From positions 5,900 through 69,899 of the forward strand of contig CAZLYK010000006.1 of NCBI GenBank assembly GCA_964563495.1: DNA of 64,000 bases. Direction: 5' to 3'. The first letter of the stretch is position 1, and the number at the start of each line of letters is the position of its first letter. This DNA is from an uncultured Heliobacteriaceae bacterium. Lineage in GTDB: Bacteria > Acidobacteriota > Blastocatellia > RBC074. The position numbers and the translations under genes were made by a program. This document shows positions 1 through 64,000 of the stretch, one piece after another. The notes below the pieces were generated by a model. The model searched no databases, was not told the DNA's origin, and was given only the letters and a program-made list of their open reading frames with translations.

Positions 1-1366
1 CAAACTGGCGAGCGGCGGAGCCGCCATTATTTCTCCGGATCCAAAGGCGACTGATTTTCCGACCACCTATTCGACCAGTCTGAGCCTGGCGACGCGCTTG
101 CCGTTTCAGACTGTCTTCGAAGCGGGGTATGTTGGAACGTTCGGCCGTCATTTGGCGTCTCGCCTGCCGATCAATGTCGTTCCGTTAGGGGCGATGCTCA
201 AAGGCGGGATCGCGGGTGATCCCGGCAGCACGATCACGAGTCTGGCCAACCCGAACTGCGATCCCGGGGCCGTTGACGCCAATGGCACCGTGACTCGTCG
301 CGGCAACTGCCAGATTGTCACGGGGACCGGGGTCAAGGCCGATCTGACCAACCCGCTCAACCGGCAGGGATTGGATGGGGGAGTGATCAACAAATACCGT
401 CCCTATCCCGATCTGGGGAGCGTCCGTTATCAGGAATACAGCGGTACGTCGAACTACCATTCGCTGCAGATGACCCTTAGCCGCCAGACTGGAAAGAACC
501 TTCAGTTCTTCGCGACTTACACCTTCTCGAAGGTGCTCGGGACGAGGGGCGGCGAGTACAACGATCTGGATCCGATCGATGCGCGAGGTCGCAGCTACGG
601 CGTCCTCGACTATGACCGGACCCACATCTTCAACCTCTCGTACAACTACAACCTGCCGAACTTCTCGCCGTGGAAGGACTATTTTACGCGTGGGTTGTTG
701 AACGGCTGGCAGTTGTCGGGAATCACCACTTTCACCAGCGGTACGCCGGTCAACATCCGGTTTACCGGAGACGTGACGAACCTGAATATTGCCGCATTCG
801 GTTCGGACGCGTTTGCGACCGCCGGGTATGCAGCCGGCGCGATTGCGCCGATCTTCAGCAAGAATCCCAATCTGAGTGGGAAGGACGTAGGCGAAAGAGT
901 GCTCGACATCAACGCCATCAGCATTCCGGCGTTCGGCTCGTCGGGTGCGACGATCTCGCCGTTCTACTTCCGGACCCCGAGACGCGCCAACTGGGATATC
1001 AGCTTCTTCAAGAACTTCAGGTTCACCGAGACGAAGAATATCCAGTTCCGCGCCGGATTCTTCAATATCTTCAACCAGGCATTCCCGAAGAATATTGACA
1101 ACCAGACGGCGAGCAACAGCGACATCTATCTGACGCTGGAGACCCGCTGCACGCGGACCCCGGTCAACCAGACGCTCGTCCTGGCGGATGGAACGGTGAC
1201 TCAGTTCACCCAGTCCCTCCCGAACGGCACCGGGGGAACGATCAATAACGTCTGCGATCCGAGCAAGGGTTTCACCTTCACGGACGCGACCAAGAACAAC
1301 TTCGGAAAGATCACGACCAAACGCGGCCAGCGCGTGATCGAACTCGCTCTGAAGTTCACCTTCTAG
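1..1366 (+). CDS. TonB-dependent outer-membrane receptor, C-terminal ~455 aa (5' end lies upstream of the window)
   Basis: Frame 2 is open from nt 2 with no stop before the first Met at 98. The C-terminal barrel region is paralogous to 20850..24443 (C-termini ...[19 protein letters not shown] vs ...KVTTKSGERQVQLALRYQF, terminal aromatic residue). Confidence 0.7.
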
Positions 1367-1448
1367 GTTCCTGAAAAACTTGCCCCTTATATCTGGTGCG
1401 ATGGAATTGATCGTTCGATTCCTCGCACCAGATTTTTTTCGTGGGGGG

Positions 1449-1535
1449 ACAGACAGGATAGACAAGATGGTTGCCGGATTTGACAAGATAGGGGTCTTGT
1501 CAAATCCGGCAACCATCTTGTCTATCCTGTCTATT
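1449..1535. repeat. Palindromic REPIN/MITE-like element E1 (variant termini ACAGACAGGATAGACAAGATGG ... CCATCTTGTCTATCCTGTCTATT)
   Basis: Near-perfect inverted repeat with ~37-nt arms and a 6-nt loop. Right terminus ATCCTGTCTATT is the reverse complement of the family terminus AATAGACAGGAT. Confidence 0.8.
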
Positions 1536-1617
1536 AATTCCCGTGATTGTTAGGCCCGGGAAGGCGGTGGTATAATTCGCCGCATCTGAAAAGACCATCA
1601 CAAGCGACAAACAATCT

Positions 1618-2784
1618 ATGCCGGCATTATTATTACTATTGCTAATCGTCCTTCCCTTCCCGGTCCAGGATCGTGAGACGGTCAGGCAATCTGAGCAGCA
1701 CTTCGCGCGGGGGGCTGAATTGCAGCAAAAAGGAGACCTCGAAGGAGCGCGAGATGCATATGAGGCCGCGCTCAAACTGATTCCGCAGCGAAGCGATGCG
1801 CTGACCAATCTGGGTGTGGTCTATGCCAGGCTCGGACAATACGAACCGGCGATCAAGCTTTATCGAGAGGCGCTCGCGATCGATCCGAAGGAGCACGGCA
1901 TTCGTCTGAATCTGGGGATCGCCTATTACCAGATCGACCGTTACCAGCTGGCGCTGCGTGAATTCGAGCCGGTGGTCAAGGCTCAACCGGGTAATCTTCA
2001 GGCGCGGTTCCTCTACGGGATGTGCCTCTTCCAGACGGGGAGGCTCAAGGAATCGATCACCGAACTCGAAGAGGTATACCGGGTCAAGGCGGACGATGTT
2101 TCCGTCGCTTACGGGCTGGCCAATGCCTATCTTCAGGATGCACAGATCGAAAAGGGCAGTCTCCTGGTCGAAAAGGTGTTCAGAGAGCTCAATTCAGCCG
2201 AGTCCCATTTGATTATGGGAACCTTCAACCTGGCGCGCCAGCAATTACAGCCGGCCGCCGACGAGCTGAAGCAGGCGGTCGAGCTCAATCCGAAATTACC
2301 GACCGCGCATTCGCAGTTGGGTGTGGTCTATTTGTTGACGGGCAACCGGGAGCTGGCGGTCGAGGAGTTCCGGAAGGAGCTCGAATTCAACCCGCGGGAT
2401 TACAATGCCAATACGCGGCTTGGCTGGCTCTACCGTGAAGACGGGAGGTTGGAAGAAGCTGAAGCCCTGCTCAGGCGGGCGCTCGATTTGCGACCGGAGG
2501 ATCCGGGAGCCCTCTTCCAGCTGGGGCAACTCGTTCAGGCGCAGGGCAAGACCGCAGAGGCGGCAAAATTGCTCGAACAGGTCACCAGGATTCTACCCGA
2601 CTACAGTCCGGCGCACGTTTTGCTGGCCAGGTTATATTTCAAGCTCAAACGCAACGATGATGCCAGGCGTGAGCAGGCGATCATCGATCGCCTGACGATT
2701 GAACAACAGAAGAAACAACCGACGGCCGAGAAGAATCCGCTCTTGCGCGATCCGTCTGACCGTACCATCCGGAAGCCTGAATGA
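1618..2784 (+). CDS. Secreted TPR-repeat protein
   Basis: N-terminal signal peptide (MPALLLLLLIVLPFPV). Repeated A/L/Y-rich 34-aa TPR units (ALKLIPQRSDALTNLGVVYARLGQYEPAIKLYREALAIDP...). Its stop overlaps the next start (ATGA). Confidence 0.75.
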   Translation: MPALLLLLLIVLPFPVQDRETVRQSEQHFARGAELQQKGDLEGARDAYEAALKLIPQRSDALTNLGVVYARLGQYEPAIKLYREALAIDPKEHGIRLNLGIAYYQIDRYQLALREFEPVVKAQPGNLQARFLYGMCLFQTGRLKESITELEEVYRVKADDVSVAYGLANAYLQDAQIEKGSLLVEKVFRELNSAESHLIMGTFNLARQQLQPAADELKQAVELNPKLPTAHSQLGVVYLLTGNRELAVEEFRKELEFNPRDYNANTRLGWLYREDGRLEEAEALLRRALDLRPEDPGALFQLGQLVQAQGKTAEAAKLLEQVTRILPDYSPAHVLLARLYFKLKRNDDARREQAIIDRLTIEQQKKQPTAEKNPLLRDPSDRTIRKPE

Positions 2785-3929
2785 AGCCGCAGAGCAGACA
2801 AAGAACCCTGAGCTTAATCATCGCCGCCGCCTTTCTCGTTCCGGCTGCGGTCGGGCTGGCCGATTTTGCCGGCCCCGCTGCTCAGACCGGCAGGAAGTTC
2901 TGGAAGCCAACCTATGTCCCGGCCGGGACAAAGTTCGTCGGTCAGCAGGCGTGCGCCGAGTGTCACCAGAGCCGCGTCAGGGTTCATGAGCAGAGCGCCA
3001 TGGGCCGCGCCATGGAACCCGGAGCAGTGGCGGAGATTCTCAAAACGCACCAGCGGTTGGAGTTTCGACTCGGAAAATATTTTTGGGAAATCGTGCGCGA
3101 TGGGGATAAGAGTCTCTATCGGGTTAATGACGGAAAAGAGACGATCACGGTCCCGATACTTTATGCCTTCGGATTGGGCAAGGCCGGTCAGACTTATGTC
3201 CTGGAATATCAAGGCGATTTCTACGAAAGCCGGCTGAGCTTTTACAGAGAGATCAAGGGGCTGGATATCACCCTGGGGCAACCGCAAACCGAGCCGGGCT
3301 CGCTCATCGTCGCCCTCGGCAGATTGATGCCCAAAGACGAGACCCTGCAGTGTTTTTCGTGTCATACGACCGGCGCGGTGATCGGCGCCACGATGCATCT
3401 GGACAAGATGGTCCCCGGCATCGGCTGCGAATCGTGTCACGGCCCCGGCGGCGACCACGTCTCCGCCGGCCGGGCCGGGTTGCCGAACAAAGACAAGATC
3501 TTCAACCCCGCCCGGTTGAACGCCGACGATCTGGCCCAGGAATTTTGCGGCGCCTGTCATCGCAGCGCCGAAGACATCTTTTCCAAACCCGAGTTGAATG
3601 GGCTGAGCAATGTCCGCTTTCAACCCTATCGCATCTTCAGGAGCAAGTGCTATTCCGACGACAAGCGGATCAGCTGCACCTCGTGCCATAACCCGCACGA
3701 ATCGCTCAAGCACGATGTGGCTCACTACGACGCAAAGTGCATGGCCTGCCATGGGCCGGCGATCGCGACTCAGGCGGCGGGTGGCAAGAGCATGGCCCCT
3801 GGCTGCAAAGTCGCGACAAAAGACTGCGCTTCGTGCCACATGCCAAAAATCGATCTGCCGGGCTCCCATTTCAAGTTTACCGATCACCGGATTCGCATCG
3901 TCAAGGCCGGTGAGCTTTATCCATATTAA
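2781..3929 (+). CDS. Multiheme cytochrome c (7 CxxCH motifs), periplasmic
   Basis: Signal peptide. CAECH, CFSCH, CESCH, CGACH, CTSCH, CMACH, CASCH. Translationally coupled to the upstream TPR gene. Confidence 0.8.
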
Positions 3930-3943
3930 GTAGCAAATCGATG

Positions 3944-3973
3944 AATAGACAGGATAAACAGGATTTTTGCAGG
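3944..3973. repeat. Half-copy E2 (AATAGACAGGATAAACAGGATTTTTGCAGG) abutting the start codon of the next gene
   Basis: Left-arm consensus only. Ends ...GCAGGATG, where the ATG at 3974 is the probable start of the ASPIC gene. Confidence 0.75.
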
Positions 3974-5719
3974 ATGGCACAGGACAAAAGGTTTGCATTG
4001 AGATCTATTTTGCTGGTTGCTGCCCTGAGCTTGGGCAGTTTCATCTACCCCCGGACCATGCCGATTGCGCAGGAGGTTGCGACCCCTGCGCCGGTAACCT
4101 TTACCGAGGTCGATCTCAAGGCCGCCGGTATCAACTGGGTTCACGATAACGGTCGGTCCGAAGCTCGCCACCTGCCCGAGACCTGCGGCGGCGGCGGCGT
4201 CTTCTTTGATTATGACAATGACGGCCTGCTCGATATCTATCTGGTCAATAGCGGGCCGTCGGATTTCTACAAACCGGCCAAACCCGGGCACAATGCGCTC
4301 TACCACAACAACGGCAATGGCACTTTTACCGATGTCAGTGAAAAGGCCGGTGTCGCCTGCGGCGAGGACGGTGATTTCGGGATGGGGGCCGCGGCGGGCG
4401 ATTTCAACGGCGACGGCCGGCAGGATCTGTACGTGACCAATTATGGGCGCAACCGGCTCTTCCAAAATAACGGCAACGGAACTTTCACCGATATCACCGG
4501 GAAGGCCGGGGTGGGTGCGCCGAACTGGTCTACCTGCGCGACCTGGTTCGATTATGACAACGACGGCAAATTGGATCTCTTTGTCTCGAGCTTTGTTCAA
4601 TACAGCGCCAACGGCAGCATCTTTTGCGGCGACAACAAGGCCGGGCGTCGCTACTACTGCATTCCGAGGGTCTTCAAGCCGCGCGCCAGTTTTCTCTTCC
4701 ACAACCAGGGAGACGGGAAATTTGCCGACGTCAGCAAGGCTTCCGGGATCGCTTCAAGTCTTGGCAAATCATTCGGCGCCATCGCGACGGACATCAACAA
4801 CGATGGCCTCATGGACCTCTTTGTCGCCAACGACACGATGGCCAATTTCCTCTTCGTCAACAAGGGTGCGGGCAAGTTCGAAGAGATCGGTCTGGCTTCC
4901 GGAGTCGGTTACAGCGACGCGGGCAGCCCTCGTTCGGGGATGGGGGTCGACGCGACCGATTATGACAACGATGGATGGCAGGACCTCTTCGTCGCCAACA
5001 TCGACCAGGAGCTCTTCAGCCTCTACCATAATGAAAAAGACCTGACCTTTACCGACCAGGCCGGGGAGATCGGCCGGGCCACGCGGTTGCTGAGCGGCTG
5101 GGGGTTGAAATTCTTCGATTACGACAACGACGGCGATCCCGATCTCTTCCTGGCAAACGGCCATCCCGATGATATGGTCGAGATCCAGGTCTCGAGGGTC
5201 AAGTATGCAGAGCCATTGTTGATCTTCGAGAACGTCGATGGCAAATACAGAAACGTCAGCGCTCAGGCGGGAGAAGTGTTCAAGAAGGATTTTCCGGCTC
5301 GAGGCCTTTGCGTCGGCGACATCGACAACGATGGAGATCTGGATGTCCTGGTCATCAACAACGGCGCGGCGCCGGTGCTGCTCCGCAATCAAGCGAAGCC
5401 TCGCCACAACTGGCTCGGGTTGCAGCTGGTCGCGACCAGGAGCAATCCCGGCGCGGTCGGCGCAGTCATGACCTGGACTGCGGCCGGCGGCTTCAAGCGG
5501 ACTCGCTTGAAAACGAGCGGAGGCAGTTATCTGGCTTCGCACGACCCGCGCGAGATTCTGGGCATCGGGCAGGCGGCCAAGATCGATAGCCTTGAGATCA
5601 AATGGCCCTCGGGCAAGGTCGATAAGCTGGCAGACCTGCCGATTAATACCTATGTGCAGGTCGTCGAAGGTCAAGGCATCGTCCAGCCCGCCGCCGCGCC
5701 GGCGGCTAAATCAAAGTGA
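3974..5719 (+). CDS. FG-GAP/VCBS repeat + ASPIC/UnbV domain protein (CRTAC1-like), secreted
   Basis: Probable start [21 protein letters not shown] (signal peptide). The ORF-track start at 3941 reads through the repeat as MNRQDKQDF. Multiple FDYDNDG(x)LD(I/L)(Y/F)V motifs. UnbV/ASPIC-like C-terminus. Confidence 0.75.
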
Positions 5720-5738
5720 TTCGGGACGGAGGTAATAG

Positions 5739-6974
5739 TTGAAGCTCGGTTATTTCATCGGCATGGCAGCGATCACACTGATCGTCTCGTTTCCGGTTGC
5801 GGCGCAAAAGCGAAAGACGGGATCGGCCGCACCCAGGCCCGCGGCTCGGGCAACGAGCCAAAAGTTCGAAGATCTCAAGACCCGGGCTGATCAGGCCCGG
5901 GAGAGCGGGAGCCTGGTTCAAGCCATACCTCTTTACCGGCAAGCCCTGGCCGTGCAGCCAAACTGGACGGAAGGCTGGTGGTATCTGGCGACGCTGCTTT
6001 ACGACAGGGATGAATATGCGGAAGCCGCGCGCGCTTTCAGACAAACTTCGATCCTCCAGCCTAAAGTCGGGACGCCTCTGGTCATGCTCGGCCTTTGCGA
6101 ATTCCGTCTGAGCGATTATGACAATGCGCTCAAACATATCACCGAGGGACGCAAGGTCGGCGTCAGCGACAACCCGGAAATCTCACAGGTCATGCGCTAT
6201 CACGAGGGACTGCTGCTGCTGCTCAAGGGTGATTTTGAATCGGCGGAGAGTAGGTTCAACGCGCTGAGCTATGAAAATGTCAATAGCGAGGACCTGATCA
6301 TGGCGCACGGTCTGGCCAGCCTCAGGCTGTCATTGATCCCGGCAAAGGTACCTGCTGACTATCGCGACCGCGATCTGATCCGCCGCGCAGGCTTCGCCGC
6401 ACATCTGGTCGGCCAGATCAATATGGCCGATGCCCAGAACGAATACGACCGGCTGGTGGCCGACTATCCGAAGTCGGCCAACGTTCAATACGCTTATGGC
6501 AAATATCTGCTCAAGCAGCGTAACGATGACGGCGCGATCGCGGCGTTTGAGAAAGAGATCGAGAATTCGCCGAACCATGCTCTGGCCAGGCTCCAGCTTG
6601 CTTATATCAGGTTGCGAAACAAAGAGCCGGAAGCCGGTCTGAAACTGGCTCAGGAGGCAGTGGTTCTCAACCCGCGACAGCCTCAGGGGCACTACATTCT
6701 CGGCAGAATTTTCTTCGACCTCGGTCAAAACCAAAAAGCAATCAGCGAACTGGAAGTCGCACGGCGCATGGCTCCGAATGAACCGAGATTCCATTTTGCG
6801 CTCTCACGCGCCTATGACAAGGCAGGTCGTAAGGCCGAAGCTGAAATTGCGCGCGAAACTTTCACCCGGCTCAACAAGCAGATCGAAGATGCCCGCACCC
6901 AGGGAGCCCAGCGTGGCGAGGTGATCGAAGAGACCCCGGAAAAACCCAAACCCGAAGGGAATAGACAGGATTGA
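5739..6974 (+). CDS. Secreted TPR-repeat protein; C-terminus -EGNRQD* supplied by repeat
   Basis: Signal peptide. TPR units. The last 4 codons and the TGA lie inside AATAGACAGGATTGA (6960-6974). Confidence 0.75.
   Translation: MKLGYFIGMAAITLIVSFPVAAQKRKTGSAAPRPAARATSQKFEDLKTRADQARESGSLVQAIPLYRQALAVQPNWTEGWWYLATLLYDRDEYAEAARAFRQTSILQPKVGTPLVMLGLCEFRLSDYDNALKHITEGRKVGVSDNPEISQVMRYHEGLLLLLKGDFESAESRFNALSYENVNSEDLIMAHGLASLRLSLIPAKVPADYRDRDLIRRAGFAAHLVGQINMADAQNEYDRLVADYPKSANVQYAYGKYLLKQRNDDGAIAAFEKEIENSPNHALARLQLAYIRLRNKEPEAGLKLAQEAVVLNPRQPQGHYILGRIFFDLGQNQKAISELEVARRMAPNEPRFHFALSRAYDKAGRKAEAEIARETFTRLNKQIEDARTQGAQRGEVIEETPEKPKPEGNRQD
6960..6974. repeat. Half-copy E3 (AATAGACAGGATTGA) forming the NRQD-stop tail
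   Basis: Exact family terminus. No right arm. Confidence 0.7.
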
Positions 6975-7018
6975 CCTCATGTCGCGACGCTTTTCATCGC
7001 GCTGGAGAGATTAGTCGG

Positions 7019-7140
7019 AAAATTCAAACGCCAAGACGCCAAGACCGCCAAGTAAAGAAGGCAAAGAATCGTCAATTTATTTGGGGCCAACGGTATTATC
7101 CTAGACCTCCTTGGCGTCTTTGCTTCTTGGCGTCTTGGCG
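7019..7140. repeat. Imperfect inverted repeat built from CGCCAAGA-type octamer arrays (CGCCAAGACGCCAAGACCGCCAAG ... CCTTGGCGTCTTTGCTTCTTGGCGTCTTGGCG)
   Basis: Arms at 7019-7042 and 7109-7140, spacer about 65 nt. Lies between convergent genes. Confidence 0.6.
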
Positions 7141-7179
7141 ATTTTTATACCTTAAGCATGTAAACTGTCCCGACGTGAG

Positions 7180-7237
7180 CAGGATTGACAGGATTGTTGC
7201 AGGACTTGACAAGAAAAATCCCGTCAATCCTGTCTAT
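7180..7237. repeat. Palindromic element E4 (CAGGATTGACAGGATTGTTGCAGGACTTGACAAGA / AAATCCCGTCAATCCTGTCTATT)
   Basis: Left arm truncated (no AATAGA). The right terminus provides the NRQD-stop for the minus-strand gene 7224..9488. Confidence 0.75.
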
Positions 7238-9488
7238 TGCCGGTCTTGAAGGCGCGCAGCGGGCGGACGCGGTAATTCTCCTGACCCTCGATGATTTCGA
7301 TAAACTGGTTGGGTTTGACCTCGTGAAAAACCTGGCGCTGATTGCTTGCCGGCCACCAGACCTCTATCGTTTCGATGCTTGTCGCCCTGCCCAGCCCCGT
7401 CTCCTGCTGAAGCGATGAGGCTCCGAAAGATCCGCCGCTGTTGACCTCGCGGTAACGAATCGACTTTTTCCCGGTCGCATCGATCACCGTCAGTTTGAGC
7501 CGGGCGCCGATCGCTGCCCGGTTCGATTTCTTCCCCGACAATTTGATCGAGATCCAGTTATTGACCCGGCTGGGGTTGGCGAAAAGGACTTTGTTGTACT
7601 CATCGCCCGGCACAAAACCGCCGACGTTGACGAAGATGTCTTCGTCGCCGTCATTGTCCAGATCGCCAAATGCGACTCCGTGACCTTTCTGCAGGTGGCC
7701 GGTGCCGGTGGTCGAGGTGACATCGACGAAACTGTTGCCGCCGCGATTGCGGAAGACGTAGTTCGGCATGAGTGCGGCGAATGACGGGGCTCCGGTGCCC
7801 AGGTATAGATCCAGGTAACCGTCGTTATCCAGATCGCCGAAATTCGCGCCCATCACCGGCACTACGCGGTTGAGTGAAACCCGGCTGGTGACATCCTGAA
7901 AACCGCCTTTGCCGTCGTTCCGATAAAGCTTGATGGTCTCAGCCTGATTGGGGAGCCCGAGAAAGCCCCGCGCCACCTCGGTCACGGACGGGACGAAGCT
8001 GGCGACGAAGAGATCGAGCCATCCGTCGTTGTCGTAATCAAAGAACCAGGTTGGGAAACTCATGAGAGGTTTTTCGACGTGCAGCGTCCTGGCGAGTTCG
8101 GTGAAGGTTCCGTTGCCGTTATTATGGTAGAGGAAATTCTCTTCGCCGTAATTCGACAGGTAGAGGTCCGCGAATCCATCGTTGTCGTAATCACCCCAGG
8201 TTACGCCCTTGGTGAAAGCGCTTCGCCCGACCCCGGCTTTCCGCGAGACGTCTTCAAATGTTCCATCGCCGCGATTGCGAAACAACTGGCTCGGTGTCTG
8301 CTCGTGTCCGACGAAGAGGTCCAGCCAGCCGTCGTGATCATAATCGGCCCACGCCGCACTATGGGTGCGATGGTCACGGCTGGAAAGGCCGCTTTCCAGT
8401 GTGATATCCGTGAACGTACCGTCGCTGTTGCTGCGGAGCAGGGAATTTCGCATCGGAAATTCCCACCCGCCGCGCATGACGAAAATATCCAGGCGGCCGT
8501 CATTGTTGAAATCGGTCTGGGTGCAATTGATGCCGCCGAGCTGATCGCTGAGTTTTGACTTCTCGGTCCAATCGGAAAATGTCCCGTTGCCGTTATTATG
8601 AAAATAGTGCAGTGAATCGCAGGGATTGACGCTTGAGATCACGATATCGAGGAACCCGTCATTATCCATATCGTCCAGGATAGAGCCTCCCGCGGCGCCG
8701 ACCCGGTCGACGCCGAGCGGCGACGCGACATCGACGAAACGGGCGAGCTTTTCTTTCGAGGCCAGGGCCGCCGGTGGGATGAGCCAGGCGGAGGGCACTC
8801 CCTGCGGATATCTGCCGAGCGTCATATAAGCCAGGTTGAGAAGCCAGCGGACTTCCAGATTGCCCGGATTCTGCGCCAGATGCTTCTTGAAATATTCGAT
8901 GGCCCTTTCCGAGCCGATCGTCTGTTTATGCCGGGCGGCTTTGGAGAGCGGGAAGATGCAGGTCTCGGCGTTATGGTTATGCACGCAGTTTTCCAGCTCG
9001 CCTCGCCGCATCCACGCCACGCCGAGAATCTCTTCCATGAAGACCTTGTCGTTGGCAAATTCAGGATGTCTCGAAAGGGAAGAGATGAGCAGCCGGTAGG
9101 CCTCTTCAAACTGCTCTATCGATTTTTCCATCTCCCCGCGATACGCAAAGAGCTGGCCCAGTTCATTGTTGAGCCGAATCATCTCGAGAGCGAATTGGGA
9201 TTTTTTGTCGGACTGGGCGAGTGAATTGAGATAGCCATCTGCGGAGAGGAACGCGCGGCGTTCGGCTTCGCGTCTGGACTGACAGATCGCACCCAGGTCG
9301 GCAGCGTCGGGTTGCTTGAAAAACCTGCTCACCTCGACGCGGCCTGATACCTCAAGCACCACCTGGTAGTCCCCGGCCCCGGGCGCTCTCAGATTCCAGG
9401 TCTGCGCATCGGGAATCTGCCGCCCGTCCTGTGAGAGGGTGGCACAGGCAAGCAGGGCGGCCAGCAGAAGCGAAAAAATTATCCGCAT
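7224..9488 (-). CDS. TPR + FG-GAP/ASPIC-UnbV (CRTAC1-like) secreted protein; C-terminus -TGNRQD*
   Basis: Probable start MRIIFSLLLAALLACATLS (9488). The ORF-track start 9605 extends into the neighbouring gene. FG-GAP motifs (DYDNDG...). Tail encoded by the reverse complement of TCAATCCTGTCTATT. Confidence 0.7.
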   Translation of the reverse strand: MRIIFSLLLAALLACATLSQDGRQIPDAQTWNLRAPGAGDYQVVLEVSGRVEVSRFFKQPDAADLGAICQSRREAERRAFLSADGYLNSLAQSDKKSQFALEMIRLNNELGQLFAYRGEMEKSIEQFEEAYRLLISSLSRHPEFANDKVFMEEILGVAWMRRGELENCVHNHNAETCIFPLSKAARHKQTIGSERAIEYFKKHLAQNPGNLEVRWLLNLAYMTLGRYPQGVPSAWLIPPAALASKEKLARFVDVASPLGVDRVGAAGGSILDDMDNDGFLDIVISSVNPCDSLHYFHNNGNGTFSDWTEKSKLSDQLGGINCTQTDFNNDGRLDIFVMRGGWEFPMRNSLLRSNSDGTFTDITLESGLSSRDHRTHSAAWADYDHDGWLDLFVGHEQTPSQLFRNRGDGTFEDVSRKAGVGRSAFTKGVTWGDYDNDGFADLYLSNYGEENFLYHNNGNGTFTELARTLHVEKPLMSFPTWFFDYDNDGWLDLFVASFVPSVTEVARGFLGLPNQAETIKLYRNDGKGGFQDVTSRVSLNRVVPVMGANFGDLDNDGYLDLYLGTGAPSFAALMPNYVFRNRGGNSFVDVTSTTGTGHLQKGHGVAFGDLDNDGDEDIFVNVGGFVPGDEYNKVLFANPSRVNNWISIKLSGKKSNRAAIGARLKLTVIDATGKKSIRYREVNSGGSFGASSLQQETGLGRATSIETIEVWWPASNQRQVFHEVKPNQFIEIIEGQENYRVRPLRAFKTGNRQD

Positions 9489-9489
9489 T

Positions 9490-11718
9490 TCAGGGTTCCA
9501 GGGTGAAAGAGGTCGATCGGGTGACCGTCCCCTTCGCATCGCTGATGTGAATCTTGAGCTCGAATTTGCCCGGATTGAGGCTCTCCAGCGGCAGGGCGCT
9601 CGCATACTGAATCCGCCCCTTGTTGTCCGGCGGGCCGAGTTTCAACGGCGCCCTGGCGATTGTCTTGCCGCTCTGGATCAACTCGAGGATGAGACCGGGC
9701 GTCTCCGAAGACCCGCGAGCGGGATAGACGATGAAGTAGAAACCCATCTGTTTGCCCGATTTGTGAACCGGTTCGCCGAGGTTCGGGTAGACCAGAACTT
9801 CACCTATCTGGAATGGGCCGTCCGATTTTTCTTTCACCTGCTCGACGCGTTGAATGATGGCGATGCTGCTCAGGCGCAGGCTGTTTTCGTCGGTCCCCGG
9901 TATTTCGATGGTGTTCATGCCGACCGATGCCTTGTTGTTCAAGGCATCGTAAGCGACTGCTTCGAGGTCGTATTTGCCCGCGGGCAGATTGGTTTCGCGA
10001 TAGAAGAGGATCGTTCCTTTTTTGGCGGAATTGATCGAATCCAGCGGGCCGAGCAGCACATAGTGGTAACTCAGCTTATCGACGACCTGTTTCGATTGAT
10101 CCTTGACCAGTACGACAATGCTGAAATCGGTCGAATAGACCTTCTTTTCCGTGTCGGGGGCAAAAGTGAAGGCGGAGGCAGGCATCTCGACCTCAACCGC
10201 GATTCGCCCGGGCCGATCGGTTTCAGGGAAGTGCAGGCTGTTGATGAGCAGCGGAAAATCCTTCGGTTTCGAGGGATTATTGAGCGCCGCCAGCGGCAGG
10301 GCCTCGTAATAAAAAAGCGGAGAGGACCCGGTCGAGCTGACGGCATAATAGCCCTTGCGGGCCTGAACATCGAGGCCCGGCTTTTTCAATTTGACCGAGA
10401 TGGTTCTGAACTTGCCGTCAAAAGATTCGTTCGACGGGGTATATGTCAGCAGGTAATAGCTGTTGAGGTCCTCATCGATCTCTTTGAGCTTGGGCCCGAT
10501 CAGATTGGTGTTGCCGATAAATGCGCCCCCGGTTTCGATGGCGAGCTGGGTCAGCCCGCTTTGAGGATTGAGGGTGAGCAGGTCTTCATTGCGTTCGAGA
10601 CCGACGGTCAACGGGCCCGATGTGTCGCTCATGGCCTTGTCCAGGTTATCCATGCGGCGGCGTGAGCGGGCATTGATCTCGTCACGGGCTCCCTGGAGGA
10701 GGCTTTCGGTGCGAAGTCCCGCGGCGTCGATCGAATAAACGCTGACGTTGGCCCGGTTGGCGGAATTGATCACCGAGCGGAAATGCTGGCGCACATTTGG
10801 CGGCAGGGCCATGCCTTCTGAAAAGAAGATGACGGCCTTGCGTCCGGGCAATCTTCGCATCGAGTTGACGAGCGCCAGCAGGCCGTTGGTCGTCGCATAG
10901 CCCTGCTGGTCCCTCTGCAGTTGTTCAAATGTCTCCTGTGTCCGTTGCTGCAACGTGTCGAACAGCCGGTCAACGTCCGCCATTCCCGCGGCAGACCCGG
11001 CAGCCGCTGCCGCGGGGCCACCACCGGCAGCGGCGGTCGCGGCTGAACTTGCAGCCGCTGCCTGGCGCGTGGCGGCGGCTTCCTGTGCGCCCGGACGCAT
11101 GACGTTGCTGTCAAACGTGGAAGAGGCAAGCATCCCCGCCTTTTCAATCCCCTTCTTAACCAGGTTGATGTCGGTGGTGTAGTTTTGAACCGTATTGAGC
11201 GAGAGGTTGATGGCGAATACGCCGACGAAACCACTGAGCTGCGTGCTCTCGCCGAGATAACTCATGGCCGAATCAAAAGCGCGTTTGCGCGCATCCTGCG
11301 ATAACCGGTCAAAGACCAGAGCGACCACGTTGACGCCGACATCGGGATCGGGCCGTCTTTCGACGGGTGTCAGACCGCCGGTCGCCGTGGCAGGGGTGGC
11401 AGGGGTGGCGGGGGTGGCGGGGGTCGCCGCCGGTTCGCCGTCCTGCCTGATTGCCGCAGTCTGCCGGTTGACCAGTTTGAAAGATTCTAGATTTTGTTTG
11501 ACCCCGTCTTCAAAGACTTCGAAATCATCGGGGGACAAATCCCTGACCGCCTGGCCCTTCTTGTTTTTGACCACAACATCGAGCAGGACCTCGGTCGAAC
11601 TGATCCGAATCTTCTGTTGATCCTGGCCTGCCGGACGCGATGGCGTCTGTGCCGAGAGAGAGACCACCGGCGAAGCGACCAGAACCATGATAAGCAAAAT
11701 ACGCATTCCGGGTTTCAT
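9490..11718 (-). CDS. VWFA-domain protein of the Acidobacterial TIGR03436-like type (secreted)
   Basis: Probable start MKPGMRILLIMVLVASPVVSLSA. IRISSTEVLLDVVVKNKKGQAVRDLSPDDFEVFEDGVKQ signature shared with 13194..14294. Its stop lies 1 nt from the start of 7224..9488 (operon). Confidence 0.7.
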   Translation of the reverse strand: MKPGMRILLIMVLVASPVVSLSAQTPSRPAGQDQQKIRISSTEVLLDVVVKNKKGQAVRDLSPDDFEVFEDGVKQNLESFKLVNRQTAAIRQDGEPAATPATPATPATPATATGGLTPVERRPDPDVGVNVVALVFDRLSQDARKRAFDSAMSYLGESTQLSGFVGVFAINLSLNTVQNYTTDINLVKKGIEKAGMLASSTFDSNVMRPGAQEAAATRQAAAASSAATAAAGGGPAAAAAGSAAGMADVDRLFDTLQQRTQETFEQLQRDQQGYATTNGLLALVNSMRRLPGRKAVIFFSEGMALPPNVRQHFRSVINSANRANVSVYSIDAAGLRTESLLQGARDEINARSRRRMDNLDKAMSDTSGPLTVGLERNEDLLTLNPQSGLTQLAIETGGAFIGNTNLIGPKLKEIDEDLNSYYLLTYTPSNESFDGKFRTISVKLKKPGLDVQARKGYYAVSSTGSSPLFYYEALPLAALNNPSKPKDFPLLINSLHFPETDRPGRIAVEVEMPASAFTFAPDTEKKVYSTDFSIVVLVKDQSKQVVDKLSYHYVLLGPLDSINSAKKGTILFYRETNLPAGKYDLEAVAYDALNNKASVGMNTIEIPGTDENSLRLSSIAIIQRVEQVKEKSDGPFQIGEVLVYPNLGEPVHKSGKQMGFYFIVYPARGSSETPGLILELIQSGKTIARAPLKLGPPDNKGRIQYASALPLESLNPGKFELKIHISDAKGTVTRSTSFTLEP

Positions 11719-11795
11719 GAATTTTTCTCCCACAGAAGACTTAAATCGACAGGATGGACGAGATTCTTTCAGGATTGACGAAACAGACGATAACC

Positions 11796-12209
11796 TTAAC
11801 TTCCCAGGGTTTGATCGATTTCCGATTGCAAATCTTCGTTGGCCTTGACCGGTCGAGAATAATACCACCAGTTGGCCTCGGCCGACCACCCCTCCTCCTC
11901 TGCGACTTCATCGCTCCAGAGGCACCGGCTCGTCGAGGTGACTAAAGATTTCATGGCCCGGTCGGCCTGGCGGATTCTTTGATCATACTCCTCGCGCTGT
12001 TCATCGGTCGCCACGGCCAGCGCCTCTTCGAGTAATTGGCGGGCGTCCAGATCGTTCAAATAATCATCGAGTCCGAGCAAATAGCCGTCTTTGACCGTCT
12101 CGACGATTCCCTCCCAGTTTTCGACCAGGCCCGCTAACCCACGCCTGATCAAGTGATCGCCGCAGCCCGTTTCCTGTAAGTATTCGCGTACCGGATCTTT
12201 CTCACTCAT
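11796..12209 (-). CDS. Hypothetical acidic protein (137 aa)
   Basis: ORF only. No recognizable motif. Sits between a terminator hairpin and the VWFA gene. Confidence 0.4.
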   Translation of the reverse strand: MSEKDPVREYLQETGCGDHLIRRGLAGLVENWEGIVETVKDGYLLGLDDYLNDLDARQLLEEALAVATDEQREEYDQRIRQADRAMKSLVTSTSRCLWSDEVAEEEGWSAEANWWYYSRPVKANEDLQSEIDQTLGS

Positions 12210-12256
12210 TTGTTCGACCTCACAATTCTATCTTGGGTTGCGCCGGCTTTGCCGCC

Positions 12257-12300
12257 AAAAACGAAGACGAGTGACAAATCATTATTTGTCACTCGTCAAC
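12257..12300 (-). terminator. Intrinsic terminator (14-bp perfect stem GACGAGTGACAAAT/ATTTGTCACTCGTC plus T-tract on the minus strand)
   Basis: Hairpin at 12270-12300. On the minus strand it is followed by TTCGTTTTTGG. Confidence 0.6.
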
Positions 12301-12324
12301 TGTCAATTTTACCTTGACCGGTAA

Positions 12325-13143
12325 CTATTGTGAAAGCGAGAAATTGCTCAAACCGGCGAAGGGGCTGGTGGCCTCAGCCGGCGGCAATTGATCGACCTTC
12401 TCAGGTGCCAGGACCGCCAGGCGGTTGACCGAGGTCGTGCCGATGGTGGAGCCGCGCCAATCCTTTTGATTGGCGATTGAGAAGTAGAGATCGGCGGCCT
12501 CTTTCTCTTTGCCCATCGCTTCATAAACACGCGCCGTGTTGAAGTCGATCAGCTGAACCGGAACGTTGTAAGGCTTCGCCTTCAATTTTTGATACTCGGC
12601 GACCGCTTCAGGGAATCTGCCTGTCGCTTCATATCGCTGGGCGAGAGCCAGGCGGGACTGAGCCCCAACCTCTGAATCCTTTTGCGAGAGATCCTTCAAA
12701 GTCGCCTCGGCTTTTTCCGGCTCGAAGAAGATCTGATGGGTGGCGCCGAAATATCGTGCGATCTCCCGGTTGGATGAGTAATCGCGTGCGGTCTTTTCGA
12801 AGGCCTCGAAAGCCTTGTGGTGCTTCTCATCCTGAGTGGTGAAGGCATATCCGGTCGTCCCCGGGGGAATCGGGTTGGCGACGGTCGCGTTGTGATACCG
12901 GAAGGCCTCTGCCAGTGATTCGGCCGCATTGGTAGACCGCTTGGAAATGTACCACCAGCCGCCCAAAACCAGCGCCAAAACCGCCGCTCCAACCGCCAGC
13001 CAGGTCCGGATCGGGCGCGAACGATCCTTCACCCAGGAGGTTGTCTGGATGTATTGCTCCATCAATGGATCGCGCTTTAATTGCTGCGCGGAAACTCGCC
13101 CTTTAGCCACTGTCGTGCTCCTTAAATGATAAATTCGGGGCAA
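12325..13143 (-). CDS. Membrane-anchored hypothetical protein with TPR-like C-terminal region
   Basis: One predicted TM segment ([19 protein letters not shown]). The real start may be the internal Met (MEQYIQ...). Confidence 0.5.
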
Positions 13144-13193
13144 TTAGCAAGCCTCAAACATAGCGGCCGGGCCGATCGCTTGTCAAGCAGTAT

Positions 13194-14294
<1,101 letters not shown>

Positions 14295-14407
14295 GCCGTA
14301 CTTCCTTTACACCGGGGTAGGTTCGAGTATAGCGGAAGATAAAATCTGGGCAAAGCTTGACACGTTTCCGGGGCGCTTGTAAGATGGCTCTTCGCTCGAA
14401 AGGGTTC

Positions 14408-14487
<80 letters not shown>

Positions 14488-14534
14488 ATGATGAAGTCTC
14501 AGACGATCGTGAAATTTCAGGTTTGGGATTTGAA

Positions 14535-14616
<82 letters not shown>

Positions 14617-14624
14617 TTGAAGAT

Positions 14625-14728
14625 AATAGACAGGATTGACAAGATTTTCACAGGATTAAACAGGCTGTTTACTGCCTGGTCTTTGATCCTGTTTAATCCT
14701 GTGAAAATCTTGTCAATCCTGTCTATTT
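14625..14728. repeat. Full palindromic element E5 immediately 3' of tRNA-Asp
   Basis: AATAGACAGGATTGACAAGATTTTCACAGGATTAAACAGG ... CCTGTTTAATCCTGTGAAAATCTTGTCAATCCTGTCTATT. Arms about 45 nt. 8 nt after the tRNA CCA. Confidence 0.85.
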
Positions 14729-14808
14729 TACAATCCAGAGATACGCACGAGCCGCTTCCCGGGTGAAGCGGCTTTTCTGTCTTCAGCATTCCTGACCAGA
14801 GAACTTTT

Positions 14809-16032
14809 ATGCTTCGCATCGAAGATGCGCTCAAGATCATTCTCGACCATACTCCGCTGCTCAGGCAGGAGGAAGTTTCGTTATCTGATTCGATCGGCCG
14901 CGTCCTGGGGCGCGAGGTCGTCTCGGATCTGGATCTGCCGCCGTTTGATCGAGCCCGGATGGATGGTTACGCAGTGCGGGCGGCGGATACACTCGGGGCC
15001 ACGCCGGGTCGCCCGGCAAGGTTGCGAGAGATAGGCGAGGCCACGGCGGGGAGCGGGTTCAATGGGTTGGTCGGTCCGGGCGAGGCGGTGCGGATAATGA
15101 CTGGCGCTCCGGTTCCCGAGGGAGCCGATGCGGTTCAGAGGATCGAGGTGATCCAGGATTCGAGGGACTCGCACGGCAGATGGATCGAGGTCGAAGAAGA
15201 GGTCAGGCCGGGTCAGTTCATCACACCGCGCGCCGCAGAGGCCGGGGCCGGTCAGGTCATGGTGAGAGCCGGAGAAATTATTACTCCTGCGGTGTCGGCG
15301 GTTCTCGCCAGTTTCGGCCAGGCTCGGGTGACTGTTTCACGGCGTCCGAGATTGACGCTGATCTCGACCGGCAGCGAGCTGGTCGAGGTGGAACGTCAGC
15401 CGGGCCCGTCGCAGATTCGCAATTCGAACACCTATTCGCTGGCGGGTTATGCTCGCCGGGCCGGCGCCGAAATCGCCGGCGCCGTGATTGTCCGCGATGA
15501 TTTTGAGGAGACGCGCCGTGTCATCGCCGGGGCTTTGGAGATGTCCGATCTGGTCATGCTCTCGGGCGGCGTTTCGATGGGGGATTACGATCTGGTCAAG
15601 CCCGCGCTGCGCGATCTGAGCGCCGAGCTGCTGGTCGAGAAGGTGGCCATGCACCCCGGAAAGCCGACGGTCTTTGCGAAGGTGGGTGACAAGGTAGTCT
15701 TCGGATTGCCGGGCAACCCGGTCTCGGTCGCGGTCTCGTTTCACCTTTTCGCCCGGGCGGCGCTGCTCCGGATGCAGGGCGCGACGGAGGTCAATCTTCC
15801 CCGGTTTCGGGCCTTCGCCTCGCAGACCGTCAAGGGGGCTCCACCGCGCCGCAGCCATCAACCCGCACGCCTGTTGGTCCGTGATGGTCGAGCCGAGGCC
15901 GAGCCGCTCAAATGGAGCGGATCATCGGATCTGGTCGCTTTCATGCGCGCGGATGGATTGATCGTCGTGCCCGAGGATCGCTCTTCGATCAATCAGGGTG
16001 AATTGGTTGAAGTGATCTCACTGCGTGATTAA
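14809..16032 (+). CDS. moeA: Molybdopterin molybdenumtransferase MoeA
   Basis: MoeA N-terminal signature ([34 protein letters not shown]). Length 407 aa. Confidence 0.85.
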
Positions 16033-16120
16033 CCTAAATGTGACGGGTGACGAATGACAAGAGAGCCTGTCTATTTCTTCTCATTCAAGTGAAAATTGCA
16101 GTAAAGTCACTGCTATAACC

Positions 16121-16621
16121 ATGTCTGAAAAATCTGAAAAACCTCCAAAAGAACTTTCGCATCTGGACGCCGAAGGTCGCATCAACATGGTCGATGTCGG
16201 AGCCAAAGCCGTGACTGCCCGGATGGCGGAGGCAAGCGGTTTCGTCGCTCTCTCGCCCGAAACTGTCAGGGCGATTCGCGAACGGCGAACGCCGAAAGGC
16301 GATCCGCTCGAGACCGCGCGACTCGCCGGGATTATGGCGGCGAAGCGAACCGCGGAATTGATCCCCCTCTGCCATTCCCTCGCGCTTTCGCACGCCGATG
16401 TCCAGATCGAGCTTGAGGACGATGGGGCGAAGATTACGGCGACTGCTTCTACCAGTGCGCAGACCGGCGTCGAGATGGAAGCCTTGACGGCCGTCTCGGT
16501 CGCGGCGCTGACGATCTACGATATGTGCAAAGCGATCGATCGCCGAATGGAGATCACCGCCATCAGGCTCGAACGCAAGAGCGGAGGGCGTTCGGGCGAA
16601 TGGAGGAATCGACAGGATTGA
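16121..16621 (+). CDS. moaC: Cyclic pyranopterin monophosphate synthase MoaC; C-terminus -EWRNRQD* supplied by a repeat half-site
   Basis: MoaC core ([12 protein letters not shown]...[11 protein letters not shown]). Tail encoded by AATCGACAGGATTGA (16607-16621). Confidence 0.85.
16607..16621. repeat. Degenerate half-copy E6 (AATCGACAGGATTGA)
   Basis: One mismatch to the family terminus. Forms the NRQD-stop of moaC. Confidence 0.6.
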
Positions 16622-16640
16622 CCGGATCTTCTTAACTTTT

Positions 16641-17471
16641 ATGGAAATAAGCGCGGCCATGAAGAGACTGGAAGAGGCCTTAGCCGAGCACTACGGCTGG
16701 TCGGCCCATCCAGTGACGCGCGAGAAGGTCAACCAGGCGGTGGCGAGCAAGGCCGCCCGGTTGGGAATAGAGCCGCAGGAGTATTGCCGGATTGCCGCCG
16801 GCAGCCAGAGCGAACTGCTCGCCCTGGTCGAAGAGGCCTCGACCGGTCAAACCCACTTTTTCCGCGAGCCCGACCAATTCGCCTGCCTGCGCGCCAGAAT
16901 CCTACCCGAGCTGATCGCCGCCTCTCCAGGGAACGAGAAGGTCCGTTTATGGAGCACCGCCTGTTCGACCGGCGACGAAGCCTACTCGCTGGCCATCAGC
17001 TTCGACCAGGCCCGACCGGAAGAGAGCGAACGACAGGTCGAGGTCTTTGCCACGGACGTCCGCAACAGCGCGCTGCTGGCGGCCAGCCAGGCCCGCTATC
17101 GATCATCCGCGCTGGGCGAGCTTGATGGGCAGGTCAAGGCGAAATATTTCGAGACGGCCTGGGTGGCGGGTGAAGAACAATACACGCTGATTCCGGATAT
17201 CCGTCGCGTCGTCGTCTTCCGGCGTGTCAACCTGCTCGATCGATTGTTTTGGAAAGGCGTGGCGGGCAAGTTCGATCTGATCGTCTGCTCAAATCAACTG
17301 CTCTATCTGCACAGCACAGCGGCGCGGCAGATGGTGGGCAACCTGGTCAACTCGATTCGAGCCGGCGGCTATCTCATGGTTGCGCCGTCCGAGGTCGATC
17401 TGGTCAACTCTTCAGACCTCACACAACTGCCGGAATCCCCTACCTTCTTTCGAAGAAATAGACAGGATTGA
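16641..17471 (+). CDS. CheR-type protein-glutamate O-methyltransferase (orphan); C-terminus -RRNRQD*
   Basis: CheR signatures ([28 protein letters not shown]). No cheB or MCP nearby. Confidence 0.7.
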
Positions 17472-17543
17472 CAGGATTTTTGCAGGATTTGACAAGATCA
17501 GGTCTTGTTCAATCCTGCAAAAATCCTGTCGATCCTCTCTATT
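17457..17543. repeat. Full palindromic element E7
   Basis: AATAGACAGGATTGACAGGATTTTTGCAGGATTTGACAAGAT ... TCTTGTTCAATCCTGCAAAAATCCTGTCGATCCTCTCTATT. The stop of the CheR gene lies inside it. Confidence 0.85.
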
Positions 17544-17545
17544 TT

Positions 17546-17806
17546 TTAGAGTTTCAGCGTTTGGAGGACGATCTCGAGCGAGCGGGCGGCGATATCGCGC
17601 GTGCGTTCGCTCCAGCCCATCTGCTCGCGGTTCTGTTCGTAATCACGACGGACGCGCTCTTTGAGCCGCTCGATGAACTCTTCCGGGTTGGGTGATTTCT
17701 CGATCGCGTGGTCGAGCTCGCGATAGGCGTTATGGATCGTGATCAACCAGTCAGAGGCGTGATATTCGGGCGTCCCTGGTTCAAAAGAGAATTTTGCGGT
17801 TGGCAT
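17546..17806 (-). CDS. Hypothetical small protein (86 aa)
   Basis: ORF only. Stop lies 2 nt past E7. Confidence 0.4.
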   Translation of the reverse strand: MPTAKFSFEPGTPEYHASDWLITIHNAYRELDHAIEKSPNPEEFIERLKERVRRDYEQNREQMGWSERTRDIAARSLEIVLQTLKL

Positions 17807-17842
17807 TTTTGTCGGCTCCGTATCAATTAGTGTATTAGAAAG

Positions 17843-18850
17843 TCAATCCCGTCGAGTGAGCAGCGTCCGGGCCATTTGGGCGTAGGTGTCGACGGCGTTC
17901 AACAAATCCGATTTACAAATAAATTCGTGTGCAGTGTGAGCATCGTGAATCGAACCGGGGCCGAAGAGGAGCGGCGTCCCCCAATTTGTCAGGCAGGGGA
18001 TATCCGTGCCGAAGCGGACGATGCTCTTTGGGATGTTCCCCATCTCTTTGACCGTATGCGTGCGGATCGGAGGGATCGAAAATCCCCGTTTGAGCGTGGC
18101 GCGCGCGCCGACCATGGCGGTTACCTGATCGAACAACTGATCAGGCTGGTTGACGGTGCGAAACATGACTTCAGCCGCGGCGAAATCCGGTATGACATTA
18201 GGTTTGCGGCCTCCGCTGATCGTCCCAATGTTGCATGTAGTCGGACCCAGTTCGGCGTCCTCAGGCCAGCTCGCCCGTCGAATATCGTCGAGGATATCGA
18301 TCAGTTTTTCGATCGCTGATTCACCCATCTCCGGATAAGCTGAATGGGCGGTGCGCCCTTTGGCCTCGATCACGATCCGCAGCGCGCCCTTGGTCGCGAT
18401 CGCCTGATGGCTCTCGGTCGGTTCGCCGTTGATCAGAAACCGGTTGCGGTTCGGCAGCAGGTTGGCCGCTTTGGCGCCGTCGCTGCCGTCCTCTTCTCCG
18501 ACCAGATAGAGCAATCCGATATTCCGCGCCCCCTCATCCTTCAATCTTCCGGCGGCGAACACCTGCGCGGCAATCACACCCTTGGCGTCACAAGCTCCGC
18601 GCCCGTATATCTTCTGCTCGTCCTCACTGAAGGGGATGAATGGCGGCACGGTATCGATATGCGATGAGAAGGTGACGAGCGGGTCGCCGAGGCGTGCGTA
18701 GACGTTGAGGCGGTCATCGCTCACCGTTTGTGTCGTGACCTCGAATCCGGCCGCGGACAGGTAATCGCGCAGCCAGCGCCCTGCGGCGCCCTCATTCCAG
18801 GAGATCGATTCTATCTCCATCAATTCACGCGTGAATTGAAAGATATCCAT
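17843..18850 (-). CDS. M20-family metallopeptidase, probable succinyl-diaminopimelate desuccinylase (DapE/ArgE-like)
   Basis: M20 motifs (HIDTVP, GRGACDAKG, LVGEEDG). Adjacent to dapD. C-terminus -TRRD* is encoded by CGACGGGATTGA, a degenerate repeat terminus. Confidence 0.65.
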   Translation of the reverse strand: MDIFQFTRELMEIESISWNEGAAGRWLRDYLSAAGFEVTTQTVSDDRLNVYARLGDPLVTFSSHIDTVPPFIPFSEDEQKIYGRGACDAKGVIAAQVFAAGRLKDEGARNIGLLYLVGEEDGSDGAKAANLLPNRNRFLINGEPTESHQAIATKGALRIVIEAKGRTAHSAYPEMGESAIEKLIDILDDIRRASWPEDAELGPTTCNIGTISGGRKPNVIPDFAAAEVMFRTVNQPDQLFDQVTAMVGARATLKRGFSIPPIRTHTVKEMGNIPKSIVRFGTDIPCLTNWGTPLLFGPGSIHDAHTAHEFICKSDLLNAVDTYAQMARTLLTRRD

Positions 18851-18923
18851 AAGTTTCAGGATTGCCGTTGGTCGGCATGCGAGCCGGGATTATAAGCCGC
18901 AGGCCGCGGAAACTCCAATCCAC

Positions 18924-19776
18924 TCACCGCAGGAATTCTTCCAGCTTGACCGAAGCCTCGGTCTTTTGATCCCGGTACTTGGTGATGATCGGGGTATAGA
19001 CCGACAATCCCCAATCCCTGGCCGCGCCGACGGTGACGGCGCGAGCGCCGGGAACGACGACCGCTCCCGCCGGAATTTCGAGCGGATTGTCCCCAATCCG
19101 CCGGTAGATTTCGCCGCGCGCCGCATCGTAGACCGGCGTCGACCCGGTCAGGACTACTCCTGAAGCCAGAATCGCGCCCTCACGTACGATCGCGCCCTCA
19201 TAGACGCCGCAGTTGCCGCCGACCAGCACTTCGTCCTCTATGATTACCGGCATCGCGCCGACCGGTTCGAGCACGCCGCCGATCTGAGCCGCGGCGCTGA
19301 TGTGGCAGCGTTTGCCGATCTGCGCGCACGAACCGATCAGAGCGTGCGAGTCGACCATCGTCCCGTCGCCGACATAGGCCCCGACATTGAGATAGGCCGG
19401 CGGCATAATCGTTACTCCCACTCCCAGGCAAACCCCATCGCGGACAGTCGTCCCACCGGGCACTATCCGCACACCATCGTCGATCGCCAGACGCCTGGTC
19501 GGATAGGTATCCTTATCAAAGAAACGGAAGTTATCGTCGATCGAATAATCGACCAGACCGCCGAGGCGAAAACCGAGCAGGATGCCGCGCTTGACCCATT
19601 GATTGACGCTCCACCGCCCGTCTTCCCGACGGCAGGCGGCGCGGACTTCGCCGCGATTGAGCGCAGCCTTGAATTCGTTGAATATCGCCAGCGCTTCCTG
19701 CCGCCGCTCGGCTGTCAATTCACTCGCCGAGAGGCCAAAGCAGGATTCAATTTGTGATTCGAGTTCGTTAGTCATG
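18924..19776 (-). CDS. dapD: Tetrahydrodipicolinate N-succinyltransferase DapD
   Basis: Left-handed beta-helix hexapeptide repeats (VGAYVGDGTMVDSHALIGSCAQIGKRCHISAAAQIGGVLEP). Probable start MTNELESQ. The ORF-track start 19805 (TTG) runs through repeat E8. Confidence 0.8.
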
Positions 19777-19816
19777 TCTTGTTCAATCCGGCAAAATCCT
19801 GTCAATCCTGTCTATT
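19777..19816. repeat. Right-arm-only element E8 (TCTTGTTCAATCCGGCAAAATCCTGTCAATCCTGTCTATTT)
   Basis: Sits between the esterase stop and the dapD start. Provides the NRQD-stop for the esterase gene. Confidence 0.75.
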
Positions 19817-20497
19817 TAATAGCCATTCGTTGATTAGCGGGTAAGCCTCGCGCGGGACTTCGTGCCCGGCGTCGAAGAGTCGAAATTCCACCGAGCCGGC
19901 ACGGCTTTTGAGGGCTTCGGCGTTTTGTCGCATGCGATCCGCAGTGTAGTACTCGTCGCGTTCGGCGGCGATGTAGAGGACGTCGATCGGCCCGGATTTA
20001 TATTTGTCTTCGCTCCCCCAATCGCTGGGAATACCGCCGCAGATTGCGACCACCCCGCGAACTTTACCGGGGCGGGTAAAAACGTAGCGAAAATTCACGC
20101 CGACGGCCTGTGAAAATCCGAGCAGAAACACTCTGCTCGTCTCGACCAGGCCGGATTTTTCCGCCGAGTCGATCACCTGATCGACGAATCGATGGTGTAA
20201 GGCGATCGAGTCTTCGGATTTGTAATCGCTCAACCAGCCGAATCCATAACCGAGTTTTCGCGATCCCGTCGTCGACATGACCAGATGCTGGTGCGGCCCC
20301 TGGAGGCTGGCGATGGCGAAATCACGTTCATTGATTCGGCGCACGAGCTTCATCATCGAACTCTTATCGCCGCCGTACCCGTGCATCGCGACGATCAGAG
20401 GCTTGGGCAGGGGCTGGCTCGTATCGCCCTCCGGCAGGTAGAGGTCGTAATAGCAGGGAAATTCCTGGACCAGGCGGTGCTCGGTGATTTCAGACAT
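19802..20497 (-). CDS. Alpha/beta-hydrolase (phospholipase/carboxylesterase family); C-terminus -LLNRQD*
   Basis: Esterase-type fold hints (VAMHGYGG, GFSQAVGV). 231 aa. Confidence 0.65.
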   Translation of the reverse strand: MSEITEHRLVQEFPCYYDLYLPEGDTSQPLPKPLIVAMHGYGGDKSSMMKLVRRINERDFAIASLQGPHQHLVMSTTGSRKLGYGFGWLSDYKSEDSIALHHRFVDQVIDSAEKSGLVETSRVFLLGFSQAVGVNFRYVFTRPGKVRGVVAICGGIPSDWGSEDKYKSGPIDVLYIAAERDEYYTADRMRQNAEALKSRAGSVEFRLFDAGHEVPREAYPLINEWLLNRQD

Positions 20498-20849
20498 TCG
20501 TCCCCCCCCTCCCTCGTATCATAACTGAGGGATGTCCGGGAGGCCAAACTGCTCTTGACTATTGGCTAAACCATTTGGATAATCTGGACCAGCCGACGAG
20601 AGTATTCCTATAAAAACGACAAGCCTTCTGTTATTTCGAGGCTTCCTCAGTTGGCTGTGTTTGGTCAATGCTGGGAAGAAGCTTAGACAATAATCTCCTA
20701 CCGAGTTAGTTATCAAAATTAATGGTTCAAGAGCGCTGAGTCGATCAGCGCCTGGGCTAAATCAAAGCTTCGGAAGACCAGGTTTTCCGGGTGATGGGGC
20801 CCGGCTCTGCAAACGTGTGTAGTATTCCACTGCAAAAGGAAGGGAAGAA

Positions 20850-23800
20850 ATGAAAACCAGAATGAAAGCGCTACCGGCGCAAGGACTGGGGTTGGGATTG
20901 CTGATCATGATCTTGATGGCAATTTCGCTCACCGGATTTGCGCAGTCAGATAACACCCAGATTTCGGGATTCATCAAGGATCAGACTGGCGCGGTCATTG
21001 CCAACGCCAAAGTCATGGCCAGGAACGAAACCAACGGCCTCGAACGTTCCGCGATCACCAACAGCGAAGGATATTACGTGATCACGCAGCTTCCGCCGGG
21101 GCTGTATACCGTGACGGCGGAAGCCAGCGGCTTCAAGCTATACAAAGAGACCAATAAGAAACTCGATCCGAATGTGCCCGCAAAACTTGACGTCTCGTTG
21201 CAACCCGGGCAGCTCAGCGAGGTCGTCAACATCACTGCTACGACTGTTGGCGTGCAGACTGAATCTGCGGCGCTGACGAAATTGATTGACGAACAGACGA
21301 TCAAAAACACTCAGCTCAATGGTCGCAACCCGCTTTTGCTGGCGGTCTTGAAACCGGGCGTGCTGGGCGGTTCGCTGGCTGGTAACAGCTTCGGTCTGAC
21401 TACCGCAGGTCTGGTCGTCAACGGCTCGCGTACCCAGGACACGTTGATCACCTTCGACGGCGCAGTCGGCGTTCGTACCCGTTCAAACGGCACCAGCATC
21501 GGTGTGGCCGACCTTGATTCGACGCAAGAAGTGCAGATTCTGACGGCCAACTACAACGCCGAATACGGTCGTTCGGCGGGCGGTCAGGTTCGGATCGTGA
21601 CCAAGGGTGGTGGTAGTGATTTTCACGGTGTGGCATATGAGTATCTGCGCAACGCGGCGCTCAATACCAACAGCTGGGATCGCAACCGGACATTTAATCC
21701 CGCCCGTCCCTGCAGCAACTCGGCGTTTTCCAAGGACAATGCCTGCCGCCCGAATCCGTTCCGTTATAACCAGTTCGGTTTTAACCTCAATGGCCCGGTC
21801 TGGATTCCCGGCCTCGAGTTCAATAAAGACCGCAACAAGCTTTTCTGGCTCTACAGCATGGAGTGGGTCAAGGTTCGTGGAACCGGAAACAACGTGACGC
21901 GCGTGCCGACGGCGAGGATGCGCGCCGGCGATTTCAGCGAGCTCTTTCCGGGCGGCCCGAACTACATCGCGGCGCTCGGAGTCAACCGTTTCGTCAAAGA
22001 CCCGCTCAAGACCGGCGCCTGCAATGCGACCGATCAGACGGCTTGCTTCAACGACGGCGGCATCATTAACAAAATTCCGGCCAACCGTTTGAGCCCGAAT
22101 GGCCTGGCGTTGTTGAAAGCTTTCCCTGATCCGGTTGCCGGTTTCTATTCGAGCGGTTCGAACTTCTTCCAGAGCCGTCCGACGCTGACCAACCAGCGCA
22201 AAGAGAACGTCAATATTGACTATCTGCCGAATGAGAAGCACCAGATCAAAGGCCGCCTGGCTCTCTATCACTTCGTTGACGTGAGCGCCTTCCGCGGTGC
22301 GACCGATCGCGCGCCGCAGATCATCACCCGCCCCAACCAGACGCTCTCGATCGGCTGGACGTGGACGGTCTCGCCGACCTGGATCAGCGAAACCTTGGTG
22401 GCGGGCAGTCGCGATCAGGTCGACATCGCCGTTGACACGCGCGGCGATCGTTACAAACGCAGCAACTACGGGATCAACTACCCGTACATCTTCAGCTCGC
22501 CGAAGGAGATTCAGGACAAGATCCCGACGGTCGACGGTCTGGACATTTTCGGCAGCCTGGACGGCGGCCCGTATCCGTCGAGTTCGACCGGCCCGATCTA
22601 CCAGATCAACAACAACTGGACGAATATTCGCGGTAACCACACGATTAAATTCGGCGGCTACTTCGAGCGCGCCGGCCAAAACGACTTCGACCAGATCAAC
22701 GTCTCCGGTACGCCGGGCGGCACGAACAATCAGAATGGCCGTTTCGTCTTTTCCAACTCCTCTTCGGATGGAAAAACGGGCGTCGCCGCCGCCAACGCAG
22801 CCCTCGGGCTGTTCGACACCTATGCCGAGATCGGCGACCGTTCATATACACCCTATCGCGGCCACATGTTCGAGTGGTTCGTTCAGGACTCCTGGAAAGC
22901 CACTTCGAAACTGCGTTTGGAAGCGGGGCTGCGCCAGAGCATCATTCAGCCGTATTACAGCCTCTGGCGTAACATGGTCGTCTTTGACTCCAAGTATTAC
23001 GACCCGACGAAGGCTGTCACGGTTGATCCGAGGACCGGGTTTATCACATCGAGCGGGACCAATCTGCAGTCGCTTTACAACGGTCTGGTCATTCCCGGCG
23101 ACGGGTGGCCTGATTCGTCGAAAGGCCCGGGTCGCGTGGCGATTTCGACGACCGGCCAATTCGATTTCCTTTTCCGTGGCGAAGGCAAATCGTTCTCGGA
23201 AATTCATAAGAACAATTTCCAACCGCGTGTCGGGCTGGCCTATGCGCTCAATGACAAGAACGTGATTCGTGCGGGCGCCGGCCGCTTTATGACGCGCCTG
23301 GGCGTGAGCGATTCGGTCTTCCTTGGCGGCAACCCGCCGCTGCAGCCGACCGTTTCCGTGACCAATGGCAGCGTCGATAACCCCGGCGGCAAACCCGGCA
23401 ACGTCTTTACACTGCAGATCACGTCACAGGACAAGATCTTCAAGAATCCTGAAGCCTGGACCTGGAACGGGACCTTCGAACGCGAGCTTGGTTTCTCGAC
23501 CAAACTTGAAGTCAGCTATGTCGGCCGTCGCGGTCTGCACGCGCAGCGCGAACGCAACATCAATCAGCTGCCGGTCGGCACTTGCCCGCTGGGTGTAGGC
23601 TGTCCGCTGATCAATCCCGCCGACGCCACGCAGGGGCGCTACAACCCCGATGCGCTGCGTCCGTATAAGGGTTTCAACATCATCCGCGTGACCAACAACG
23701 ATGCGAACTCGATGTACCACAGCTTCCAGATCGGTCTGGATCGTCGTTTCACCAAGGGGCTGAGCTACAGCTTCGCCTATACGCTGTCGAAGTCACAGGA

Positions 23801-24443
23801 TGACGGTTCGGCGCAGCGCGACGTCGTCCCCAACGCGTTCGACGTTCACAACCTGTGGGGGCCGTCGACTTTTGACCGCCGCCATCAGGTGGTTCTCAGC
23901 TTCGCTTACCAACTGCCGTTCTTCAACGATCAGTCCAGTCTGACCGGCAAACTGTTGGGCGGGTGGATCATCAGCGGCGTCTCGCAGATGGCGACCGGCA
24001 ACCCGATCTCGATCGGAACCGGCGACGATTTTGCGGGCGTTGGCCCCGGCAGCGGCGCTCAACTCTGGATCTTCACGAAGGCTCCTGAAATCAAGGGCCA
24101 GTACGCGAATAACAATGCAGACGCCGCTTACTGGTTCTATCCGTTCAATGGGGACGGCTCGGCGATCTTCACCAGACCGGCGGCGGGTACGATCTCGGCG
24201 CAGAAGGGACGTGGCCTCTTCTACAACGTGGGATTCCAGAATCACAATCTGCGTGTGACCAAGGAATTCCGGATCAAGGAGAGCCACTCCATCCAATTCG
24301 TGGCGGAGGCCTTCAACTGGTTGAACCACCCGAACTGGAGCGGCCCGGATACCAATCCGAACAACCTGACCACCACCTTCGGCAAGGTCACCACCAAAAG
24401 CGGCGAACGTCAGGTTCAGCTCGCGCTTCGCTATCAGTTCTAA
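20850..24443 (+). CDS. TonB-dependent receptor with N-terminal CarboxypepD_reg-like domain (1197 aa)
   Basis: Signal peptide. CarboxypepD_reg-like beta-sandwich (SGFIKDQTGAVIANAKVMARNETNGLERSAITNSEGYYVIT). Plug plus 22-strand-size barrel. C-terminal ...LALRYQF. Confidence 0.85.
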   Translation: MKTRMKALPAQGLGLGLLIMILMAISLTGFAQSDNTQISGFIKDQTGAVIANAKVMARNETNGLERSAITNSEGYYVITQLPPGLYTVTAEASGFKLYKETNKKLDPNVPAKLDVSLQPGQLSEVVNITATTVGVQTESAALTKLIDEQTIKNTQLNGRNPLLLAVLKPGVLGGSLAGNSFGLTTAGLVVNGSRTQDTLITFDGAVGVRTRSNGTSIGVADLDSTQEVQILTANYNAEYGRSAGGQVRIVTKGGGSDFHGVAYEYLRNAALNTNSWDRNRTFNPARPCSNSAFSKDNACRPNPFRYNQFGFNLNGPVWIPGLEFNKDRNKLFWLYSMEWVKVRGTGNNVTRVPTARMRAGDFSELFPGGPNYIAALGVNRFVKDPLKTGACNATDQTACFNDGGIINKIPANRLSPNGLALLKAFPDPVAGFYSSGSNFFQSRPTLTNQRKENVNIDYLPNEKHQIKGRLALYHFVDVSAFRGATDRAPQIITRPNQTLSIGWTWTVSPTWISETLVAGSRDQVDIAVDTRGDRYKRSNYGINYPYIFSSPKEIQDKIPTVDGLDIFGSLDGGPYPSSSTGPIYQINNNWTNIRGNHTIKFGGYFERAGQNDFDQINVSGTPGGTNNQNGRFVFSNSSSDGKTGVAAANAALGLFDTYAEIGDRSYTPYRGHMFEWFVQDSWKATSKLRLEAGLRQSIIQPYYSLWRNMVVFDSKYYDPTKAVTVDPRTGFITSSGTNLQSLYNGLVIPGDGWPDSSKGPGRVAISTTGQFDFLFRGEGKSFSEIHKNNFQPRVGLAYALNDKNVIRAGAGRFMTRLGVSDSVFLGGNPPLQPTVSVTNGSVDNPGGKPGNVFTLQITSQDKIFKNPEAWTWNGTFERELGFSTKLEVSYVGRRGLHAQRERNINQLPVGTCPLGVGCPLINPADATQGRYNPDALRPYKGFNIIRVTNNDANSMYHSFQIGLDRRFTKGLSYSFAYTLSKSQDDGSAQRDVVPNAFDVHNLWGPSTFDRRHQVVLSFAYQLPFFNDQSSLTGKLLGGWIISGVSQMATGNPISIGTGDDFAGVGPGSGAQLWIFTKAPEIKGQYANNNADAAYWFYPFNGDGSAIFTRPAAGTISAQKGRGLFYNVGFQNHNLRVTKEFRIKESHSIQFVAEAFNWLNHPNWSGPDTNPNNLTTTFGKVTTKSGERQVQLALRYQF

Positions 24444-24468
24444 CTTTTTGCCTCTCCAGGCAATTTCA

Positions 24469-24506
24469 AAGCCCGCTCGGAATTCCTATCCGAGCGGGCT
24501 TTTTTA
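24469..24506 (+). terminator. Rho-independent terminator (AAAGCCCGCTCGG-loop-CCGAGCGGGCTTTTTTAA)
   Basis: Perfect GC-rich stem followed by a T6 tract, 25 nt after the TBDR stop. Confidence 0.8.
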
Positions 24507-24590
24507 ATGGACAGGGTTGACCGGGTTGGTTCAAGATTGAACCGGATATCCCGTTCCTGCCTATCCCGTCATTTCGGAAGGAGGCGATAG

Positions 24591-25244
24591 ATGAGACTTG
24601 CAATTGGCAGCATCGTTCAGGCGGTGACAATCTCGTTCATTGTCTCGTCCACTGCTCCGGCTCAATCGGTATCTGCGCCGGATAAGCCGCCGATCGAGAT
24701 TCTCGGCTTCAAGATCGGCTCTGACTATTACCCGATGCTCGACAGCAAGAGCTCGATCACGACAGCCGACAATCCGGATTTCCCCAGGACCGACGCGGAG
24801 AATACAGCCAGGCGCCGGAGGAGCGTGCAGGTGGACGATACCAAATCGCGTGGCAAGCTGAGATCTGAAATCAGGATCATCGATCAGGCGGAGTGGGTCC
24901 AGGTGAATATCAGAAATACCGGCGATAAGGCGATCAGGGTCATCGATTGGGATTTTGCCTTTCCGCGATATGTCGATCGCAAGCTGGAATTGCGCTTCGA
25001 CGTAGTCTCGAGGATCGAGGTTAAGCCCGGCGGCAGGAAGACTCTCAAACAGCCTTTGCCACACGGAGCTACGCGCTGCAAGACCATGACCGTCGGCGCT
25101 GCAGAGATCCAGTCCGCCAAGCCCAGTACATTCGAAGCGGTTTGCGGCCCCGGCGTCCACGATCCATCTAACCTCAAGCAGGAGAGCGTGATCATCAAAC
25201 GGATCGAGTATCAGGACGGCTCGGTCTGGAATAGACAGGATTAA
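24591..25244 (+). CDS. Secreted hypothetical protein (217 aa); C-terminus -SVWNRQD* (TAA stop from GATTAA variant)
   Basis: Signal peptide. No recognizable domain. Tail from AATAGACAGGATTAA. Confidence 0.5.
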   Translation: MRLAIGSIVQAVTISFIVSSTAPAQSVSAPDKPPIEILGFKIGSDYYPMLDSKSSITTADNPDFPRTDAENTARRRRSVQVDDTKSRGKLRSEIRIIDQAEWVQVNIRNTGDKAIRVIDWDFAFPRYVDRKLELRFDVVSRIEVKPGGRKTLKQPLPHGATRCKTMTVGAAEIQSAKPSTFEAVCGPGVHDPSNLKQESVIIKRIEYQDGSVWNRQD

Positions 25245-25459
25245 CAGGATTTCACCGGATTATAGCAATTTTCACATTTGTGCGGCCGCGTCCTCGCGGC
25301 CGCACAAATGTGAAAATTGCTGCTGCAGGGAAAGCATTGATCGATGACCAATGCTATCAACGCGGTTTCAGTTTCGTGCATCCTGTCAGTCGCCCTCCCT
25401 AACGGTCGTGCGTCTGACAGGATGCACGAAACTGAAAGCCGCTGTAATCCTGTCTATTT
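25230..25459. repeat. Composite ~230-bp element E9: family termini flanking three internal hairpins (H1 28-bp perfect palindrome containing GCGGCCGC, linker IR, H2)
   Basis: AATAGACAGGATTAACAGGATTTCACCGGATT...AATTTTCACATTTGTGCGGCCGCG|CGCGGCCGCACAAATGTGAAAATT...GCGGTTTCAGTTTCGTGCATCCTGTCAG...CTGACAGGATGCACGAAACTGAAAGCCGC...TAATCCTGTCTATTT. Supplies a stop at both ends (TAA for 24591..25244, TAG for 25454..27832). Confidence 0.8.
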
Positions 25460-27832
25460 TTCTCCGCCGATCCGAATTCGCATTCCGCCAGAAAAATTGA
25501 GTCGATAGGCTCGATATCCCAGCACTTCCTGGAAATCCTGGTTGAGCAGGTTTTCGATTCTGAGGAAGATCGTCAAACGCGAATTCACGCGATAACTGCC
25601 GGCGAGATCGAGTTTGGCGTAGCCGCCGTTATAGATCGGCCGCCCGCCGGCGTCGAAGCGGGTGAAGAGCACCGGGTCGAGATCGCGGCGCTTTCCGCTG
25701 AAGAATCCATCCAGATTGAGATCCCATTTATTTCCGAGCAGTGTGAGGTTGATCGAGCCCGAATGGCGGGGCCGGCGCAAGAGTGGAAGCGCCACTTCGC
25801 GATTCGGGACCAGAGTATTGGTGTTGAAATCGATGACCTCGGCCGCCGAAACGAGCTTGGTTTTGAGAAAGGTGTAATTTCCGCTGAAGATGACTCTGTG
25901 GCCGGGGCGGGCGGTGGCCGCGATCTCATAGCCATAGCTGCGGCTGCGATCGTTATTAATAAAGTGCGTCAGACGGCCATCGGCGAGTTTGACGGGGCCG
26001 CCAAAGGTTGATGGTTCGGCGACGAAGGCGATCTGGTCGCGGAAGTGGTTGTCGAAATAGGTGATCTCGACTCGATAGCGATCTCTCATGAAGAACTGAT
26101 CGATGCCGATGTCGAAGCTGCGCGACCGTTCGGGCTTCAAACCCGGATTGCCCAGGAAGAACGGGTTCGGGCTGAAGGCTTCGATCAGTGTCGGGGCCTT
26201 GATGCCCTCGCCGTAATTGACGCGCAGGCGCGTCGGGCCCCTGCGGCTTTGAATGCCGCTCTGCCTGACCACCCAGGTCAGGGAGGCTTTCGGGACGACC
26301 TGCCTGCCGAACCCGACTTCGCCCGTGTACGCAGCCGAGCCCAGCTTGCTCAGAATCTGCGCCAGGCCGGCGGGGAGATCGGCGATGTTCTTCTCCCAGC
26401 GCAATCCGGTGTTGATGAAGAGTCGCGAGCCGAGTGCAAATTGATCCTGGACGTAAATGCCGGTGTTCGTCCGCTCGGAGGCGACTCGATTGATTCCGGC
26501 AAAACCATTATCGAAGACGGCCGACTCCTGCTCGTAATCGATGCCGGCCGAAATAAAATGCCCACTCTCGATGATGTAATCGCTCTGGTAGCGCACCCCC
26601 CGGCGGCGCTGGTGGTTATTGAAGTTCGAGGAGAAATCGTTAAAGGCGGAGAAGGTGTCGACCGGGGTGCCGGGTCTTGACAGATCCTGAGCGACCGGAT
26701 CGAAGCTGTTTTGATTGTTCTCGGAAAAGGCGAAGGTCAAACTCTGGCGCCAGTATTTGGTCGTCTGGTCTTCGAGGCGCGCTCCGAGGGCGATCCGCTT
26801 ACGCTCGATCCGCTCATCCGGATCCGGAAACAGGAACGCGGTCGCGCCCGGGACGCCGGCGCCCGATGTCTCATTTCTGGTGGTCAGGCGAAGCTGGGTG
26901 CGCTCATTGAAGCGATACCCCAGATTGGCCGTCGCGATCCGGTTTTGATAATCGTCGTTGCGGTCGCGGCCATCGGTGCGTAGATGGGTGAAGCCGGCCG
27001 AGTAGTCGAACGATTTGTAGAGCCCGGAGAGCCGGGCGAACTGGCGATTGAAAGCGAAGCTGCCGCCCTCGCCCGTAAATTCGAATTCAGGGGTCGAAGA
27101 GACCCCGCGACGGGTGAAGAACTGGAGCACACCCGAGATCGCGTCTGAGCCGTAAATCGCGCTTTGTGCGCCACGGACGAGCTCGACCTGGGCGGCGTTA
27201 TCGGTTGTCAGGTCGGCCAGATCGAAAGATCCTCCGGCGTCGTTGGCCGGAACCCCATCGATCAGGACCTTGGTGTAATCGGACTCGCCGCCCCGCAGAA
27301 AGAGCGAGGCGACTCCACCGCGCCGCGCCGTCTGAACCACAGTCACACCGGGTGAAGCGCGCAGTGCGTCGAAGACGGAGATTCGCTGGGCGCGCAGAAG
27401 ATCCGCGCCCGAAGCAACAAAGGCGCTCATCGAGGTTTCGCTCAGACGCGAATCGGTCCGCGTCGCCGAGACGATCAGTCGATCTTCGATCGCCGAAAAA
27501 TTGAGAGTCACGATTCCCGCCAGATCACGACCGGCTTCGACCTTGACCGGTTGTGCGCCTCCAGTTTGGGTCAAGCCCGCGGCCTCGACCGAGATCGAGT
27601 ATTCGCCGGGTTTCAAATCGACGAAATAGAATTCGCCACGCTCGTTGGTGCGCGTTTCGCGAACGGCCACACGATTGAGTAAGAGCAGCACGACGCGCGC
27701 GTCGCGAATTACTCCGCCTCTGGGATCGGTCACGACCCCTCGGATCGACCCGGTCGTCCCCTGAGCCAGAGCGCTCAGAGACAGGATGCAGATCAAGGTC
27801 AGGCTTGCCAGCGATCTGATGATTGAATTCAT
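25454..27832 (-). CDS. TonB-dependent receptor (CarboxypepD_reg + plug + barrel), likely the BtuB-like cobalamin receptor of the downstream btu operon
   Basis: Signal peptide. GSIRGVVTDPRGGVIRDARVVLL. Last gene of the operon with btuF/C/D-like genes under a B12 riboswitch. TAG stop taken from the repeat terminus. Confidence 0.75.
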   Translation of the reverse strand: MNSIIRSLASLTLICILSLSALAQGTTGSIRGVVTDPRGGVIRDARVVLLLLNRVAVRETRTNERGEFYFVDLKPGEYSISVEAAGLTQTGGAQPVKVEAGRDLAGIVTLNFSAIEDRLIVSATRTDSRLSETSMSAFVASGADLLRAQRISVFDALRASPGVTVVQTARRGGVASLFLRGGESDYTKVLIDGVPANDAGGSFDLADLTTDNAAQVELVRGAQSAIYGSDAISGVLQFFTRRGVSSTPEFEFTGEGGSFAFNRQFARLSGLYKSFDYSAGFTHLRTDGRDRNDDYQNRIATANLGYRFNERTQLRLTTRNETSGAGVPGATAFLFPDPDERIERKRIALGARLEDQTTKYWRQSLTFAFSENNQNSFDPVAQDLSRPGTPVDTFSAFNDFSSNFNNHQRRRGVRYQSDYIIESGHFISAGIDYEQESAVFDNGFAGINRVASERTNTGIYVQDQFALGSRLFINTGLRWEKNIADLPAGLAQILSKLGSAAYTGEVGFGRQVVPKASLTWVVRQSGIQSRRGPTRLRVNYGEGIKAPTLIEAFSPNPFFLGNPGLKPERSRSFDIGIDQFFMRDRYRVEITYFDNHFRDQIAFVAEPSTFGGPVKLADGRLTHFINNDRSRSYGYEIAATARPGHRVIFSGNYTFLKTKLVSAAEVIDFNTNTLVPNREVALPLLRRPRHSGSINLTLLGNKWDLNLDGFFSGKRRDLDPVLFTRFDAGGRPIYNGGYAKLDLAGSYRVNSRLTIFLRIENLLNQDFQEVLGYRAYRLNFSGGMRIRIGGEK

Positions 27833-27938
27833 GAGTAATACTCCAGATGGTTAGTGGCTTTTGCGGGGGGCGGTAGACGCGGGGCCGGGAATCTACGACG
27901 CCAATGTTAGTGTAAAAACGAAATCCTTCAAAATGTTT

Positions 27939-28718
27939 TTAGAATGCATGTGAAACTCTTGGATTTCCGCTTTGCGGGTGACGGTCGACCAGGAGCGGGG
28001 TATGAAAGACACGGCTCAATAGATCAGCCGTCAGCGCCTTGCGCGGCTCATGACAGATGATCAACTTTCCGTCTCTCAGAAGCGCCACCCGATCGGCGAA
28101 CTCCGCCGCCAGGTTGAGCTCGTGGGTCACGACCAGGGCTCCGATCCGTCTCTCCCTGGTCAATTGGCGGACGAAGTTGAGGAGGGAGATCTGGTGCTCG
28201 ATGTCGGCGTTAGCCGTCGGCTCGTCGAGCAGAAGCAGTCTCGGCTCCTGCGCCAGGGCGCGGGCGAGCACGACTCGCTGGCGTTCCCCCGACGAAAGCT
28301 CGTTGAATTTTCGGTTAGAGAACTGGATGGAGTCGGTATCGGCAAGGGCCTTGGCTGCGATCTCGAGATCGCGGGGCGAATCGAAGCCGAGCGCGCTGAC
28401 GTGCGCGAACCTTCCGGTCAGGACGTACTCGATCGCGGTCAAAGGGAACCGCACCTCGACGGCTTGTGCGACAACCGCTATTCTGCGCGCCGCCTCCCGG
28501 CGCGAAAAACCGGTGACCGGCTTGCCTTCAAAGAGCGCTTCGCCGCGCTGTGGCTTCAACGCCCCGTGTGCGATGCCGAGCAGCGTCGATTTACCGCTGC
28601 CGTTCGGTCCGACCAGCGCGACGATCTCGCCGGCCAGCACTTCGAGCGTGACTCCGGCGATCGCTTCCCGGCGGTCACTGTCGTGATAGCGAAAATGTAT
28701 CTCGCGCAGTTCAAGCAT
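27939..28718 (-). CDS. ABC transporter ATP-binding protein (FecE/BtuD family)
   Basis: Walker A GPNGSGKST. LSGGERQRV signature. Overlaps the permease gene by 8 nt. Confidence 0.85.
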   Translation of the reverse strand: MLELREIHFRYHDSDRREAIAGVTLEVLAGEIVALVGPNGSGKSTLLGIAHGALKPQRGEALFEGKPVTGFSRREAARRIAVVAQAVEVRFPLTAIEYVLTGRFAHVSALGFDSPRDLEIAAKALADTDSIQFSNRKFNELSSGERQRVVLARALAQEPRLLLLDEPTANADIEHQISLLNFVRQLTRERRIGALVVTHELNLAAEFADRVALLRDGKLIICHEPRKALTADLLSRVFHTPLLVDRHPQSGNPRVSHAF

Positions 28719-29787
28719 AATTCTTCCTGCCTTTGATCAGCAGGTAAACGAAGATAGGAGCACCGATCAGTGCGGTGATCGCTCCTGTCGGCAGTTCGCG
28801 CGGTGCAATCGCCGTGCGGGCTATCGCGTCCGCGATCAGGACAAGCAATCCGCCGGCCAGGGCGCCGGCTGGGATGACCAGGCGATTGTCGGTCCCGGCA
28901 GTCAGCCTGACCAGGTGGGGCACGACCAGTCCGACATAGCCGATCGCGCCGCCGGCGGAGACCGCCGCGCCGGTGAGCAGGGAAGCCGTCAGATAGACGA
29001 TCCAGCGGACTCGGGCTGTTTCGACGCCGAGCGCGAATGCATCGCGTTCGCCGATCATGATCAGGTTGAGCGCGCGGGATTGTGTGATCAGGATGATTCC
29101 GCCGATCAGCGTCGCCAGGGCGACGAAAACGAGTCCCTCGATCGTACCGTTCGACAAATCACCGAGCAGCCAGAGCGTGATGCTGCGGAGCCTCAGGTTA
29201 TCCGCCAGGGCAGTCAGCAAGACGATGACCGAAGAGAGAAAAGTAGACATGACTATTCCCGCCAGGACCAGCTGCGTCGAATCTCCCTCCCGCCGTCCGA
29301 GCCGGTAAACAACCAAGGTTGCCGCGGCCGCCCCGATAAACCCGAATAACGGGCGACTGAAGGCGAGCCCGGAAGCAAAAATCAAAGCCAGGATCGAGCC
29401 GACCGCCGCGCCGCCCGAGACTCCCAGGACATAAGGGTCGGCCAGCGGATTGCGAAGCAGCGCTTGAAAGGCCGCGCCCGCGATAGCCAGAGAGGCGCCG
29501 ACCCCAAGCGACAAGGCGATTCGCGGCAATCGCAGGCTGAAGATGATCACTTCCTCCTCGCGCGAGATGGTCAGGGGCGACCCGATCATTTTCGACCAGA
29601 GAGCGAAGAGGATTCGGCCGCTCGCGATCTTTTCGCTCCCGATCGAGAGCGCCAGCAGTGACGCCGCCAGAACCGCCAGGCCGAGCAGAATAAAGACGAT
29701 CAGCGCGCGGCGCCCGGTCAGGTAGGTGGTGACGGCCGCGGCCGGCCCGGGCTTTGTTGTCTGCTCAATCAGAATTTCGCTCTTCAC
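28711..29787 (-). CDS. FecCD-family ABC permease (BtuC-like)
   Basis: About 9 TM helices. FecCD family length and pattern. Overlaps the SBP gene by 4 nt. Confidence 0.85.
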   Translation of the reverse strand: MKSEILIEQTTKPGPAAAVTTYLTGRRALIVFILLGLAVLAASLLALSIGSEKIASGRILFALWSKMIGSPLTISREEEVIIFSLRLPRIALSLGVGASLAIAGAAFQALLRNPLADPYVLGVSGGAAVGSILALIFASGLAFSRPLFGFIGAAAATLVVYRLGRREGDSTQLVLAGIVMSTFLSSVIVLLTALADNLRLRSITLWLLGDLSNGTIEGLVFVALATLIGGIILITQSRALNLIMIGERDAFALGVETARVRWIVYLTASLLTGAAVSAGGAIGYVGLVVPHLVRLTAGTDNRLVIPAGALAGGLLVLIADAIARTAIAPRELPTGAITALIGAPIFVYLLIKGRKNYA

Positions 29788-30689
29788 GGACTCTCTGGAT
29801 GTATCCCCTGAGCCAGTTGTTCCAGACCCTCTACGATCCGAGGCCCGGGACGATCTACCCAGTCGGGGTTGACCTGGACAATGCGGTTAAAACGGATCGC
29901 CGGTGTGACGGCAAATGCGCCGCGCAGCTCCTCTTCGCTGACCAGCGCGCTGCCGTGGCTGGCCGGAACGACGATCACTTCGGGCGCTCGCGCGATGACG
30001 GTCTCGCGTGAGAACTGCGGATAATCGGCCGTCTCCTCGCCTGAAATCGACCTCCCGCCGGCGAGGGTGATCAAATCATTGATAAAAGTATTGCGGCCGG
30101 CGGTGATCAGTGGGCCGGTTTGCAAAATGTAAAAGACACTCGGTCGAGATAGATTTCTAACCCGGTTCTCGACGCCTTCGATGCGTCGCTCCATCTCACC
30201 GGCGATCGCCGCCGCTTCCTTTTCGTTTCCCGTTACCTCGCCGAGCTGGCGGATCGAGAGCGCCACTTCGCGGACGGTGCGTGGATTGGAAACGTAGACC
30301 GGGATCGAGAGCTGATCGAGGTGGCGGACCAGCTCCTCGACCTGGCTGGCGGTGGTGACGACGACCAGATCCGGTCTGAGCGCGACGATCCGTTCCAGAT
30401 TCGGGTGCAGGGTATCGCCGATCTTCTCCCTGTTTTTCGCCTCTTCGGGGAAGTCGCAGTAGCTGGTCACGCCGACGATGCGGCTGCCAAGCCCGAGAGC
30501 AAAGAGGATTTCAGTCACGTTCGGCGCGAGCGAGATGATCCGCTGCGGCCTGGCCTTGATCAAAACCGTCCGCCCGATCCCATCCCGGAATGTGAGCGCC
30601 GGCTCACCCGCCGCCGGTCGCGTTTGCCGGCAACCGATCAATAGGCAGAGCGCTAATAGCCAAACCCCACGGAACCATTTATCAAGCAT
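29784..30689 (-). CDS. Periplasmic substrate-binding protein, BtuF-like (cobalamin/siderophore class III SBP), lipoprotein
   Basis: Probable start MLDKWFRGVWLLALCLLIGC (lipobox). Class III SBP fold pattern (RIISLAPNVTEILFALGL...VTSYCDFP). The ORF-track start at 30701 is 4 codons further upstream. Confidence 0.7.
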   Translation of the reverse strand: MLDKWFRGVWLLALCLLIGCRQTRPAAGEPALTFRDGIGRTVLIKARPQRIISLAPNVTEILFALGLGSRIVGVTSYCDFPEEAKNREKIGDTLHPNLERIVALRPDLVVVTTASQVEELVRHLDQLSIPVYVSNPRTVREVALSIRQLGEVTGNEKEAAAIAGEMERRIEGVENRVRNLSRPSVFYILQTGPLITAGRNTFINDLITLAGGRSISGEETADYPQFSRETVIARAPEVIVVPASHGSALVSEEELRGAFAVTPAIRFNRIVQVNPDWVDRPGPRIVEGLEQLAQGIHPESP

Positions 30690-30714
30690 TTGGTCATCCA
30701 AATGACGAAAGCCC

Positions 30715-30925
30715 CAGACGCTCAGGTTGAAAGTTGAGCGTCTGGGGCTTCCCGGAAATCAAAAGGCAAGAAGGCTCGCCGCGGGGAGTTCAATCCCCGG
30801 GTTCACTCCGCCGCACCCTTTCAACCGAAGAGTCGTCGAAAAACCTTCAGGCAGGTCTCCTGGCTCAGCAAGCGGAAAATTTTAAAATCAATCTGAAATT
30901 TTCCCGATCAAGACCACCTTCTCGC
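30715..30925 (-). promoter_or_regulatory. Cobalamin (AdoCbl) riboswitch controlling the btuF-C-D-receptor operon
   Basis: B12 box on the minus strand (GCCAGGAGACCTGCC, reverse complement of 30850-30864). 5' GGTGG...GGGAA element (reverse complement of about 30895-30918). 14-bp perfect expression-platform hairpin (30730-30768) immediately upstream of the start codon. Confidence 0.65.
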
Positions 30926-31323
30926 GCTTCAAGCGCAATGGATATCGGGCGTTGATCAGCTTGTCTTTACAGTGGCGGTGACCGCGTGGGATTTTCACCC
31001 ACCTTCCCTATTCTCCCGAATTTCGATAGTGACTACGGGCACCTGAAGGTGTTGAGAAAGATCGTCTCCAGGAAATAACTGTCACCCTACCACGTGACGG
31101 AGGTCAGAGTCAATAATTCCGGGCGCGCAAAAAAAAGCTTGAGCATTGGGCGGTAAAAGTTGTAAAAATACCCGCCCGACGGCGCATCAAGCAGAACCTC
31201 TGACCGGCATCAGGGAAATTCGACAGCTCAAGGCCGTTCAAAACTAGAGATCCAACGATCCCGATCTCGCCCCTACCGAATTAGTTCGCACTTTTCAGGA
31301 AAACATTTGAAAGGGAAAAATCT

Positions 31324-32652
31324 GTGGTTAACCATAAACACGCACTATTAGACAAAATCTCCTCGCGCAGCGCGCGGGTAGGAGTCATCGGACTCGGTTA
31401 TGTCGGGCTTCCCCTGGTCGTCGAGTTCGCCCACGGCGGATTTGTATCGACCGGTTTCGAGGTCGATACCCGGAAAGCCGATGCCATCAATGCCGGCAAA
31501 TCCTACATCCCCGATGTTCCGACCTCGCAAGTCGCCGAGTTGGTAGCGGCCAAGATGCTCAGCGCCACGACCGATTTCACTGCGCTCAAAGATCAGGACA
31601 TTATCATTATCTGCGTCCCGACGCCGCTGCGTAAGACCAAAGACCCGGATGTTTCATACATTCTGGCCGCGTCGGAGAAGATTCAGGCGGCGCTCCGTCC
31701 GGGCCAGTTGATCATTCTCGAATCGACGACCTATCCGGGGACGACCGACGAGGTCTTGCGCCCGATGTTCGACGAGATCGGGCTCGAGCTCGATCAGGAC
31801 TACTTCCTCGCCTTCTCACCCGAGCGCGTCGATCCGGGCAACGAGAGGTTCAACACTCGCAACATCCCCAAAGTCGTCGGTGGGGTGACGGCGGCGAGCA
31901 CCGAAGTCGCCGCTGAAGCTTATACCGCGATCGTCGACAATGTCCATCGCGCCAGTTCGGCGCGCGTGGCTGAGACCTGCAAGTTGCTCGAAAACACCTT
32001 CCGGGCGGTCAATATCGGTCTGGTCAATGAGCTGGCGCAGCTCTGCCACACGCTCGGCATCGACACCTGGGAGGTGATCGCGGCGGCGGCCACCAAGCCT
32101 TTCGGCTTTATGCCTTTTTATCCGGGACCGGGAATCGGCGGCCACTGCATTCCACTCGATCCTCATTACCTCTCGTGGAAGGCGCGCATGCACGGTTTTG
32201 AAGCGCGATTCATCTCGCTCGCCGAAGAGGTCAATTCGCGCATGCCCGAGCACGTCGTCGATCTGGTCACCAAGGGGCTCAATCAGCACCGCAAAGCAGT
32301 CAATGGCTCGAAGATCCTGATCATGGGCGTGGCGTACAAACGCGATATCGACGATATGCGCGAAAGCCCGGCTCTGGCGATCATCGAGAATCTTCAGAAA
32401 CTCGGCGCCGAGGTGGCTTTCCACGACCCGTACGTCTCCGAGATCCATCTCGAGGCCAATGACCAACGGATGAGCGGAATTCCGTTGAGCCTCGAGGCTG
32501 TCAAAGGGGCCGATTGTGTCGTGATCGTCACCGATCATCGCAACATCGATTACGGCTGGCTGACCGAAGCGGCTCAACTGGTTGTCGATACGCGCAATTC
32601 CACCCGCGCCCTGACCGAAGAACGCTTCACCGATAAGATCATTCGGCTTTAA
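31324..32652 (+). CDS. UDP-N-acetyl-D-glucosamine/mannosamine dehydrogenase family (nucleotide-sugar dehydrogenase)
   Basis: N-terminal Rossmann RVGVIGLGYVGLPL. Catalytic Cys region (GIGGHCIPLDP). 442 aa. Confidence 0.8.
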   Translation: MVNHKHALLDKISSRSARVGVIGLGYVGLPLVVEFAHGGFVSTGFEVDTRKADAINAGKSYIPDVPTSQVAELVAAKMLSATTDFTALKDQDIIIICVPTPLRKTKDPDVSYILAASEKIQAALRPGQLIILESTTYPGTTDEVLRPMFDEIGLELDQDYFLAFSPERVDPGNERFNTRNIPKVVGGVTAASTEVAAEAYTAIVDNVHRASSARVAETCKLLENTFRAVNIGLVNELAQLCHTLGIDTWEVIAAAATKPFGFMPFYPGPGIGGHCIPLDPHYLSWKARMHGFEARFISLAEEVNSRMPEHVVDLVTKGLNQHRKAVNGSKILIMGVAYKRDIDDMRESPALAIIENLQKLGAEVAFHDPYVSEIHLEANDQRMSGIPLSLEAVKGADCVVIVTDHRNIDYGWLTEAAQLVVDTRNSTRALTEERFTDKIIRL

Positions 32653-32655
32653 AAT

Positions 32656-32696
32656 AAAGATCCCCGCCGCTTGCGGCGGGGATCTTTATTTCTTAC
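32656..32696. terminator. Bidirectional intrinsic terminator (AAAGATCCCCGCCGC-TTG-CGGCGGGGATCTTTATTTCTT)
   Basis: 13-bp GC-rich perfect stem with a T-tract. Lies between convergent genes. Confidence 0.8.
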
Positions 32697-35215
32697 TTAA
32701 CGATAAATACTTTGTGGCTGCCGGCGGGAACTCTGAAGCTGGCCGCGGCTCCGATTGAAGTGCTGCCGAGCACTTTATTATCTACCGAAACGGTGAGCTT
32801 ACGGCCCTCGATCGCGGGCAGGAGCAGTCGCACCCGGTCCTTTGTGTCGATCGTAAAACCTATCGCGTTATCGGTTGCGCGATAGCCACGCAATCTGACC
32901 GCTCCTTCGCATTCAATCTCGATCTTGCCGCCCCGGCGGATGACCAGTCGTTCCGGCCCGAAGATGGCATCCAGGCTGGATCCGGCGAATGTTACGCGTT
33001 CGATCCGCGATTCCTCAGTCGCCGAGAGGCTGCCGAAAGCCATTCCTCCCCAGATATCCGCGCTGATCAACTCTTCGATCCCGGGAAAGAACATGAGGCC
33101 CGGAAATGACGCCCGCACCGATTGATCGCTTTCGACAACCGGCCTGCCATCGAGGCTTGAATAATGGCCGTAGAGCCGGCCGGATTTTTCTGAAGCCGCC
33201 CGCGCCAGCCTGGTGCAATGACGAGACAGTTCGGCCGCTTCGTCGTGAAAGTTGTAGCGTCTGAGCCCCAGATAGACCAGGTAATTCATCAACGACCAGA
33301 CCGCTCCGCGGCCCGGTCCCTGTGGAGTGAATGCCGGGTCATCGCGCGCGATCGAAGCCAGAGGTTGATCGCCCCAGAACTTCCTGCCGTCGCGCAGCGT
33401 CGCGACCACCTTTTTGGCACGTTCTTCTTCGACCACGCCGGCGATCAGCGGATAGAAGTTCTCCGGTGAGAGCCGGCGCGAAAATCGCCCATCCCAGTGG
33501 CGGTTGAGATATAGACCGTCTTCCTCGCTCCAGAGCCTGTTGTTAATCAGTGCTTTGATTCGTTCGTAGCGGATTCGCAACCTGTCGGCTTCGGTCGGCA
33601 GCCCGAGCTCGCGGGCCATGATCGACAAGATCTCGGTATCGAGGGCGTAAAGAGAGTTGAGTGCGACCGGCGAGAATTCCAGCGTGTGAGTCGCGTCGTT
33701 GTACCTGGCCACGTCGTGCTGACGGTTGGTCGCTCCGCCCGAAGGCGGTTTCAGATCTTCTCCATTGCTCCATTGCGGCCGGTCATCGAGCCCCGATTCG
33801 GAAAAAGCTAGCCTGAGCTTGGTGGAATTCGGGAGCATGCGCGCGCCGAGAGCCCCCTGTTCGAGTTCAGCATCAAAACCCCATTCGAGCAGCCCGTCGC
33901 CGTTGCCGTCACGCCAGGATTGGCCGTCTCCGCGATTCTTCGACCACCAATCATTCCACTGCAGCAGGCGCGGATAGGCCCAGGCCAGCAATCCCAGATC
34001 GTAGGTCTCAAGATAGACCTTCCAGATGGCCATGGCCCCGACCGGAGGCATCGATCGCCCGGTCAGAGAGACCGGCTCACTGCGAGACTGGCTTTGCATG
34101 TGGCGGCGCAACGGCACGCGGCCGTCCGGCGTCTGGGTCTCGAGCAATGTCCGGATCGTCGCGGTCGCGCTTCCGGGATCGATCGGCGCGGCCATGGTCG
34201 CGGTCAGAAACGATTCCCAGCTCAGAACGGGACCGCCCTCTCTCTGGTCTTCGGGCGCGCCGGATTGCCGGTGAATCGCAAGATATTCAAGCTGCTTTTC
34301 GGGTTGATAGTAGCGGTTCCAATTAACCACCCGGCTGAGCAGATCCAGGCTCGCCCCGATCGCTCCCGCGCTCAAGGTTCGGGTCGCCTGATAATTTTTC
34401 TCAGCCAGATCAAGCGAATCGGCGATCGATCCGGGCAGCAGTTTCTCCGCCTCACGCTCCATCGAATCGAAGCTCTCGCCGATCATGGCGATAAACCCGA
34501 TCGAGGAGTCCATGCTCAGATCGAAGCTCAGCGCCGCTTGATGATAGACGCTCGGTTTATCCGATTGATCAGGCTGTTGGGCGTGGCCTTCCTTGACCAG
34601 CATTTTGCGCATGGCCGAAGCATCTTCATAGCTCGCGGCACCGATCGCCGTGCGATCGGTGCGGAGCAGGAAGCGGCGCAGAGGCGAGGCGCCGGCCTGG
34701 GTCTGAACCTGCTCTCCCAGCACCGTCCGGCGATCCGCTTGCGCCCAGAAAGTCGCCCAGCTTTCGTCGCTTCCGACGGACCTCCACGGACGATACGCCT
34801 CCATCGCGATGCGCACCCCCGGCGGCGCCGAGATTCGGCCGATCACGGTCGTCTGATTCAGCCGGCTCCATCGAAAAGTGATCGGCGTCTTCTCATCCAG
34901 CTGCGTCCGCCAGCTGACGGCTGCATACGACCCGTCTGCAGCGTGCGGCCCCAAATCGAAAACCGACGGCGCTTCCTCAAGGCTCGCTCCCTGACGGTAG
35001 ACAAGAACACGCAGGCCGAAAAAGGCCGACCCGAGAGAGCTGGAACTTCCCGAGATGAAGACCAGACCGTTAATCTGGGCTGGGTCCAACGCGCCGACCA
35101 GGACGCGATCCGTCGAAGCCGGCGGACGACCCTGAACCCCCGCGCCTGGAGGATCAAGGCAGATTACGGCCATCAATAAAACGACCGCCGTGATGATCTT
35201 AGAGGACTCGCTCAT
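32693..35215 (-). CDS. Large secreted (alpha/alpha)6-barrel glycoside-hydrolase-like protein (GH63/glucosidase-like), ~840 aa
   Basis: Probable start MSESSKIITAVVLLMAVIC (signal). Six-hairpin glycosidase-like segments (LLETQTPDGRVP, WAYPRLLQWNDWW, MNYLVYLGLRRY). Family assignment is tentative. Confidence 0.5.
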   Translation of the reverse strand: MSESSKIITAVVLLMAVICLDPPGAGVQGRPPASTDRVLVGALDPAQINGLVFISGSSSSLGSAFFGLRVLVYRQGASLEEAPSVFDLGPHAADGSYAAVSWRTQLDEKTPITFRWSRLNQTTVIGRISAPPGVRIAMEAYRPWRSVGSDESWATFWAQADRRTVLGEQVQTQAGASPLRRFLLRTDRTAIGAASYEDASAMRKMLVKEGHAQQPDQSDKPSVYHQAALSFDLSMDSSIGFIAMIGESFDSMEREAEKLLPGSIADSLDLAEKNYQATRTLSAGAIGASLDLLSRVVNWNRYYQPEKQLEYLAIHRQSGAPEDQREGGPVLSWESFLTATMAAPIDPGSATATIRTLLETQTPDGRVPLRRHMQSQSRSEPVSLTGRSMPPVGAMAIWKVYLETYDLGLLAWAYPRLLQWNDWWSKNRGDGQSWRDGNGDGLLEWGFDAELEQGALGARMLPNSTKLRLAFSESGLDDRPQWSNGEDLKPPSGGATNRQHDVARYNDATHTLEFSPVALNSLYALDTEILSIMARELGLPTEADRLRIRYERIKALINNRLWSEEDGLYLNRHWDGRFSRRLSPENFYPLIAGVVEEERAKKVVATLRDGRKFWGDQPLASIARDDPAFTPQGPGRGAVWSLMNYLVYLGLRRYNFHDEAAELSRHCTRLARAASEKSGRLYGHYSSLDGRPVVESDQSVRASFPGLMFFPGIEELISADIWGGMAFGSLSATEESRIERVTFAGSSLDAIFGPERLVIRRGGKIEIECEGAVRLRGYRATDNAIGFTIDTKDRVRLLLPAIEGRKLTVSVDNKVLGSTSIGAAASFRVPAGSHKVFIVK

Positions 35216-35352
35216 GAAACAGCCAAAGAAAATTAATCGGCGCACGGATTGACTCGATAATCACAACCCCGACAAGCTTATTTTGATCGGCACCCGCTTG
35301 CAAGCGGATTGATCCTTAATCCTTTTTAAGGCAGGATTGAACCGGGATCGAT

Positions 35353-35420
35353 CGGCGGGCGTCCCGCCCGCATGTTAGTGATCATCAACATATGCGGGGG
35401 TTCCGCCCGCGTTCCCAGGC
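35353..35420. repeat. GC-rich palindrome P1 (GGCGGGCGTCCCGCCCGCATGTT ... AACATATGCGGGGGTTCCGCCCGCGTTCCCAGG), degenerate copy of P2
   Basis: Same CCTGGGAGCGCGGGCGTCCCGCCCGCATG family as 39064-39148. Together the two bracket the rSAM-GT-SDR-GNAT cassette. Confidence 0.7.
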
Positions 35421-35435
35421 TTTGCCGAGGAGGAA

Positions 35436-35894
35436 ATGATGTCAGCACCAACCTATCGCCCGGCGATTCCTTCGGACGCCGGGATGATCGTCGAGTTTCA
35501 AATCGCCATGGCGCGTGAGACGGAAGACCTGGAATTGGATCGGGATGTTTGCAGACGCGGCGTTGAGGCGGTCTTCGCCGATCCATCGCTCGGCCGATAT
35601 TACGTCTGCCGGGAAGACGGGCGCGTCATCGGCTCGATCATGATCACATCCGAATGGAGCGATTGGCGCAACGGCGTGGTCTGGTGGATTCAGAGCGTCT
35701 ATCTCGCGCCCGAAGCACGGAACCGGGGATTTTACACCGGGCTCTACCGTTACGTTCAGCAATTGGCCGAAGCCGATCCGAAAGTGCAAGGGATCAGACT
35801 TTACGTCGATAAGCGCAATACGCGCGCCCAGCAGGTCTATGCCAGACTGGGCATGGACGGCGAGCACTATCAGGTCTACGAGTGGATGAAATGA
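35436..35894 (+). CDS. GNAT-family N-acetyltransferase
   Basis: GNAT motif A region (RNRGFYTGLYRYVQQLAEA). 152 aa. Confidence 0.7.
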   Translation: MMSAPTYRPAIPSDAGMIVEFQIAMARETEDLELDRDVCRRGVEAVFADPSLGRYYVCREDGRVIGSIMITSEWSDWRNGVVWWIQSVYLAPEARNRGFYTGLYRYVQQLAEADPKVQGIRLYVDKRNTRAQQVYARLGMDGEHYQVYEWMK

Positions 35895-35895
35895 T

Positions 35896-36642
35896 TTAAG
35901 TAATGCAGCCGCCGTCAATGGTCACGACCTCGCCGATCATATAGCTGTTCTTTTCCGAGACCATGAAGGCGGCGAACTCGGCGAGTTCTTCCGGGTGGCC
36001 GCGACGCGCCTTGGCGCACCAGTATTTGTGCATTTCGAGCGCGTGTTGGGGCAGCAGGTCCGAAAGATCGGTCTCGTAGATGCCGGCGGCGATGGCGTTG
36101 ACCACGACGCCGAAGGGCGCGGCTTCGCGCGAAAGACATTTGGTGAAGCCAATGACGGCGGCTTTCGAGGTCGCATAATGAACGGCCGTCGGCAGCGCGC
36201 GGATGGCGCCGATGCTGCTGATATTCAGAATATGCCCGTCACGCTGTCTGAGCATGTGTTTGAAGACCGGCTTGGTCACGTTGAAAAGCCCGTTGACGTT
36301 GGTGTCTATCACCGTGTGCCAGGAGTGCTCGGTCATGGTCGCAAAATTGTCGCCGCGGTTGATCGCGGCGTTGTTGACCAGAATATCGATCCGGCCGAAT
36401 TCGTGATGGATTTCGCGGATCATCTTGTTGATCGCCGGTCGATCGGTGATCGAGACCTGATAGGCCAGCCCTTTTCGGCCGCAGAAGCGGATCCTTTCCA
36501 ATACTTGCTCGGCCAGGTCGTCGCGAGAGTTGTAGTTGAACGCGATGTCCGCTCCTTCACGGGCGAAGATCTCGCACAAAGAGCGGCCGATGCCGCGCGT
36601 CCCTCCGGTGATAACCGCTTTTTTCCCTTCGAGTAATCCCAT
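35896..36642 (-). CDS. Short-chain dehydrogenase/reductase (FabG-like)
   Basis: TGGTRGIGRS cofactor motif. NNAA motif. S-YxxxK catalytic triad (YATSKAA). Confidence 0.8.
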   Translation of the reverse strand: MGLLEGKKAVITGGTRGIGRSLCEIFAREGADIAFNYNSRDDLAEQVLERIRFCGRKGLAYQVSITDRPAINKMIREIHHEFGRIDILVNNAAINRGDNFATMTEHSWHTVIDTNVNGLFNVTKPVFKHMLRQRDGHILNISSIGAIRALPTAVHYATSKAAVIGFTKCLSREAAPFGVVVNAIAAGIYETDLSDLLPQHALEMHKYWCAKARRGHPEELAEFAAFMVSEKNSYMIGEVVTIDGGCIT

Positions 36643-36678
36643 AATTATTCTTCGATTGGTTGTCAGACACGGCTTTTC

Positions 36679-37833
36679 TTAGACTTTTCGCATGAGCTCA
36701 TCGACGATCCGGCGCGTCGCGTCGGGGATCGCGACGCGCGAGGCCGCGATCCGCATGGAAGACAACTGAGACGGCTCGTTGATCAGCTCGCGGATGATCG
36801 GAACGATGTCACGCGACCGCTTGAGCAGGACGCCGGCGCGATGCCTCGAAATCAGATTGGCCGTCTGCGATTCCTGGGGCATCGGCGGAGTGGTGGTGTC
36901 TGCGATGATCGGCAATCGCGAGGCGAAGGCTTCGAAAGTCGTCAGGCCGCCGAGTTTCGAGACCATGACGTCGGCCGCGCTCATGAGCTTCTCCATCGCG
37001 TTGGTGTAGCCGATCACCCTCGCCGGGAACGGCGCGTGTTTGACCATCCCGCTGATCCGATCGCGCAATTTCTCGTTGCGACCGGCGAGAAAGATCGCCT
37101 GAGCGTCTTTGATCTGATCGCCCCGCTCGATCATCTGTTCGAAGATCTGCGGGATATTCCCGCCGCCGACCCAGCCGGCGTTGATGAAGACCGTGAATTT
37201 TTCGGGAGCCAAACCCAGCTCAGAGCGCGCCGCTGCCTTCTCCTCCTCATTCTGAAACTGAAATTTGGGATGGATCGGGATCCCGCAAATTTTGATCTTC
37301 TCGACGGGAACACCGTAATCGATCAACTGTTGTCTGGCCTCTTCGGTCGCCACCAGGTAAAGGCTGACATCTTCACAAGCCCACCCGCGCCAGAACCCGT
37401 AACACGGGTCGGTCACGACGGTGACCAGCGGAATCCGGTCGAGCAACCCGAGCTCGCGGAGCATTCTCCCGGTAAAATGCTGCGTCAGGGGATGGACCGA
37501 GATGACGATCTGCGGGCAGTATTTCTCAAAGAGATGCCGCCCATAACGTGTCGTCATCCGATATAAGAGATTCGATTCGTTCGGACGAAACCGCTCGATC
37601 GCCCAGTAGTAGTACTTCATGAGGTGCTGGTGATTGCGGAGCAGGTAGTTATAGAGTTCGGCCAGCTTCTCAACCAGCACGTTCGATTCCTCGAGTGCAC
37701 GCGCGATATTGATCAGACAATCGTGCGCGCCGAATCTGATCAGCCCATCGGCGATGGCAGTCGCGGCGCTGGTATGCCCGCCTCCGGTCTCAGAGGTGAT
37801 GATCAGGAATTTTTTAGCGTTCTCAGTCGACAT
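36679..37833 (-). CDS. Glycosyltransferase of the MGDG-synthase / diacylglycerol glycosyltransferase family (UgtP/YpfP-like, GT28)
   Basis: N-terminal MGDG_synth-type motif (KKFLIITSETGGGHTSAATAIADGL). GT28 C-terminal domain. Probable start MSTENAKK. Confidence 0.75.
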   Translation of the reverse strand: MSTENAKKFLIITSETGGGHTSAATAIADGLIRFGAHDCLINIARALEESNVLVEKLAELYNYLLRNHQHLMKYYYWAIERFRPNESNLLYRMTTRYGRHLFEKYCPQIVISVHPLTQHFTGRMLRELGLLDRIPLVTVVTDPCYGFWRGWACEDVSLYLVATEEARQQLIDYGVPVEKIKICGIPIHPKFQFQNEEEKAAARSELGLAPEKFTVFINAGWVGGGNIPQIFEQMIERGDQIKDAQAIFLAGRNEKLRDRISGMVKHAPFPARVIGYTNAMEKLMSAADVMVSKLGGLTTFEAFASRLPIIADTTTPPMPQESQTANLISRHRAGVLLKRSRDIVPIIRELINEPSQLSSMRIAASRVAIPDATRRIVDELMRKV

Positions 37834-37897
37834 AATCGCAAGGGTGATCCAACAAAGCCGGCTCTTTATCGAGTCGACGGGGTTCGGGATCTCACTC

Positions 37898-39046
37898 TCA
37901 GGCCGTCTGCGGAGCGAGATCCGAGGCGGTATCACCCGCGTGTGACTTCTTGAGCTCCCTTTCCAGCCGCTTGATCTGGATCAGGTGCTTCGGATTGAAA
38001 GCCAGTGACGGGTAATAACAGTTCGATTCGTGGGTGCAAAAACAGCCCTGCTTGATCTGACGGCGTCGGGCATCGAGCTCGGGCGAATTCCAAAGGGCCC
38101 AAAAGTTCCAATCATAATCGCGCAGATTGCCGATCGGGTCGAGGTTTTCACAGCTCGAAACCGTGCCCTCGTCATAAATCACGCCGCCGGTCGTGCCGGC
38201 GAAACAGCGCAACTGGGCCTTGTTCTGCTCTTCGGTGCGGGCGATCATCTCGTGCATATAGATATCGACGGCCGCCTTGAGGTATCCGCCGTCACCCCGG
38301 TAATGATTCTTGATCACGCCGCGCCGTGAGTCCTCGTCGATCATCCGTGACAGCCTGCGGTAGCGGTTGAGGTCGATCTTCAATTCCTCGGGTCTGGCCG
38401 ACGGCGGGCGGATATAATTGACGTTGATCTTGTCCGGTTTGAGCTCAAAGCGGAGGAAGTCGTACCATTCGAAGATGCTCTCCTGGTTCGAATTCATCAA
38501 GCAGGTGCAGGTCTGTAGGTCAAGCCGCGGGATTTCACGCTGGATCGATTGTAATTGGCGCGCGGTATCGATCGCCGTGTCCCAGCTGCCGGGTTTCTGC
38601 CGGATCTTCTCGTGCTGATCCTTCAACCCGTCGATCCCCAGCGCGACGGTGAGGTTGAGATTCGGACACTCTTCGAGGATTCGCGCGACGTCCGGGATGA
38701 TCCGCTTTTGAATCTGGCCGTTTGACATGAGATAGACCGATTCGAGCTGGTTGTTTTGATAAAACGCTCGAACGACCTCGGGCAGATCTTTGCGAGTGAA
38801 AGGCTCACCGCCGGCGATGATCAGGATCGGCAGCTTCCCGCCGAGTGTTTCGCTGATGCGCCCCAGCTGATCGGTGGTCATTTGCAGCTTTTTACGCGGC
38901 TGGTCGTCGAGCTCGTCGGTGAAAAAGCAATGGAGACACCGCATGTCGCAAACCGAAGTGATCAAAAGATTGAGGATAACCGGCGAGGTCACTCCGCCGG
39001 CCAGTACTTTGCCGTAGCGTTTGATTAGTTCGAGGTTATAGTTCAT
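37898..39046 (-). CDS. Radical SAM protein with C-terminal SPASM/twitch-like Cys cluster
   Basis: CxxxCxxC (CDMRCLHC). GGEP motif. C-terminal CFAG...C...C...CFC...C cysteines. Probable start MNYNLELIK. First gene of the rSAM-GT-SDR operon. Confidence 0.8.
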   Translation of the reverse strand: MNYNLELIKRYGKVLAGGVTSPVILNLLITSVCDMRCLHCFFTDELDDQPRKKLQMTTDQLGRISETLGGKLPILIIAGGEPFTRKDLPEVVRAFYQNNQLESVYLMSNGQIQKRIIPDVARILEECPNLNLTVALGIDGLKDQHEKIRQKPGSWDTAIDTARQLQSIQREIPRLDLQTCTCLMNSNQESIFEWYDFLRFELKPDKINVNYIRPPSARPEELKIDLNRYRRLSRMIDEDSRRGVIKNHYRGDGGYLKAAVDIYMHEMIARTEEQNKAQLRCFAGTTGGVIYDEGTVSSCENLDPIGNLRDYDWNFWALWNSPELDARRRQIKQGCFCTHESNCYYPSLAFNPKHLIQIKRLERELKKSHAGDTASDLAPQTA

Positions 39047-39063
39047 AAATCTTCTCCGAAAAA

Positions 39064-39148
39064 CCCTGGGAGCGCGGGCGTCCCGCCCGCATCGGGTAAT
39101 GGCCACTTTCTTCGCCGGAACATGCGGGCGGGACGCCCGCGCTCCCAG
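39064..39148. repeat. GC-rich palindrome P2 (CCTGGGAGCGCGGGCGTCCCGCCCGCAT ... ATGCGGGCGGGACGCCCGCGCTCCCAGG)
   Basis: 28-nt perfect arms with a 29-nt spacer. Each arm contains its own GCGGGCG-TCC-CGCCCGC mini-hairpin. Confidence 0.8.
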
Positions 39149-39295
39149 GATTGCATTCTTTCCGGGCGTCGTTTGACGACATGAAATGACTTCTCAGAAA
39201 AACCTGAGATCGCGGTTTATGAGACCAGAGGACAGGAAACGCAATATTAAGCGTCGTTTGCCGCGCAAAGTCAACCGAACCTGGAAGGCGGGTTA

Positions 39296-40255
39296 TTGGT
39301 AAGATCTATCATGCTCAAACATCCATTAACACGGATCGATCGCGATCAAAATCTGCGCCGGGAGCTGCTCGCTTACTGTCGCCTCAAACCGGGCCAGGTC
39401 TGGCGGGATCGGCGGAGCGGTCATCGCGTCGGATGCCTGGACGCGGCCTCGCGCCGGGACGTCTTGAAACTGAGCGGAAAATCCCGCGCTTCGCTCGCGA
39501 TCCACGATTTGCCTTATAACTTTATCGCTTTCGAGCAGCGAAGGGTCGATGATTTCATCGAATGGTGCCGGCAGGTGATCAGCCACACCGACGAAGCCCT
39601 GCTCGACGATAGCAGCCTCTACCTATGGATCGGGGCGGATCAACGGGCGGGGTTCGCACCGCTGCCCGAACTCATGTTGATGATGCGGGAGACAAATTTC
39701 ACTTCGCGCAGCTTGATCACCATGCGCAACCAACGCGGTTACGGCACGCAGAAAAACTGGATGAGCGTCCGGCAGGAACTGCTCTATTACACCAAAGGGA
39801 AGCCCCGCTTTGTTCCCCAGTATACCGGGATCCCCAAGACGTTGAGGGGCTATTACAAAGAGATCAACGGCCAGATGACCGAGAATACCGCGCGTGGTCG
39901 GTCTGAGACGCTTCGCGCCGGCAACGTCTGGATCGATGTCCAGCAGGTGTTTTATCGCATGGAAGAGAATGTCAATGGATGTTACGCGCAGAAGCCGCTC
40001 AAGTCGATCGAGCGGATCATCGCGGCCAGCTCGTCACCGGGAGATATCGTGCTCGATCTCTTCGCGCATTCAGGGACGACGCTGCTCGCCGCCGAGATGC
40101 TCGGTCGCGTCTGTTATACCCTCGAGATAGACCCGATCTTTTGTGAGATCACGATTCGGCGCCTCGAGCATTTTCGCCGGACCGGACGAACCGGCTGGCA
40201 GAACAGCAATCCATTTGCTCACGAGTTGGGCCAAACAGGAGGTCAAGATGAGTAA
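39296..40255 (+). CDS. Orphan beta-class DNA amino-methyltransferase (N6-adenine or N4-cytosine)
   Basis: Motif IV DLPYN precedes motif I DLFAHSGTT (beta-class order). N-terminal GQVW...GHRVGCLDA typical of this family. No restriction endonuclease gene adjacent. Confidence 0.75.
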   Translation: MVRSIMLKHPLTRIDRDQNLRRELLAYCRLKPGQVWRDRRSGHRVGCLDAASRRDVLKLSGKSRASLAIHDLPYNFIAFEQRRVDDFIEWCRQVISHTDEALLDDSSLYLWIGADQRAGFAPLPELMLMMRETNFTSRSLITMRNQRGYGTQKNWMSVRQELLYYTKGKPRFVPQYTGIPKTLRGYYKEINGQMTENTARGRSETLRAGNVWIDVQQVFYRMEENVNGCYAQKPLKSIERIIAASSSPGDIVLDLFAHSGTTLLAAEMLGRVCYTLEIDPIFCEITIRRLEHFRRTGRTGWQNSNPFAHELGQTGGQDE

Positions 40256-40883
40256 TGCGTTTTGGAAATTGATGACCGTAATTCTCCTGGTTTTCGCCCT
40301 CGCGGCGATCTATTTTATGTTCGGTGGGAAGCAACTCTACGATCTCTTCATTCCCCGTGGCGACGTCCTGAAGACGGCTACCAGCACCCTGCTCAGGATC
40401 GAGCGCGAAAACAGCCTGGTTACCACCACGGCTTATGTCCAGGCGGTCGTCCGGCAGAAGGACATTCAATGGTACGGCGACGCTCAGGTCGTCCGGATCG
40501 TTCCGGCGAAGATCCACTACGCCGTCAACCTGGCTGAAATCGATCCTCACGCCATGGAGTACGACGAAAAGGCCAGGGTGCTATACGTGCCTCTGCCCGA
40601 TATCAAAATTCAATCGATCGATCCCGATCTGACCAAAGCCGAGGTCATCCGGAGCATTGACCTCTTTCGATCGGAGTCCCTGACCGGCAACGTCCTGGAA
40701 GATACGACTGAAAAGATGGTCCGCCCGACCCTCGAAGAGATGGGAAAATCCCCGGATATCACCAGGATCGCGAGAGATCAGGCGCTGCTATCGGTCAAGC
40801 AGCTGCTCGAATCGGCGCTCAATGCGACCGGATCACGAGTCCAGGTCCGCCCGTATTTCAAAAGCGAGGGCAAAAAAGCATGA
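40248..40883 (+). CDS. N-terminally membrane-anchored hypothetical protein (DUF4230-like?), translationally coupled to the methyltransferase
   Basis: SD AGGAGG at 40238-40243. ATGAGTAA overlap with the upstream stop. Single TM (LMTVILLVFALAAIYFMF). Confidence 0.5.
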   Translation: MSNAFWKLMTVILLVFALAAIYFMFGGKQLYDLFIPRGDVLKTATSTLLRIERENSLVTTTAYVQAVVRQKDIQWYGDAQVVRIVPAKIHYAVNLAEIDPHAMEYDEKARVLYVPLPDIKIQSIDPDLTKAEVIRSIDLFRSESLTGNVLEDTTEKMVRPTLEEMGKSPDITRIARDQALLSVKQLLESALNATGSRVQVRPYFKSEGKKA

Positions 40884-40884
40884 C

Positions 40885-41117
40885 AAATAGACAGGATTGA
40901 CAGGATTTGAACAGGATTACAGCGGCTTTCAGGTTCGTGCGTCCCGTCAGACGCACGACCGTCAGGGAGGGCGTCTGACAGGATGCACGAACCTGAAAAC
41001 CGCACCGGTAACATTGGTCATCAATCAATGCTTACCCTGTGGCAGCGATTTTCACGTTTGTGCGACCGCGAGGACGCGGTCGCACAAACGTGAAAATCGC
41101 TATAAACAGGATAGCTT
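40885..41117. repeat. Composite ~230-bp element E10: same three-hairpin core as E9, in the opposite orientation relative to its termini
   Basis: AAATAGACAGGATTGACAGGATTTGAACAGGATT + H2' + linker' + H1' (GATTTTCACGTTTGTGCGACCGCG|CGCGGTCGCACAAACGTGAAAATC) + TATAAACAGGATAGC. Differences from E9 are largely compensatory within the hairpins. Confidence 0.8.
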
Positions 41118-41157
41118 GAGGAAGGATAAGTAAGGATTAGCCACCATTGCTTTAATT

Positions 41158-42120
41158 ATGAGCACGACTGAACCAACGGAGAAAGTCTCAACCTGGCGTC
41201 CTGAAGTGGCGTTGATTACCCTGGCCTTGATGTGGGGGACTTCCCACGTCATCTCGAAAGACATCCTCTCTACGCATTCACCATCTTTTTACACCAGCGT
41301 GCGATTCGGAATTGCCGCGATCTGCTTTGGACTGATGTTCGCCGGCCATCTTGGGCGGAGCAGCCGCAAGGCGGTGATTCAGGGTGTGCTGCTGGGGTTG
41401 TGCAGTTTTACCGGCATCGCTTTTTATGTGGTCGGGCTGGGTTTCACCCAGGCTTCAAAAGCCGGCTTTATCACCGGTCTCTACCTGGTCTTTACGCCTT
41501 TGCTGGCTTATCTGATCTTTCGGGCGCGACCGGCGCGCGATCATCTGGTCGGGCTCGCCATCGCCCTCGGAGGCTTTATCCTGCTCAGTTTTCCGCGCGG
41601 CGGCGAATCGATCAATTGGGGCGATTTGCTGATTTTGCTGGCGGCCGTGGCCTGGGCCTCGCATATCGCCGCGACCAGCGCTTTTGCCCGTCAGAGCGAT
41701 GTCAGGACTCTGGCGGCGGTGCAGGTGATCACGGTCGCCGGCCTGGCGATCAGCGTTCACCTGGCGCTCAAATCATTCGGCGCAGAGACCCAGCCCAACC
41801 CCCTCAATTGGCGGTTCGCCTGGCAGATCGCTTATATGGCGGTCATGGTGACCTTTGTCGCCGCTTTGGTCCAGACCTGGGCACAGAGAGGTGTCCCCTC
41901 AACCCACGCGGCGATCCTTTATGCCCTCGAACCGGTCACCGCCGCGGCCTTTGCCTATCTGGCTTTTGGCGAAAAATTGGGCTTGATCCGGGGAATCGGC
42001 GCAACGCTCATCCTCGCCGGCGTCATGGTTTCCCGGCTCAAACTCGCAACCCGCATAATCGGCCAGTTTTGGGAGGCAAACCGGCTGGGCGGCTGGGCGA
42101 CGGGGCGACGGGGCGACTGA
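41158..42120 (+). CDS. EamA/DMT-superfamily transporter (10 TM)
   Basis: Two EamA-like halves. Hydrophobic throughout. Confidence 0.7.
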   Translation: MSTTEPTEKVSTWRPEVALITLALMWGTSHVISKDILSTHSPSFYTSVRFGIAAICFGLMFAGHLGRSSRKAVIQGVLLGLCSFTGIAFYVVGLGFTQASKAGFITGLYLVFTPLLAYLIFRARPARDHLVGLAIALGGFILLSFPRGGESINWGDLLILLAAVAWASHIAATSAFARQSDVRTLAAVQVITVAGLAISVHLALKSFGAETQPNPLNWRFAWQIAYMAVMVTFVAALVQTWAQRGVPSTHAAILYALEPVTAAAFAYLAFGEKLGLIRGIGATLILAGVMVSRLKLATRIIGQFWEANRLGGWATGRRGD

Positions 42121-42520
42121 TGATTCAAGCCCCCCAGACTGGTTGCCGCTCAAAACTGAGCATCTACCAACCCGACTGGTCAGGGCTATACTTTTCCGCG
42201 ATTTCGGTTATAATCCCTTCCGTTAATTGATTACGGCAGCCCTGCCGTCACACACACGTAGCGTGGGAGAGCGTCAATTATTCGATGGCCCCGAATGAAC
42301 GCGATCTCGACGCTGCTCATAATGGCTGGCCGACCCTCGCCAGCGCGTTTCCGCCGCATACCGGTCCGGCAATTTTCGACCGCAAGGTTCGAATCGGGAA
42401 CGCTGCTCTCATATTTAAAATTAAGCGTATTTCCAGACGCGAGTCGATTCAACCGGCTGTCTAATGAAGCCATGAGCGCCGTGACTGGTAAAATTAGCGA
42501 GTTTCTACTCGAGGTGTCGC

Positions 42521-42883
42521 GTGACTAAAGTCATGATCGTGGATGACGTTGAAGGCGTCCGCCGGATGCTCATCTACGCACTCGAAGATGATTACACCAT
42601 TACCCAGGCCTCGAATGGCCTGGAGGCGGTGACGCTCGCCGAGACCGAGCGGCCGGACGTGATCGTCATGGACCTGGACATGCCGGTCATGGATGGAGTC
42701 GAGGCCACCCGCCGGATCAAGTCGGATCCAGAGCTCTCCCACATCAAAGTGCTCGCCGTTTCGGGTCAGAACAACAGCGAGAAATCGCGGCTGGTCAAAG
42801 ACAATGCCGACGCCTTCATCGAAAAACCCTTCCTGATCACCGACCTGGTCGAGGCCGTCAGACGCCTGGCGATAGAAAAATAG
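42521..42883 (+). CDS. Single-domain CheY-like response regulator (receiver only); TAG stop taken from repeat E11
   Basis: MIVDD...D(57-like)...K receiver signature (VIVMDLDMPVMDG). 120 aa. Confidence 0.75.
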   Translation: MTKVMIVDDVEGVRRMLIYALEDDYTITQASNGLEAVTLAETERPDVIVMDLDMPVMDGVEATRRIKSDPELSHIKVLAVSGQNNSEKSRLVKDNADAFIEKPFLITDLVEAVRRLAIEK

Positions 42884-42981
42884 ACAGGATTAACAGGATT
42901 TCACCGGATTAAACAGGATCTACCTGGCCGGTTTGGCTGATCCTGTTTAATCCGGTGAAATCCTGTTAATCCTGTCTATTT
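42878..42981. repeat. Full palindromic element E11
   Basis: AAATAGACAGGATTAACAGGATTTCACCGGATTAAACAGGATC ... GATCCTGTTTAATCCGGTGAAATCCTGTTAATCCTGTCTATTT. Lies between the stop of the response regulator and the stop of the convergent cytochrome gene. Confidence 0.85.
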
Positions 42982-42982
42982 C

Positions 42983-43966
42983 TTAGCCGGAAGACGGGAA
43001 GACCTTGAAATCATTGCGCGTGTGACATTTGTTGCACGAGCCTCCGCCTTGACTGCCGGGTTCGCCGCTGAAGACCTTCCGCCCATAATGCATTCCGCCG
43101 TCGTGACAGCTGAAACACCCGCGACCGCTGCGCTCGGCCGGGCTGATATGCTGTTTGACTTTTAACGAGGTCGGAGTCGGTTGATTGTAACCGCCAGAGA
43201 TCGTGTGGCACATGTCGCACTTGCCGTTCATGTAGCCGACGTGCGATTTGTGCGTGAAGAGCGCGCCATACGCCCGGCTGACGTATTTGGCTGAAAACGG
43301 CTGGGCGCCGGAGACCACGGCGGTGTGGCAGGCGACGCACCCCGATTTTTGAGCCGCCTTTTGATCAGTGCTTGCCGGCGAATGGCAGAGATAGCATTCC
43401 GGATGTGCAGCGATGGTCAGGACGGCCGGCCTGGGTTCCTGTCTATGGCAGAAGTTGCAGTTCAGTTTTTCTACGGACCGCGGCATGTTGTAGCCCGCGT
43501 GCAGTTCGTGCTGGCGCGCATCGAAGAGCGCATTGAAATCGGATCGCTGCGGAAAGTCGCGCTGGGGCGGGCGCGCGGGTAATTCCGCCGGCTGTCCGCC
43601 TCTCGTTTCGTGACAGATGGTGCAGGTCTGCTGCGGTTGCGCGGTGAATTGCGAGATGTGGCATTCGACGCAGGCTTTATGCCCGGGGAACCTGAGGCTC
43701 AGCTGTTGATTGCGTGCCGTTGTCTCGACCAGACCGGTGATCGGGTCGCGCCGATCGTGACACGATTCGCATTTCAGTACGCGAGCGTGATTGGTGCCGG
43801 GTACGCTGATCGTGCCGAGGTGCGATTTATGGGTGAACCGCTCGTAGTTTTTCGGCGGCTGGCCCGCCGGATTCTGCTCACCCTGCGCGAGCGGGGGCTT
43901 GAACAGGTTTAGGCAAACAGCCAGGCTGCAGCAGACCAGCACAATTTTGATTCTCTCGATCGACAT
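42983..43966 (-). CDS. Nonaheme c-type cytochrome (9 CxxCH), periplasmic/secreted
   Basis: Probable start MSIERIKIVLVCCSLAVCL. CESCH, CVECH, CTICH, CNFCH, CYLCH, CVACH, CDMCH, CFSCH, CNKCH. Two FTHKSH motifs. Confidence 0.8.
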   Translation of the reverse strand: MSIERIKIVLVCCSLAVCLNLFKPPLAQGEQNPAGQPPKNYERFTHKSHLGTISVPGTNHARVLKCESCHDRRDPITGLVETTARNQQLSLRFPGHKACVECHISQFTAQPQQTCTICHETRGGQPAELPARPPQRDFPQRSDFNALFDARQHELHAGYNMPRSVEKLNCNFCHRQEPRPAVLTIAAHPECYLCHSPASTDQKAAQKSGCVACHTAVVSGAQPFSAKYVSRAYGALFTHKSHVGYMNGKCDMCHTISGGYNQPTPTSLKVKQHISPAERSGRGCFSCHDGGMHYGRKVFSGEPGSQGGGSCNKCHTRNDFKVFPSSG

Positions 43967-43992
43967 ATTTCCGTTCGTCTCAATCATCCTGT

Positions 43993-45210
43993 CTATTGCT
44001 TTGCTTTGACAAGATGGTTCGGGGGCGGCAATTGAACGCCCCTCCCCGCGAATTCCCTGATCGTCTGGAGCGAGTGGCAGTAATTGCATCTGGCGCTTTC
44101 AATCGTCACGGCTCCTTCGATCTTTGTCTGCATCTCTTTTTTATGGCATTCAATGCAGCTCGTGATGAGCGGCTGCTTCTCTTTCATCTTGCGGTCTTCG
44201 AGATAGAAGTCAGCCCGCGTCTGAGCGGTCTTTCCCGTCGCGTGACACGAGAGGCAGTCCGGGACGCTCTTGCCGACATTCTCAAAATGGGTTTTGTGAC
44301 TGAATGGGAGCGGAGATTTGACGGCGGTTTTTTTCGGGTTGAGCTCCGTGTTGATGATCCGGCGCGCGAACCAGAGGGCAGCCAACTCCGAGCCTTTGAC
44401 CGGGCGGCCGTCTTTCAATGGGTTGCCGACGGATCGATGGCAGCCGGTGCAGTTGGTGGCGAAAGTGTTCTTCGGGTCGGGCTTCTCTTTTTTCGGCGGC
44501 GTGATGATCTTCGAATCAAAATGGCAGATGAAGCATTCGGCATGGCCGGGTGAGCTCATCTTGGTGCTGGTGGAGAAATCCATCTTCGCCACGGTGACCG
44601 GCGATGGATTGGCTGTATGGCACGCGCCGCATTCGAACCTGTGCTTGTCCAGACCTTTGTTCGCTTTGACGTCGGCCTTCGCGTCATAGAATTTGACCCG
44701 TTCCCTGAGCGCGGTCGTGGTCGCATACTGCTCGAAGAAATCCACGTGCTCGCCGTGCGAGTAGAAATCGTAAAACTGCGAGGCTCCGCCGCCGTTGGGA
44801 TTGGGGAAGCGGCGGATGTTGGTGGCCATCTGCCGTGGATTGACCGTCAGCTGGTCGTGGCAGATGGCGCACATGTCGCGCTGAAATCCGGCGCCGGTGA
44901 AGGCATGGCATTCGGTGCAGGCCGAATGCGTCTTTTCCTGTTTGAGGCCGAGTTTGTGGCTCGGATAACCCATGGTCGCCAGATCGTGCTGGTCCTGACC
45001 GAGCCTGTCTCGGACTGCCGCGCCGTGACAATAATCGCAGTCGATCTCGAAGGTTTTATTCTTATCGATCAGGCTTTTGACCTGGCCGGCGTGTGATTTA
45101 TGCGTGAATCGAGAGAACTTCGATGGCGTCACCGGCTGTCTTTGAGCGGCCGCTCCCTGCCAGAAGAAGCAGCCGATAATGAAGAATGAGGCGACAACGA
45201 ACTGTTTCAT
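43993..45210 (-). CDS. Nonaheme c-type cytochrome (9 CxxCH), periplasmic/secreted
   Basis: Signal peptide. CDYCH, CTECH, CAICH, CGACH, CFICH, CTGCH, CLSCH, CIECH, CNYCH. FTHKSH and FSHKTH motifs. Confidence 0.8.
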   Translation of the reverse strand: MKQFVVASFFIIGCFFWQGAAAQRQPVTPSKFSRFTHKSHAGQVKSLIDKNKTFEIDCDYCHGAAVRDRLGQDQHDLATMGYPSHKLGLKQEKTHSACTECHAFTGAGFQRDMCAICHDQLTVNPRQMATNIRRFPNPNGGGASQFYDFYSHGEHVDFFEQYATTTALRERVKFYDAKADVKANKGLDKHRFECGACHTANPSPVTVAKMDFSTSTKMSSPGHAECFICHFDSKIITPPKKEKPDPKNTFATNCTGCHRSVGNPLKDGRPVKGSELAALWFARRIINTELNPKKTAVKSPLPFSHKTHFENVGKSVPDCLSCHATGKTAQTRADFYLEDRKMKEKQPLITSCIECHKKEMQTKIEGAVTIESARCNYCHSLQTIREFAGRGVQLPPPNHLVKAKQ

Positions 45211-45213
45211 TGT

Positions 45214-47622
45214 TCAGGGAATGTTCGGGTGGCGAGGGAATTTGACGTACGGCAACCGCACGCCCCGGACAAAGATCTGATCGGCGCGAATCGCGGCCGG
45301 CGCTTCAAAACCAACGCTGCCGGTTGCGGCGATGATGTCATCCTGATCGATCCCGTCGCCGCTGATTCCGATCCCGCCGACGAGAACGCCATTTTTATAT
45401 AACGGCACGCTACCGGCGAAGATCTGTATGCCGTTTGGGAGGGCGGGAATCGCCGTGCAGCTGAGCGCCGGGGTTCCGCTCAGGATATTGACCAGCGCCG
45501 TTTTAACCAGCGCAACCTGTAAGCCGGTATTGAACGGGCTCCAGAGGTTGATCGGTTTGGAGAAAGGGCCGTTTTGCGAGCCGTCGATTCCATCCGGGAG
45601 GAACGGGCGGCTCAGAAAACCATTGGCGCGGTCACTGAAGGCGATGGCGCCGTCGAGCCTGATACCGTCGGCCAGTGCGGCGTCGGCGAACTTCGCGAAC
45701 TTTCCTCCTTCAGCCGCGCGCAGTTGGGCTCCCGCCGACGCGCTGCTGAAAAACGCCGCCGTCCGAGCCTTTTGGACGCTCACATCGAAGCCAAAGATCG
45801 GCGCATCCTGGGTGCTGAACAGCCCCAGCACGACGCCGTTGGCGTCGACGACGGCGATGTTGACTTCGGCCGCCGACCCGAGCGGCCGGCGAATCGCCGC
45901 CCGCGTTCGGTTCGCCTGCTGCGCCGCCTGCGTGATCATGCGAGTGACATCGGCTGCCAACAGTTTGTTCGGACCGGCAGCCGCGCTGTCTTTGAATGGG
46001 AAATAGCGAGGATCGACGCGACCCGCCACCCCGCCAAGCGTGAGCGGCGTAAACATAGAGGCTGCAGTCGCGCGAATCGGGAACATCGGATCGACCGTTC
46101 CGGGCAGGCTGCCGAATGGCGGCGCGTTGCCGCCCACCTGCTGGACGTTGACGAACGGCAGCCGCATCCCATCGACAAAGATCTGGTCTCCGCGTATGTC
46201 GGAGGGCGGTTCGTAACCTCGGGTCGCCGCGACGGCGATGATCTCTTCCGGCGATTGATCGAGATCGGAAGGATCGATGTCGACCGAGTAAAAGCCGTCG
46301 AACTCTATCCCCACGCCGCCGGCCGCAGCCCCATTCCTATAAATCGGGACTCCGCCCGGATCTCCCGATAATCCCAGCGGTAGATTGGGCAGCTTGACAT
46401 CGGAGCAGGGAAGTTGAGAAAACTGGACGCCGAAGAGCGGGCCTCCCGGCGTCTGGCGGAGGAGCGGCGGGAAGTGTTCCTGGACAATGAAGCTCGCGGT
46501 CCGCGTCGTGAAAGAGTTGCCCTGTGTACTGAAAAATGCCGCGGTTCCAGCCTTCGAAATCGCGGCAAAGGTCGCCGGCACATCGGTATCCTGCAATCCA
46601 TCGGGGTCGACCGGTTTGAGTTTCGCGCCGTTCAGCAGATTGAACGACCCGATGCGCGTGGTGGCGGGCGCGCCGGTCATCTTGAAGACGCCCAGGACGT
46701 TGCCTTCCTTGTCGACCACGGCCACGTTGATCCGCACACCCATCTGCTGGGCCTGGCCGACGGCCTGGGCGATGATCGTTTGAACGTCGCTCACGGCCAG
46801 AGCCCCGGGCGCCGTCTGCTCTTCACCCTGCAAACGCAGCTGGACGACATTGCTCGCGCGTCCTTCGGCGACCAGGACGATGTCGGTCGTTCCACCAGGC
46901 AGGTTGGTCGGGACCATGATGTTGATCTGATCGAGGCCGGCAAACGAGCCCTGGGCGCCGGAAAATAGAGGCGTCACTTCGACGCCGCCGACGCGCACCC
47001 GCAGGCTCGACGCGCGGCGCAGCCCCGTTCCGAAGAGCATGAGATAGTTCGGCCGCCACGGGCTGCCCGGGTTGACCTGCCTCGCAGTGCCGTCCGTGTT
47101 GGTTACGCCTTCGAAGATCGCGCCGTCGAATGTCGTCAGTGCGACCGGCAGGCCGCGACCGTTGTAAGTGGTGGTGAAGAGCGCCGGCGACGAGTTGACG
47201 ATCTGGGCCTCACCTCTTGAGACGACGCTGTTGGCGCCGGTCACGATCACTTGCGCCGGCCCGAGCGCAACCTGCTCCGGAATCAGATAATTTATCTGGC
47301 CCGGCGAGACGAAGAAGAGCGGCGACTGGTGCTCGACGTTGAGGCTGTCGATCAAGCGAACCGACGTCCCCGCCAGCTGCGTCGGCAGCGGCAGCGTCCG
47401 CGCACTGTCAGTCCCGGCGGAGAGGTTGGTTCCAAATGCCGCGGTGATCGTACCCGGAGAGAGAGGCCCGGCAAAACTCGCCGCGTTGACACTGACGATC
47501 GTAGCGGTCGAATTCCCGCCGGCTTCGCCGGTCTCGCAGACCAATGCAACCAGTATAAAAAAAATATTCAGAAAGTTTGAAGAAAGGACCAATCGATTGC
47601 TCAACCGGAAACGTGCGCGCAT
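45214..47622 (-). CDS. Secreted 802-aa protein: two Ig-like 'Solibacter-type' domains (TIGR03437-like) followed by two DUF336/GlcG (HbpS-like heme-binding) domains
   Basis: Repeated IVSVNAASFAG...GTNL...SVRL...VSPGQINYLIP...VIVT modules. Two GlcG-like cores (AQQMGVRINVAVVDKEGNVLGVFKMTGAP; AAEVNIAVVDANGVVLGLFSTQDAPIFGFDVSVQKARTAAFFSS). Its stop is 3 nt from the cytochrome start (operon). Confidence 0.6.
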   Translation of the reverse strand: MRARFRLSNRLVLSSNFLNIFFILVALVCETGEAGGNSTATIVSVNAASFAGPLSPGTITAAFGTNLSAGTDSARTLPLPTQLAGTSVRLIDSLNVEHQSPLFFVSPGQINYLIPEQVALGPAQVIVTGANSVVSRGEAQIVNSSPALFTTTYNGRGLPVALTTFDGAIFEGVTNTDGTARQVNPGSPWRPNYLMLFGTGLRRASSLRVRVGGVEVTPLFSGAQGSFAGLDQINIMVPTNLPGGTTDIVLVAEGRASNVVQLRLQGEEQTAPGALAVSDVQTIIAQAVGQAQQMGVRINVAVVDKEGNVLGVFKMTGAPATTRIGSFNLLNGAKLKPVDPDGLQDTDVPATFAAISKAGTAAFFSTQGNSFTTRTASFIVQEHFPPLLRQTPGGPLFGVQFSQLPCSDVKLPNLPLGLSGDPGGVPIYRNGAAAGGVGIEFDGFYSVDIDPSDLDQSPEEIIAVAATRGYEPPSDIRGDQIFVDGMRLPFVNVQQVGGNAPPFGSLPGTVDPMFPIRATAASMFTPLTLGGVAGRVDPRYFPFKDSAAAGPNKLLAADVTRMITQAAQQANRTRAAIRRPLGSAAEVNIAVVDANGVVLGLFSTQDAPIFGFDVSVQKARTAAFFSSASAGAQLRAAEGGKFAKFADAALADGIRLDGAIAFSDRANGFLSRPFLPDGIDGSQNGPFSKPINLWSPFNTGLQVALVKTALVNILSGTPALSCTAIPALPNGIQIFAGSVPLYKNGVLVGGIGISGDGIDQDDIIAATGSVGFEAPAAIRADQIFVRGVRLPYVKFPRHPNIP

Positions 47623-47756
47623 CTTCTTTCCCTCGGGGAAGCTCGTAGAGATCTGATCAACCTTGGGGCGCAGGAAAAACTGTAGGCTTCAAGAGAGAAC
47701 GGGCAAGACTATAGCCTCTAACGACGCAATGCCGCAAGCAAAAAATCCAGAATAAA

Positions 47757-47861
47757 GTAGACGGGATTAACAGGATTTAAAGAGGGTTAAACTAGATCAT
47801 AGACAAACCAGAAAAACATCCTGTTCAATCCTCCTGAAATCCTGTTAATCCTGTCTGTATT
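47757..47861. repeat. Degenerate palindromic element E12 in the divergent promoter region of the cytochrome cluster
   Basis: AGTAGACGGGATTAACAGGATTTAAAGAGGGTTAAAC ... ATCCTGTTCAATCCTCCTGAAATCCTGTTAATCCTGTCTGTATT. Recognizable termini, diverged interior. Confidence 0.7.
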
Positions 47862-48068
47862 AAAGATATCTCTAAAATCAATGATTGACTTAATTTGAAA
47901 AGCTGTGTTATCAACCAAATATCTTTGAACGCGAGGCCACACTGTTGCTGTGGTTTTTTAAGCCGTTTCTTGCTAGTGCCCTGCGTTGCCTAATTGCTCA
48001 CTCGTTCTCCCAGCTTTATCCCCTGACAGGCCGGTATTATTTTTGGCCGGGTTATTGGAGACAGATCA

Positions 48069-50054
48069 GTGCGAATTCGCATTTTTTCAGTGTTTCTTCT
48101 TCATCTTCTTCTTGCGTTCTGCCCGACGAGTGGTATTGCCCAGGAGCCGGCGAGCGGCTCAAAGCAGGCAACCGGCCAACTGGCCGACCAGATGGCTGAG
48201 CGACTGAAGAATCGGTTGCCGCAGGAGCTTTCGCAACTACCGGCGAAGAAGAATGCGCAACCATCCGCGCCGCTGCGAATCAAGCCGCCGGAGACGGCTG
48301 TCCAGCAAACAGAGAGGCCGAAGTTGCGGTTGCCGGAGGAGAGGCCGCTCGGAGCTTCGGGGCCGTCGCGAGACAGGCGCAAGCCGGCGACCGAGGACGC
48401 CGATTTTATCGTGATCCAGGACCGCTGGCGGATCGGCCTGCCTGAAGATCCGAGGTTTCGCAAAGGCGACATCTTCAATCCTTATCGTCAAAACGTCCTC
48501 AAAGGCGATTATCCAATCGCCGGCAACGACGTCTTTTTGAATATTACGCTCGCCAGCGAGAGCGATTTCAACGTCCGGCGGGTGCCGTTGCCGCAGGGTG
48601 TCAGTGCGCAGCTGCCGGGCAGTCTCGAGTTCTTCGGGCGCGGCCGCCAGGAAGCCTTCAATCAGAACTTCATCTTCTCGCTCGATCTTTTTCGCGGAGA
48701 TGCGTCGTTCAAACCCGTAGACTGGCGGTTCAAAGTCACCGGCATCGCCAATCTCAATCTGCTCAACGTGCGTGAGCGCGGGGTCACCAATGTCGACGTG
48801 CGCAGGGGGACGACGCGCTGGGACGGGTTCAACTCGATCGAAGAGGTCTTTTACGAATACCGGATCGGCGACACGCCGAGGATCTTTCCCTTCCTGCGCG
48901 GCAAAGGCAGTCGCGATGGCCGATCGCCCGCTTTCGATACGACCTCGATCCGCGTCGGGATACAGCCGTTCACCAGCGATTTCCGCGGCTTTATCTTCAG
49001 CGATGCGAACCTGGGAGCGCGCCTCTTCGGCAACTTTAGCTCGAACCGCTGGCAGTACAATCTGGCCTACTTCAATCTGCTCGAGAAAGAGACCAACAGC
49101 CAGCTCAATACCATCAATTTTGCCGAGACCAAATTTCGCAATCAATCGGTCTACATCGCCAATCTCTACCGCCAGGACACATTTGTGCTCGGCTACACGA
49201 CGCAGTTCAGCCTCCATTACAGCGATGACCGTGCGACGGTCGAATACGATCAGAACGGTTTTCTGGTCCGCCCGGCGAGGATCGGCACGGTTACACCGCA
49301 CCGCGTGCGCTCGGGTTATTTGGGCTGGACTGGAGACGGTCATTTCGGGCGTTACAATCTGACGCACGCGTTTTACCAGGCGATCGGGCGCGACACCTTC
49401 AATCCACTGGCGCAGCGCGGGACGCGGATCAACGCCCAGATGGCCGCGGCCGAAGCCTCGGTCGACTATGATTGGCTGCGCTATCGAGTCGGGGTCTTTT
49501 ACACTTCCGGGGATTCCAAGCCGACTGACGGGACGGCGCGCGGGTTCGATGCGATCCTGGACAATCCGAACTTCGCCGGAGGGAGGTTCAGCTTCTGGAA
49601 CTCACAGGGGATTCGCCTGACGCAGACGTCGGTCGCGCTGGTCGAGCCGCGCAGCCTGATCCCCAGCTTGCGCACCAGCAAGCTGCAGGGCCAGGCAAAC
49701 TTCGTCAATCCGGGTTTGACGCTCTACAACGCGGGGATCGATGTCGATCTCACGCCGAAGCTGCGCGGCTTCATTAATTACAATTATTTACGATTCAACC
49801 GCACCGAGCCGCTCGAGCTCTTGTTGTTCCAACCGGCCATTCGCCACGAGATCGGTCACGATCTCGGAGTCGGTTTTATCTACCGGCCGTTGTTGAACGA
49901 GAACATCGTCCTGATCGGCGGCGCCTCGGGTCTCAGACCCGGCCGAGGATTTACGGATATTTACAGCTCGAATTGCAACGGCCTTCCGGCCGGCTGCGGG
50001 GCGGGCAGCCCGACCCTCTGGTCGGCTTTCGTGACCTTGAAATTCGTTTATTGA
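48069..50054 (+). CDS. Putative outer-membrane beta-barrel protein (661 aa)
   Basis: Signal peptide. Pro/Arg-rich linker. Long beta-rich region with alternating hydrophobic residues. C-terminal ...VTLKFVY (terminal aromatic). Stop is 7 nt before the decaheme gene. Confidence 0.5.
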
Positions 50055-50061
50055 ACAGACA

Positions 50062-53944
<3,883 letters not shown>

Positions 53945-53957
53945 AATAGACAGGATG
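53945..53957. repeat. Half-copy E13 (AATAGACAGGATG) between the cytochrome stop and the dppD-like start
   Basis: TAA-AATAGACAGG-ATG: the stop of the upstream gene, a half terminus, then the start of the next gene. Confidence 0.65.
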
Positions 53958-54938
53958 AGCTTAATCGAAGTTCGCCAGCTCAAGACCTACTTTGCGACCA
54001 AACGCGGCGAGGTCCGCTCGGTCGACGACGTCTCGTTGGCCATCGAACCGGGTGAGACGCTGAGCCTGGTCGGCGAATCCGGATGCGGTAAATCGGTGAC
54101 GGCGCTTTCGATCATGCGCCTGGTTTCGTCGCCGGGGCGAATCGTCGGCGGAGCGATTATCTTTGAAGGACGCAATCTGCTCGAATTGAGCGAAGGTCAG
54201 ATGCGCCGGATGCGCGGCGATGATATCGCCATGATCTTTCAGGATCCGATGACTTCGCTCAATCCGGTTTATACCGTCGGCGAGCAGATCGCCGAGGCGA
54301 TCAGGCTGCATCGCAAGGTCTCCAAACGCGAGGCCTGGAATCAGGCGATCGAGGGCATGCGCGATGTTTCAATACCGGCGCCCGAAGTCCGCGCGAAAAC
54401 CTATCCGCACGAGATGTCCGGAGGCATGCGCCAGCGGGTCATGATCGCCATGGCTCTGGCTTGTGACCCGAAGCTCCTGATCGCCGACGAGCCGACGACT
54501 GCGCTCGATGTGACGATCCAGGCGCAGATCCTCGATCTTTTGACCGAATTGCGCGAGAAGAGGAACCTCGCCATCCTGCTCATCACCCACGATCTGGGGG
54601 TCGTCGCCGAGACCTCCGATCGCGTCGCGGTCATGTATGCCGGAAAGATCGTCGAAGAGGCGTCCGTCAAAGAGGTCTTCAGCCAACCGAGACATCCATA
54701 CACCGAAGGACTGCTCCGCGCCGTGCCGCGGCTGGATGAGTCCAGCCAAGAGAAGAAGAAGCGGTTGCTGACGATCGAGGGCGTAGTCCCGAACCCGTTG
54801 GATCTCCCGCCGGGTTGCCGGTTTGCACCGCGTTGCCCGCACGCCCGCGAGGAATGCGGCGCGAGCGAGATCGAATTGATGCCGATCGGATCTCATCATG
54901 CAACCCGCTGCATTCGGGCCGGAGAGATTTACGGATAG
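53954..54938 (+). CDS. Oligopeptide/dipeptide-type ABC transporter ATP-binding protein (DppD/OppD-like)
   Basis: Probable start MSLIEVRQL. Walker A GESGCGKS. Signature [10 protein letters not shown]-terminal oligopeptide-ABC extension with a Cys cluster. TAG stop from degenerate repeat E14. Confidence 0.8.
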
Positions 54939-54947
54939 ACGGGATTT
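54935..54947. repeat. Degenerate half-copy E14 (GATAGACGGGATT) at the dppD/dppF junction
   Basis: Two mismatches to the family terminus. Supplies the TAG stop. Confidence 0.45.
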
Positions 54948-54950
54948 TCT

Positions 54951-55898
54951 ATGCCCCTAGTCGAAGTCGAAGACCTGAAAAAACACTTTCCCGCGGCGCA
55001 TAAACAGGTTGTTCGCGCAGTCGACGGAGTCTCATTTTCGATCCGGCAAGGCGAAACTCTGGGTCTGGTCGGCGAATCGGGCTGCGGCAAGACTACCATC
55101 GGGCGCTGCCTGCTCAGATTGATCGAGCCGACGAGCGGCGACATTCGCTTCGATGACCTGCATCTGCAGGAGCTTGGGCGAGCGGATCTACGCGAGCTGC
55201 GTCGCCGCATGCAGATCATCTTTCAGGACCCTTATTCATCTCTCAATCCGCGCATGAAAGTCGGTCAGATCATCGGCGAACCGCTGGTGATCCACCGGCT
55301 CGGCGGAAAGGTGGAGCGCCGGGAAAGGGTGGTTGAGCTTTTAAGCGTGGTCGGTCTGGATCCGGCGTATGCCGATCGTTATCCTCATCAATTCAGCGGC
55401 GGGCAACGCCAGCGCATAGGCATCGCCCGGGCGCTGGCGTTGAACCCCGACTTTATCGTCGCGGATGAGCCGGTATCCGCCCTGGATGTCTCGGTCCAGG
55501 CCCAGATCGTCAACCTGCTTCAGGATCTGCAGGAGAAGTTCGGCCTGACCTATCTCTTCATCTCGCACGGACTGGCGGTGGTCAAACATATCTCTACCCG
55601 AGTCGGGGTCATGTATCTGGGGAAGCTGGTCGAGCTCGCCTCCTCCGAAGAGATTTACGCCAAGCCATCGCACCCCTACACACAGGCGCTGCTCGCCGCA
55701 ATCCCGGTGACCGACCCCGAAGAAAAGCCGGCGAGGGGGACTAGATTGGGCGGGGACGTGCCGACGCCTCTCAACCCGCCCCCCGGATGCCGCTTCCACA
55801 CCCGCTGCCCTCACGCCATGGCCAGGTGCAGGGTCGAAGAGCCTCAATTAAAGGAAATTTCGGCGGGTCACTGGGCGGCGTGTTTTCTTCACGAATAA
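54951..55898 (+). CDS. Oligopeptide/dipeptide-type ABC transporter ATP-binding protein (DppF/OppF-like)
   Basis: Walker [10 protein letters not shown]. Signature [10 protein letters not shown]-terminal oligopeptide-ABC extension. Confidence 0.8.
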
Positions 55899-56011
55899 GC
55901 GGTAATATCTCTCTCTCCGTATCAACAAGTTTTCAGAGTTCAGCGTTAAGTCGTCAGTTGTGCACGGGCCTCCGTCAGAAGCCCCCAACCAGCCTTTAAC
56001 CAGGAGGAACT

Positions 56012-56794
56012 ATGAATCCGGAACTGAGCTACGCTTCTCAACCCGAAAATGTAACCCCGGAGCCGACACCGCAAGGGTTTTTCAATCGTCTCGTCGGCGT
56101 CTACTTCTCCCCCGGAGAGACCTTCGCCGAGATCGGTCGCGCCCCACGGATAATTGTCCCGATGATCGTGCTGCTCATCTGTGTGATCGTCGGGGTCATG
56201 ATCACATTTAGCCGGCTGCCGATGGACAAGCTCATGACTCAGCGAATCGATGATGCCGTTCAATCCGGGCAGCTCAACCAGGAGCAGGCCGATCGCCAGC
56301 GCGAACAGATGGCCAAGATGGCGCCGTTTATGAAAATCGGCGGACCGATTATCGCCGCGATCTCGATCGTAGTGATCACCCTGATCATCGCCGGAATAGC
56401 CAAATTGGTCAGCATGATGATGGGAATCGAGAATGGCTTTATGCCGCTCTGGGCGGTGGCGATCTATACTACACTGGCCGTCTCGATCATCTCCTCGATC
56501 CTCTTTATCATCCTGCTCTTCCTCAAGCCTGCCGATGAGTTCGACCTCAACAATCCACTCGGGTCAAACCTCGCGGCGTTGCTCTCGATGGTCGGAGCAG
56601 GCGAGCTGCCGAAATTTCTCAAAGGCCTGCTGACCTACGTCGATGTGTTCTATATCTGGAAGATCATCCTGCTCGGGATCGGGTTCGCCGCCGTCTCGCG
56701 TAAGCTGAAGACCTCGACCTCGATCGTTGTCACTTCAATCGTCGCCCTGGTTTTCGCCCTCGCCGGCGCCGCCTGGACATCGATGTTTGGTTAA
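56012..56794 (+). CDS. Yip1-domain family integral membrane protein
   Basis: N-terminal cytoplasmic region, then about 5 TM segments in a Yip1-like arrangement. Confidence 0.55.
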
Positions 56795-56868
56795 AAAATA
56801 GAGGGGATCGATAAGACGCCGCCTTGTCAATCCCCTCTGTTTTTTTGTGCTGAGAAAGGACTGGTTTT

Positions 56869-58542
56869 ATGTGGAGTCAAAAGCGAGCGGTCAGAAGCGC
56901 GCCGGTCTATGATGTCGTCATTGTCGGATCGGGCGCCGCCGGGGGTACCGCAGCCTGGGTGCTGGTTCAGGCCGGGTTGAAAGTCGCCATGCTCGAAGCC
57001 GGGCCGCTGCGCAAACACCTGGTCGATTTTCCCTATCACGAACCTTTCCCATACGATGATCCTTATCGCGGTCTGAAAGGCGAGCTGTCGAAGAGCGAAG
57101 AGTTCAAGAAAAAGTATTCGCTCACCGGCAGCTCACCCGATGAGCCATACACTACGCCCGAAAAGATGCCTTACGAATGGTTCAGGGCGCGCAACGTCGG
57201 CGGGCGCACCATGTTCTGGGGACGATTCGCGAACCGCTTCAACGAAACGGACTTCAAAGCCTATTCGACCGACGGTCAAGGCAAGGACTGGCCGGTCACA
57301 TATCAGGAGATCGCGCCCTATTACGACAAGGCCGAGATCTTCATGGGAGTCTGCGGAGCCAAAGAGAACCACCCAGACCTGCCCGATGCCGATAACTTCC
57401 TGCCCCCGGCGGCCTATAAATGCTCCGACGTGGTGATCAAGAGCGCGGCCGAGAAGGTCGGGCTGCGCACGATTCGCGTCCGCCGAGCGATGCTGACCAA
57501 GCCTTACAACGGCTACGCCGCCTGCCACTACTGCAACGGCTGTGATGACGGCTGCGAATCGCATTCGTTCTATAATTCGGCTTTCCGCCAGGTCGTCCCT
57601 TTGATCCAGAAATATCCGAAGAACTTCATGCTGATCCCCAACGCCATGGCGGACAAGATCAATCTCAACGCCAGGGGGCTGGCGAGCGGCGTCAGTTATA
57701 TCGACAAGGCGACCGGTAAGAGCCGCGAAGTCAAAGCCCGCTCGGTCATGGTCGCCTGCGGCACGCTCGAAACCACGCGGTTGCTGCTCTTGTCGGGGAT
57801 CGCCAATTCGAGCGGCATGGTCGGGAAGAACTTTATGGAGCACCTGGATGTCGGCGCTCAGGCCTATTTCCCCGAGCTTTTCTGGAAAGACCGCGAGGCG
57901 GGGGACGGCATTGGCGGTTCGCACATCGTCATTCCCTGGTTCGGCTATTTCCGTCCGAACGAAAAGCGCGACTTCGTCCGCGGCTTCCAGATCGAACCGT
58001 CATCGCGCATCCGTATGCGGCCGGATAAGAACGCCAAAAACATTCCCGGTTTCGGCAGCCAGTTCAAGCGCGAGGTGCGCAAATGGACCGGCGCCCGCGT
58101 CATCCTGGCCGCGCACGGAGAGATGCTCCCTTCACCAAAGAAATTCGTCGAGCTCGACCCGAACGTCAAGGATAAATGGGGCATCCCGGTGATCAGGATC
58201 CATCACCCGCTCGAAGAGAATGATGACAATATGTATAAGTATATTCGCCGCACCTATGAAGAGATCTTCACGGCGGCCAGGGCAATCGAAGTCAGACTGC
58301 CGAAAGAGCCGGATTCCCCGGGCCATTCGATCCATGAACTGGGCGCCGCGCACATGGGCAGCGACGCGAAGACCTCGGTCCTCAACCGGTTTAACCAATC
58401 CTGGGACGTCAAGAACCTCTTCGTGATCGACGCCGCGGCTTTCACCTCGGCCACGCACAAGAATCCGACATTGACGATCATGGCGCTGAGCTGGCGATCT
58501 TCCGAGTACATGCTCAGCGAAATGAAGAAAGGGAACCTGTAA
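56869..58542 (+). CDS. GMC-family FAD-dependent oxidoreductase
   Basis: FAD-binding [23 protein letters not shown]-terminal domain (HELGAAHMG...[23 protein letters not shown]). Confidence 0.8.
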
Positions 58543-58544
58543 AA

Positions 58545-58583
58545 AATAGACAGGATTGACAAGACCCGTCAATCCTGTCTATT
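58545..58583. repeat. Minimal hairpin element E15 (AATAGACAGGATTGAC-AAGACCC-GTCAATCCTGTCTATT)
   Basis: 16-bp perfect arms with a 7-nt loop, 2 nt after the TAA of the GMC oxidoreductase gene. Confidence 0.85.
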
Positions 58584-58595
58584 CCACTCAATCAA

Positions 58596-60173
58596 ATGGC
58601 GAGCCCGATAATTCCGCATTCCGCGTTCCGCATTCTGCATTTTCTTCTCTGTCTCGCGCATCTACTCGTTTTGGTCTTTCTCGCCCGCCAGCATCCGTTC
58701 GGCAATTTCGCAACGGAGACGGATTTCTATCAATTTTATGCGCCGGATGCCGAGCGGATCGCGGCCGGCCAATTTCCATTGAATACATATCAAGGACCGG
58801 GATATCCGGCTTTGCTGGCGATCATCAACCGTCTGAGCGGAGGCGATCTTTTTCTCGCCGGAAAATGGTTGTCGGTGATCTGTGCGGTAATCTGCGGGTG
58901 GCTGGTCTTCATCCTCTTCTCCCGCGCCTTCGGAGATGCGGTCGGGATCGGCGCGCAATTGATCGCCATCGTCAGCGGCGAGTTCCCTCAATTTTCGATC
59001 AACGCCGCCACCGATATATTCTTTTTGCTGATCTGCCTGGCGACCCTGGTGGCGCTGACCGGCGACCGGCTCTCGGTCAGGTGGCGCGTTACGCACGCCT
59101 CGATTCTGACCGGCCTCGCTTATCTGACACGTTATAACGGGGTGTTTCTGCTCGCCGCCTTTTTGATCGGGGTCGTCCTCCTGAACCTCTTCGAAGAGAG
59201 CCGTCGTGAGCGGGCGAAACTGGCGGTGATCATCCTGGCCGTCTTTTTGATCACGGTCATGCCGTGGCTGACGGCGAACTATCGCCATCATGGCTCGCCT
59301 TTTTACAACACCAACTATTTGAACATGGCAACCGAGTTCTATCCCGAGCTCGTCGCCGGCAAGACCAACCAGGACGCGACGCGGGCCCTCGAGCAGAGAT
59401 TCAAATCCTTCGGTGATGTGCTCAATTATGATCCGAAACGTGTGCTGGCCCATTATCCGGCCAATCTGCTTGAGAGCGTGCGTCTGAGTATTTTCGGCGA
59501 GCTGGTCAATCGCTGGGTCGGGTGTCTGGCGGTTCTGGGGGTGCTGCTGGCGCTGATTGAAAGAAGATCGAAGCTGGTTTTGCTGCTCCTCACGGCCGGG
59601 GCGATCTATCTATTATTGATGGCGCTCAATCATTGGGAGACTCGATACTATTTTTTCATCATGGTTCTGCTCGCCGGCTTCGCGGTCGGTGCCGTCGCCA
59701 GGCTGTCGGAGCTGGCGCAACGAGTGATCCGGCTCGCCTCGCCGGCAGACGCGCTGGTCCCGACCTTGCTGGTCGCTGCGTTGTGCGCCTTGTCACTGGC
59801 TGAATCAGGCAAAGACGTCAAGCGCTTTCTCGCCGCCCAGCCGTGGGAGATCCTCGCCGCTAGAGATTACCTAACCAGCGCTAATCCATCCGGGGCGCAC
59901 CTGCGCATCGTTGCGCGCAAGCCGCACCTGCCTTACCTGGCGCGCGGCGAATGGGTCTTCTTTCCGCAAGTCAGATCGATCGAGGAGTTCCGCCTCTGGG
60001 TCGAGAGCAATCGCGTCGATTACATCGCGATCGGCAAGCGTGAGCTCAAAGAACGGAAAGAACTCGCCCCCCTCGGCGACCCTGAGAAGGCGCCGGATTG
60101 GCTCAAAGCCGTCTGGGTGCACGACGACCCGCCCTTCATCCTTTATCGCCCGGTAGAGAATAGACAGGATTGA
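58596..60173 (+). CDS. GT-C-fold membrane glycosyltransferase (GT39/GT83, PMT/ArnT-like); C-terminus -VENRQD*
   Basis: About 11 TM helices followed by a C-terminal soluble domain. Architecture like dolichyl-phosphate-mannose/ArnT-type transferases. Confidence 0.55.
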
Positions 60174-60263
60174 CATGATTTTTGCAGGATTGAGCAGGAT
60201 ATTTTTCTGCCTCGTCTTTGATCCTGTTTAATCCTGCAAAAATCATGTCAATCCTGTCTATTT
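60159..60263. repeat. Full palindromic element E16
   Basis: AATAGACAGGATTGACATGATTTTTGCAGGATTGAGCAGGAT ... GATCCTGTTTAATCCTGCAAAAATCATGTCAATCCTGTCTATTT. Gives NRQD-TGA to the plus-strand gene and TAG to the minus-strand glpD. Confidence 0.85.
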
Positions 60264-61928
60264 CCTCGGTCTGGCGTACTCTCTTTCAAACTCTCGCTTG
60301 AATTGATCGATCTGCACTTCGGTTTCGCCTTGATTCCAGCCCAAAACCTCCGCCATCAAATCCGCGACCGCTGCCGCACAATTGATTGAATCTTCGCCGG
60401 CGAGCATGGCCAGTCGCGTCCGTCGAGTCAGCACATCGGCCAGGTTCAAAGCCATCTCGGATCGAACGGCGTAAGCGACTTCGGCCGCCACGTGAGGCAG
60501 CCCCTCAACCAGGGGCCGGCGAAGTCTTTCGTCTTCCCGCATCAATTCGATCAACCGTGGATAATCTGAACCGTAAGAGAAGACCAGGTGCCGGGAGGTT
60601 TCGAGCGGCAGATTTTCGGTCTTGGATATCTCCACGGCAATCCGGCTCAATTCTTCACGGCTCTTTTCTCCGCCACTGATCGGGACCTCAGCCGTACCTG
60701 CACGATCGTTGTCCCGCTCGCCCAGCCTCTTCATGGCCAGATCGATTCCGCGCTCGGCCATCAGTCGATAGGTCGTTAATTTCCCCCCGGCGAGTGAGAT
60801 CAATCCATCCTCAGCCTCGATAATCTCCTCCTTTCGGGAGATGTCGGCTGTGCTGGTAACGTTGGGATCGCTGATCAGCGGGCGCAAACCAGCCCAGCTT
60901 GAGATCACATCAGATGGCTCAAGCTGGGCGCTCGGGAAGTAGGCATTGATCGTCCCCAGGATTTCGTCGATCTCGCCGGCCAGGGCGGATGGCGAATCCC
61001 GGTCGTCGTCATAGTCAGTGTCGGTGGTGCCGATGTTGACACGCCCCTCCCACGGAACGACAAAATAGAAACGGTGGCCGCCCAGCGAGGGAATGAGCCA
61101 GGCGGCATCGACCTTCAGCCGAGCGGCTGAGACCGTCAAATGAACGCCTTTCGACGGTCGCACGCTCTTGAGCAAAGATCCTTCGTTTCTTCCCTCCAGC
61201 CTCAGAGTCTCCTCCATCCAGACGCCCGTCGCGTTGATTAGTATCCTGGCCCGGGTTTCGAACTCGACACCAGCTGCCTGGTCAAGCAGCCCCGCCCCGC
61301 ATAGGTTCCCCCCCTCGTCTTTGAGAAACCTCGTCAGCCGCGTGTAGTTGGCCACGCACGCGCCACGCTCGTGCGCCGCCTTGATTACCTCGATGACCAG
61401 TCTTGAGTCGTCGGTCACCCCATCGTAATAGAGAAATGCCCCCTTCAACCCATTCGGATCGAGCTGCGGCGCCAACTCCAATGCTTCGCCCGGCGACAAT
61501 CGCCGATGCCTCCCCAAACCATACCGGCCGGCGAGCAGATCATAAAGAAAAAGCCCGGCTCGCATCTTCAGCGGATGATCGTAGTTTCTGCTGGAATTGC
61601 TGTAGATCGGGATAACGAAGGGGAAAGGCTCGGCCAGATGCGGCGCCACCCGAGTCAGAATCGACCGTTCGGATAGCCCCTCACGGACCAGCCTAAAATC
61701 CAGATGTTCAAGATATCGCAGTCCGCCGTGGATCAGCTTGGTCGAACGGCTCGACGTCCCGGAGGCAAAGTCTCTTTTCTCGACCAACCCCACCTTCAGA
61801 CCCCGCAGCGATCCATCGAGCGCTAACCCCGCTCCCGTGATCCCACCCCCGATAATTAGAAGATCGAAGGTCTCCTCAGATAACCTGCTCAGTGATTGAC
61901 GACGTGTCTTCCAGGAGAATTCAGTCAT
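60258..61928 (-). CDS. glpD: FAD-dependent glycerol-3-phosphate dehydrogenase
   Basis: [20 protein letters not shown] motif. GlpD/GlpA family. 556 aa. TAG stop taken from the repeat terminus. Confidence 0.85.
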
Positions 61929-62204
61929 ATCTCCCCATTTTTAAACTGCTTGACCTTCGCTGTCCACGAAAAACATTATAATTTGTTTAATCTTTTAGGG
62001 ACGGGAAGTGACATACGGTGGCTTGATTTTATCCCCTGGCTCAGGTAGACAATGAAGCAGTAATTTTACCGCGCGGCTTAGCGGTGGGCTTGCGCGCCGG
62101 TCATGGGATGTATCAACAGATCAGCTAGCGAGAAAAAACTTGAGATGACATGGTTGCTGCCTTTTGTGACAGAGCAGCAGAGGACCTGTTTTTTTCGGAG
62201 TCTT

Positions 62205-64000
62205 ATGAAAAATTATCGTTGCCTTATTCGTTCGATCGTTATTTTGCTTTGTCTTGGGTTGATTTGGCCGATGGAACTGCCTTTTCAAATGGTAGGCACG
62301 GCTGAGGCGGCGCCGGCCGCGAAGCGGCGCACCCGGAGGATCGCGCAGAAGAAGCGGGCCACGCGCAGCCAAGGCAAAAAGACCGTCCGGCGCAGATCGA
62401 GACGCGGACGGAGCGCGGCATCCGCGCCCAGACCGGCCTTCGACAAGGTTATGTCCGAGAATCGCGCATTGCTCAATGAAGCCAATGACAATGACCAGGC
62501 AGGGGCGAAGATCGAAGAGAATGCTCTGCGCGCCCACGTCAAATTCCTGGCCGATGACCTGCTCGAAGGGAGAGGCCCCGGCTCTCGCGGCGGCATGCTC
62601 GCCGCCAAATACATCGCTTCGCAGTTCGAGGCTCTCGGATTGGAGCCGGCCGCCGCCCACGGCTCATATTTCCAGCAGGTTCAGATGATCGGTTCAAAGA
62701 CCGATCCTGGGACCAGACTCATGGTCAAAAGCAGCGGCGGAGATTCCGAATTCAAATTCGGCGACGATTTTGTCGGCGGCACGGACCTTGAGCAAACTGA
62801 GATCCCGATCAGCGGCGAGATCATTTTTGTAGGTTATGGAGTCAGCGCCCCCGAGAGCAATTGGGACGATTACAAAGGGCTCGACGTCCGTGGAAAAGTC
62901 CTCATGATGATGGTCAATGATCCGCCCGCGACCCCCGCTGAGCCGAACCTGTTTGGCGGCAAGGGGCTGACCTATTACGGCCGTTGGACATATAAATATG
63001 AGGAAGCGGCGCGACGCGGCGCCGCCGGAGTTTTGTTGATTCACACCAACGATTCAGCCGGTTACGGCTGGAGCGTGGTTCGTAATTCGTGGGGCGGCGA
63101 GAGGTTTGGCCTCCTGCCCGATGCAAGCACTCCGACTCTCAAACTGAGATCGTGGGTGACGGATGCCGTCGCCCGCAAGATCGCCCAGATGGGTGGCCAG
63201 AACCTGGACCAGCTTCGCCAGGCTGCCACGACGCGCGCTTTCAAGCCCGTGGTTCTGAATGCCCGGCTCGATCTGACGCTTCGCACACAGGTCCAGCGAC
63301 TGACTTCACCCAATGTCGTGGCCATCTATCGCGGGATAGATCCGACCCTCAAAAACGAATATGTCGTCTTCTCGGGCCACTGGGATCATCTGGGCATGAG
63401 GCCCGATCAGTCTGGGGACAATATTTATAACGGCGCGATCGATAACGCCACCGGCATTGCCGGAATCATCTCCATTGCCAAGGCCTTCGCCTCACTCAAC
63501 ATCAAACCGCGCCGCTCGATCCTCTTTATCGCCACGACGGCTGAAGAGCAGGGGCTGCTGGGTGCCGAATATTACGTCCGCAATCCGCTGGTCCCGGTCT
63601 CCCAGACGGTTGCCAACGTCAACATCGACTCGATGAATGTGCTCGGCACGACAACCGATATCACGCCGCTCGGCGCTGATCGGTCGACCCTCGGCAAAAT
63701 CGTGGAGGAAGTGGCGAAGGAGAACAACCTGACCATCTCGGCCGATGCTCATCCTGAGCAGGGGTTCTTCTACCGCTCGGATCACTTCCCGTTCGCCAAA
63801 GCCGGGATCCCGGCGGTCAATTTCGAGCCCGGATCTAAATTCGTCGGCCATTCGGAAAAATGGGGTGAGGAACAATCTGCCGAGTACCGCGAACATCGCT
63901 ATCACCAGCCGACCGACGAATACAGCCCGAACTGGGATTTCAGCGGCATGGTCCAGCAGGCCAGACTGGGCTTCTGGATCGGGCTTCGGATCGCCAACGC
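62205..64000 (+). CDS. M28-family peptidase (PA domain + Zn-aminopeptidase), 3'-truncated by the window end
   Basis: Translated by hand (frame 3): MKNYRCLIRSIVILLCLGLIWP signal, a highly basic linker, then M28 motifs (HWDHLG...DNATG, ATTAEEQGLLGAEYY, FFYRSDHFPFAKAGIP). It is absent from the ORF track because no in-frame stop occurs before 64000. Confidence 0.7.
   Translation, partial: MKNYRCLIRSIVILLCLGLIWPMELPFQMVGTAEAAPAAKRRTRRIAQKKRATRSQGKKTVRRRSRRGRSAASAPRPAFDKVMSENRALLNEANDNDQAGAKIEENALRAHVKFLADDLLEGRGPGSRGGMLAAKYIASQFEALGLEPAAAHGSYFQQVQMIGSKTDPGTRLMVKSSGGDSEFKFGDDFVGGTDLEQTEIPISGEIIFVGYGVSAPESNWDDYKGLDVRGKVLMMMVNDPPATPAEPNLFGGKGLTYYGRWTYKYEEAARRGAAGVLLIHTNDSAGYGWSVVRNSWGGERFGLLPDASTPTLKLRSWVTDAVARKIAQMGGQNLDQLRQAATTRAFKPVVLNARLDLTLRTQVQRLTSPNVVAIYRGIDPTLKNEYVVFSGHWDHLGMRPDQSGDNIYNGAIDNATGIAGIISIAKAFASLNIKPRRSILFIATTAEEQGLLGAEYYVRNPLVPVSQTVANVNIDSMNVLGTTTDITPLGADRSTLGKIVEEVAKENNLTISADAHPEQGFFYRSDHFPFAKAGIPAVNFEPGSKFVGHSEKWGEEQSAEYREHRYHQPTDEYSPNWDFSGMVQQARLGFWIGLRIAN

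Follow-up and report, generated by a model that had tools for sequence, protein, structure and literature searches.

In a 64-kb stretch of DNA (hereafter the window), seven genes coding for unrelated proteins end in exactly the same four residues, NRQD. The question is whether this tail belongs to the proteins themselves or to something lying at the ends of their genes. The tail is shared because repeats located at gene 3' ends supply the stop codons. The window likely comes from a chromosome of the Blastocatellia (Acidobacteriota) in which a small, non-coding palindromic repeat of the REP/MITE type has proliferated in a burst.

A modular palindromic repeat at gene ends

The sequence AATAGACAGGATT, which is the outer end of the repeat, is found with at most one mismatch in 20 copies in the window (0.03 expected from shuffles); when decayed copies are included, the total rises to 30 termini, spread over about 21 loci. 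The arms consist of one to four modules each (NACAGGATT), direct repeats of 9-11 nt that are not self-complementary, with AATAGACAGGATTGAC as the outermost one. Copies measure 39-104 bp, most of them falling in the 70-110 bp class, and the family further includes composites and numerous one-armed remnants. The tag ATAG is present at both ends in base-paired form (AATAG/CTATT), and the copies fold into hairpins with dG values between -24 and -78 kcal/mol (z between -7 and -18). The following copies and fragments were recorded.

1448..1535: 88-bp palindromic copy in a tandem junction, 84 nt past gene 98-1366; left end decayed (GACAGACAGG), right end AATAGACAGG on the - strand; dG -73.5, z -16.
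3944..3985, + strand: one-armed copy of four modules, 14 nt beyond the stop of the cytochrome gene 2781-3929; its CAGGATG module holds the probable start of the next gene (ATG 3974).
6960..7238: composite filling a convergent junction; a solo terminus (6960-6975) gives NRQD-TGA to the TPR gene (5739-6974) and a short palindrome (~7180-7238) gives NRQD-TGA to the FG-GAP/ASPIC gene (7224-9605, -). An unrelated palindrome with GCCAAGA modules (~7028-7141) lies inside.
11744..11787, + strand: one-armed decayed copy (AATCGACAGGATGG...), flanked by gene 11796-12209 (-) and by ATG 11721, the probable start of gene 9490-.
14625..14727: perfect 103-bp palindrome, 8 nt past tRNA-Asp; dG -65.7, z -15.8.
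16063..16075, - strand: 13-nt terminal fragment (AATAGACAGGCTC) on the upstream side of moaC.
16607..16634, + strand: one-armed copy of two modules (AATCGACAGGATTGACCGGATC...) giving NRQD-TGA to MoaC (16121-16621) and occupying the 19-nt moaC-cheR spacer.
17457..17543: 87-bp palindrome filling a convergent junction; NRQD-TGA of CheR (16641-17471); the stop of an 86-aa ORF (17546-17806, -) is 2 nt from its other end.
17843..17858, - strand: possible decayed terminus (ACTCGACGGGATTGAC) at the stop of a DapE-like M20 peptidase.
19776..19816, - strand: one-armed copy of four modules; NRQD-TGA of the esterase (19802-20497, -); extends to the dapD ATG.
24506..24575: strongly decayed variant (AATGGACAGGGTTGACCGGG...), 65 nt past gene 20850-24443; z -2.2.
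25230..25458: composite with an inner unit of ~190 bp; its left end gives NRQD-TAA to ORF 24591-25244 and its right end the TAG of a TonB-dependent receptor (25454-27832, -).
40886..41113: composite with the same ~190-bp inner unit, beginning 2 nt past the stop of the DUF4230 gene 40143-40883.
42879..42980: perfect 102-bp palindrome filling a convergent junction; TAG of the response regulator (42521-42883); the stop of cytochrome gene 42983- is 2 nt from its far end; dG -77.5, z -18.
43985..43997, - strand: 13-nt solo terminus AATAGACAGGATG; its TAG is the stop of the cytochrome gene 43993-45210 and its ATG the start of the following gene.
47756..47859: decayed 104-bp copy, the sole one in a divergent (promoter) region.
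53945..53957, + strand: 13-nt solo terminus immediately past the TAA that ends gene 49973-53944, with an ATG that serves as the dppD-like start.
54934..54946, + strand: decayed solo terminus GATAGACGGGATT; TAG of the dppD-like gene.
56797..56841: 45-bp variant hairpin (AATAGAGGGGATCGA...), 2 nt past the stop of gene 56012-56794.
58545..58583: minimal 39-bp copy (16-bp stem, 7-nt loop), 2 nt past the stop of a GMC oxidoreductase; the next start is 13 nt downstream.
60159..60262: 104-bp palindrome filling a convergent junction; NRQD-TGA of the PMT_2 glycosyltransferase (58596-60173) and TAG of GlpD (60258-61928, -).

Stop codons from the terminus and native C-termini

The seven NRQD ends are all exact, being encoded by AAT-AGA-CAG-GAT followed by TGA or TAA, and their stops begin 12 nt into the terminus (6960+, 7238-, 16607+, 17457+, 19816-, 25230+ and 60159+). 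In six of these ORFs (TPR, FG-GAP/ASPIC, MoaC, CheR, esterase and PMT_2) the Pfam domains end before the tail, while ORF 24591-25244 has no Pfam match. Since these codons form the outer 15 nt of the repeat, with TAG in the second frame, a copy ending within the last codons of a gene closes the ORF at once, adding NRQD in one frame and a single residue, usually Lys, in the other. A TAG derived from AATAG had been proposed for four genes (25454, 42883, 54938 and 60258); all four have it, and the cytochrome gene 43993-45210 is a fifth case. The four genes described as having their own stop just before a terminus also do so, at 3929 (gap of 14 nt), 40883 (2), 53944 (0) and 58542 (2), and three more have been found (17546, 42983 and 56794, each with a gap of 2). 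In the window, therefore, stops lie at +12 (n=7), at +2 (n=5) or as own stops 0-14 nt before the terminus (-3 to -17, n=7), with no read-through. About a third of the genes had been estimated to end in or at an element; the count is 19 of 44 protein genes (43%) with their end inside a terminus or within 14 nt of one, and 12 of the 44 (27%) take their stop from it. By random placement of the 30 termini, the mean number of gene-end associations was 0.31 and the maximum 5 in 20,000 trials. The reading of DapE (17843) as ending on a decayed copy is ambiguous. Of its last 16 nt, 13 agree with the terminus, and related genomes carry a full (L022) or a decayed (L024) copy at the same gene end; the second module is missing, and the T-R-R-D* end equals in length the TEQD*/TEQS* tails of orthologues.

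The idea of NRQD as a C-terminal motif, ancestral or functional, or as a product of chance, has next to no credibility and is already refuted by the orthologue comparison. Some native MoaC tails do contain N, R, Q and D residues (WNRQ*, RRQDDE*), but among the orthologues of MoaC, CheR, the esterase, the TonB-dependent receptor and GlpD none has NRQD at its end, and neither does any of the 240 homologues retrieved. Furthermore, the unrelated genes share their codons at the DNA level, running on into further repeat modules, and chance predicts just 0.03 motif copies and 0.3 gene-end associations. The tail is thus repeat-derived, as had been suggested, and at the syntenic Blastocatellia loci (n=80) the repeat is absent save for a few copies. 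The terminus has replaced 0-6 native residues, with protein length conserved to within about two residues. For example, MoaC orthologues end in GEW[KR]R plus 1-10 variable residues, CheR in FFRR plus 2 residues, and the esterase in WL plus 4-6 residues; TonB-dependent receptors have the same final Lys with a TAA stop, and GlpD orthologues end in EFEREY plus 3-20 residues, the ARPRK* of the window belonging to the shortest class. The closest available orthologues are merely ~60-85% identical, so exact insertion points are not readable. When the full copies 42879-42980 and 60159-60262 are simply excised, no nearby native stop is restored for the upstream gene, which means that not all events were clean insertions or that deletions came afterwards.

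Unrelated genes of other organisms (e.g., L115) also take NRQD* or TAG from the same terminus. In metagenome contigs 96 termini were examined: TAG comes from 16 of them and NRQD* from 9, no more than 2 are read through, and gene ends fall within -20 to +15 nt of the terminus in 36 of the 96, vs 80 of 2400 random positions. An identical 16-mer terminus is found in Acidobacteriota and Gammaproteobacteria. In Ca. Muproteobacteria, empty and filled sites can be compared: tatC ends in GAA TAA in two genomes (empty) and in GAA TAG ACAGGATT in a third (filled), and hisD ends in IKK* when empty and in IKKK*, with AAA TAG ACAGG, when filled. No autonomous element or transposase turned up between termini in more than 200 loci, no RAYT was seen with the repeat, and no target-site duplication (TA or other) is detectable at the copies; mobility is accordingly deduced solely from presence/absence and from cross-phylum identity.

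Possible targeting, survivorship and selection at gene 3' ends

The proposed concentration of elements at gene 3' ends is evident in the junctions filled, which are 5/7 of the convergent, 14/32 of the tandem and 1/6 of the divergent ones, despite the fact that divergent regions hold 53% of the element-free non-coding DNA. In element-free relatives the same junctions measure merely 0-40 nt, so that the last codons are almost the sole tolerated sites. Survivorship alone, however, does not predict that copies hug the stop (2-nt gap, five cases) even where a spacer of 14-30 nt is on offer. An active targeting, in which the mobilising machinery recognises the neighbourhood of stop codons or junctions and selection only trims the frames, is a possible but rather doubtful explanation of this bias, compatible with the one preferred below. 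Candidate targets would be TA/TAA with A-rich surroundings, or else a structure that is single-stranded or resembles a terminator. Consistent with it are the 2-nt gaps, the A-rich flanks (-9 to -1, with T at -1 in just 6% of copies), the five elements located in convergent junctions with only 45 nt of native DNA, and the presence, in both tatC and the TonB-dependent receptor, of TAG in place of TAA at the very same residue. Moreover, at least three unrelated palindrome families occupy one his-operon junction in sister genomes, each starting at or abutting the stop, and the native MoaC tail AAA AGA CAA TGA is similar to the terminus, suggesting microhomology. On the other hand, the absence of a detectable duplication argues against targeting, the offset peak at -5 is missing from the metagenome set, and some copies are found 65-84 nt away from a stop or between divergent genes. 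With junctions of 0-40 nt in relatives, survivorship predicts much the same picture.

Purifying selection does act on the frames: the one lacking an early stop accounts for 0/12 cases in the window and 2/27 in metagenomes, a depletion with a combined P of 3e-5. It is very improbable, however, that the terminus itself was selected for multi-frame stops that make insertions at gene ends harmless, as the original prediction had put forward with a 'stop-safe' terminus. Two of the three frames are closed within 15 nt, and an upstream TAA (TAAAA|AATAG) closes the third in three window copies; but when the 18-nt terminus is shuffled, composition alone closes two or more frames in 27% of cases, and the third frame, in which read-through would run for at least 34 codons, is open across the entire 103-bp element. 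In addition, stops are not in excess at 131 arm ends of other hairpin repeats (0.79 vs 0.76 frames), and the terminus is conserved equally well at 14625, 14727 and 58583, where no gene ends.

Another explanation, which is unlikely, is that the hairpins are primarily bidirectional terminators or mRNA 3' stabilisers selected by the host and homogenised in the genome, the overlap with stops being a by-product of selection for terminators sited as near to gene ends as they can be. The great stability of the hairpins, the flanks (A-rich upstream, T-rich downstream, as in bidirectional terminators) and the filling of 5/7 convergent junctions would fit this idea, and REPs are known to affect mRNA stability and, when at most 15 nt from a stop, translation (PMC12306157). 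However, in the his operon of Ca. Muproteobacteria the same family and sister families lie between nearly all genes, where efficient termination would be harmful; in Gammaproteobacteria several unrelated 'modular palindrome' families fill such junctions from the stop codon onward. Mismatches on the transcribed strand are balanced (96 G-U vs 99 A-C), an equality that leaves no RNA-level signature, and a consensus terminator scan did not call the elements. The 16-mer shared between phyla also argues for horizontal spread and against local evolution. The hairpins are probably not efficient transcription terminators.

Known repeats and consequences for the genes

Palindromic non-autonomous repeats of ~100-150 bp at gene junctions include the Correia elements (CREE) of Neisseria and the enterobacterial ERIC sequences, which are co-transcribed, form long hairpins that are substrates of RNase III, and can alter the ends of neighbouring ORFs. 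Correia elements, known only from Neisseria, carry their own 26-bp inverted repeat and an IHF site and show a TA duplication, unlike the window repeat. Closer in behaviour are the GTAG REPs, in which the TAG of the outer xTAG motif is 'often' the stop codon of the flanking ORF, and which lie mostly between convergent and unidirectional ORFs, with less than 20 bp separating them from the 3' end upstream (Di Nocera, De Gregorio & Rocco 2013, PMC3733652). Like these REPs and their dimers, the window repeat is a high-copy extragenic palindrome located in junctions and donating stops, present as singletons, dimers and clusters, with some copies within ORFs (PMC3733652). Classical REPs, however, span 20-40 bp, have stems of 6-13 bp and bear at one end a GTAG (or CGTC) that is unpaired, unlike the paired ATAG at both ends, the module arrays and the mostly 70-110 bp of the window repeat. 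Another example is that of QMITE1 and QMITE2 of Coxiella burnetii, which overlap functional genes exclusively at 3' ends, by 1-50 bp, and alter C-terminal composition without significant extension or truncation of the protein; EnhC is one case where the C-terminal residues come from the MITE (PMC5896051). The window repeat likewise overlaps 3' ends and changes composition while keeping protein size, but it is unrelated in sequence, host and size, QMITE density is far lower, and that report describes no four-residue tail common to many genes, unlike NRQD (PMC5896051). The stop-donating behaviour at 3' ends is therefore real, but it is already documented for REP/MITE repeats of other bacteria, and the claim of an unusual property is not supported (PMC3733652; PMC5896051).

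Taken together, there are good grounds to favour a burst of a REP/MITE-like repeat whose copies, at gene 3' ends and junctions, supply stops and survive where they are least damaging. Weighing against it are the failure to find an autonomous element, a transposase or a target-site duplication, the two full copies whose excision restores no native stop, the way copies hug the stop, and the limited identity of the orthologues. The elements would be mobilised in trans, now or formerly, by a putative enzyme, and would persist in the neighbourhood of stop codons, where damage is least in tightly packed genomes with junctions of 0-40 nt. One-armed remnants may survive because they now carry a working stop codon. 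As for the effects on the host, E. coli REPs at most 15 nt past a stop are described as stalling terminating ribosomes and lowering expression (Liang, Rudd & Deutscher 2015, as cited in PMC12306157). Compared in geometry only, 19 window genes have this arrangement or a tighter one, and in 12 of them the stop lies inside the stem, tighter than the gaps, 15 nt at most, given there for E. coli REPs (PMC12306157). Similar side effects are likely in this bacterium, where a hairpin at or before the stop may alter both translation termination and the stability of the mRNA 3' end.

Repeat termini at gene ends and the origin of the shared tail

In the window, the terminus of the CAGGATT repeat (also called family A), that is, the outer end of the small palindromic element, starting with AATAG, has been found 20 times as AATAGACAGGATT with no more than one mismatch, against 0.03 matches expected from dinucleotide-preserving shuffles. 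When up to three mismatches were allowed and hits were read in context, 30 termini at about 21 loci were recognized in the 64 kb. For each terminus, the distance from the first A of AATAG to the stop of the same-strand gene (stop offset) was measured, using a list of 44 genes built by codon-usage score and reaching position 61,928. For 19 of these 44 genes the end falls within or at a terminus, which supplies the stop of 12 of the 44; 30 termini placed at random gave a mean of 0.31 gene-end associations (maximum 5).

Window genes ending in or at a terminus, by stop offset (positions of termini)
Offset +12, AAT AGA CAG GAT TGA/TAA, read as NRQD-stop (n = 7): 6960, 7238, 16607, 17457, 19816, 25230, 60159
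Offset +2, TAG of AATAG (n = 5): 25458, 42879, 43997, 54934, 60262
Offset -3 to -17, the gene's own stop, 0-14 nt ahead of the terminus (n = 7): 53945, 17543, 40886, 42980, 56797, 58545, 3944

Through the third frame, no window gene reads into a terminus. The NRQD-stop and TAG-stop gene ends listed in the original prediction proved accurate and can be extended, the +2 class having one case beyond that list. A Pfam check of the genes named there gave TPR, FG-GAP/ASPIC, MoaC, CheR, M20 peptidase, carboxylesterase, TonB-dependent receptor, response regulator, PMT_2 glycosyltransferase, DppD-like ATPase, GlpD and multihaem cytochromes. Three downstream genes (start codons at window 3974, 43985 on the reverse strand, and 53955) begin in the CAGGATG module of one-armed copies, which are remnants with a single arm, and thus the remnant spans exactly stop to start; the start at 3941 in the ORF list is probably untranslated, a signal-peptide-like start coming next at 3974.

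The repeat origin claimed for the tail has been borne out by the comparison with element-free orthologues that the claim itself had proposed: none of these orthologues has NRQD as its C-terminus, and among 240 fetched homologues not one terminates in NRQD or RQD.

C-terminal tails in relatives and in the window
MoaC: relatives ...GEW[KR]R plus 1-10 variable residues; window GEWR-NRQD-stop
CheR: relatives FFRR plus 2 residues; window FFRR-NRQD-stop
Esterase: relatives WL plus 4-6 residues; window WLL-NRQD-stop
TonB-dependent receptor: relatives with the identical Lys endpoint and TAA; window that Lys and TAG
GlpD: relatives EFEREY plus 3-20 residues (119 homologues); window ARPRK-stop, the shortest class

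The last 0-6 native residues have thus given way to the repeat, the protein length staying within about two residues of native. The DapE tail, TRRD-stop, is compatible both with a native tail of the TEQD-stop type and with a decayed terminus (13/16 match); a purely native reading is weakened by the family A copies present at the equivalent gene end in two related loci, full in L022 and decayed in L024. Simple excision is plausible for CheR (FFRRF-stop) and was rejected as a general account, since the response regulator and the glycosyltransferase would be left with no stop close by. In other Blastocatellia (L004, L005, L010, L028 and others), species-specific module palindromes, for example with modules ATGATGAATGATGA, TGCGGATTGCGGAT and AGTCCTAAGTCC, lie directly after the MoaC stop or overlap it, and the MoaC tails NDEG-stop/NDGG-stop in L028 and L010 lie within such a palindrome.

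The same behaviour has been observed in metagenomes. Among the matches listed, 96 metagenome termini were analysed: 16 of them provide the TAG of a long, high-GC3 ORF, 9 encode NRQD-stop, 11 lie 2-20 nt downstream of a stop and at most two are read through. A gene end lies within -20 to +15 nt of 36 of these 96 termini, compared with 80 of 2400 random positions. For the window and the metagenomes together (again among the matches listed), frame use is 16 : 21 : 2, and this deficit of the open frame (P = 3e-5) is direct evidence of purifying selection on the survival of insertions.

Anatomy, genomic setting and spread of the element

The full copies measure 39, 45, 87 and 102-104 bp and are near-perfect palindromes, with predicted hairpin energies of -24 to -78 kcal/mol, 7-18 standard deviations under shuffles. 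The arms consist of 9-11-nt modules in series, with a CAGGAT at intervals of about 10 bp (AATAGACAGGATT / GACAGGATT / TTTGCAGGATT / AAACAGGATC), the 39-bp copy has the outermost module only, and one-armed remnants of 13-43 nt make up about half of the loci. Within each of the copies at 14625-14727, 42879-42980, 60159-60262 and 1448-1535 the arms are near-perfectly complementary, and several arm positions differ between copies; either sub-families with palindromic masters or arm homogenization could account for the match. In metagenome copies, arm complementarity is much poorer than in those of the window. Some copies are composites enclosing extra inner sequence.

Composites in the window
25230-25458: inner unit of ~190 bp at ~25259-25445 (-)
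40886-41113: the same inner unit at ~40919-41105 (+)
6960-7238: unrelated GCCAAGA-module palindrome at ~7028-7141 (CGCCAAGACGCCAAGACCGCCAAG ... CTTGGCGTCTTGGCG)

The ~190-bp unit runs from ACAGCGGCTTTCAG through two internal hairpins to GAAAATCGCTATAA, with junctions to the CAGGATT modules that are identical in both composites, and is either cargo or a nested element. As for the GCCAAGA type, the tails ...ENAKHAK-stop/...ENAKYAK-stop of two GlpD orthologues (P0009, P0013) look as if such a repeat had donated them in other genomes. An Rfam gathering scan of the window returned a cobalamin riboswitch and two tRNAs only, the repeat being covered by no family, and a full-text search of the open literature with the sequence strings of families A and D gave no relevant paper. 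The riboswitch and the multihaem c-type cytochrome genes of the window are located as follows.

30833-31061 (-): cobalamin riboswitch (Rfam RF00174, 102 bits), upstream of gene 29784-30701 within a divergent region of 622 nt
2781-3929, 42983-45210 and 48069-53944: several multihaem c-type cytochrome genes, one product having 1323 aa with LVIVD repeats and MtrC/MtrF-like domains

These cytochromes suggest a capacity for extracellular electron transfer.

Loci syntenic with that of the M20 peptidase have been found solely in Blastocatellia/Acidobacteriota MAGs (best identity 82%). The 80 related loci (1.15 Mb) are nearly free of the element, with four full copies (in L017, L018, L022 and L029), and this near-absence indicates that the genome of the window underwent a burst of the element. 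Elsewhere, the 16-mer AATAGACAGGATTRAC occurs in at least 120 metagenome contigs, with a G+C of 0.35-0.71 among the matches listed, and further CAGGAT modules follow 106 of 127 hits, also among the matches listed. Four copies are present on a metagenome contig (L134) of Ca. Muproteobacteria (Gammaproteobacteria), as identified by a 100% MurA match, and the family is also found on plasmid pTs485 of Ca. Thiodictyon syntrophicum. Acidobacteriota and Gammaproteobacteria share an identical 16-nt terminus, which argues for the horizontal spread of a mobile element. Among the fetched loci there was no autonomous element or IS with matching termini, paired termini 300-4000 bp apart holding ordinary genes, and no RAYT (Y1/HUH) transposase flanked by repeats was found in the window or in more than 200 fetched loci. 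Exact-protein look-ups for near-identical strains with empty sites returned only fragmentary Logan contigs ending within repeats. Four such short-read contigs from the organism of the window (L201-L204, from SRR14932511 and SRR14932634) stop inside copies, about 20-110 nt past the flanking genes; the repeat family fragments short-read assemblies.

Targeting, survivorship and possible function at 3' ends

Insertion at or just inside gene 3' ends had been proposed as a site preference, and a strong 3'-end association is indeed found when convergent and tandem junctions are set against divergent ones.

Occupancy of gene junctions in the window
Convergent: 5 of 7 filled; element-free DNA 45 nt
Tandem: 14 of 32 filled; element-free DNA 1,560 nt
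Divergent: 1 of 6 filled; element-free DNA 1,808 nt (53% of total)

Nineteen of 20 loci sit in convergent or tandem junctions, and 19 gene stops lie -17 to +12 nt from a terminus. In relatives, the CheR gene is 0-4 nt from its convergent neighbour and moaC 1-7 nt from cheR, and in genomes this compact hardly any site other than the last codons is tolerated. Presence/absence at orthologous sites has been observed between the window and the related loci L001-L080, and among Ca. Muproteobacteria between L205 and both L213 and L215 at hisG-hisD, tatC and grx-murA. In the his operon of this group, junctions of 95-148 nt that hold a palindrome in one genome correspond, in another, to an overlap or to spacers of 4 nt or about 40 nt. 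At least three unrelated families (CAGGATT, GCCGCAGAGACGCAGAG, TTTCAGGTTTAAAG, with others elsewhere) occupy one junction across sister genomes, and each his-operon palindrome family begins at, or abuts, the stop codon. For example, the tatC junction reads GAA TAA when empty and GAA TAG ACAGGATT when filled, and the end of hisD changes from IKK-stop to IKKK-stop with AAA TAG ACAGG. In L205 1-20801 (GCA_001785115.1), L213 and L215, modular palindromes are found at almost every mla-bolA-grx-murA-hisGDCBHAFIE-tatABC junction; they belong to at least five unrelated families, and sister genomes differ in the family at the same junction. The native TAATG overlap of hisI and hisE has turned into TAA TG[~100 nt]AT ATG, a possible ATG/TG duplication. 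In 10 full window copies no flanking direct repeat is visible, and A-richness is the only feature of the flank logo. A TA target duplication was rejected as a model, fitting the tatC and TonB-dependent receptor junctions and failing at hisA-hisF. Both a junction-directed mechanism and very strong filtering are compatible with these data.

The further proposal that the terminus evolved to be stop-safe in several frames finds no support, since only two frames are closed and 27% of shuffled versions of the 18-nt terminus have two or more closed frames. Stops at 131 other long-hairpin arm ends in the related loci amount to 0.79 frames versus 0.76 in shuffles, with no excess. Regarding function, A-richness upstream and, by symmetry, T-richness downstream give the flanks a likeness to a bidirectional terminator. 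An efficient terminator role is disfavoured by several results. The elements go undetected in a consensus terminator scan, their loops and stems lying outside the limits of the scan; copies lie between nearly all his genes in Ca. Muproteobacteria; and arm mismatches on the transcribed strand are 96 G-U versus 99 A-C, with no RNA-level signature. In many metagenome copies the arms are module arrays and not exact complements, which points to a DNA-level (protein-binding, TIR-like) constraint. E. coli REPs lying no more than 15 nt from a stop, as treated in a summary within PMC12306157, offer an analogy for termination effects, by which termination may be slowed by hairpins that start no later than the stop.

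Affinities of the repeat and biological meaning

REPs of the GTAG/CGTC type measure 20-40 bp with a 6-13-bp stem and carry an unpaired GTAG or CGTC at one end, whereas the window repeat is mostly 70-110 bp with 16-42-nt arms (only two copies measure 39-45 bp) and has a paired ATAG at both ends (AATAG...CTATT). It resembles REPs in its high copy number, its convergent or unidirectional junctions and its closeness to 3' ends. In a REPIN, two inverted REPs each form a hairpin, whereas the arms here are direct NACAGGATT arrays that are not self-complementary. The repeat also has the terminal inverted repeats, size (50-500 bp), non-coding nature and presence/absence polymorphism of MITEs; neither a target duplication at its window copies nor a parent IS in the fetched loci was found. 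For GTAG REPs, Di Nocera and co-workers (2013, PMC3733652) report that the TAG which stops a flanking ORF is often contributed by the REP terminus, and that REPs in convergent and unidirectional positions are located <20 bp from 3' ends. In Coxiella, QMITEs overlap genes at 3' ends only and protein size is preserved (PMC5896051), a C-terminal replacement at near-native length like that in the window. The principle is not new, as these papers show, and the property that the original prediction suggested to be unusual is not so for this class of element. The window repeat is best filed with REP/MITE-like intergenic palindromes, as a very dense and widely distributed member.

A broader reading, which we consider improbable, would make it one of an undescribed super-class of modular palindromes with arms of tandem 9-11-nt modules. 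Such modules are of unrelated sequence (CAGGATT, GCCGCAGAGACGCAGAG, GATGAACGC, TTTCAGGTTTAAAG, ATGATGAATGATGA and GCCAAGA), and in Acidobacteriota and Gammaproteobacteria these palindromes replace one another at the same junction, at or abutting the stop, some operons being almost wholly filled. If the super-class were real, it would imply a shared, uncharacterized insertion or replacement mechanism aimed at junctions or stop codons, independent of repeat sequence. This swapping of unrelated modular palindromes at stop codons across distant phyla is the most interesting loose end.

The repeat occurs at a density of one locus per 3 kb. Roughly a quarter of the genes in the stretch derive their stop codon and final residues from this selfish or semi-domesticated element, with consequences for C-terminal annotation, for the alignment of orthologues and for assembly; short-read assemblies in public databases break at the copies. 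From the NRQD tail it is evident that many proteins tolerate a polar, acidic tag of four residues. Finally, the repeat lends itself well to studying by what route REP/MITE-like elements arrive at gene ends and how a stop-containing hairpin affects termination and mRNA decay.

Follow-up and report, generated by a model that had tools for sequence, protein, structure and literature searches.

Paired elements with three hairpins in a 64-kb bacterial contig segment probably represent palindromic repeats carrying a nested, TTAA-targeting mobile element

Analysis of the two three-hairpin elements present in the window (the whole stretch of 64 kb of DNA analyzed here) leads us to propose, with a probability of about 60% and on the basis of sequence, that E9 (25230–25459, ~230 bp) and E10 (40885–41117) are copies of a palindromic host repeat, family-1, each carrying a nested insertion of an independent, non-autonomous, MITE-like core of 182–183 bp with TTAA as its target. 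According to this reading the core is a previously undescribed small mobile-element family, fairly ordinary selfish DNA unrelated to family-1, and there is no sign of its being an RNA gene. The core is considered a mobile element because it occurs in several copies at non-homologous sites, because the host-repeat consensus reappears at three sites once it is taken out and because its hairpins have been kept by two-sided changes. The coordinates and the three-hairpin anatomy that an earlier note on this DNA had given for both elements are correct, as judged from sequence and folding. Among the candidates named there, the composite MITE that contains another palindromic module comes closest to the present interpretation; the module does not, however, appear to have been captured, since it possesses its own imperfect terminal inverted repeats of ~24 nt, is flanked by TA within TTAA in six of six copies, and occupies varied host positions in both orientations. 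The features of the two loci are the following:

25230–25262, + strand: E9, left arm of the family-1 host repeat, AATAGACAGGATTAACAGGATTTCACCGGATTA, 100% identical to 42879–42911
25261–25262, + strand: E9, left TA adjoining the core, the final two bases of the left arm
25263–25444, + strand: E9, core (putative nested mobile element) in the order H1–linker–H2, 182 nt, covariance model score 208 bits
25263–25322, + strand: E9, hairpin H1, 25263–25290 pairing with 25295–25322 around the loop TCCT (25291–25294)
25333–25355, + strand: E9, linker hairpin AGCATTG/CAATGCT with a 9-nt loop, 25333–25339 pairing with 25349–25355
25362–25442, + strand: E9, hairpin H2, arms 25362–25389 and 25414–25442 with one bulged C, 24-nt spacer 25390–25413
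25445–25459, + strand: E9, right TA (25445–25446) and the final 13 nt of the family-1 right arm, TAATCCTGTCTATTT
40886–40919, + strand: E10, host repeat present as family-1 left arm only, AATAGACAGGATTGACAGGATTTGAACAGGATTA, left TA at 40918–40919
40920–41102, + strand: E10, core in the order H2–linker–H1, 183 nt, covariance model score 212 bits
40922–40950 with 40975–41003, + strand: E10, hairpin H2
41010–41016 with 41026–41032, + strand: E10, linker hairpin
41044–41070 with 41075–41101, + strand: E10, hairpin H1, loop AGGA
41103–41140, + strand: E10, right TA (41103–41104), then AACAGGATAGC, then degenerate AGGAT units

The E9 core starts with TAGCAATTTTCA and ends with TGAAAGCCGCTG. Its H1 comprises 28 pairs, including one terminal T.G, and carries two GCGGCCGC sites; the H2 spacer contains a conserved motif, CCTCCCTAACGGTCG, with one difference in E9; on the H2-to-H1 strand its complement reads CGACCGTCAGGGAGG, and the apical stem of H2 includes the family-1 unit GACAGGAT. 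The element is located between convergent genes, with the stop codon TAA (25242–25244) of the ORF 24591–25244 inside its left family-1 arm and the stop codon (TAG, − strand, 25454–25456) of a TonB-dependent receptor gene (25454–27832) inside its right arm. A Logan contig terminates inside E9. E10 lies between co-directional genes and its core is in the chromosomal orientation opposite to that of E9: the reverse complement of E9 aligns to E10 from ACAGGATTA through GCTATAA, and a repeat search returns the pair as inverted repeats whose arms are 85% (114 nt) and 93% (88 nt) complementary. Within the 64-kb window core motifs occur in E9 and E10 only. The right flank of E10 is the same family-1 arm continuing in direct orientation, without an inverted right arm. 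The core had previously been described as flipped in E10 with respect to the family termini; the opposite chromosomal orientation stands, but the flip is only relative: just one family terminus is present at E10, and both copies, viewed from the core, place H2 beside TAATCCTGT.

In order to recover further copies, the core was translated and protein databases were searched for spurious ORFs. This search yielded four extra copies (P0001, P0122, P0123 and P0125), six in total with E9 and E10, and the fold is kept in them; further copies with covariation, whose absence together with that of a transcript would have left a pair of decaying repeats according to the earlier note, exist. P0122 is an MnmE protein lengthened at its N terminus by 93 aa through translation across a core, and the P0125 copy was recovered as DNA (L102, positions 620–802). 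The cores of P0001, P0122 and P0123 are known as protein translations, in which third codon positions are unread, and their source genome may differ from that of the window. P0124, an ORF made of tandem repeats, gave a weak profile match. The ORFs called over core copies in the databases are conserved neither in frame nor in extent, and all six frames of the core are interrupted by stops or by the indel between E9 and E10; a small coding ORF was therefore rejected, reading frames not being conserved between copies. Applied to 754 kb of sequence (the window and 99 loci), a covariance model covering the whole core detected no additional copy, the other matches being hairpin noise with E values of at least 0.05. 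No match was obtained in an exact-pattern scan of genome and metagenome contigs with the H2 arm, in a scan of viral contigs with the H1 arm, or by blastn of the core against plasmid and phage collections, and blastn against 96 family-1-bearing loci matched the shared termini alone. One metagenome match to the linker, within an unrelated coding region, was dismissed as chance, and a literature search for the terminal sequence strings returned unrelated primers only.

The host repeat, family-1, is an abundant palindromic, MITE-like intergenic repeat of ~100 nt, distributed over many phyla, with termini of the type AATAGACAGGATT and ACAGGATT units every 9–11 nt. The core copies lie at non-homologous sites with differing flanks and at differing positions in the host arm, and all six are embedded as T-TA-[core]-TA-A, the left flank always being NTTA. 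Removal of the core together with one TA gives the family-1 consensus at three sites, namely GGATTAAACAGGAT in E10, GATCCTGTTTAATCCGG in P0001 and AAATCCTGTTAATCCTGTCTATTT in P0122; the joined E10 flanks have sibling copies at 14650–14668 and 42904–42920. Comparison with the reconstructed empty site shows exactly one extra TA, but the invariant TA could also be part of one of the element's ends: duplication of TA and TA as an element end lead to the same TTAA empty site, so that the sequence cannot discriminate between them. E9 without its core is a family-1 copy with a left arm of 33 nt and a right arm of 15 nt and is not a clean insertion; as the arms are unequal after removal of the core, one has to postulate either a further deletion or a short variant of the host repeat. 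Both orientations are found at equivalent sites, TAATCCTGTCTATTT being adjoined by H1 in P0122 vs. H2 in E9. A relative sharing the gene order (methylase, DUF4230, EamA, response regulator, cytochromes) is represented by the syntenic loci L099 and L100, in which the DUF4230–EamA spacer measures 70 nt and neither a core nor, in 21 kb, any ACAGGATT is present. Judging from this empty syntenic site, the core insertion is lineage-specific.

Five of the six copies reside in family-1 arms, the L102 copy lying outside any arm. The window contains 71 TTAA sites, 30 of them outside ORFs, and 12 of these 30 (about 40%) fall in family-1 arms; given this supply, the chance of finding five of six copies in such arms is P about 0.04. 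The preference is mostly accounted for by the supply of TTAA without any need for the repeat to be actively recognised, so that active targeting of family-1 arms was rejected. A recurrent gene beside solitary family-1 ends was looked for and none was found, and no kb-scale pairs of family-1 termini flanking a gene were seen.

The terminal repeats of the core, of the form YAGCRNNTTTCA...GTGCR, are ~24 nt long and imperfect: comparison of the first 24 nt with the last 24, reverse-complemented, gives 15/24 identities in E9, 18/24 in E10 and 16/24 in L102. Each terminal repeat base-pairs with its own internal inverted copy, and the fold is consequently composed of the end-hairpin H2, a short linker hairpin and the end-hairpin H1. 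This fold is very stable, with energies of −141.6 kcal/mol for E9 (z = −18.0) and −134.2 kcal/mol for E10 (z = −13.9), none of 200 shuffles being as stable. The same three hairpins are formed under DNA folding parameters, with which the DNA copies are all alike (z = −16.8 and −18.3).

Conservation of pairing was analyzed in an alignment of five core copies comprising 63 stem pairs, with 500 shuffles and slid alignments as controls. Of the stem cells, 97.3% are paired across the five copies and 12 of the 63 pairs have changed on both sides, a number reached in 0/500 shuffles, with 0–1 in the slid controls; the linker hairpin (helix 2) has 92% of its cells paired, without covariation. The copies known as proteins (P0001, P0122, P0123) force no non-Watson-Crick pair in register, while shifted registers force 22–28 of 63 (P0001, P0122) or 9–18 of 33 (P0123). 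Between E9 and E10, four stem pairs have changed on both sides (three in H1, one in H2), among them both paired differences quoted in the earlier note, which are real; in four others the change affects a single side or consists of a gap. The arm differences described there as G:U-compatible turn out otherwise, the unmatched E10 changes amounting to one G.T and three C.A/A.C cells with no consistent strand. In its apical part, TCCTGTCAG...CGACCGTCAGGGAGG...CTGACAGGA, H2 is conserved among the copies at the level of sequence, which is left unexplained by neutral homogenisation of the arms.

Covariation of this kind had been taken to indicate selection on secondary structure. Indeed, stem complementarity is actively preserved, for which the four extra copies give far stronger evidence than E9 and E10 by themselves, but the step from there to an RNA structure is weakened by the host repeats: in the family-1 repeats of the window 12 of 43 pairs have changed on both sides, and one core copy has an inverted H1 loop (TTCT in L102 vs. 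AGGA in the others), so that covariation is not diagnostic of RNA function. Compensatory changes have been described as common in REPIN mobile DNA (PMC3116915), and template switching during replication is reported to homogenise the arms of inverted repeats and to invert their spacers (PMC8604942, PMC8794818). The inverted loop of L102 is consistent with such homogenisation of the arms accompanied by inversion of the spacer.

Taken as a mobile element, the core would insert at TTAA in either orientation, leaving TA on each side, and would be mobilised in trans by a TA-duplicating transposase encoded elsewhere in the genome. The TA/TTAA flanks and the inverted-repeat ends, from which alone the candidate class is derived, point most likely to a DDE enzyme of the IS630/Tc1-mariner type. 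No transposase is present within the 64-kb window, nor is any insertion sequence that shares the ends of the core and could be its parent. The arms may stay complementary through template-switch homogenisation, through fold-back selection, or through both, and the effect on the host would be passive, read-through transcripts of neighboring genes carrying duplexes of 26–29 bp. To our knowledge, a cut-and-paste DDE element has no need for ends that are halves of near-perfect hairpins of 27–29 bp. In another reading, which we consider quite unlikely, the core would not be a plain cut-and-paste MITE but a hairpin-dependent mobile module, read by its structure as single-stranded DNA or RNA, that requires its long perfect hairpins for movement and acts as a hyper-parasite, making use of the machinery of a second non-autonomous element or of its landing sites. 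The conserved apical motif of H2 that it would carry includes the cross-phylum family-1 recognition unit GACAGGAT.

An alternative that we regard as unlikely, though worth serious consideration, is a transposon with single-strand hairpins, of the palindrome-associated IS200/IS605 or the REPIN type, moved by an HUH/Y1 tyrosine transposase and inserted 3′ of TTA without duplication, one TA being part of the element. The core does have a large hairpin at each end, joined by a linker and sharing an outer-stem motif, it combines covarying stems with conserved loop and apical sequences, as an enzyme reading structure would impose, and the TA/TTAA flanks are formally compatible with the absence of duplication. 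Known Y1 systems use short hairpins (about 10–15 bp) that are imperfect and situated at some distance inside the ends, whereas the stems of the core are 27–29 bp long, near-perfect and begin 0–2 nt from the ends. Moreover, these ends are ordinary imperfect inverted repeats, the element is symmetric and occurs in both orientations at the palindromic TTAA, and no Y1 or RAYT gene was found within the 64-kb window. The compensatory changes reported as common in REPINs (PMC3116915) also fit this alternative, but REPIN families are described as mostly vertically inherited, and yet the syntenic relative lacks the core. Decidedly improbable is a structured non-coding RNA passenger, whether a small RNA or an mRNA element acting in cis, in which selection on the RNA fold would have produced the covariation. 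Such a passenger, also put forward by the earlier note, would account for the stability of the folds, for the 12 covarying pairs and for the conserved loop motif of 15 nt that includes GGGAGG (CCUCCC on the opposite strand), and read-through from neighboring genes is expected at least at the E10 and P0122 copies. A scan of the whole window with Rfam 15 at the gathering score yielded a cobalamin riboswitch and two tRNAs only, and permissive scans of E9 and E10 gave microRNA-hairpin models alone, far below threshold; there is no promoter-like site in 25100–25600 or 40750–41250, and one-sided changes yield wobble pairs consistently on neither strand. The orientation with respect to the neighbors is variable (convergent genes at E9, co-directional at E10), the host palindromes covary equally, the relative with the same gene order is devoid of the element, and the core behaves like an insertion flanked by TA. 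An intrinsic terminator was also rejected, no terminator-like site being present in the same two intervals, as was a retron-like msr/msd: no reverse transcriptase gene was found, and E9 and E10 both lie in short intergenic gaps.

The differing orientation of the core relative to the long left arm in E9 and E10, together with the inverted H1 loop of L102, could also be produced by a cruciform-forming recombination site that flips between inverted family-1 arms. We give this very little credence, since E10 has no inverted right arm to serve as recombination partner, H2 lies beside TAATCCTGT in both window copies, other copies are located elsewhere in the arm and one outside any arm, and no recombinase gene was found nearby; inversion in situ is not needed to explain the orientation of the two copies. 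That E9 and E10 are simply two decaying copies of one composite repeat, with differences matched by chance, would agree with the presence of only two copies in the window but has next to no probability left: four of the eight differing stem pairs have changed on both sides and are still paired, and retention of the fold in the four extra copies, with covariation seen in 0/500 shuffles, already refutes it.

The nested mobile element that we favor has consequences for the annotation of bacterial intergenic repeats. Strong covariation combined with a very stable fold is insufficient in such a repeat for calling a structured RNA gene, as both are also expected of hairpin-forming mobile DNA and of homogenisation by template switching. 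The design of the core, in which every terminal repeat is tied up in a long hairpin of its own, is unusual. The element is also a compact natural test bed for distinguishing fold-back selection from homogenisation of the arms: its stems covary, a loop is conserved, one loop is inverted and several of its copies have diverged. In practice, repeats of the core type interrupt short-read assemblies and give rise to spurious or extended ORFs in the databases, such as the MnmE with 93 extra residues.

Palindrome-associated elements derived from IS200/IS605 are non-coding, with a hairpin near each end that is recognised by structure over sequence. The core is likewise non-coding with a hairpin near each end; their hairpins are, however, short, imperfect and strand-specific and they insert without duplication, whereas the core has inverted-repeat ends and is found in both orientations at TTAA. 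It also resembles BIMEs, which are clusters of hairpins separated by linkers. In common with the REPINs and BIMEs, REP doublets moved by RAYT transposases, it is hairpin-forming intergenic DNA with compensatory changes (PMC3116915) and, in most copies, no transposase within or beside it. It differs from REPINs by its TA flanks in a TTAA site and its far longer, near-perfect stems, by showing no conserved GTAG-type foot motif and no RAYT gene in the 64-kb window, and by the few copies found and its absence from the syntenic relative. The general features of MITEs, including ERIC-type elements with 5′-TA-3′ flanks, have been reviewed (PMC3184786). TA-flanked bacterial MITEs (Correia/CREE of Neisseria, ERIC-type, RUP, Nezha) are small (about 100–200 bp), non-coding and intergenic; they end in inverted repeats, their folds are predicted to be very stable, and filled as well as empty sites occur in relatives, all of which applies to the core. 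Unlike in these elements, the ends of the core are not paired together but form two separate hairpins of 27–29 bp with a linker hairpin, and the core has no similarity in plasmid, phage and viral collections. Finally, IS1397 and IS621 insert into REP sequences, and in nested MITEs, too, a repeat serves as landing site (PMC3184786). In contrast to IS1397 and IS621, the preference of the core is largely a matter of TTAA supply and the inserted element is non-autonomous; like them, it uses another repeat family as its landing site.

Inspection and folding of E9 and E10, two composite repeats of about 230 bp, reproduced the coordinates and the three hairpins in each that the earlier note had described. 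The folding energies (-141.6 kcal/mol, z = -18.0 for E9; -134.2 kcal/mol, z = -13.9 for E10) lie far outside those of shuffled controls, and DNA folding parameters yield the same three-hairpin architecture. E10 can be aligned with the reverse complement of E9 along about 190 nt. The motifs of the core, i.e. the unit formed by the hairpin H1, a short linker hairpin and the hairpin H2, have no third occurrence within the window. This core sits nested in the arms of a palindromic, MITE-like host repeat, family-1:

E9, 25230-25459: left TA 25261-25262, core 25263-25444, right TA 25445-25446
E10, 40885-41117: left TA 40918-40919, core 40920-41102, right TA 41103-41104
H2 apical stem in E9: 25380-25389 and 25414-25423
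H2 apical stem in E10: 40941-40950 and 40975-40984

ACAGGATT, found 31 times in the window where 1.3 occurrences would be expected, belongs to a family of intergenic palindromic elements of about 100 nt, family-1, with termini AATAGACAGGATT and ACAGGATT-like units recurring at intervals of 9-11 nt. At least 13 copies, whole or partial, lie in the window, among them:

1446-1537: near-perfect palindrome
3944-3990: family-1 copy
7180-7240: family-1 copy
14622-14730: near-perfect palindrome
17454-17546: family-1 copy
19777-19817: family-1 copy
42876-42983: near-perfect palindrome
47753-47862: family-1 copy
58546-58582: family-1 copy
60156-60265: near-perfect palindrome

The near-perfect palindromes have arms of 38-48 bp yet differ from one another, and five of six full copies in the window are 90-100% self-complementary; outside this genome the arms reach only about 73%. 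Two tRNA genes (14408-14480 and 14540-14613) are followed, 8 nt on, by the perfect palindrome at 14622-14730. A search of species-representative genomes with the exact 22-nt terminal pattern recovered at least 96 stretches, spread over many phyla (loci outside the window: L002-L097, L103, L104), the hosts including the archaeon Ca. Methanoperedens BLZ2 and the isolate Thiobaca trueperi; similar elements, intergenic and unannotated, occur on Thiodictyon and Spirosoma plasmids. Family-1 is always intergenic and always unannotated, measures mostly 70-125 nt, and has unrelated or nested interiors in longer elements. No transposase was seen in association with its copies, and no gene recurs beside its solitary ends. 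A non-coding repeat of about 100 nt conserved across domains is more surprising than the core finding itself.

Scans of genome, metagenome and viral contigs with DNA patterns returned no further core copies, and therefore the core was translated and protein databases were searched for spurious ORFs. This search yielded four additional copies (P0001, P0122, P0123 and P0125), P0123 and P0125 being recovered by profile search. The DNA of P0125 lies at 620-802 of L102, an ENA metagenome scaffold of 1,097 bp, whose junctions were read from DNA; those of the other three were derived from back-translation:

P0001: left GATCCTGTT-TA, core H2 to H1, right TA-ATCCGGTGGAAATCC, in a family-1 right arm
P0122: left AAATCCTGT-TA, core H2 to H1, right TA-ATCCTGTCTATTTACC, in a right arm at the outermost TTAA
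P0123: left not covered, core ending in H1, right TA-ATCCTGTCTATTTACC, site type as in P0122
L102: left cgatt-TA, core H2 to H1, right TA-agtaag, outside family-1 arms

P0122 is a database MnmE/TrmE GTPase of 551 aa, encoded on a 44,965-bp NCBI contig with the called start upstream of a core. Its first 93 residues translate family-1 and core DNA, so the element has given rise to an annotation artefact in the form of this N-terminal extension.

All six copies display the flank pattern T-TA-[core]-TA-A (the left flank of P0123 is not covered). The flanks of E10 form one uninterrupted family-1 left arm, ...GAACAGGAT-TA-[core]-TA-AACAGGATAGC, and deletion of the core with one TA leaves GGATTAAACAGGAT, the consensus of sibling family-1 copies; core removal restores the family-1 consensus at three sites. 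Comparison of the core ends as inverted repeats gives 15-18 matches in 24 positions. The core is shown to be a non-coding insertion present in several copies, bounded by inverted repeats and flanked by the TA of TTAA. Equivalent sites are occupied in both orientations, TAATCCTGTCTATTT being adjoined by H2 in E9 and by H1 in P0122. The opposite orientation of the core in E9 and E10, correctly recognized before, is thus explained by independent insertions and not by inversion in place, for which E10 has no second family-1 arm. The second palindromic module of the proposed composite is present as a separate, independently inserted element. E9 is not a clean insertion: its host left arm measures 33 nt and its right arm 15 nt, which requires that the host suffered a deletion or was a short variant. 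The landing of five of six copies in family-1 arms (P about 0.04 given the TTAA supply) needs no special targeting, TTAA being rare in the window (71 sites), with 12 of the 30 sites outside ORFs located in family-1 arms.

Four stem pairs differ on both sides between the two window copies with pairing kept (three in H1, one in H2), and another four differ one-sidedly or by a gap; both examples of paired differences quoted in the earlier note are correct. In an alignment of E10, L102, the reverse complement of E9 and the back-translated, N-masked sequences of P0001 and P0122, 97.3% of the cells of a 63-pair structure are paired and 12 pairs are changed on both sides (H2, seven; H1, five), a covariation reached by none of 500 shuffled controls. 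With the partners slid by 1-3 columns, pairing falls to 30-44% and double-changed pairs number 0-1. The linker hairpin persists without covariation. In the protein-only copies the true register forces no pair to be non-Watson-Crick, against 22-28 of 63 pairs (P0001, P0122) and 9-18 of 33 (P0123) in shifted registers. Fully determined codon positions of these copies add double changes: pair 18/69 of P0122 passes from G-C to A-T through R to H and T to M, pair 143/164 of P0123 is changed on both sides, and the P0123 peptides CLSA and MRSD permit a fully complementary inner stem that is distinct in sequence from GCGGCCGCG of E9. L102, which differs from E9 in 27% of columns with ten double-changed pairs, has only three non-Watson-Crick cells and the same fold. 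Its H1 loop reads TTCT, i.e. the inverted loop TCCT with one transition, versus AGGA in five copies. The four additional copies, all with paired stems, confirm and strengthen the original observation, whose interpretation was partly right.

Covariation had been taken to indicate selection on secondary structure. In six family-1 copies of the window, double changes affect 12 of 43 pairs; since the host repeats give an equal signal, covariation is here a property of palindromic mobile DNA and not of the core alone. For REPINs, compensatory changes have been reported as a common feature (PMC3116915), and two reports describe template switching between short inverted repeats as homogenising arms, inverting spacers, and creating and maintaining hairpins (PMC8604942, PMC8794818), in line with the inverted H1 loop of L102. 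Some constraint likely acts on the core as well: changes are about half as frequent in stem pairs as in unpaired columns, and the apical portion of H2, TCCTGTCAG..CGACCGTCAGGGAGG..CTGACAGGA, shows a conserved sequence that includes the family-1 unit GACAGGAT. In the apical stem this unit, ATCCTGTC ... GACAGGAT, is oriented outward around the conserved loop motif CGACCGTCAGGGAGG.

The proposal of a structured ncRNA passenger found no support. At the gathering score, the window contains no Rfam match other than one cobalamin riboswitch and two tRNAs, and permissive scans of E9 and E10 gave just microRNA-hairpin models far below threshold. Neither repeat carries promoter-like or terminator-like sites, and core reading frames are not conserved between copies. 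The arm differences described as G:U-compatible are not so on any strand consistently, since one-sided changes produce both G.T and C.A on a single strand. The genes around E9 are convergent, those around E10 co-directional. Both neighbours of E9 terminate within family-1 termini, the repeat supplying their stops:

ORF 24591-25244: stop TAA at 25242-25244
TonB-dependent receptor gene 25454-27832: stop TAG at 25454-25456

The riboswitch (30833-31061, 102 bits) precedes genes for a periplasmic binding protein, a FecCD permease, an ABC ATPase and the TonB-dependent receptor, so that 25454-31061 (minus strand) looks like a B12 uptake operon with its last gene abutting E9.

The EamA protein of the window is found at 100% identity only on a 72,626-bp NCBI contig and on one from Logan; after these come relatives at 78%, named Acidobacteriota/Blastocatellia. 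Synteny is preserved in loci L099 and L100 (methylase, DUF4230, EamA, response regulator, cytochromes), which have a DUF4230-EamA spacer of 70 nt, no ACAGGATT within 21 kb and no core; the core insertion is lineage-specific. From their first possible starts, the methylase (39296-40255) and DUF4230 (40143-40883) ORFs overlap by about 110 nt; as this overlap is only 8 nt in L099, the true DUF4230 start probably lies further downstream. The covariance-model search suggested earlier recovered the three DNA copies at 207-212 bits and no further copy in a total of 754 kb, of which 96 family-1-bearing loci from other phyla form part, the extra copies having come through ORFs. The core is therefore rare and, unlike its host repeat, confined to this lineage and one metagenome scaffold. 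On that scaffold, L102, positions 430-600 upstream of the core hold a GC-rich simple repeat of GCGGCGACGC units and an inverted repeat GAGCACGGAGAG ... CTCTCCGTG, which suggests further repeat families. P0124 (1082 aa), with 13 tandem 81-residue units containing NQCRTSFHVCAS, matches the translated-core profile weakly (E = 1e-6 over 13 stretches) and may be a tandem array of related hairpin sequence, or chance. The only indexed contig with the TonB receptor gene of the window (L001, Logan SRR14932634) stops 29 nt into the E9 query, at a family-1 terminus and the first core bases (5303-5331), as expected when short-read assembly breaks at repeats.

Duplication of TA marks the IS630/Tc1-mariner class, and the core would be moved in trans by a DDE transposase of this type, one that duplicates TA; no transposase for it was found in the window, which encodes only ordinary chromosomal genes. 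The invariant TA is indistinguishable from a TA belonging to one core end, and movement by a hairpin-reading HUH/Y1 mechanism, rather unlikely in our view, therefore stays a serious rival to the DDE transposase. The general properties of MITEs, and ERIC-type elements with TA flanks, have been described (PMC3184786); the core represents a new family of nested, non-autonomous mobile elements, unusual in design, with a hairpin at each of the two ends.

Follow-up and report, generated by a model that had tools for sequence, protein, structure and literature searches.

The stretch of DNA analysed here (the window, 64,000 nucleotides) carries on its minus strand three neighbouring genes, coding for a radical SAM enzyme (rSAM), a GT28 glycosyltransferase and a FabG-like SDR, all of which were confirmed (Table 1). 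The tight minus-strand order of rSAM, UgtP-like glycosyltransferase and FabG-like SDR described in the sequence-only reading was borne out by the coordinates and by the family matches; the GNAT gene, which had been taken for divergent, turned out to be convergent with the SDR gene. The gap between the glycosyltransferase and SDR genes measures 36 nt and that between rSAM and the glycosyltransferase at most 64 nt, while an alternative GTG start of the latter at 37935 would create a 38-nt overlap with rSAM. The ATG start of rSAM matches the length of 382-383 aa found in more than 100 homologues.

Table 1. Features of the rSAM locus, in positions of the window.
Feature	Position	Strand	Description
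rSAM	37898-39046	minus	382 aa, ATG start
GT28 glycosyltransferase, MGD1/UgtP type	36679-37833	minus	384 aa from ATG
FabG-like classical SDR	35896-36642	minus	248 aa
GNAT	35436-35894	plus	tail to tail with SDR
Promoter-like TTGACT-N17-CTTAAT	39243-39274	minus	upstream of rSAM
Perfect 28-bp inverted repeat (hairpin, then GTTTTTCGG)	39065-39149	minus	between promoter and RBS

The promoter-like motif TTGACTTT…GCTTAATA recurs in the related loci L001, L003-L008 and L011-L014, being conserved in the clade of the window, and it probably marks the start of the transcription unit. The leader hairpin is missing from the loci of relatives and is therefore taken as a probable palindromic insertion rather than a defining part of the module. 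Its interpretation as a riboswitch or attenuator was dropped, as Rfam returned spurious miRNA-precursor matches only and the relatives do without it. Two further groups of genes were considered and set aside, namely a nearby GH63-like hydrolase with a UDP-sugar dehydrogenase, which are syntenic in close relatives only, and NtrY/NtrX-like two-component genes, candidate regulators located upstream in Pyrinomonadaceae and missing in the lineage of the window.

Conservation of the arrangement was assessed in 80 GTDB species loci of close rSAM orthologues, filtered by the length of downstream sequence. The GT28 gene directly follows rSAM in 64 of the 68 loci having at least 2.5 kb downstream, and the full triad with the SDR is present in 48 of the 54 loci having at least 4.5 kb, an arrangement far beyond chance. 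At this frequency the SDR counts as a third, lineage-specific component of the module; in a few genomes it is swapped for a carbamoyltransferase, as in L038, where a sugar-decorating NodU/CmcH carbamoyltransferase stands in its place. Across Blastocatellia and Pyrinomonadaceae, identities reach 69-87% for rSAM, 52-80% for the glycosyltransferase and 57-83% for the SDR, and the triad is kept while the flanking genes vary between lineages, so the earlier treatment of the three genes as a unit holds. At 65% identity or more, rSAM orthologues occur in Blastocatellia alone, and a genome scan with a narrower rSAM alignment recovered close Blastocatellia orthologues only. The genes might nonetheless be adjacent by descent only, with unrelated functions, as the closest genomes share a broader, functionally meaningless synteny (Mtase, DUF4230, EamA) and four of the 80 species loci hold an rSAM without GT28 within 8 kb. 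This explanation is hardly credible, because the pairing outlasts a complete turnover of the flanks and, in the wider family described below, even the replacement of the glycosyltransferase family (GT2 to GT28) and gene fusion.

The glycosyltransferase carries GGGHTSAATAIADGL. Enzymes of the GT28 MGDG-synthase/UgtP type are defined by an N-terminal PF06925 domain with a GGGH motif and by a GT-B C-terminal domain, and the protein shows both, matching the Pfam MGDG_synth profile (PF06925) at 84 bits (cutoff 25) along the whole profile (positions 1-169 of 169). Its nearest solved relatives are plant MGD1 (4wyi, 3e-34, residues 3-379) and UgtP (9wde, 9e-28), and the UgtP equivalog model NF010135 gives 167 bits, short of its cutoff of 500. 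MurG, an affiliation which had been named beforehand as incompatible with a lipid module, is matched in the C-terminal half only (TIGR01133, 31 bits against 250; PDB 3s2u, 6e-4). At family level the protein can be assigned by its profile matches to the diacylglycerol glycosyltransferases (MGD1/UgtP) and not to MurG, in agreement with the original call of a UgtP/YpfP-like glycolipid synthase.

The SDR belongs to the classical SDRs (adh_short, PF00106, 181 bits, 1e-53), with the motifs TGGTRGIG, NNAA and S…YATSK, and its best PDB match is the FabG of S. aureus (3osu, 1e-51). The description as FabG-like is therefore appropriate, though the score of 217 bits lies below the FabG equivalog cutoff of 298 (TIGR01830). 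Assignment as a FabG equivalog also calls for both ACP-docking arginines; what we take to be the equivalent of Arg129 in FabG numbering is kept, and the presumed equivalent of the ACP-binding Arg172 is Phe.

The rSAM protein is a member of the radical SAM superfamily (Pfam Radical_SAM, PF04055, 52 bits, cutoff 29.5), with a partial TIM-barrel core, the CX3CX2C motif CDMRCLHC (C33, C37, C40) and the SAM-binding GGE at 79-81. Its C-terminal part holds the cysteines C281, C299, C335, C337 and C343 in an auxiliary motif CX17C…CXC, of which C281-X12-G294-X4-C299 and C335-X-C337 are invariant in the alignment and accompanied by one more nearby cysteine, here C343; four invariant cysteines and one nearby are enough for one auxiliary cluster. 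A full SPASM domain, with two auxiliary clusters, requires seven cysteines in the pattern CX9-15GX4C…CX2CX5CX3C…C together with a score that passes the Pfam SPASM threshold, whereas the twitch type is a truncated SPASM beta-hairpin in which CX(n)GX4C and two more cysteines ligate a single cluster, as in BtrN, MoaA, SkfB and BlsE. Pfam SPASM scores 17 bits, under its cutoff of 21.5, and the N_Twi_rSAM model 44 bits against 170. Judged by its cysteine pattern, the C-terminal region probably holds a motif of the twitch type for a single cluster; from the earlier description of a Cys-rich SPASM/twitch-like region, the twitch part is retained and the seven-cysteine SPASM is not.

No curated annotation covers the family. 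The window rSAM fails the Tes, HpnH, AhbD, NirJ and MftC thresholds, and NCBIfam scans of the window rSAM and 30 family members returned nothing near any cutoff. A PDB sequence search yielded core-level matches only (MoaA, viperin, GDGT-MAS, SkfB), while structural comparison placed SkfB, SuiB, CteB and PqqE on top, with BlsE and DesII among the nearest. With a core beginning near residue 24 of 382, the protein has no N-terminal extension, and no N-terminal lipid domain, RRE or B12-binding domain (PF02310) was found in it. Moreover, TM segments are predicted in none of the three proteins.

The sequence-only reading had placed this enzyme beside Tes, Mss and Grs and linked it to brGDGT and iso-diabolic acid. 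Accordingly, rSAM would alter hydrocarbon tails by iso-diabolic acid coupling, bridging, cyclisation or ether formation, as a functional counterpart to Tes, Mss, Gms or Grs, and the SDR would reduce an oxo-acyl intermediate. Those enzymes are likewise radical SAM enzymes acting on membrane lipids, and Gms and Tes contain SPASM-type domains. However, none of the features tested for membership in Tes, Gms or Grs was found in rSAM. Tes proteins are about 490-530 aa long, with an extra lipid-binding region, and are recognised by the NF045702 cutoff; the profile classification against Tes that had been suggested as a check gave 33.3 bits against 450, over the rSAM core only. The GDGT-MAS structure 7tol matches at E 2.7e-4 over residues 21-142, with a TM of 0.43. 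Gms combines an AhbD-like core (~36% identity, e-79) with an N-terminal COG4001 lipid-pocket extension of ~100 aa and is clustered with tes or mss (PMC11214058), but the AhbD/Gms-type model gives rSAM 46 bits, where the cutoff is 500, and the extension is missing. GrsA and GrsB are marked by an N-terminal PF02310 domain fused to the rSAM core, absent here. Furthermore, the close orthologues occur in Blastocatellia only, whereas iso-diabolic acid is found also in acidobacterial subdivisions 1, 3 and 6, and no acidobacterial genome screened by the same authors contained Mss homologues (PMC13159169). Mss itself is recognised by homology to the enzyme of T. maritima or T. ethanolicus (at least 30% identity, E at most 1e-50). 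No tes or mss homologue was found among the annotated neighbours in the window or the related loci, and the constant genomic partner of the wider rSAM family is a glycosyltransferase instead. Tail chemistry is thus distinctly improbable, and as the missing acidobacterial synthase of iso-diabolic acid or brGDGT the locus is a poor candidate. From the broader proposal of lipid tailoring or coupling, what persists is a lipid module with a partner of the diacylglycerol-glycosyltransferase family, and what finds no support is the coupling of tails.

Clustered at 50% identity, the wider rSAM family comprises 517 cluster representatives at E ≤ 1e-30 and 2,061 at E ≤ 1e-10, and the contexts of distant relatives were taken from contig look-ups and a metagenome scan. 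Relatives at 30-46% identity, spread over many phyla, have an adjacent GT2 on the same strand in 50 of 78 metagenomic loci; three of these 78 loci hold an ORF of more than 600 aa, a probable fusion, two an adjacent GT4, and the remainder are mostly short contigs. GT2-rSAM or rSAM-GT2 fusions were found in at least eight cluster representatives, with TM segments between the two domains, and in one relative (37% identity) the next gene, overlapping with that of the radical SAM enzyme, again codes for an MGDG_synth glycosyltransferase, with no SDR. The GT2 partners, which have two to three C-terminal TM helices, match GT21, a family of ceramide-GlcT type. The clusters also include LPG_synthase_TM flippase-like proteins, a CDP-alcohol phosphatidyltransferase, PMT_2/YfhO GT-C, GT4 and DPM-like GT2 proteins, a set that is, by family membership, lipid-linked sugar machinery. 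Relatives partnered with glycosyltransferases occur in glycan clusters of Nanoarchaeota, Omnitrophica and Nitrospirae. The adjacency and fusion with GT2 speak for a role of the family in lipid-linked glycosylation and not in the coupling of lipid tails, and membrane GT2 partners within glycoconjugate clusters suggest that the chemistry takes place on the side of the sugar or head group.

A glycosyltransferase partner would also suit a maturase of a RiPP or of a peptide-derived cofactor, whose product the glycosyltransferase would glycosylate and the SDR use or tailor, as in the mycofactocin system with the rSAM-SPASM enzyme MftC, the GT2 MftF and dedicated SDRs. The top structural matches SkfB, SuiB, CteB and PqqE are in line with this, as are WgkB, the best NCBIfam match among family members (5e-28), and MftF, the best match of the GT2 partners of distant relatives at 95-133 bits, a range below its cutoff of 280. 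On the other hand, in approximately 76 Blastocatellia and 78 wider-family loci no small ORF is conserved within 2.5 kb of rSAM, and the only ones to recur are a HicA/HicB pair in four loci. The MftC model TIGR03962 gives 38 bits against 265, the RRE and the N-terminal extension are missing, rSAM has only one auxiliary-cluster motif and the glycosyltransferase here is a lipid-type GT28. A RiPP clade with a precursor peptide nearby, cited at the outset as the sign of such a maturase, did not emerge, as neither precursor peptide nor RRE was found, and peptide maturation is very improbable.

A different possibility is that rSAM and the SDR act on a soluble precursor, making from it an unusual nucleotide-sugar donor or an unusual acceptor for subsequent use by GT28, with a glycolipid or a soluble glycoside as the product. 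DesII and BlsE, which act on nucleotide-linked sugars, are among the nearest structures, the three proteins are without TM segments, and nucleotide-sugar enzymes are found in some wider-family clusters, which contain a GDP-mannose dehydratase-like protein, DegT and C-methyltransferases. Such neighbours are nevertheless rare, with DegT in 1 of 80 loci and extended SDRs in 5 of 80, and the SDR of the triad is not of the extended, nucleotide-sugar type. The fusions, moreover, put rSAM and a membrane-embedded GT2 on one polypeptide, which favours action of rSAM at the membrane on the product of the glycosyltransferase, and leaves the soluble-precursor explanation unlikely. A parallel with BtrN and its aminotransferase was dropped for the wider family, given the single locus with DegT.

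The reading that we prefer, at a probability of roughly 0.45, goes beyond family membership and sees the triad as an operon for a tailored membrane glycolipid, in which rSAM would tailor the sugar and the SDR reduce a keto intermediate, after the manner of Cds/HpnJ, BtrN or AprD4-AprD3. From what is known of its family, GT28 would use a UDP-sugar to place a hexose on diacylglycerol or on a related lipid alcohol of the membrane. The 5'-deoxyadenosyl radical of rSAM would then remove a hydrogen atom from the sugar, most probably once this is lipid-bound, with the single auxiliary [4Fe-4S] cluster accepting or donating a second electron, and the product may be a keto-sugar, with or without dehydration, or an intermediate with a rearranged ring. 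The carbonyl left by rSAM would be reduced by the NAD(P)H-dependent FabG-like SDR, so that the head group would end up epimerised, deoxygenated or carbocyclic. The pair of rSAM and lipid glycosyltransferase would form the core of the system and the SDR a lineage-specific tailoring step. Several points count against this reading. The SDR is classical and not of the extended type typical of sugar-nucleotide chemistry, so that acyl-chain chemistry would fit it equally well; the substrate of rSAM could be the nucleotide-sugar donor or the acceptor, ahead of transfer; the best match of the distant GT2 partners, far under its cutoff, is a cofactor glycosyltransferase, MftF; and GT28 is missing from the four species loci mentioned above. 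In the literature, no report was found of this cluster or of an unusual Blastocatellia glycolipid.

Several known systems resemble the proposed glycolipid pathway in part. BtrN (2-deoxy-scyllo-inosamine dehydrogenase) is a twitch rSAM, much shorter at ~250 aa and with only ~15% identity to the enzyme described here; BtrN also differs in having a soluble aminocyclitol substrate and an aminotransferase partner instead of an SDR or GT28. AprD4/AprD3, responsible for the C3' deoxygenation of apramycin, is a distant fold match that acts on a pseudodisaccharide antibiotic and has no lipid glycosyltransferase. In cyanobacteria, the GlcDG synthase MgdA and the head-group epimerase MgdE first make a hexosyl-diacylglycerol and then alter the sugar on the lipid, a likeness in the two steps; no radical SAM enzyme is involved, and MgdA is a GT2, not a GT28. 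The MgdE epimerase has a Rossmann/SDR-type domain.

Precedents for radical SAM enzymes acting on a lipid-bound hexose after a glycosyltransferase are Cds, in the formation of calditol, and HpnI/HpnJ (PMC13459092, PMC9385802, PMC9092360). In the system of HpnI, HpnJ, HpnK and HpnL, which makes the cyclitol ether of bacteriohopanetetrol, a lipid glycosyltransferase adds a hexosamine and the radical SAM enzyme contracts the ring of the lipid-bound sugar, following the same logic (PMC13459092), and the wider-family clusters share with it a GT21/HpnI-like GT2 and an HpnL-like LPG_synthase_TM protein. The locus differs in its GT28, in a presumed diacylglycerol acceptor instead of a hopanoid, in the absence of an HpnK deacetylase and in the added SDR, and HpnJ is a radical SAM enzyme with a B12-binding domain, which rSAM lacks. 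The HpnH model (TIGR03470) matches rSAM in the N-terminal half only, at 51 bits against 225, HpnJ (TIGR03471) is missing from the 25 best NCBIfam matches of rSAM, and no shc or hpn genes are present among the annotated ORFs of the window. Cds of Sulfolobus acidocaldarius (Saci_1489) takes over from a glucosyltransferase, acting on the hexose bound to a glycerolipid, and yields a hydrolysis-resistant head group (PMC9385802, PMC9092360, PMC13459092). The likeness is one of reaction logic; Cds is archaeal, uses a GDGT substrate and has no partner SDR described.

The near-obligate pairing or fusion of this family with membrane-anchored glycosyltransferases, in Bacteria as well as in DPANN archaea, suggests an unexplored radical editing of lipid-linked sugars, for which the locus offers a three-gene candidate with a conserved promoter, and rSAM loci occur in no fewer than 80 genomes at species level. 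Members of Blastocatellia and Pyrinomonadaceae abound in soils that are dry and oligotrophic, and lipids from acidobacteria serve as environmental proxies. In a more speculative extension, which is rather improbable, the twitch-rSAM family would be an unrecognised, phylum-spanning group of lipid-linked-sugar remodellers acting at the membrane, in every case paired or fused with a membrane glycosyltransferase, and in Blastocatellia it would convert hexosyl-diacylglycerol to a carbocyclic, hydrolysis-resistant head group or to another without precedent. If true, the system would be a bacterial, non-homologous counterpart of Cds and HpnJ, and its product a distinctive biomarker lipid for drought-adapted soil bacteria.

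The radical SAM (rSAM), glycosyltransferase (GT28) and SDR genes follow one another with gaps of at most 64 nt between the first two and 36 nt between the last two. The ATG start of the rSAM gene is consistent with a length of 382-383 aa in more than 100 homologues, and an alternative GTG at 37935 would lengthen the glycosyltransferase, giving a 38-nt overlap with the rSAM gene. A consensus scan of 35300-39400 returned four terminator-like sites, close to the count in shuffled sequence and all inside coding regions. The GNAT gene, described as divergent in the sequence-only reading, is convergent with the SDR gene, since it is encoded on the plus strand and its end falls one base short of the SDR stop.

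Coordinates of the triad and of other features (window positions unless a locus is named)
Feature	Position	Strand	Remark
rSAM gene	37898-39046	minus	first of three consecutive genes; 382 aa
Glycosyltransferase gene	36679-37833	minus	second gene; 384 aa from ATG
SDR gene	35896-36642	minus	third gene; 248 aa
GNAT gene	35436-35894	plus	
Perfect 28-bp inverted repeat	39065-39092 and 39122-39149	minus	leader of rSAM gene; 29-nt loop
Decamer CAAACGACGC	39251-39260 and 39166-39175		rSAM upstream region
N6/N4 DNA methyltransferase (PF01555)	39296-40255		divergent from rSAM gene
DUF4230 gene	40248-40883		overlaps methyltransferase gene
Mannosylglycerate-hydrolase-like (GH63-type) protein	32693-35245		850 aa; just past GNAT
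UDP-ManNAc/UDP-sugar dehydrogenase	31324-32652		just past GNAT
Multihaem c-type cytochromes	2781-3929; 42983-44089; 43993-45210; 49973-53944		many CXXCH
HicB/HicA-like insertions	L020 9174-9634; L022 6323-6783; L024 ~9400-9630; L028 9173-9634		Pyrinomonadaceae loci
NodU/CmcH-family carbamoyltransferase	L038 10442-12118		after GT28
Cluster of a 34% rSAM relative	L092 817-6886		

The three-gene order, which the sequence-only reading had recognised, is that of a conserved operon. The nearest rSAM homologues (86-87% identity) come from MAGs of Blastocatellia and other Acidobacteriota, which places the window in Blastocatellia. With each GTDB species represented by one genome, a scan yielded at least 542 rSAM relatives, and the best 80 of these, all from Blastocatellia or Pyrinomonadaceae and 69-87% identical, were searched at locus level by tblastn with the window proteins. 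Where at least 2.5 kb of downstream sequence is available, GT28 comes next on the same strand in 64 of 68 loci; where at least 4.5 kb is available, GT28 and then the SDR follow in 48 of 54. In four loci, no GT28 lies within 8 kb of the rSAM. In two loci, a carbamoyltransferase occupies the usual SDR place, which suggests an alternative decoration of the same sugar. The genes flanking the triad vary between lineages: a divergent DNA methyltransferase, DUF4230 and EamA in the window's lineage, a histidine kinase and NtrC-type regulator upstream with LpxD and PriA downstream in Pyrinomonadaceae, and yet another set of neighbours around a 65%-identical relative. Within the 4 kb examined upstream, genes for a sensor kinase (NtrY-like) and a sigma-54 activator (NtrX/NtrC-like) directly precede the rSAM gene on the same strand in about 50 Pyrinomonadaceae loci besides L018 and L029; the window's lineage lacks both.

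A promoter-like TTGACT-N17-CTTAAT lies 5' of the rSAM gene and is kept in the window's clade. The leader inverted repeat, placed between this motif and the rSAM ribosome-binding site, occurs once in the window, has a predicted RNA hairpin energy of about -84 kcal/mol and is followed by GTTTTTCGG. It was not found in the 17 related loci examined, and Rfam returned only spurious miRNA-precursor matches; candidate explanations are the insertion of a palindromic element and attenuation by a terminator-like structure. The repeated decamer is a possible operator; one copy overlaps the promoter spacer, and a related palindrome, GTCGTTTGAC…GTCAAACGAC, takes the same position in loci L007 and L008.

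Elsewhere in the window, only the closest relatives share the methyltransferase-DUF4230 pair in synteny, and no restriction enzyme is annotated among the methyltransferase's neighbours. The GH63-type protein and the UDP-sugar dehydrogenase were left out of the module, as they too are syntenic in the closest relatives only. The multihaem cytochrome genes, one encoding 1323 aa with LVIVD repeats, adjoin FG-GAP/ASPIC proteins and TonB-dependent receptors, and the multihaem capacity is unusually large for a Blastocatellia genome.

The rSAM carries its cluster motif CX3CX2C at C33/C37/C40, GGE at 79-81 and C-terminal cysteines C281, C299, C335, C337 and C343. Across 30 aligned family members (28-63% identity), the positions that never vary include the three cluster cysteines, GGE, C281, G294, C299, C335 and C337; from C281 on they define an auxiliary motif CX12GX4C (CX17C) followed by CXC. 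These predicted ligands suffice for one auxiliary cluster, twitch-like as in BtrN, but a full SPASM domain would need seven cysteines. Accordingly, Pfam places Radical_SAM over threshold and SPASM below it (17 bits, cutoff 21.5); in the SPASM/twitch-like region initially described, the cysteines fit a one-cluster twitch-type motif and do not make up a full SPASM domain. No curated NCBIfam model came near threshold for this protein or any of the 30 relatives, the window rSAM scoring 65 bits with NirJ2 (cutoff 500), 51 with HpnH (225), 46 with AhbD (500) and 38 with MftC (265).

A confident AlphaFold model built on the 30-member alignment (pLDDT 91.6) begins its barrel at about residue 24, preceded only by a short helix, and the enzyme therefore lacks an RRE, a B12-binding domain and an N-terminal lipid-pocket domain. 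Fold comparison gave SkfB 23.8, BlsE 23.1, SuiB 22.6, anSME 21.1, viperin 21.1, MoaA 19.9, GDGT-MAS 17.5, DesII 17.5 and BtrN 14.4; peptide- and sugar-modifying enzymes tie, and the substrate is thus not readable from the fold. A role as RiPP or cofactor maturase is unlikely, since the RRE is missing and no conserved small ORF, and hence no precursor peptide, was found within 2.5 kb on either side of the rSAM in about 76 Blastocatellia and 78 wider-family loci. The only recurrent small ORFs belong to the HicB/HicA-like toxin-antitoxin pair inserted between rSAM and GT28 in four Pyrinomonadaceae loci, where it separates two genes that otherwise lie close together.

At family level, sequence comparison places the second protein among the diacylglycerol glycosyltransferases, in agreement with the MGDG-synthase/UgtP-like assignment made at the outset. 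Its N-terminal MGDG_synth domain is complete (84 bits, cutoff 25) and contains a GGGH motif, and its alignments to plant MGD1 (3e-34) and UgtP (9e-28) span the whole protein, while a grouping with MurG was not seen (6e-4 in the PDB search; 31 bits against a cutoff of 250 in NCBIfam). The UgtP equivalog model remains below cutoff (167 bits, cutoff 500), leaving donor sugar and acceptor lipid undefined. The third protein is a classical FabG-like SDR (TIGR01830, 217 bits, below the cutoff of 298), whose closest solved structure is S. aureus FabG (1e-51).

A search of 1.84 billion cluster representatives set the rSAM in a wider family: identity falls sharply from 65% to about 41%, and the numerous full-length relatives beneath this drop share 28-37% (517 matches at E ≤ 1e-30; 2,061 at E ≤ 1e-10). 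At least eight representatives are fused to a GT2 domain, either N-terminal (P0215, P0225, P0230, P0234, P0238, P0260, P0268) or C-terminal (P0130), and hydrophobic segments separate the domains in both GT2-first fusions that were checked (P0215 and P0230). P0215 adjoins a second SPASM rSAM and a B12-rSAM (locus L093). In contig look-ups, a 41% relative adjoins a metallophosphoesterase and an extended SDR in divergent orientation. The gene after a 37% relative overlaps it and encodes an MGDG_synth glycosyltransferase, and 34% relatives have a GT2 as the overlapping next gene. One cluster with a 34% relative, in L092, combines an Fe-ADH, a CDP-alcohol phosphatidyltransferase (inositol-phosphate-synthase-like), the rSAM, a GT2, an LPG_synthase_TM flippase-like protein and a GT4, and looks like a complete head-group pathway around the rSAM relative.

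With the distant group as seed, a metagenome scan gave 80 loci, 78 of which had an rSAM ORF after ORF calling and phmmer. A same-strand GT2 is adjacent in 50 of the 78, the rSAM ORF exceeds 600 aa (taken as a probable fusion) in three, and a GT4 is adjacent in two; the remaining 23 lie mostly on contigs too short for a call. In Pfam, the GT2 partners match Glyco_transf_21 (ceramide-glucosyltransferase type), and they bear two or three C-terminal TM helices. Long contigs, with Nanoarchaeota, Omnitrophica and Nitrospirae as named sources, hold glycoconjugate clusters with DPM-like GT2, PMT_2/YfhO GT-C, GT4, GT9, flippase-like proteins and B12-rSAMs. From these adjacent and fused GT2s, the GT28 and the glycosyltransferase-rich contexts it follows that the constant of this twitch-type family is a membrane glycosyltransferase. 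In Blastocatellia and one distant lineage the partner is GT28 in place of GT2, apparently through non-orthologous replacement by a different type of enzyme that is also known to glycosylate membrane lipids.

These associations argue against the lipid-tail chemistry (Tes/Grs/Mss-like) suggested by the sequence-only reading. The appeal of that idea comes from the acidobacterial gap in iso-diabolic acid enzymes: the discoverers of Mss found no homologue in Acidobacteria and inferred an unknown route there (PMC13159169). However, when the rSAM was checked for the defining features of Tes, Grs and Gms, none was found, the Tes model scoring 33 bits against a cutoff of 450 and a B12 domain being absent. 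Iso-diabolic acid is also found in subdivisions 1, 3 and 6, but close orthologues are confined to Blastocatellia; the wider family, with its constant glycosyltransferase partner, sits in glycan clusters, and its host organisms are not known to make such lipids.

Our main reading is that the triad tailors the sugar or head group of a glycolipid, to which, over the three outcomes below taken together, we assign a probability somewhat short of even (about 45%). The glycosyltransferase would make a hexosyl lipid, from whose sugar the rSAM would abstract hydrogen, its auxiliary cluster handling the second electron; the resulting ketone, dehydrated ketone or ring-rearranged species would have its carbonyl reduced by the SDR. 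The net outcome would be epimerisation, through BtrN-type oxidation and stereo-inverting reduction, deoxygenation following the logic of AprD4/AprD3, or carbocycle formation following that of Cds/HpnJ (PMC13459092, PMC9385802, PMC9092360). A serious variant has the rSAM act on a soluble nucleotide-sugar before transfer, but the fusions to membrane-embedded GT2s and the scarcity of nucleotide-sugar enzymes among the neighbours make it less likely.

For glycolipid tailoring, HpnI/HpnJ and Cds are closest in logic, as in both a lipid glycosyltransferase works first and an rSAM then acts on the sugar it has attached; the HpnJ family, however, has a B12 domain and does not include the window rSAM. 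No description of an rSAM-GT28-SDR module, or of its rSAM family, was found in the literature. The locus drops out as a candidate for brGDGT or iso-diabolic acid synthesis. The triad is a compact, readily testable candidate source of a new bacterial glycolipid, and it exposes a widespread, uncharacterised pairing of rSAM enzymes with glycosyltransferases.
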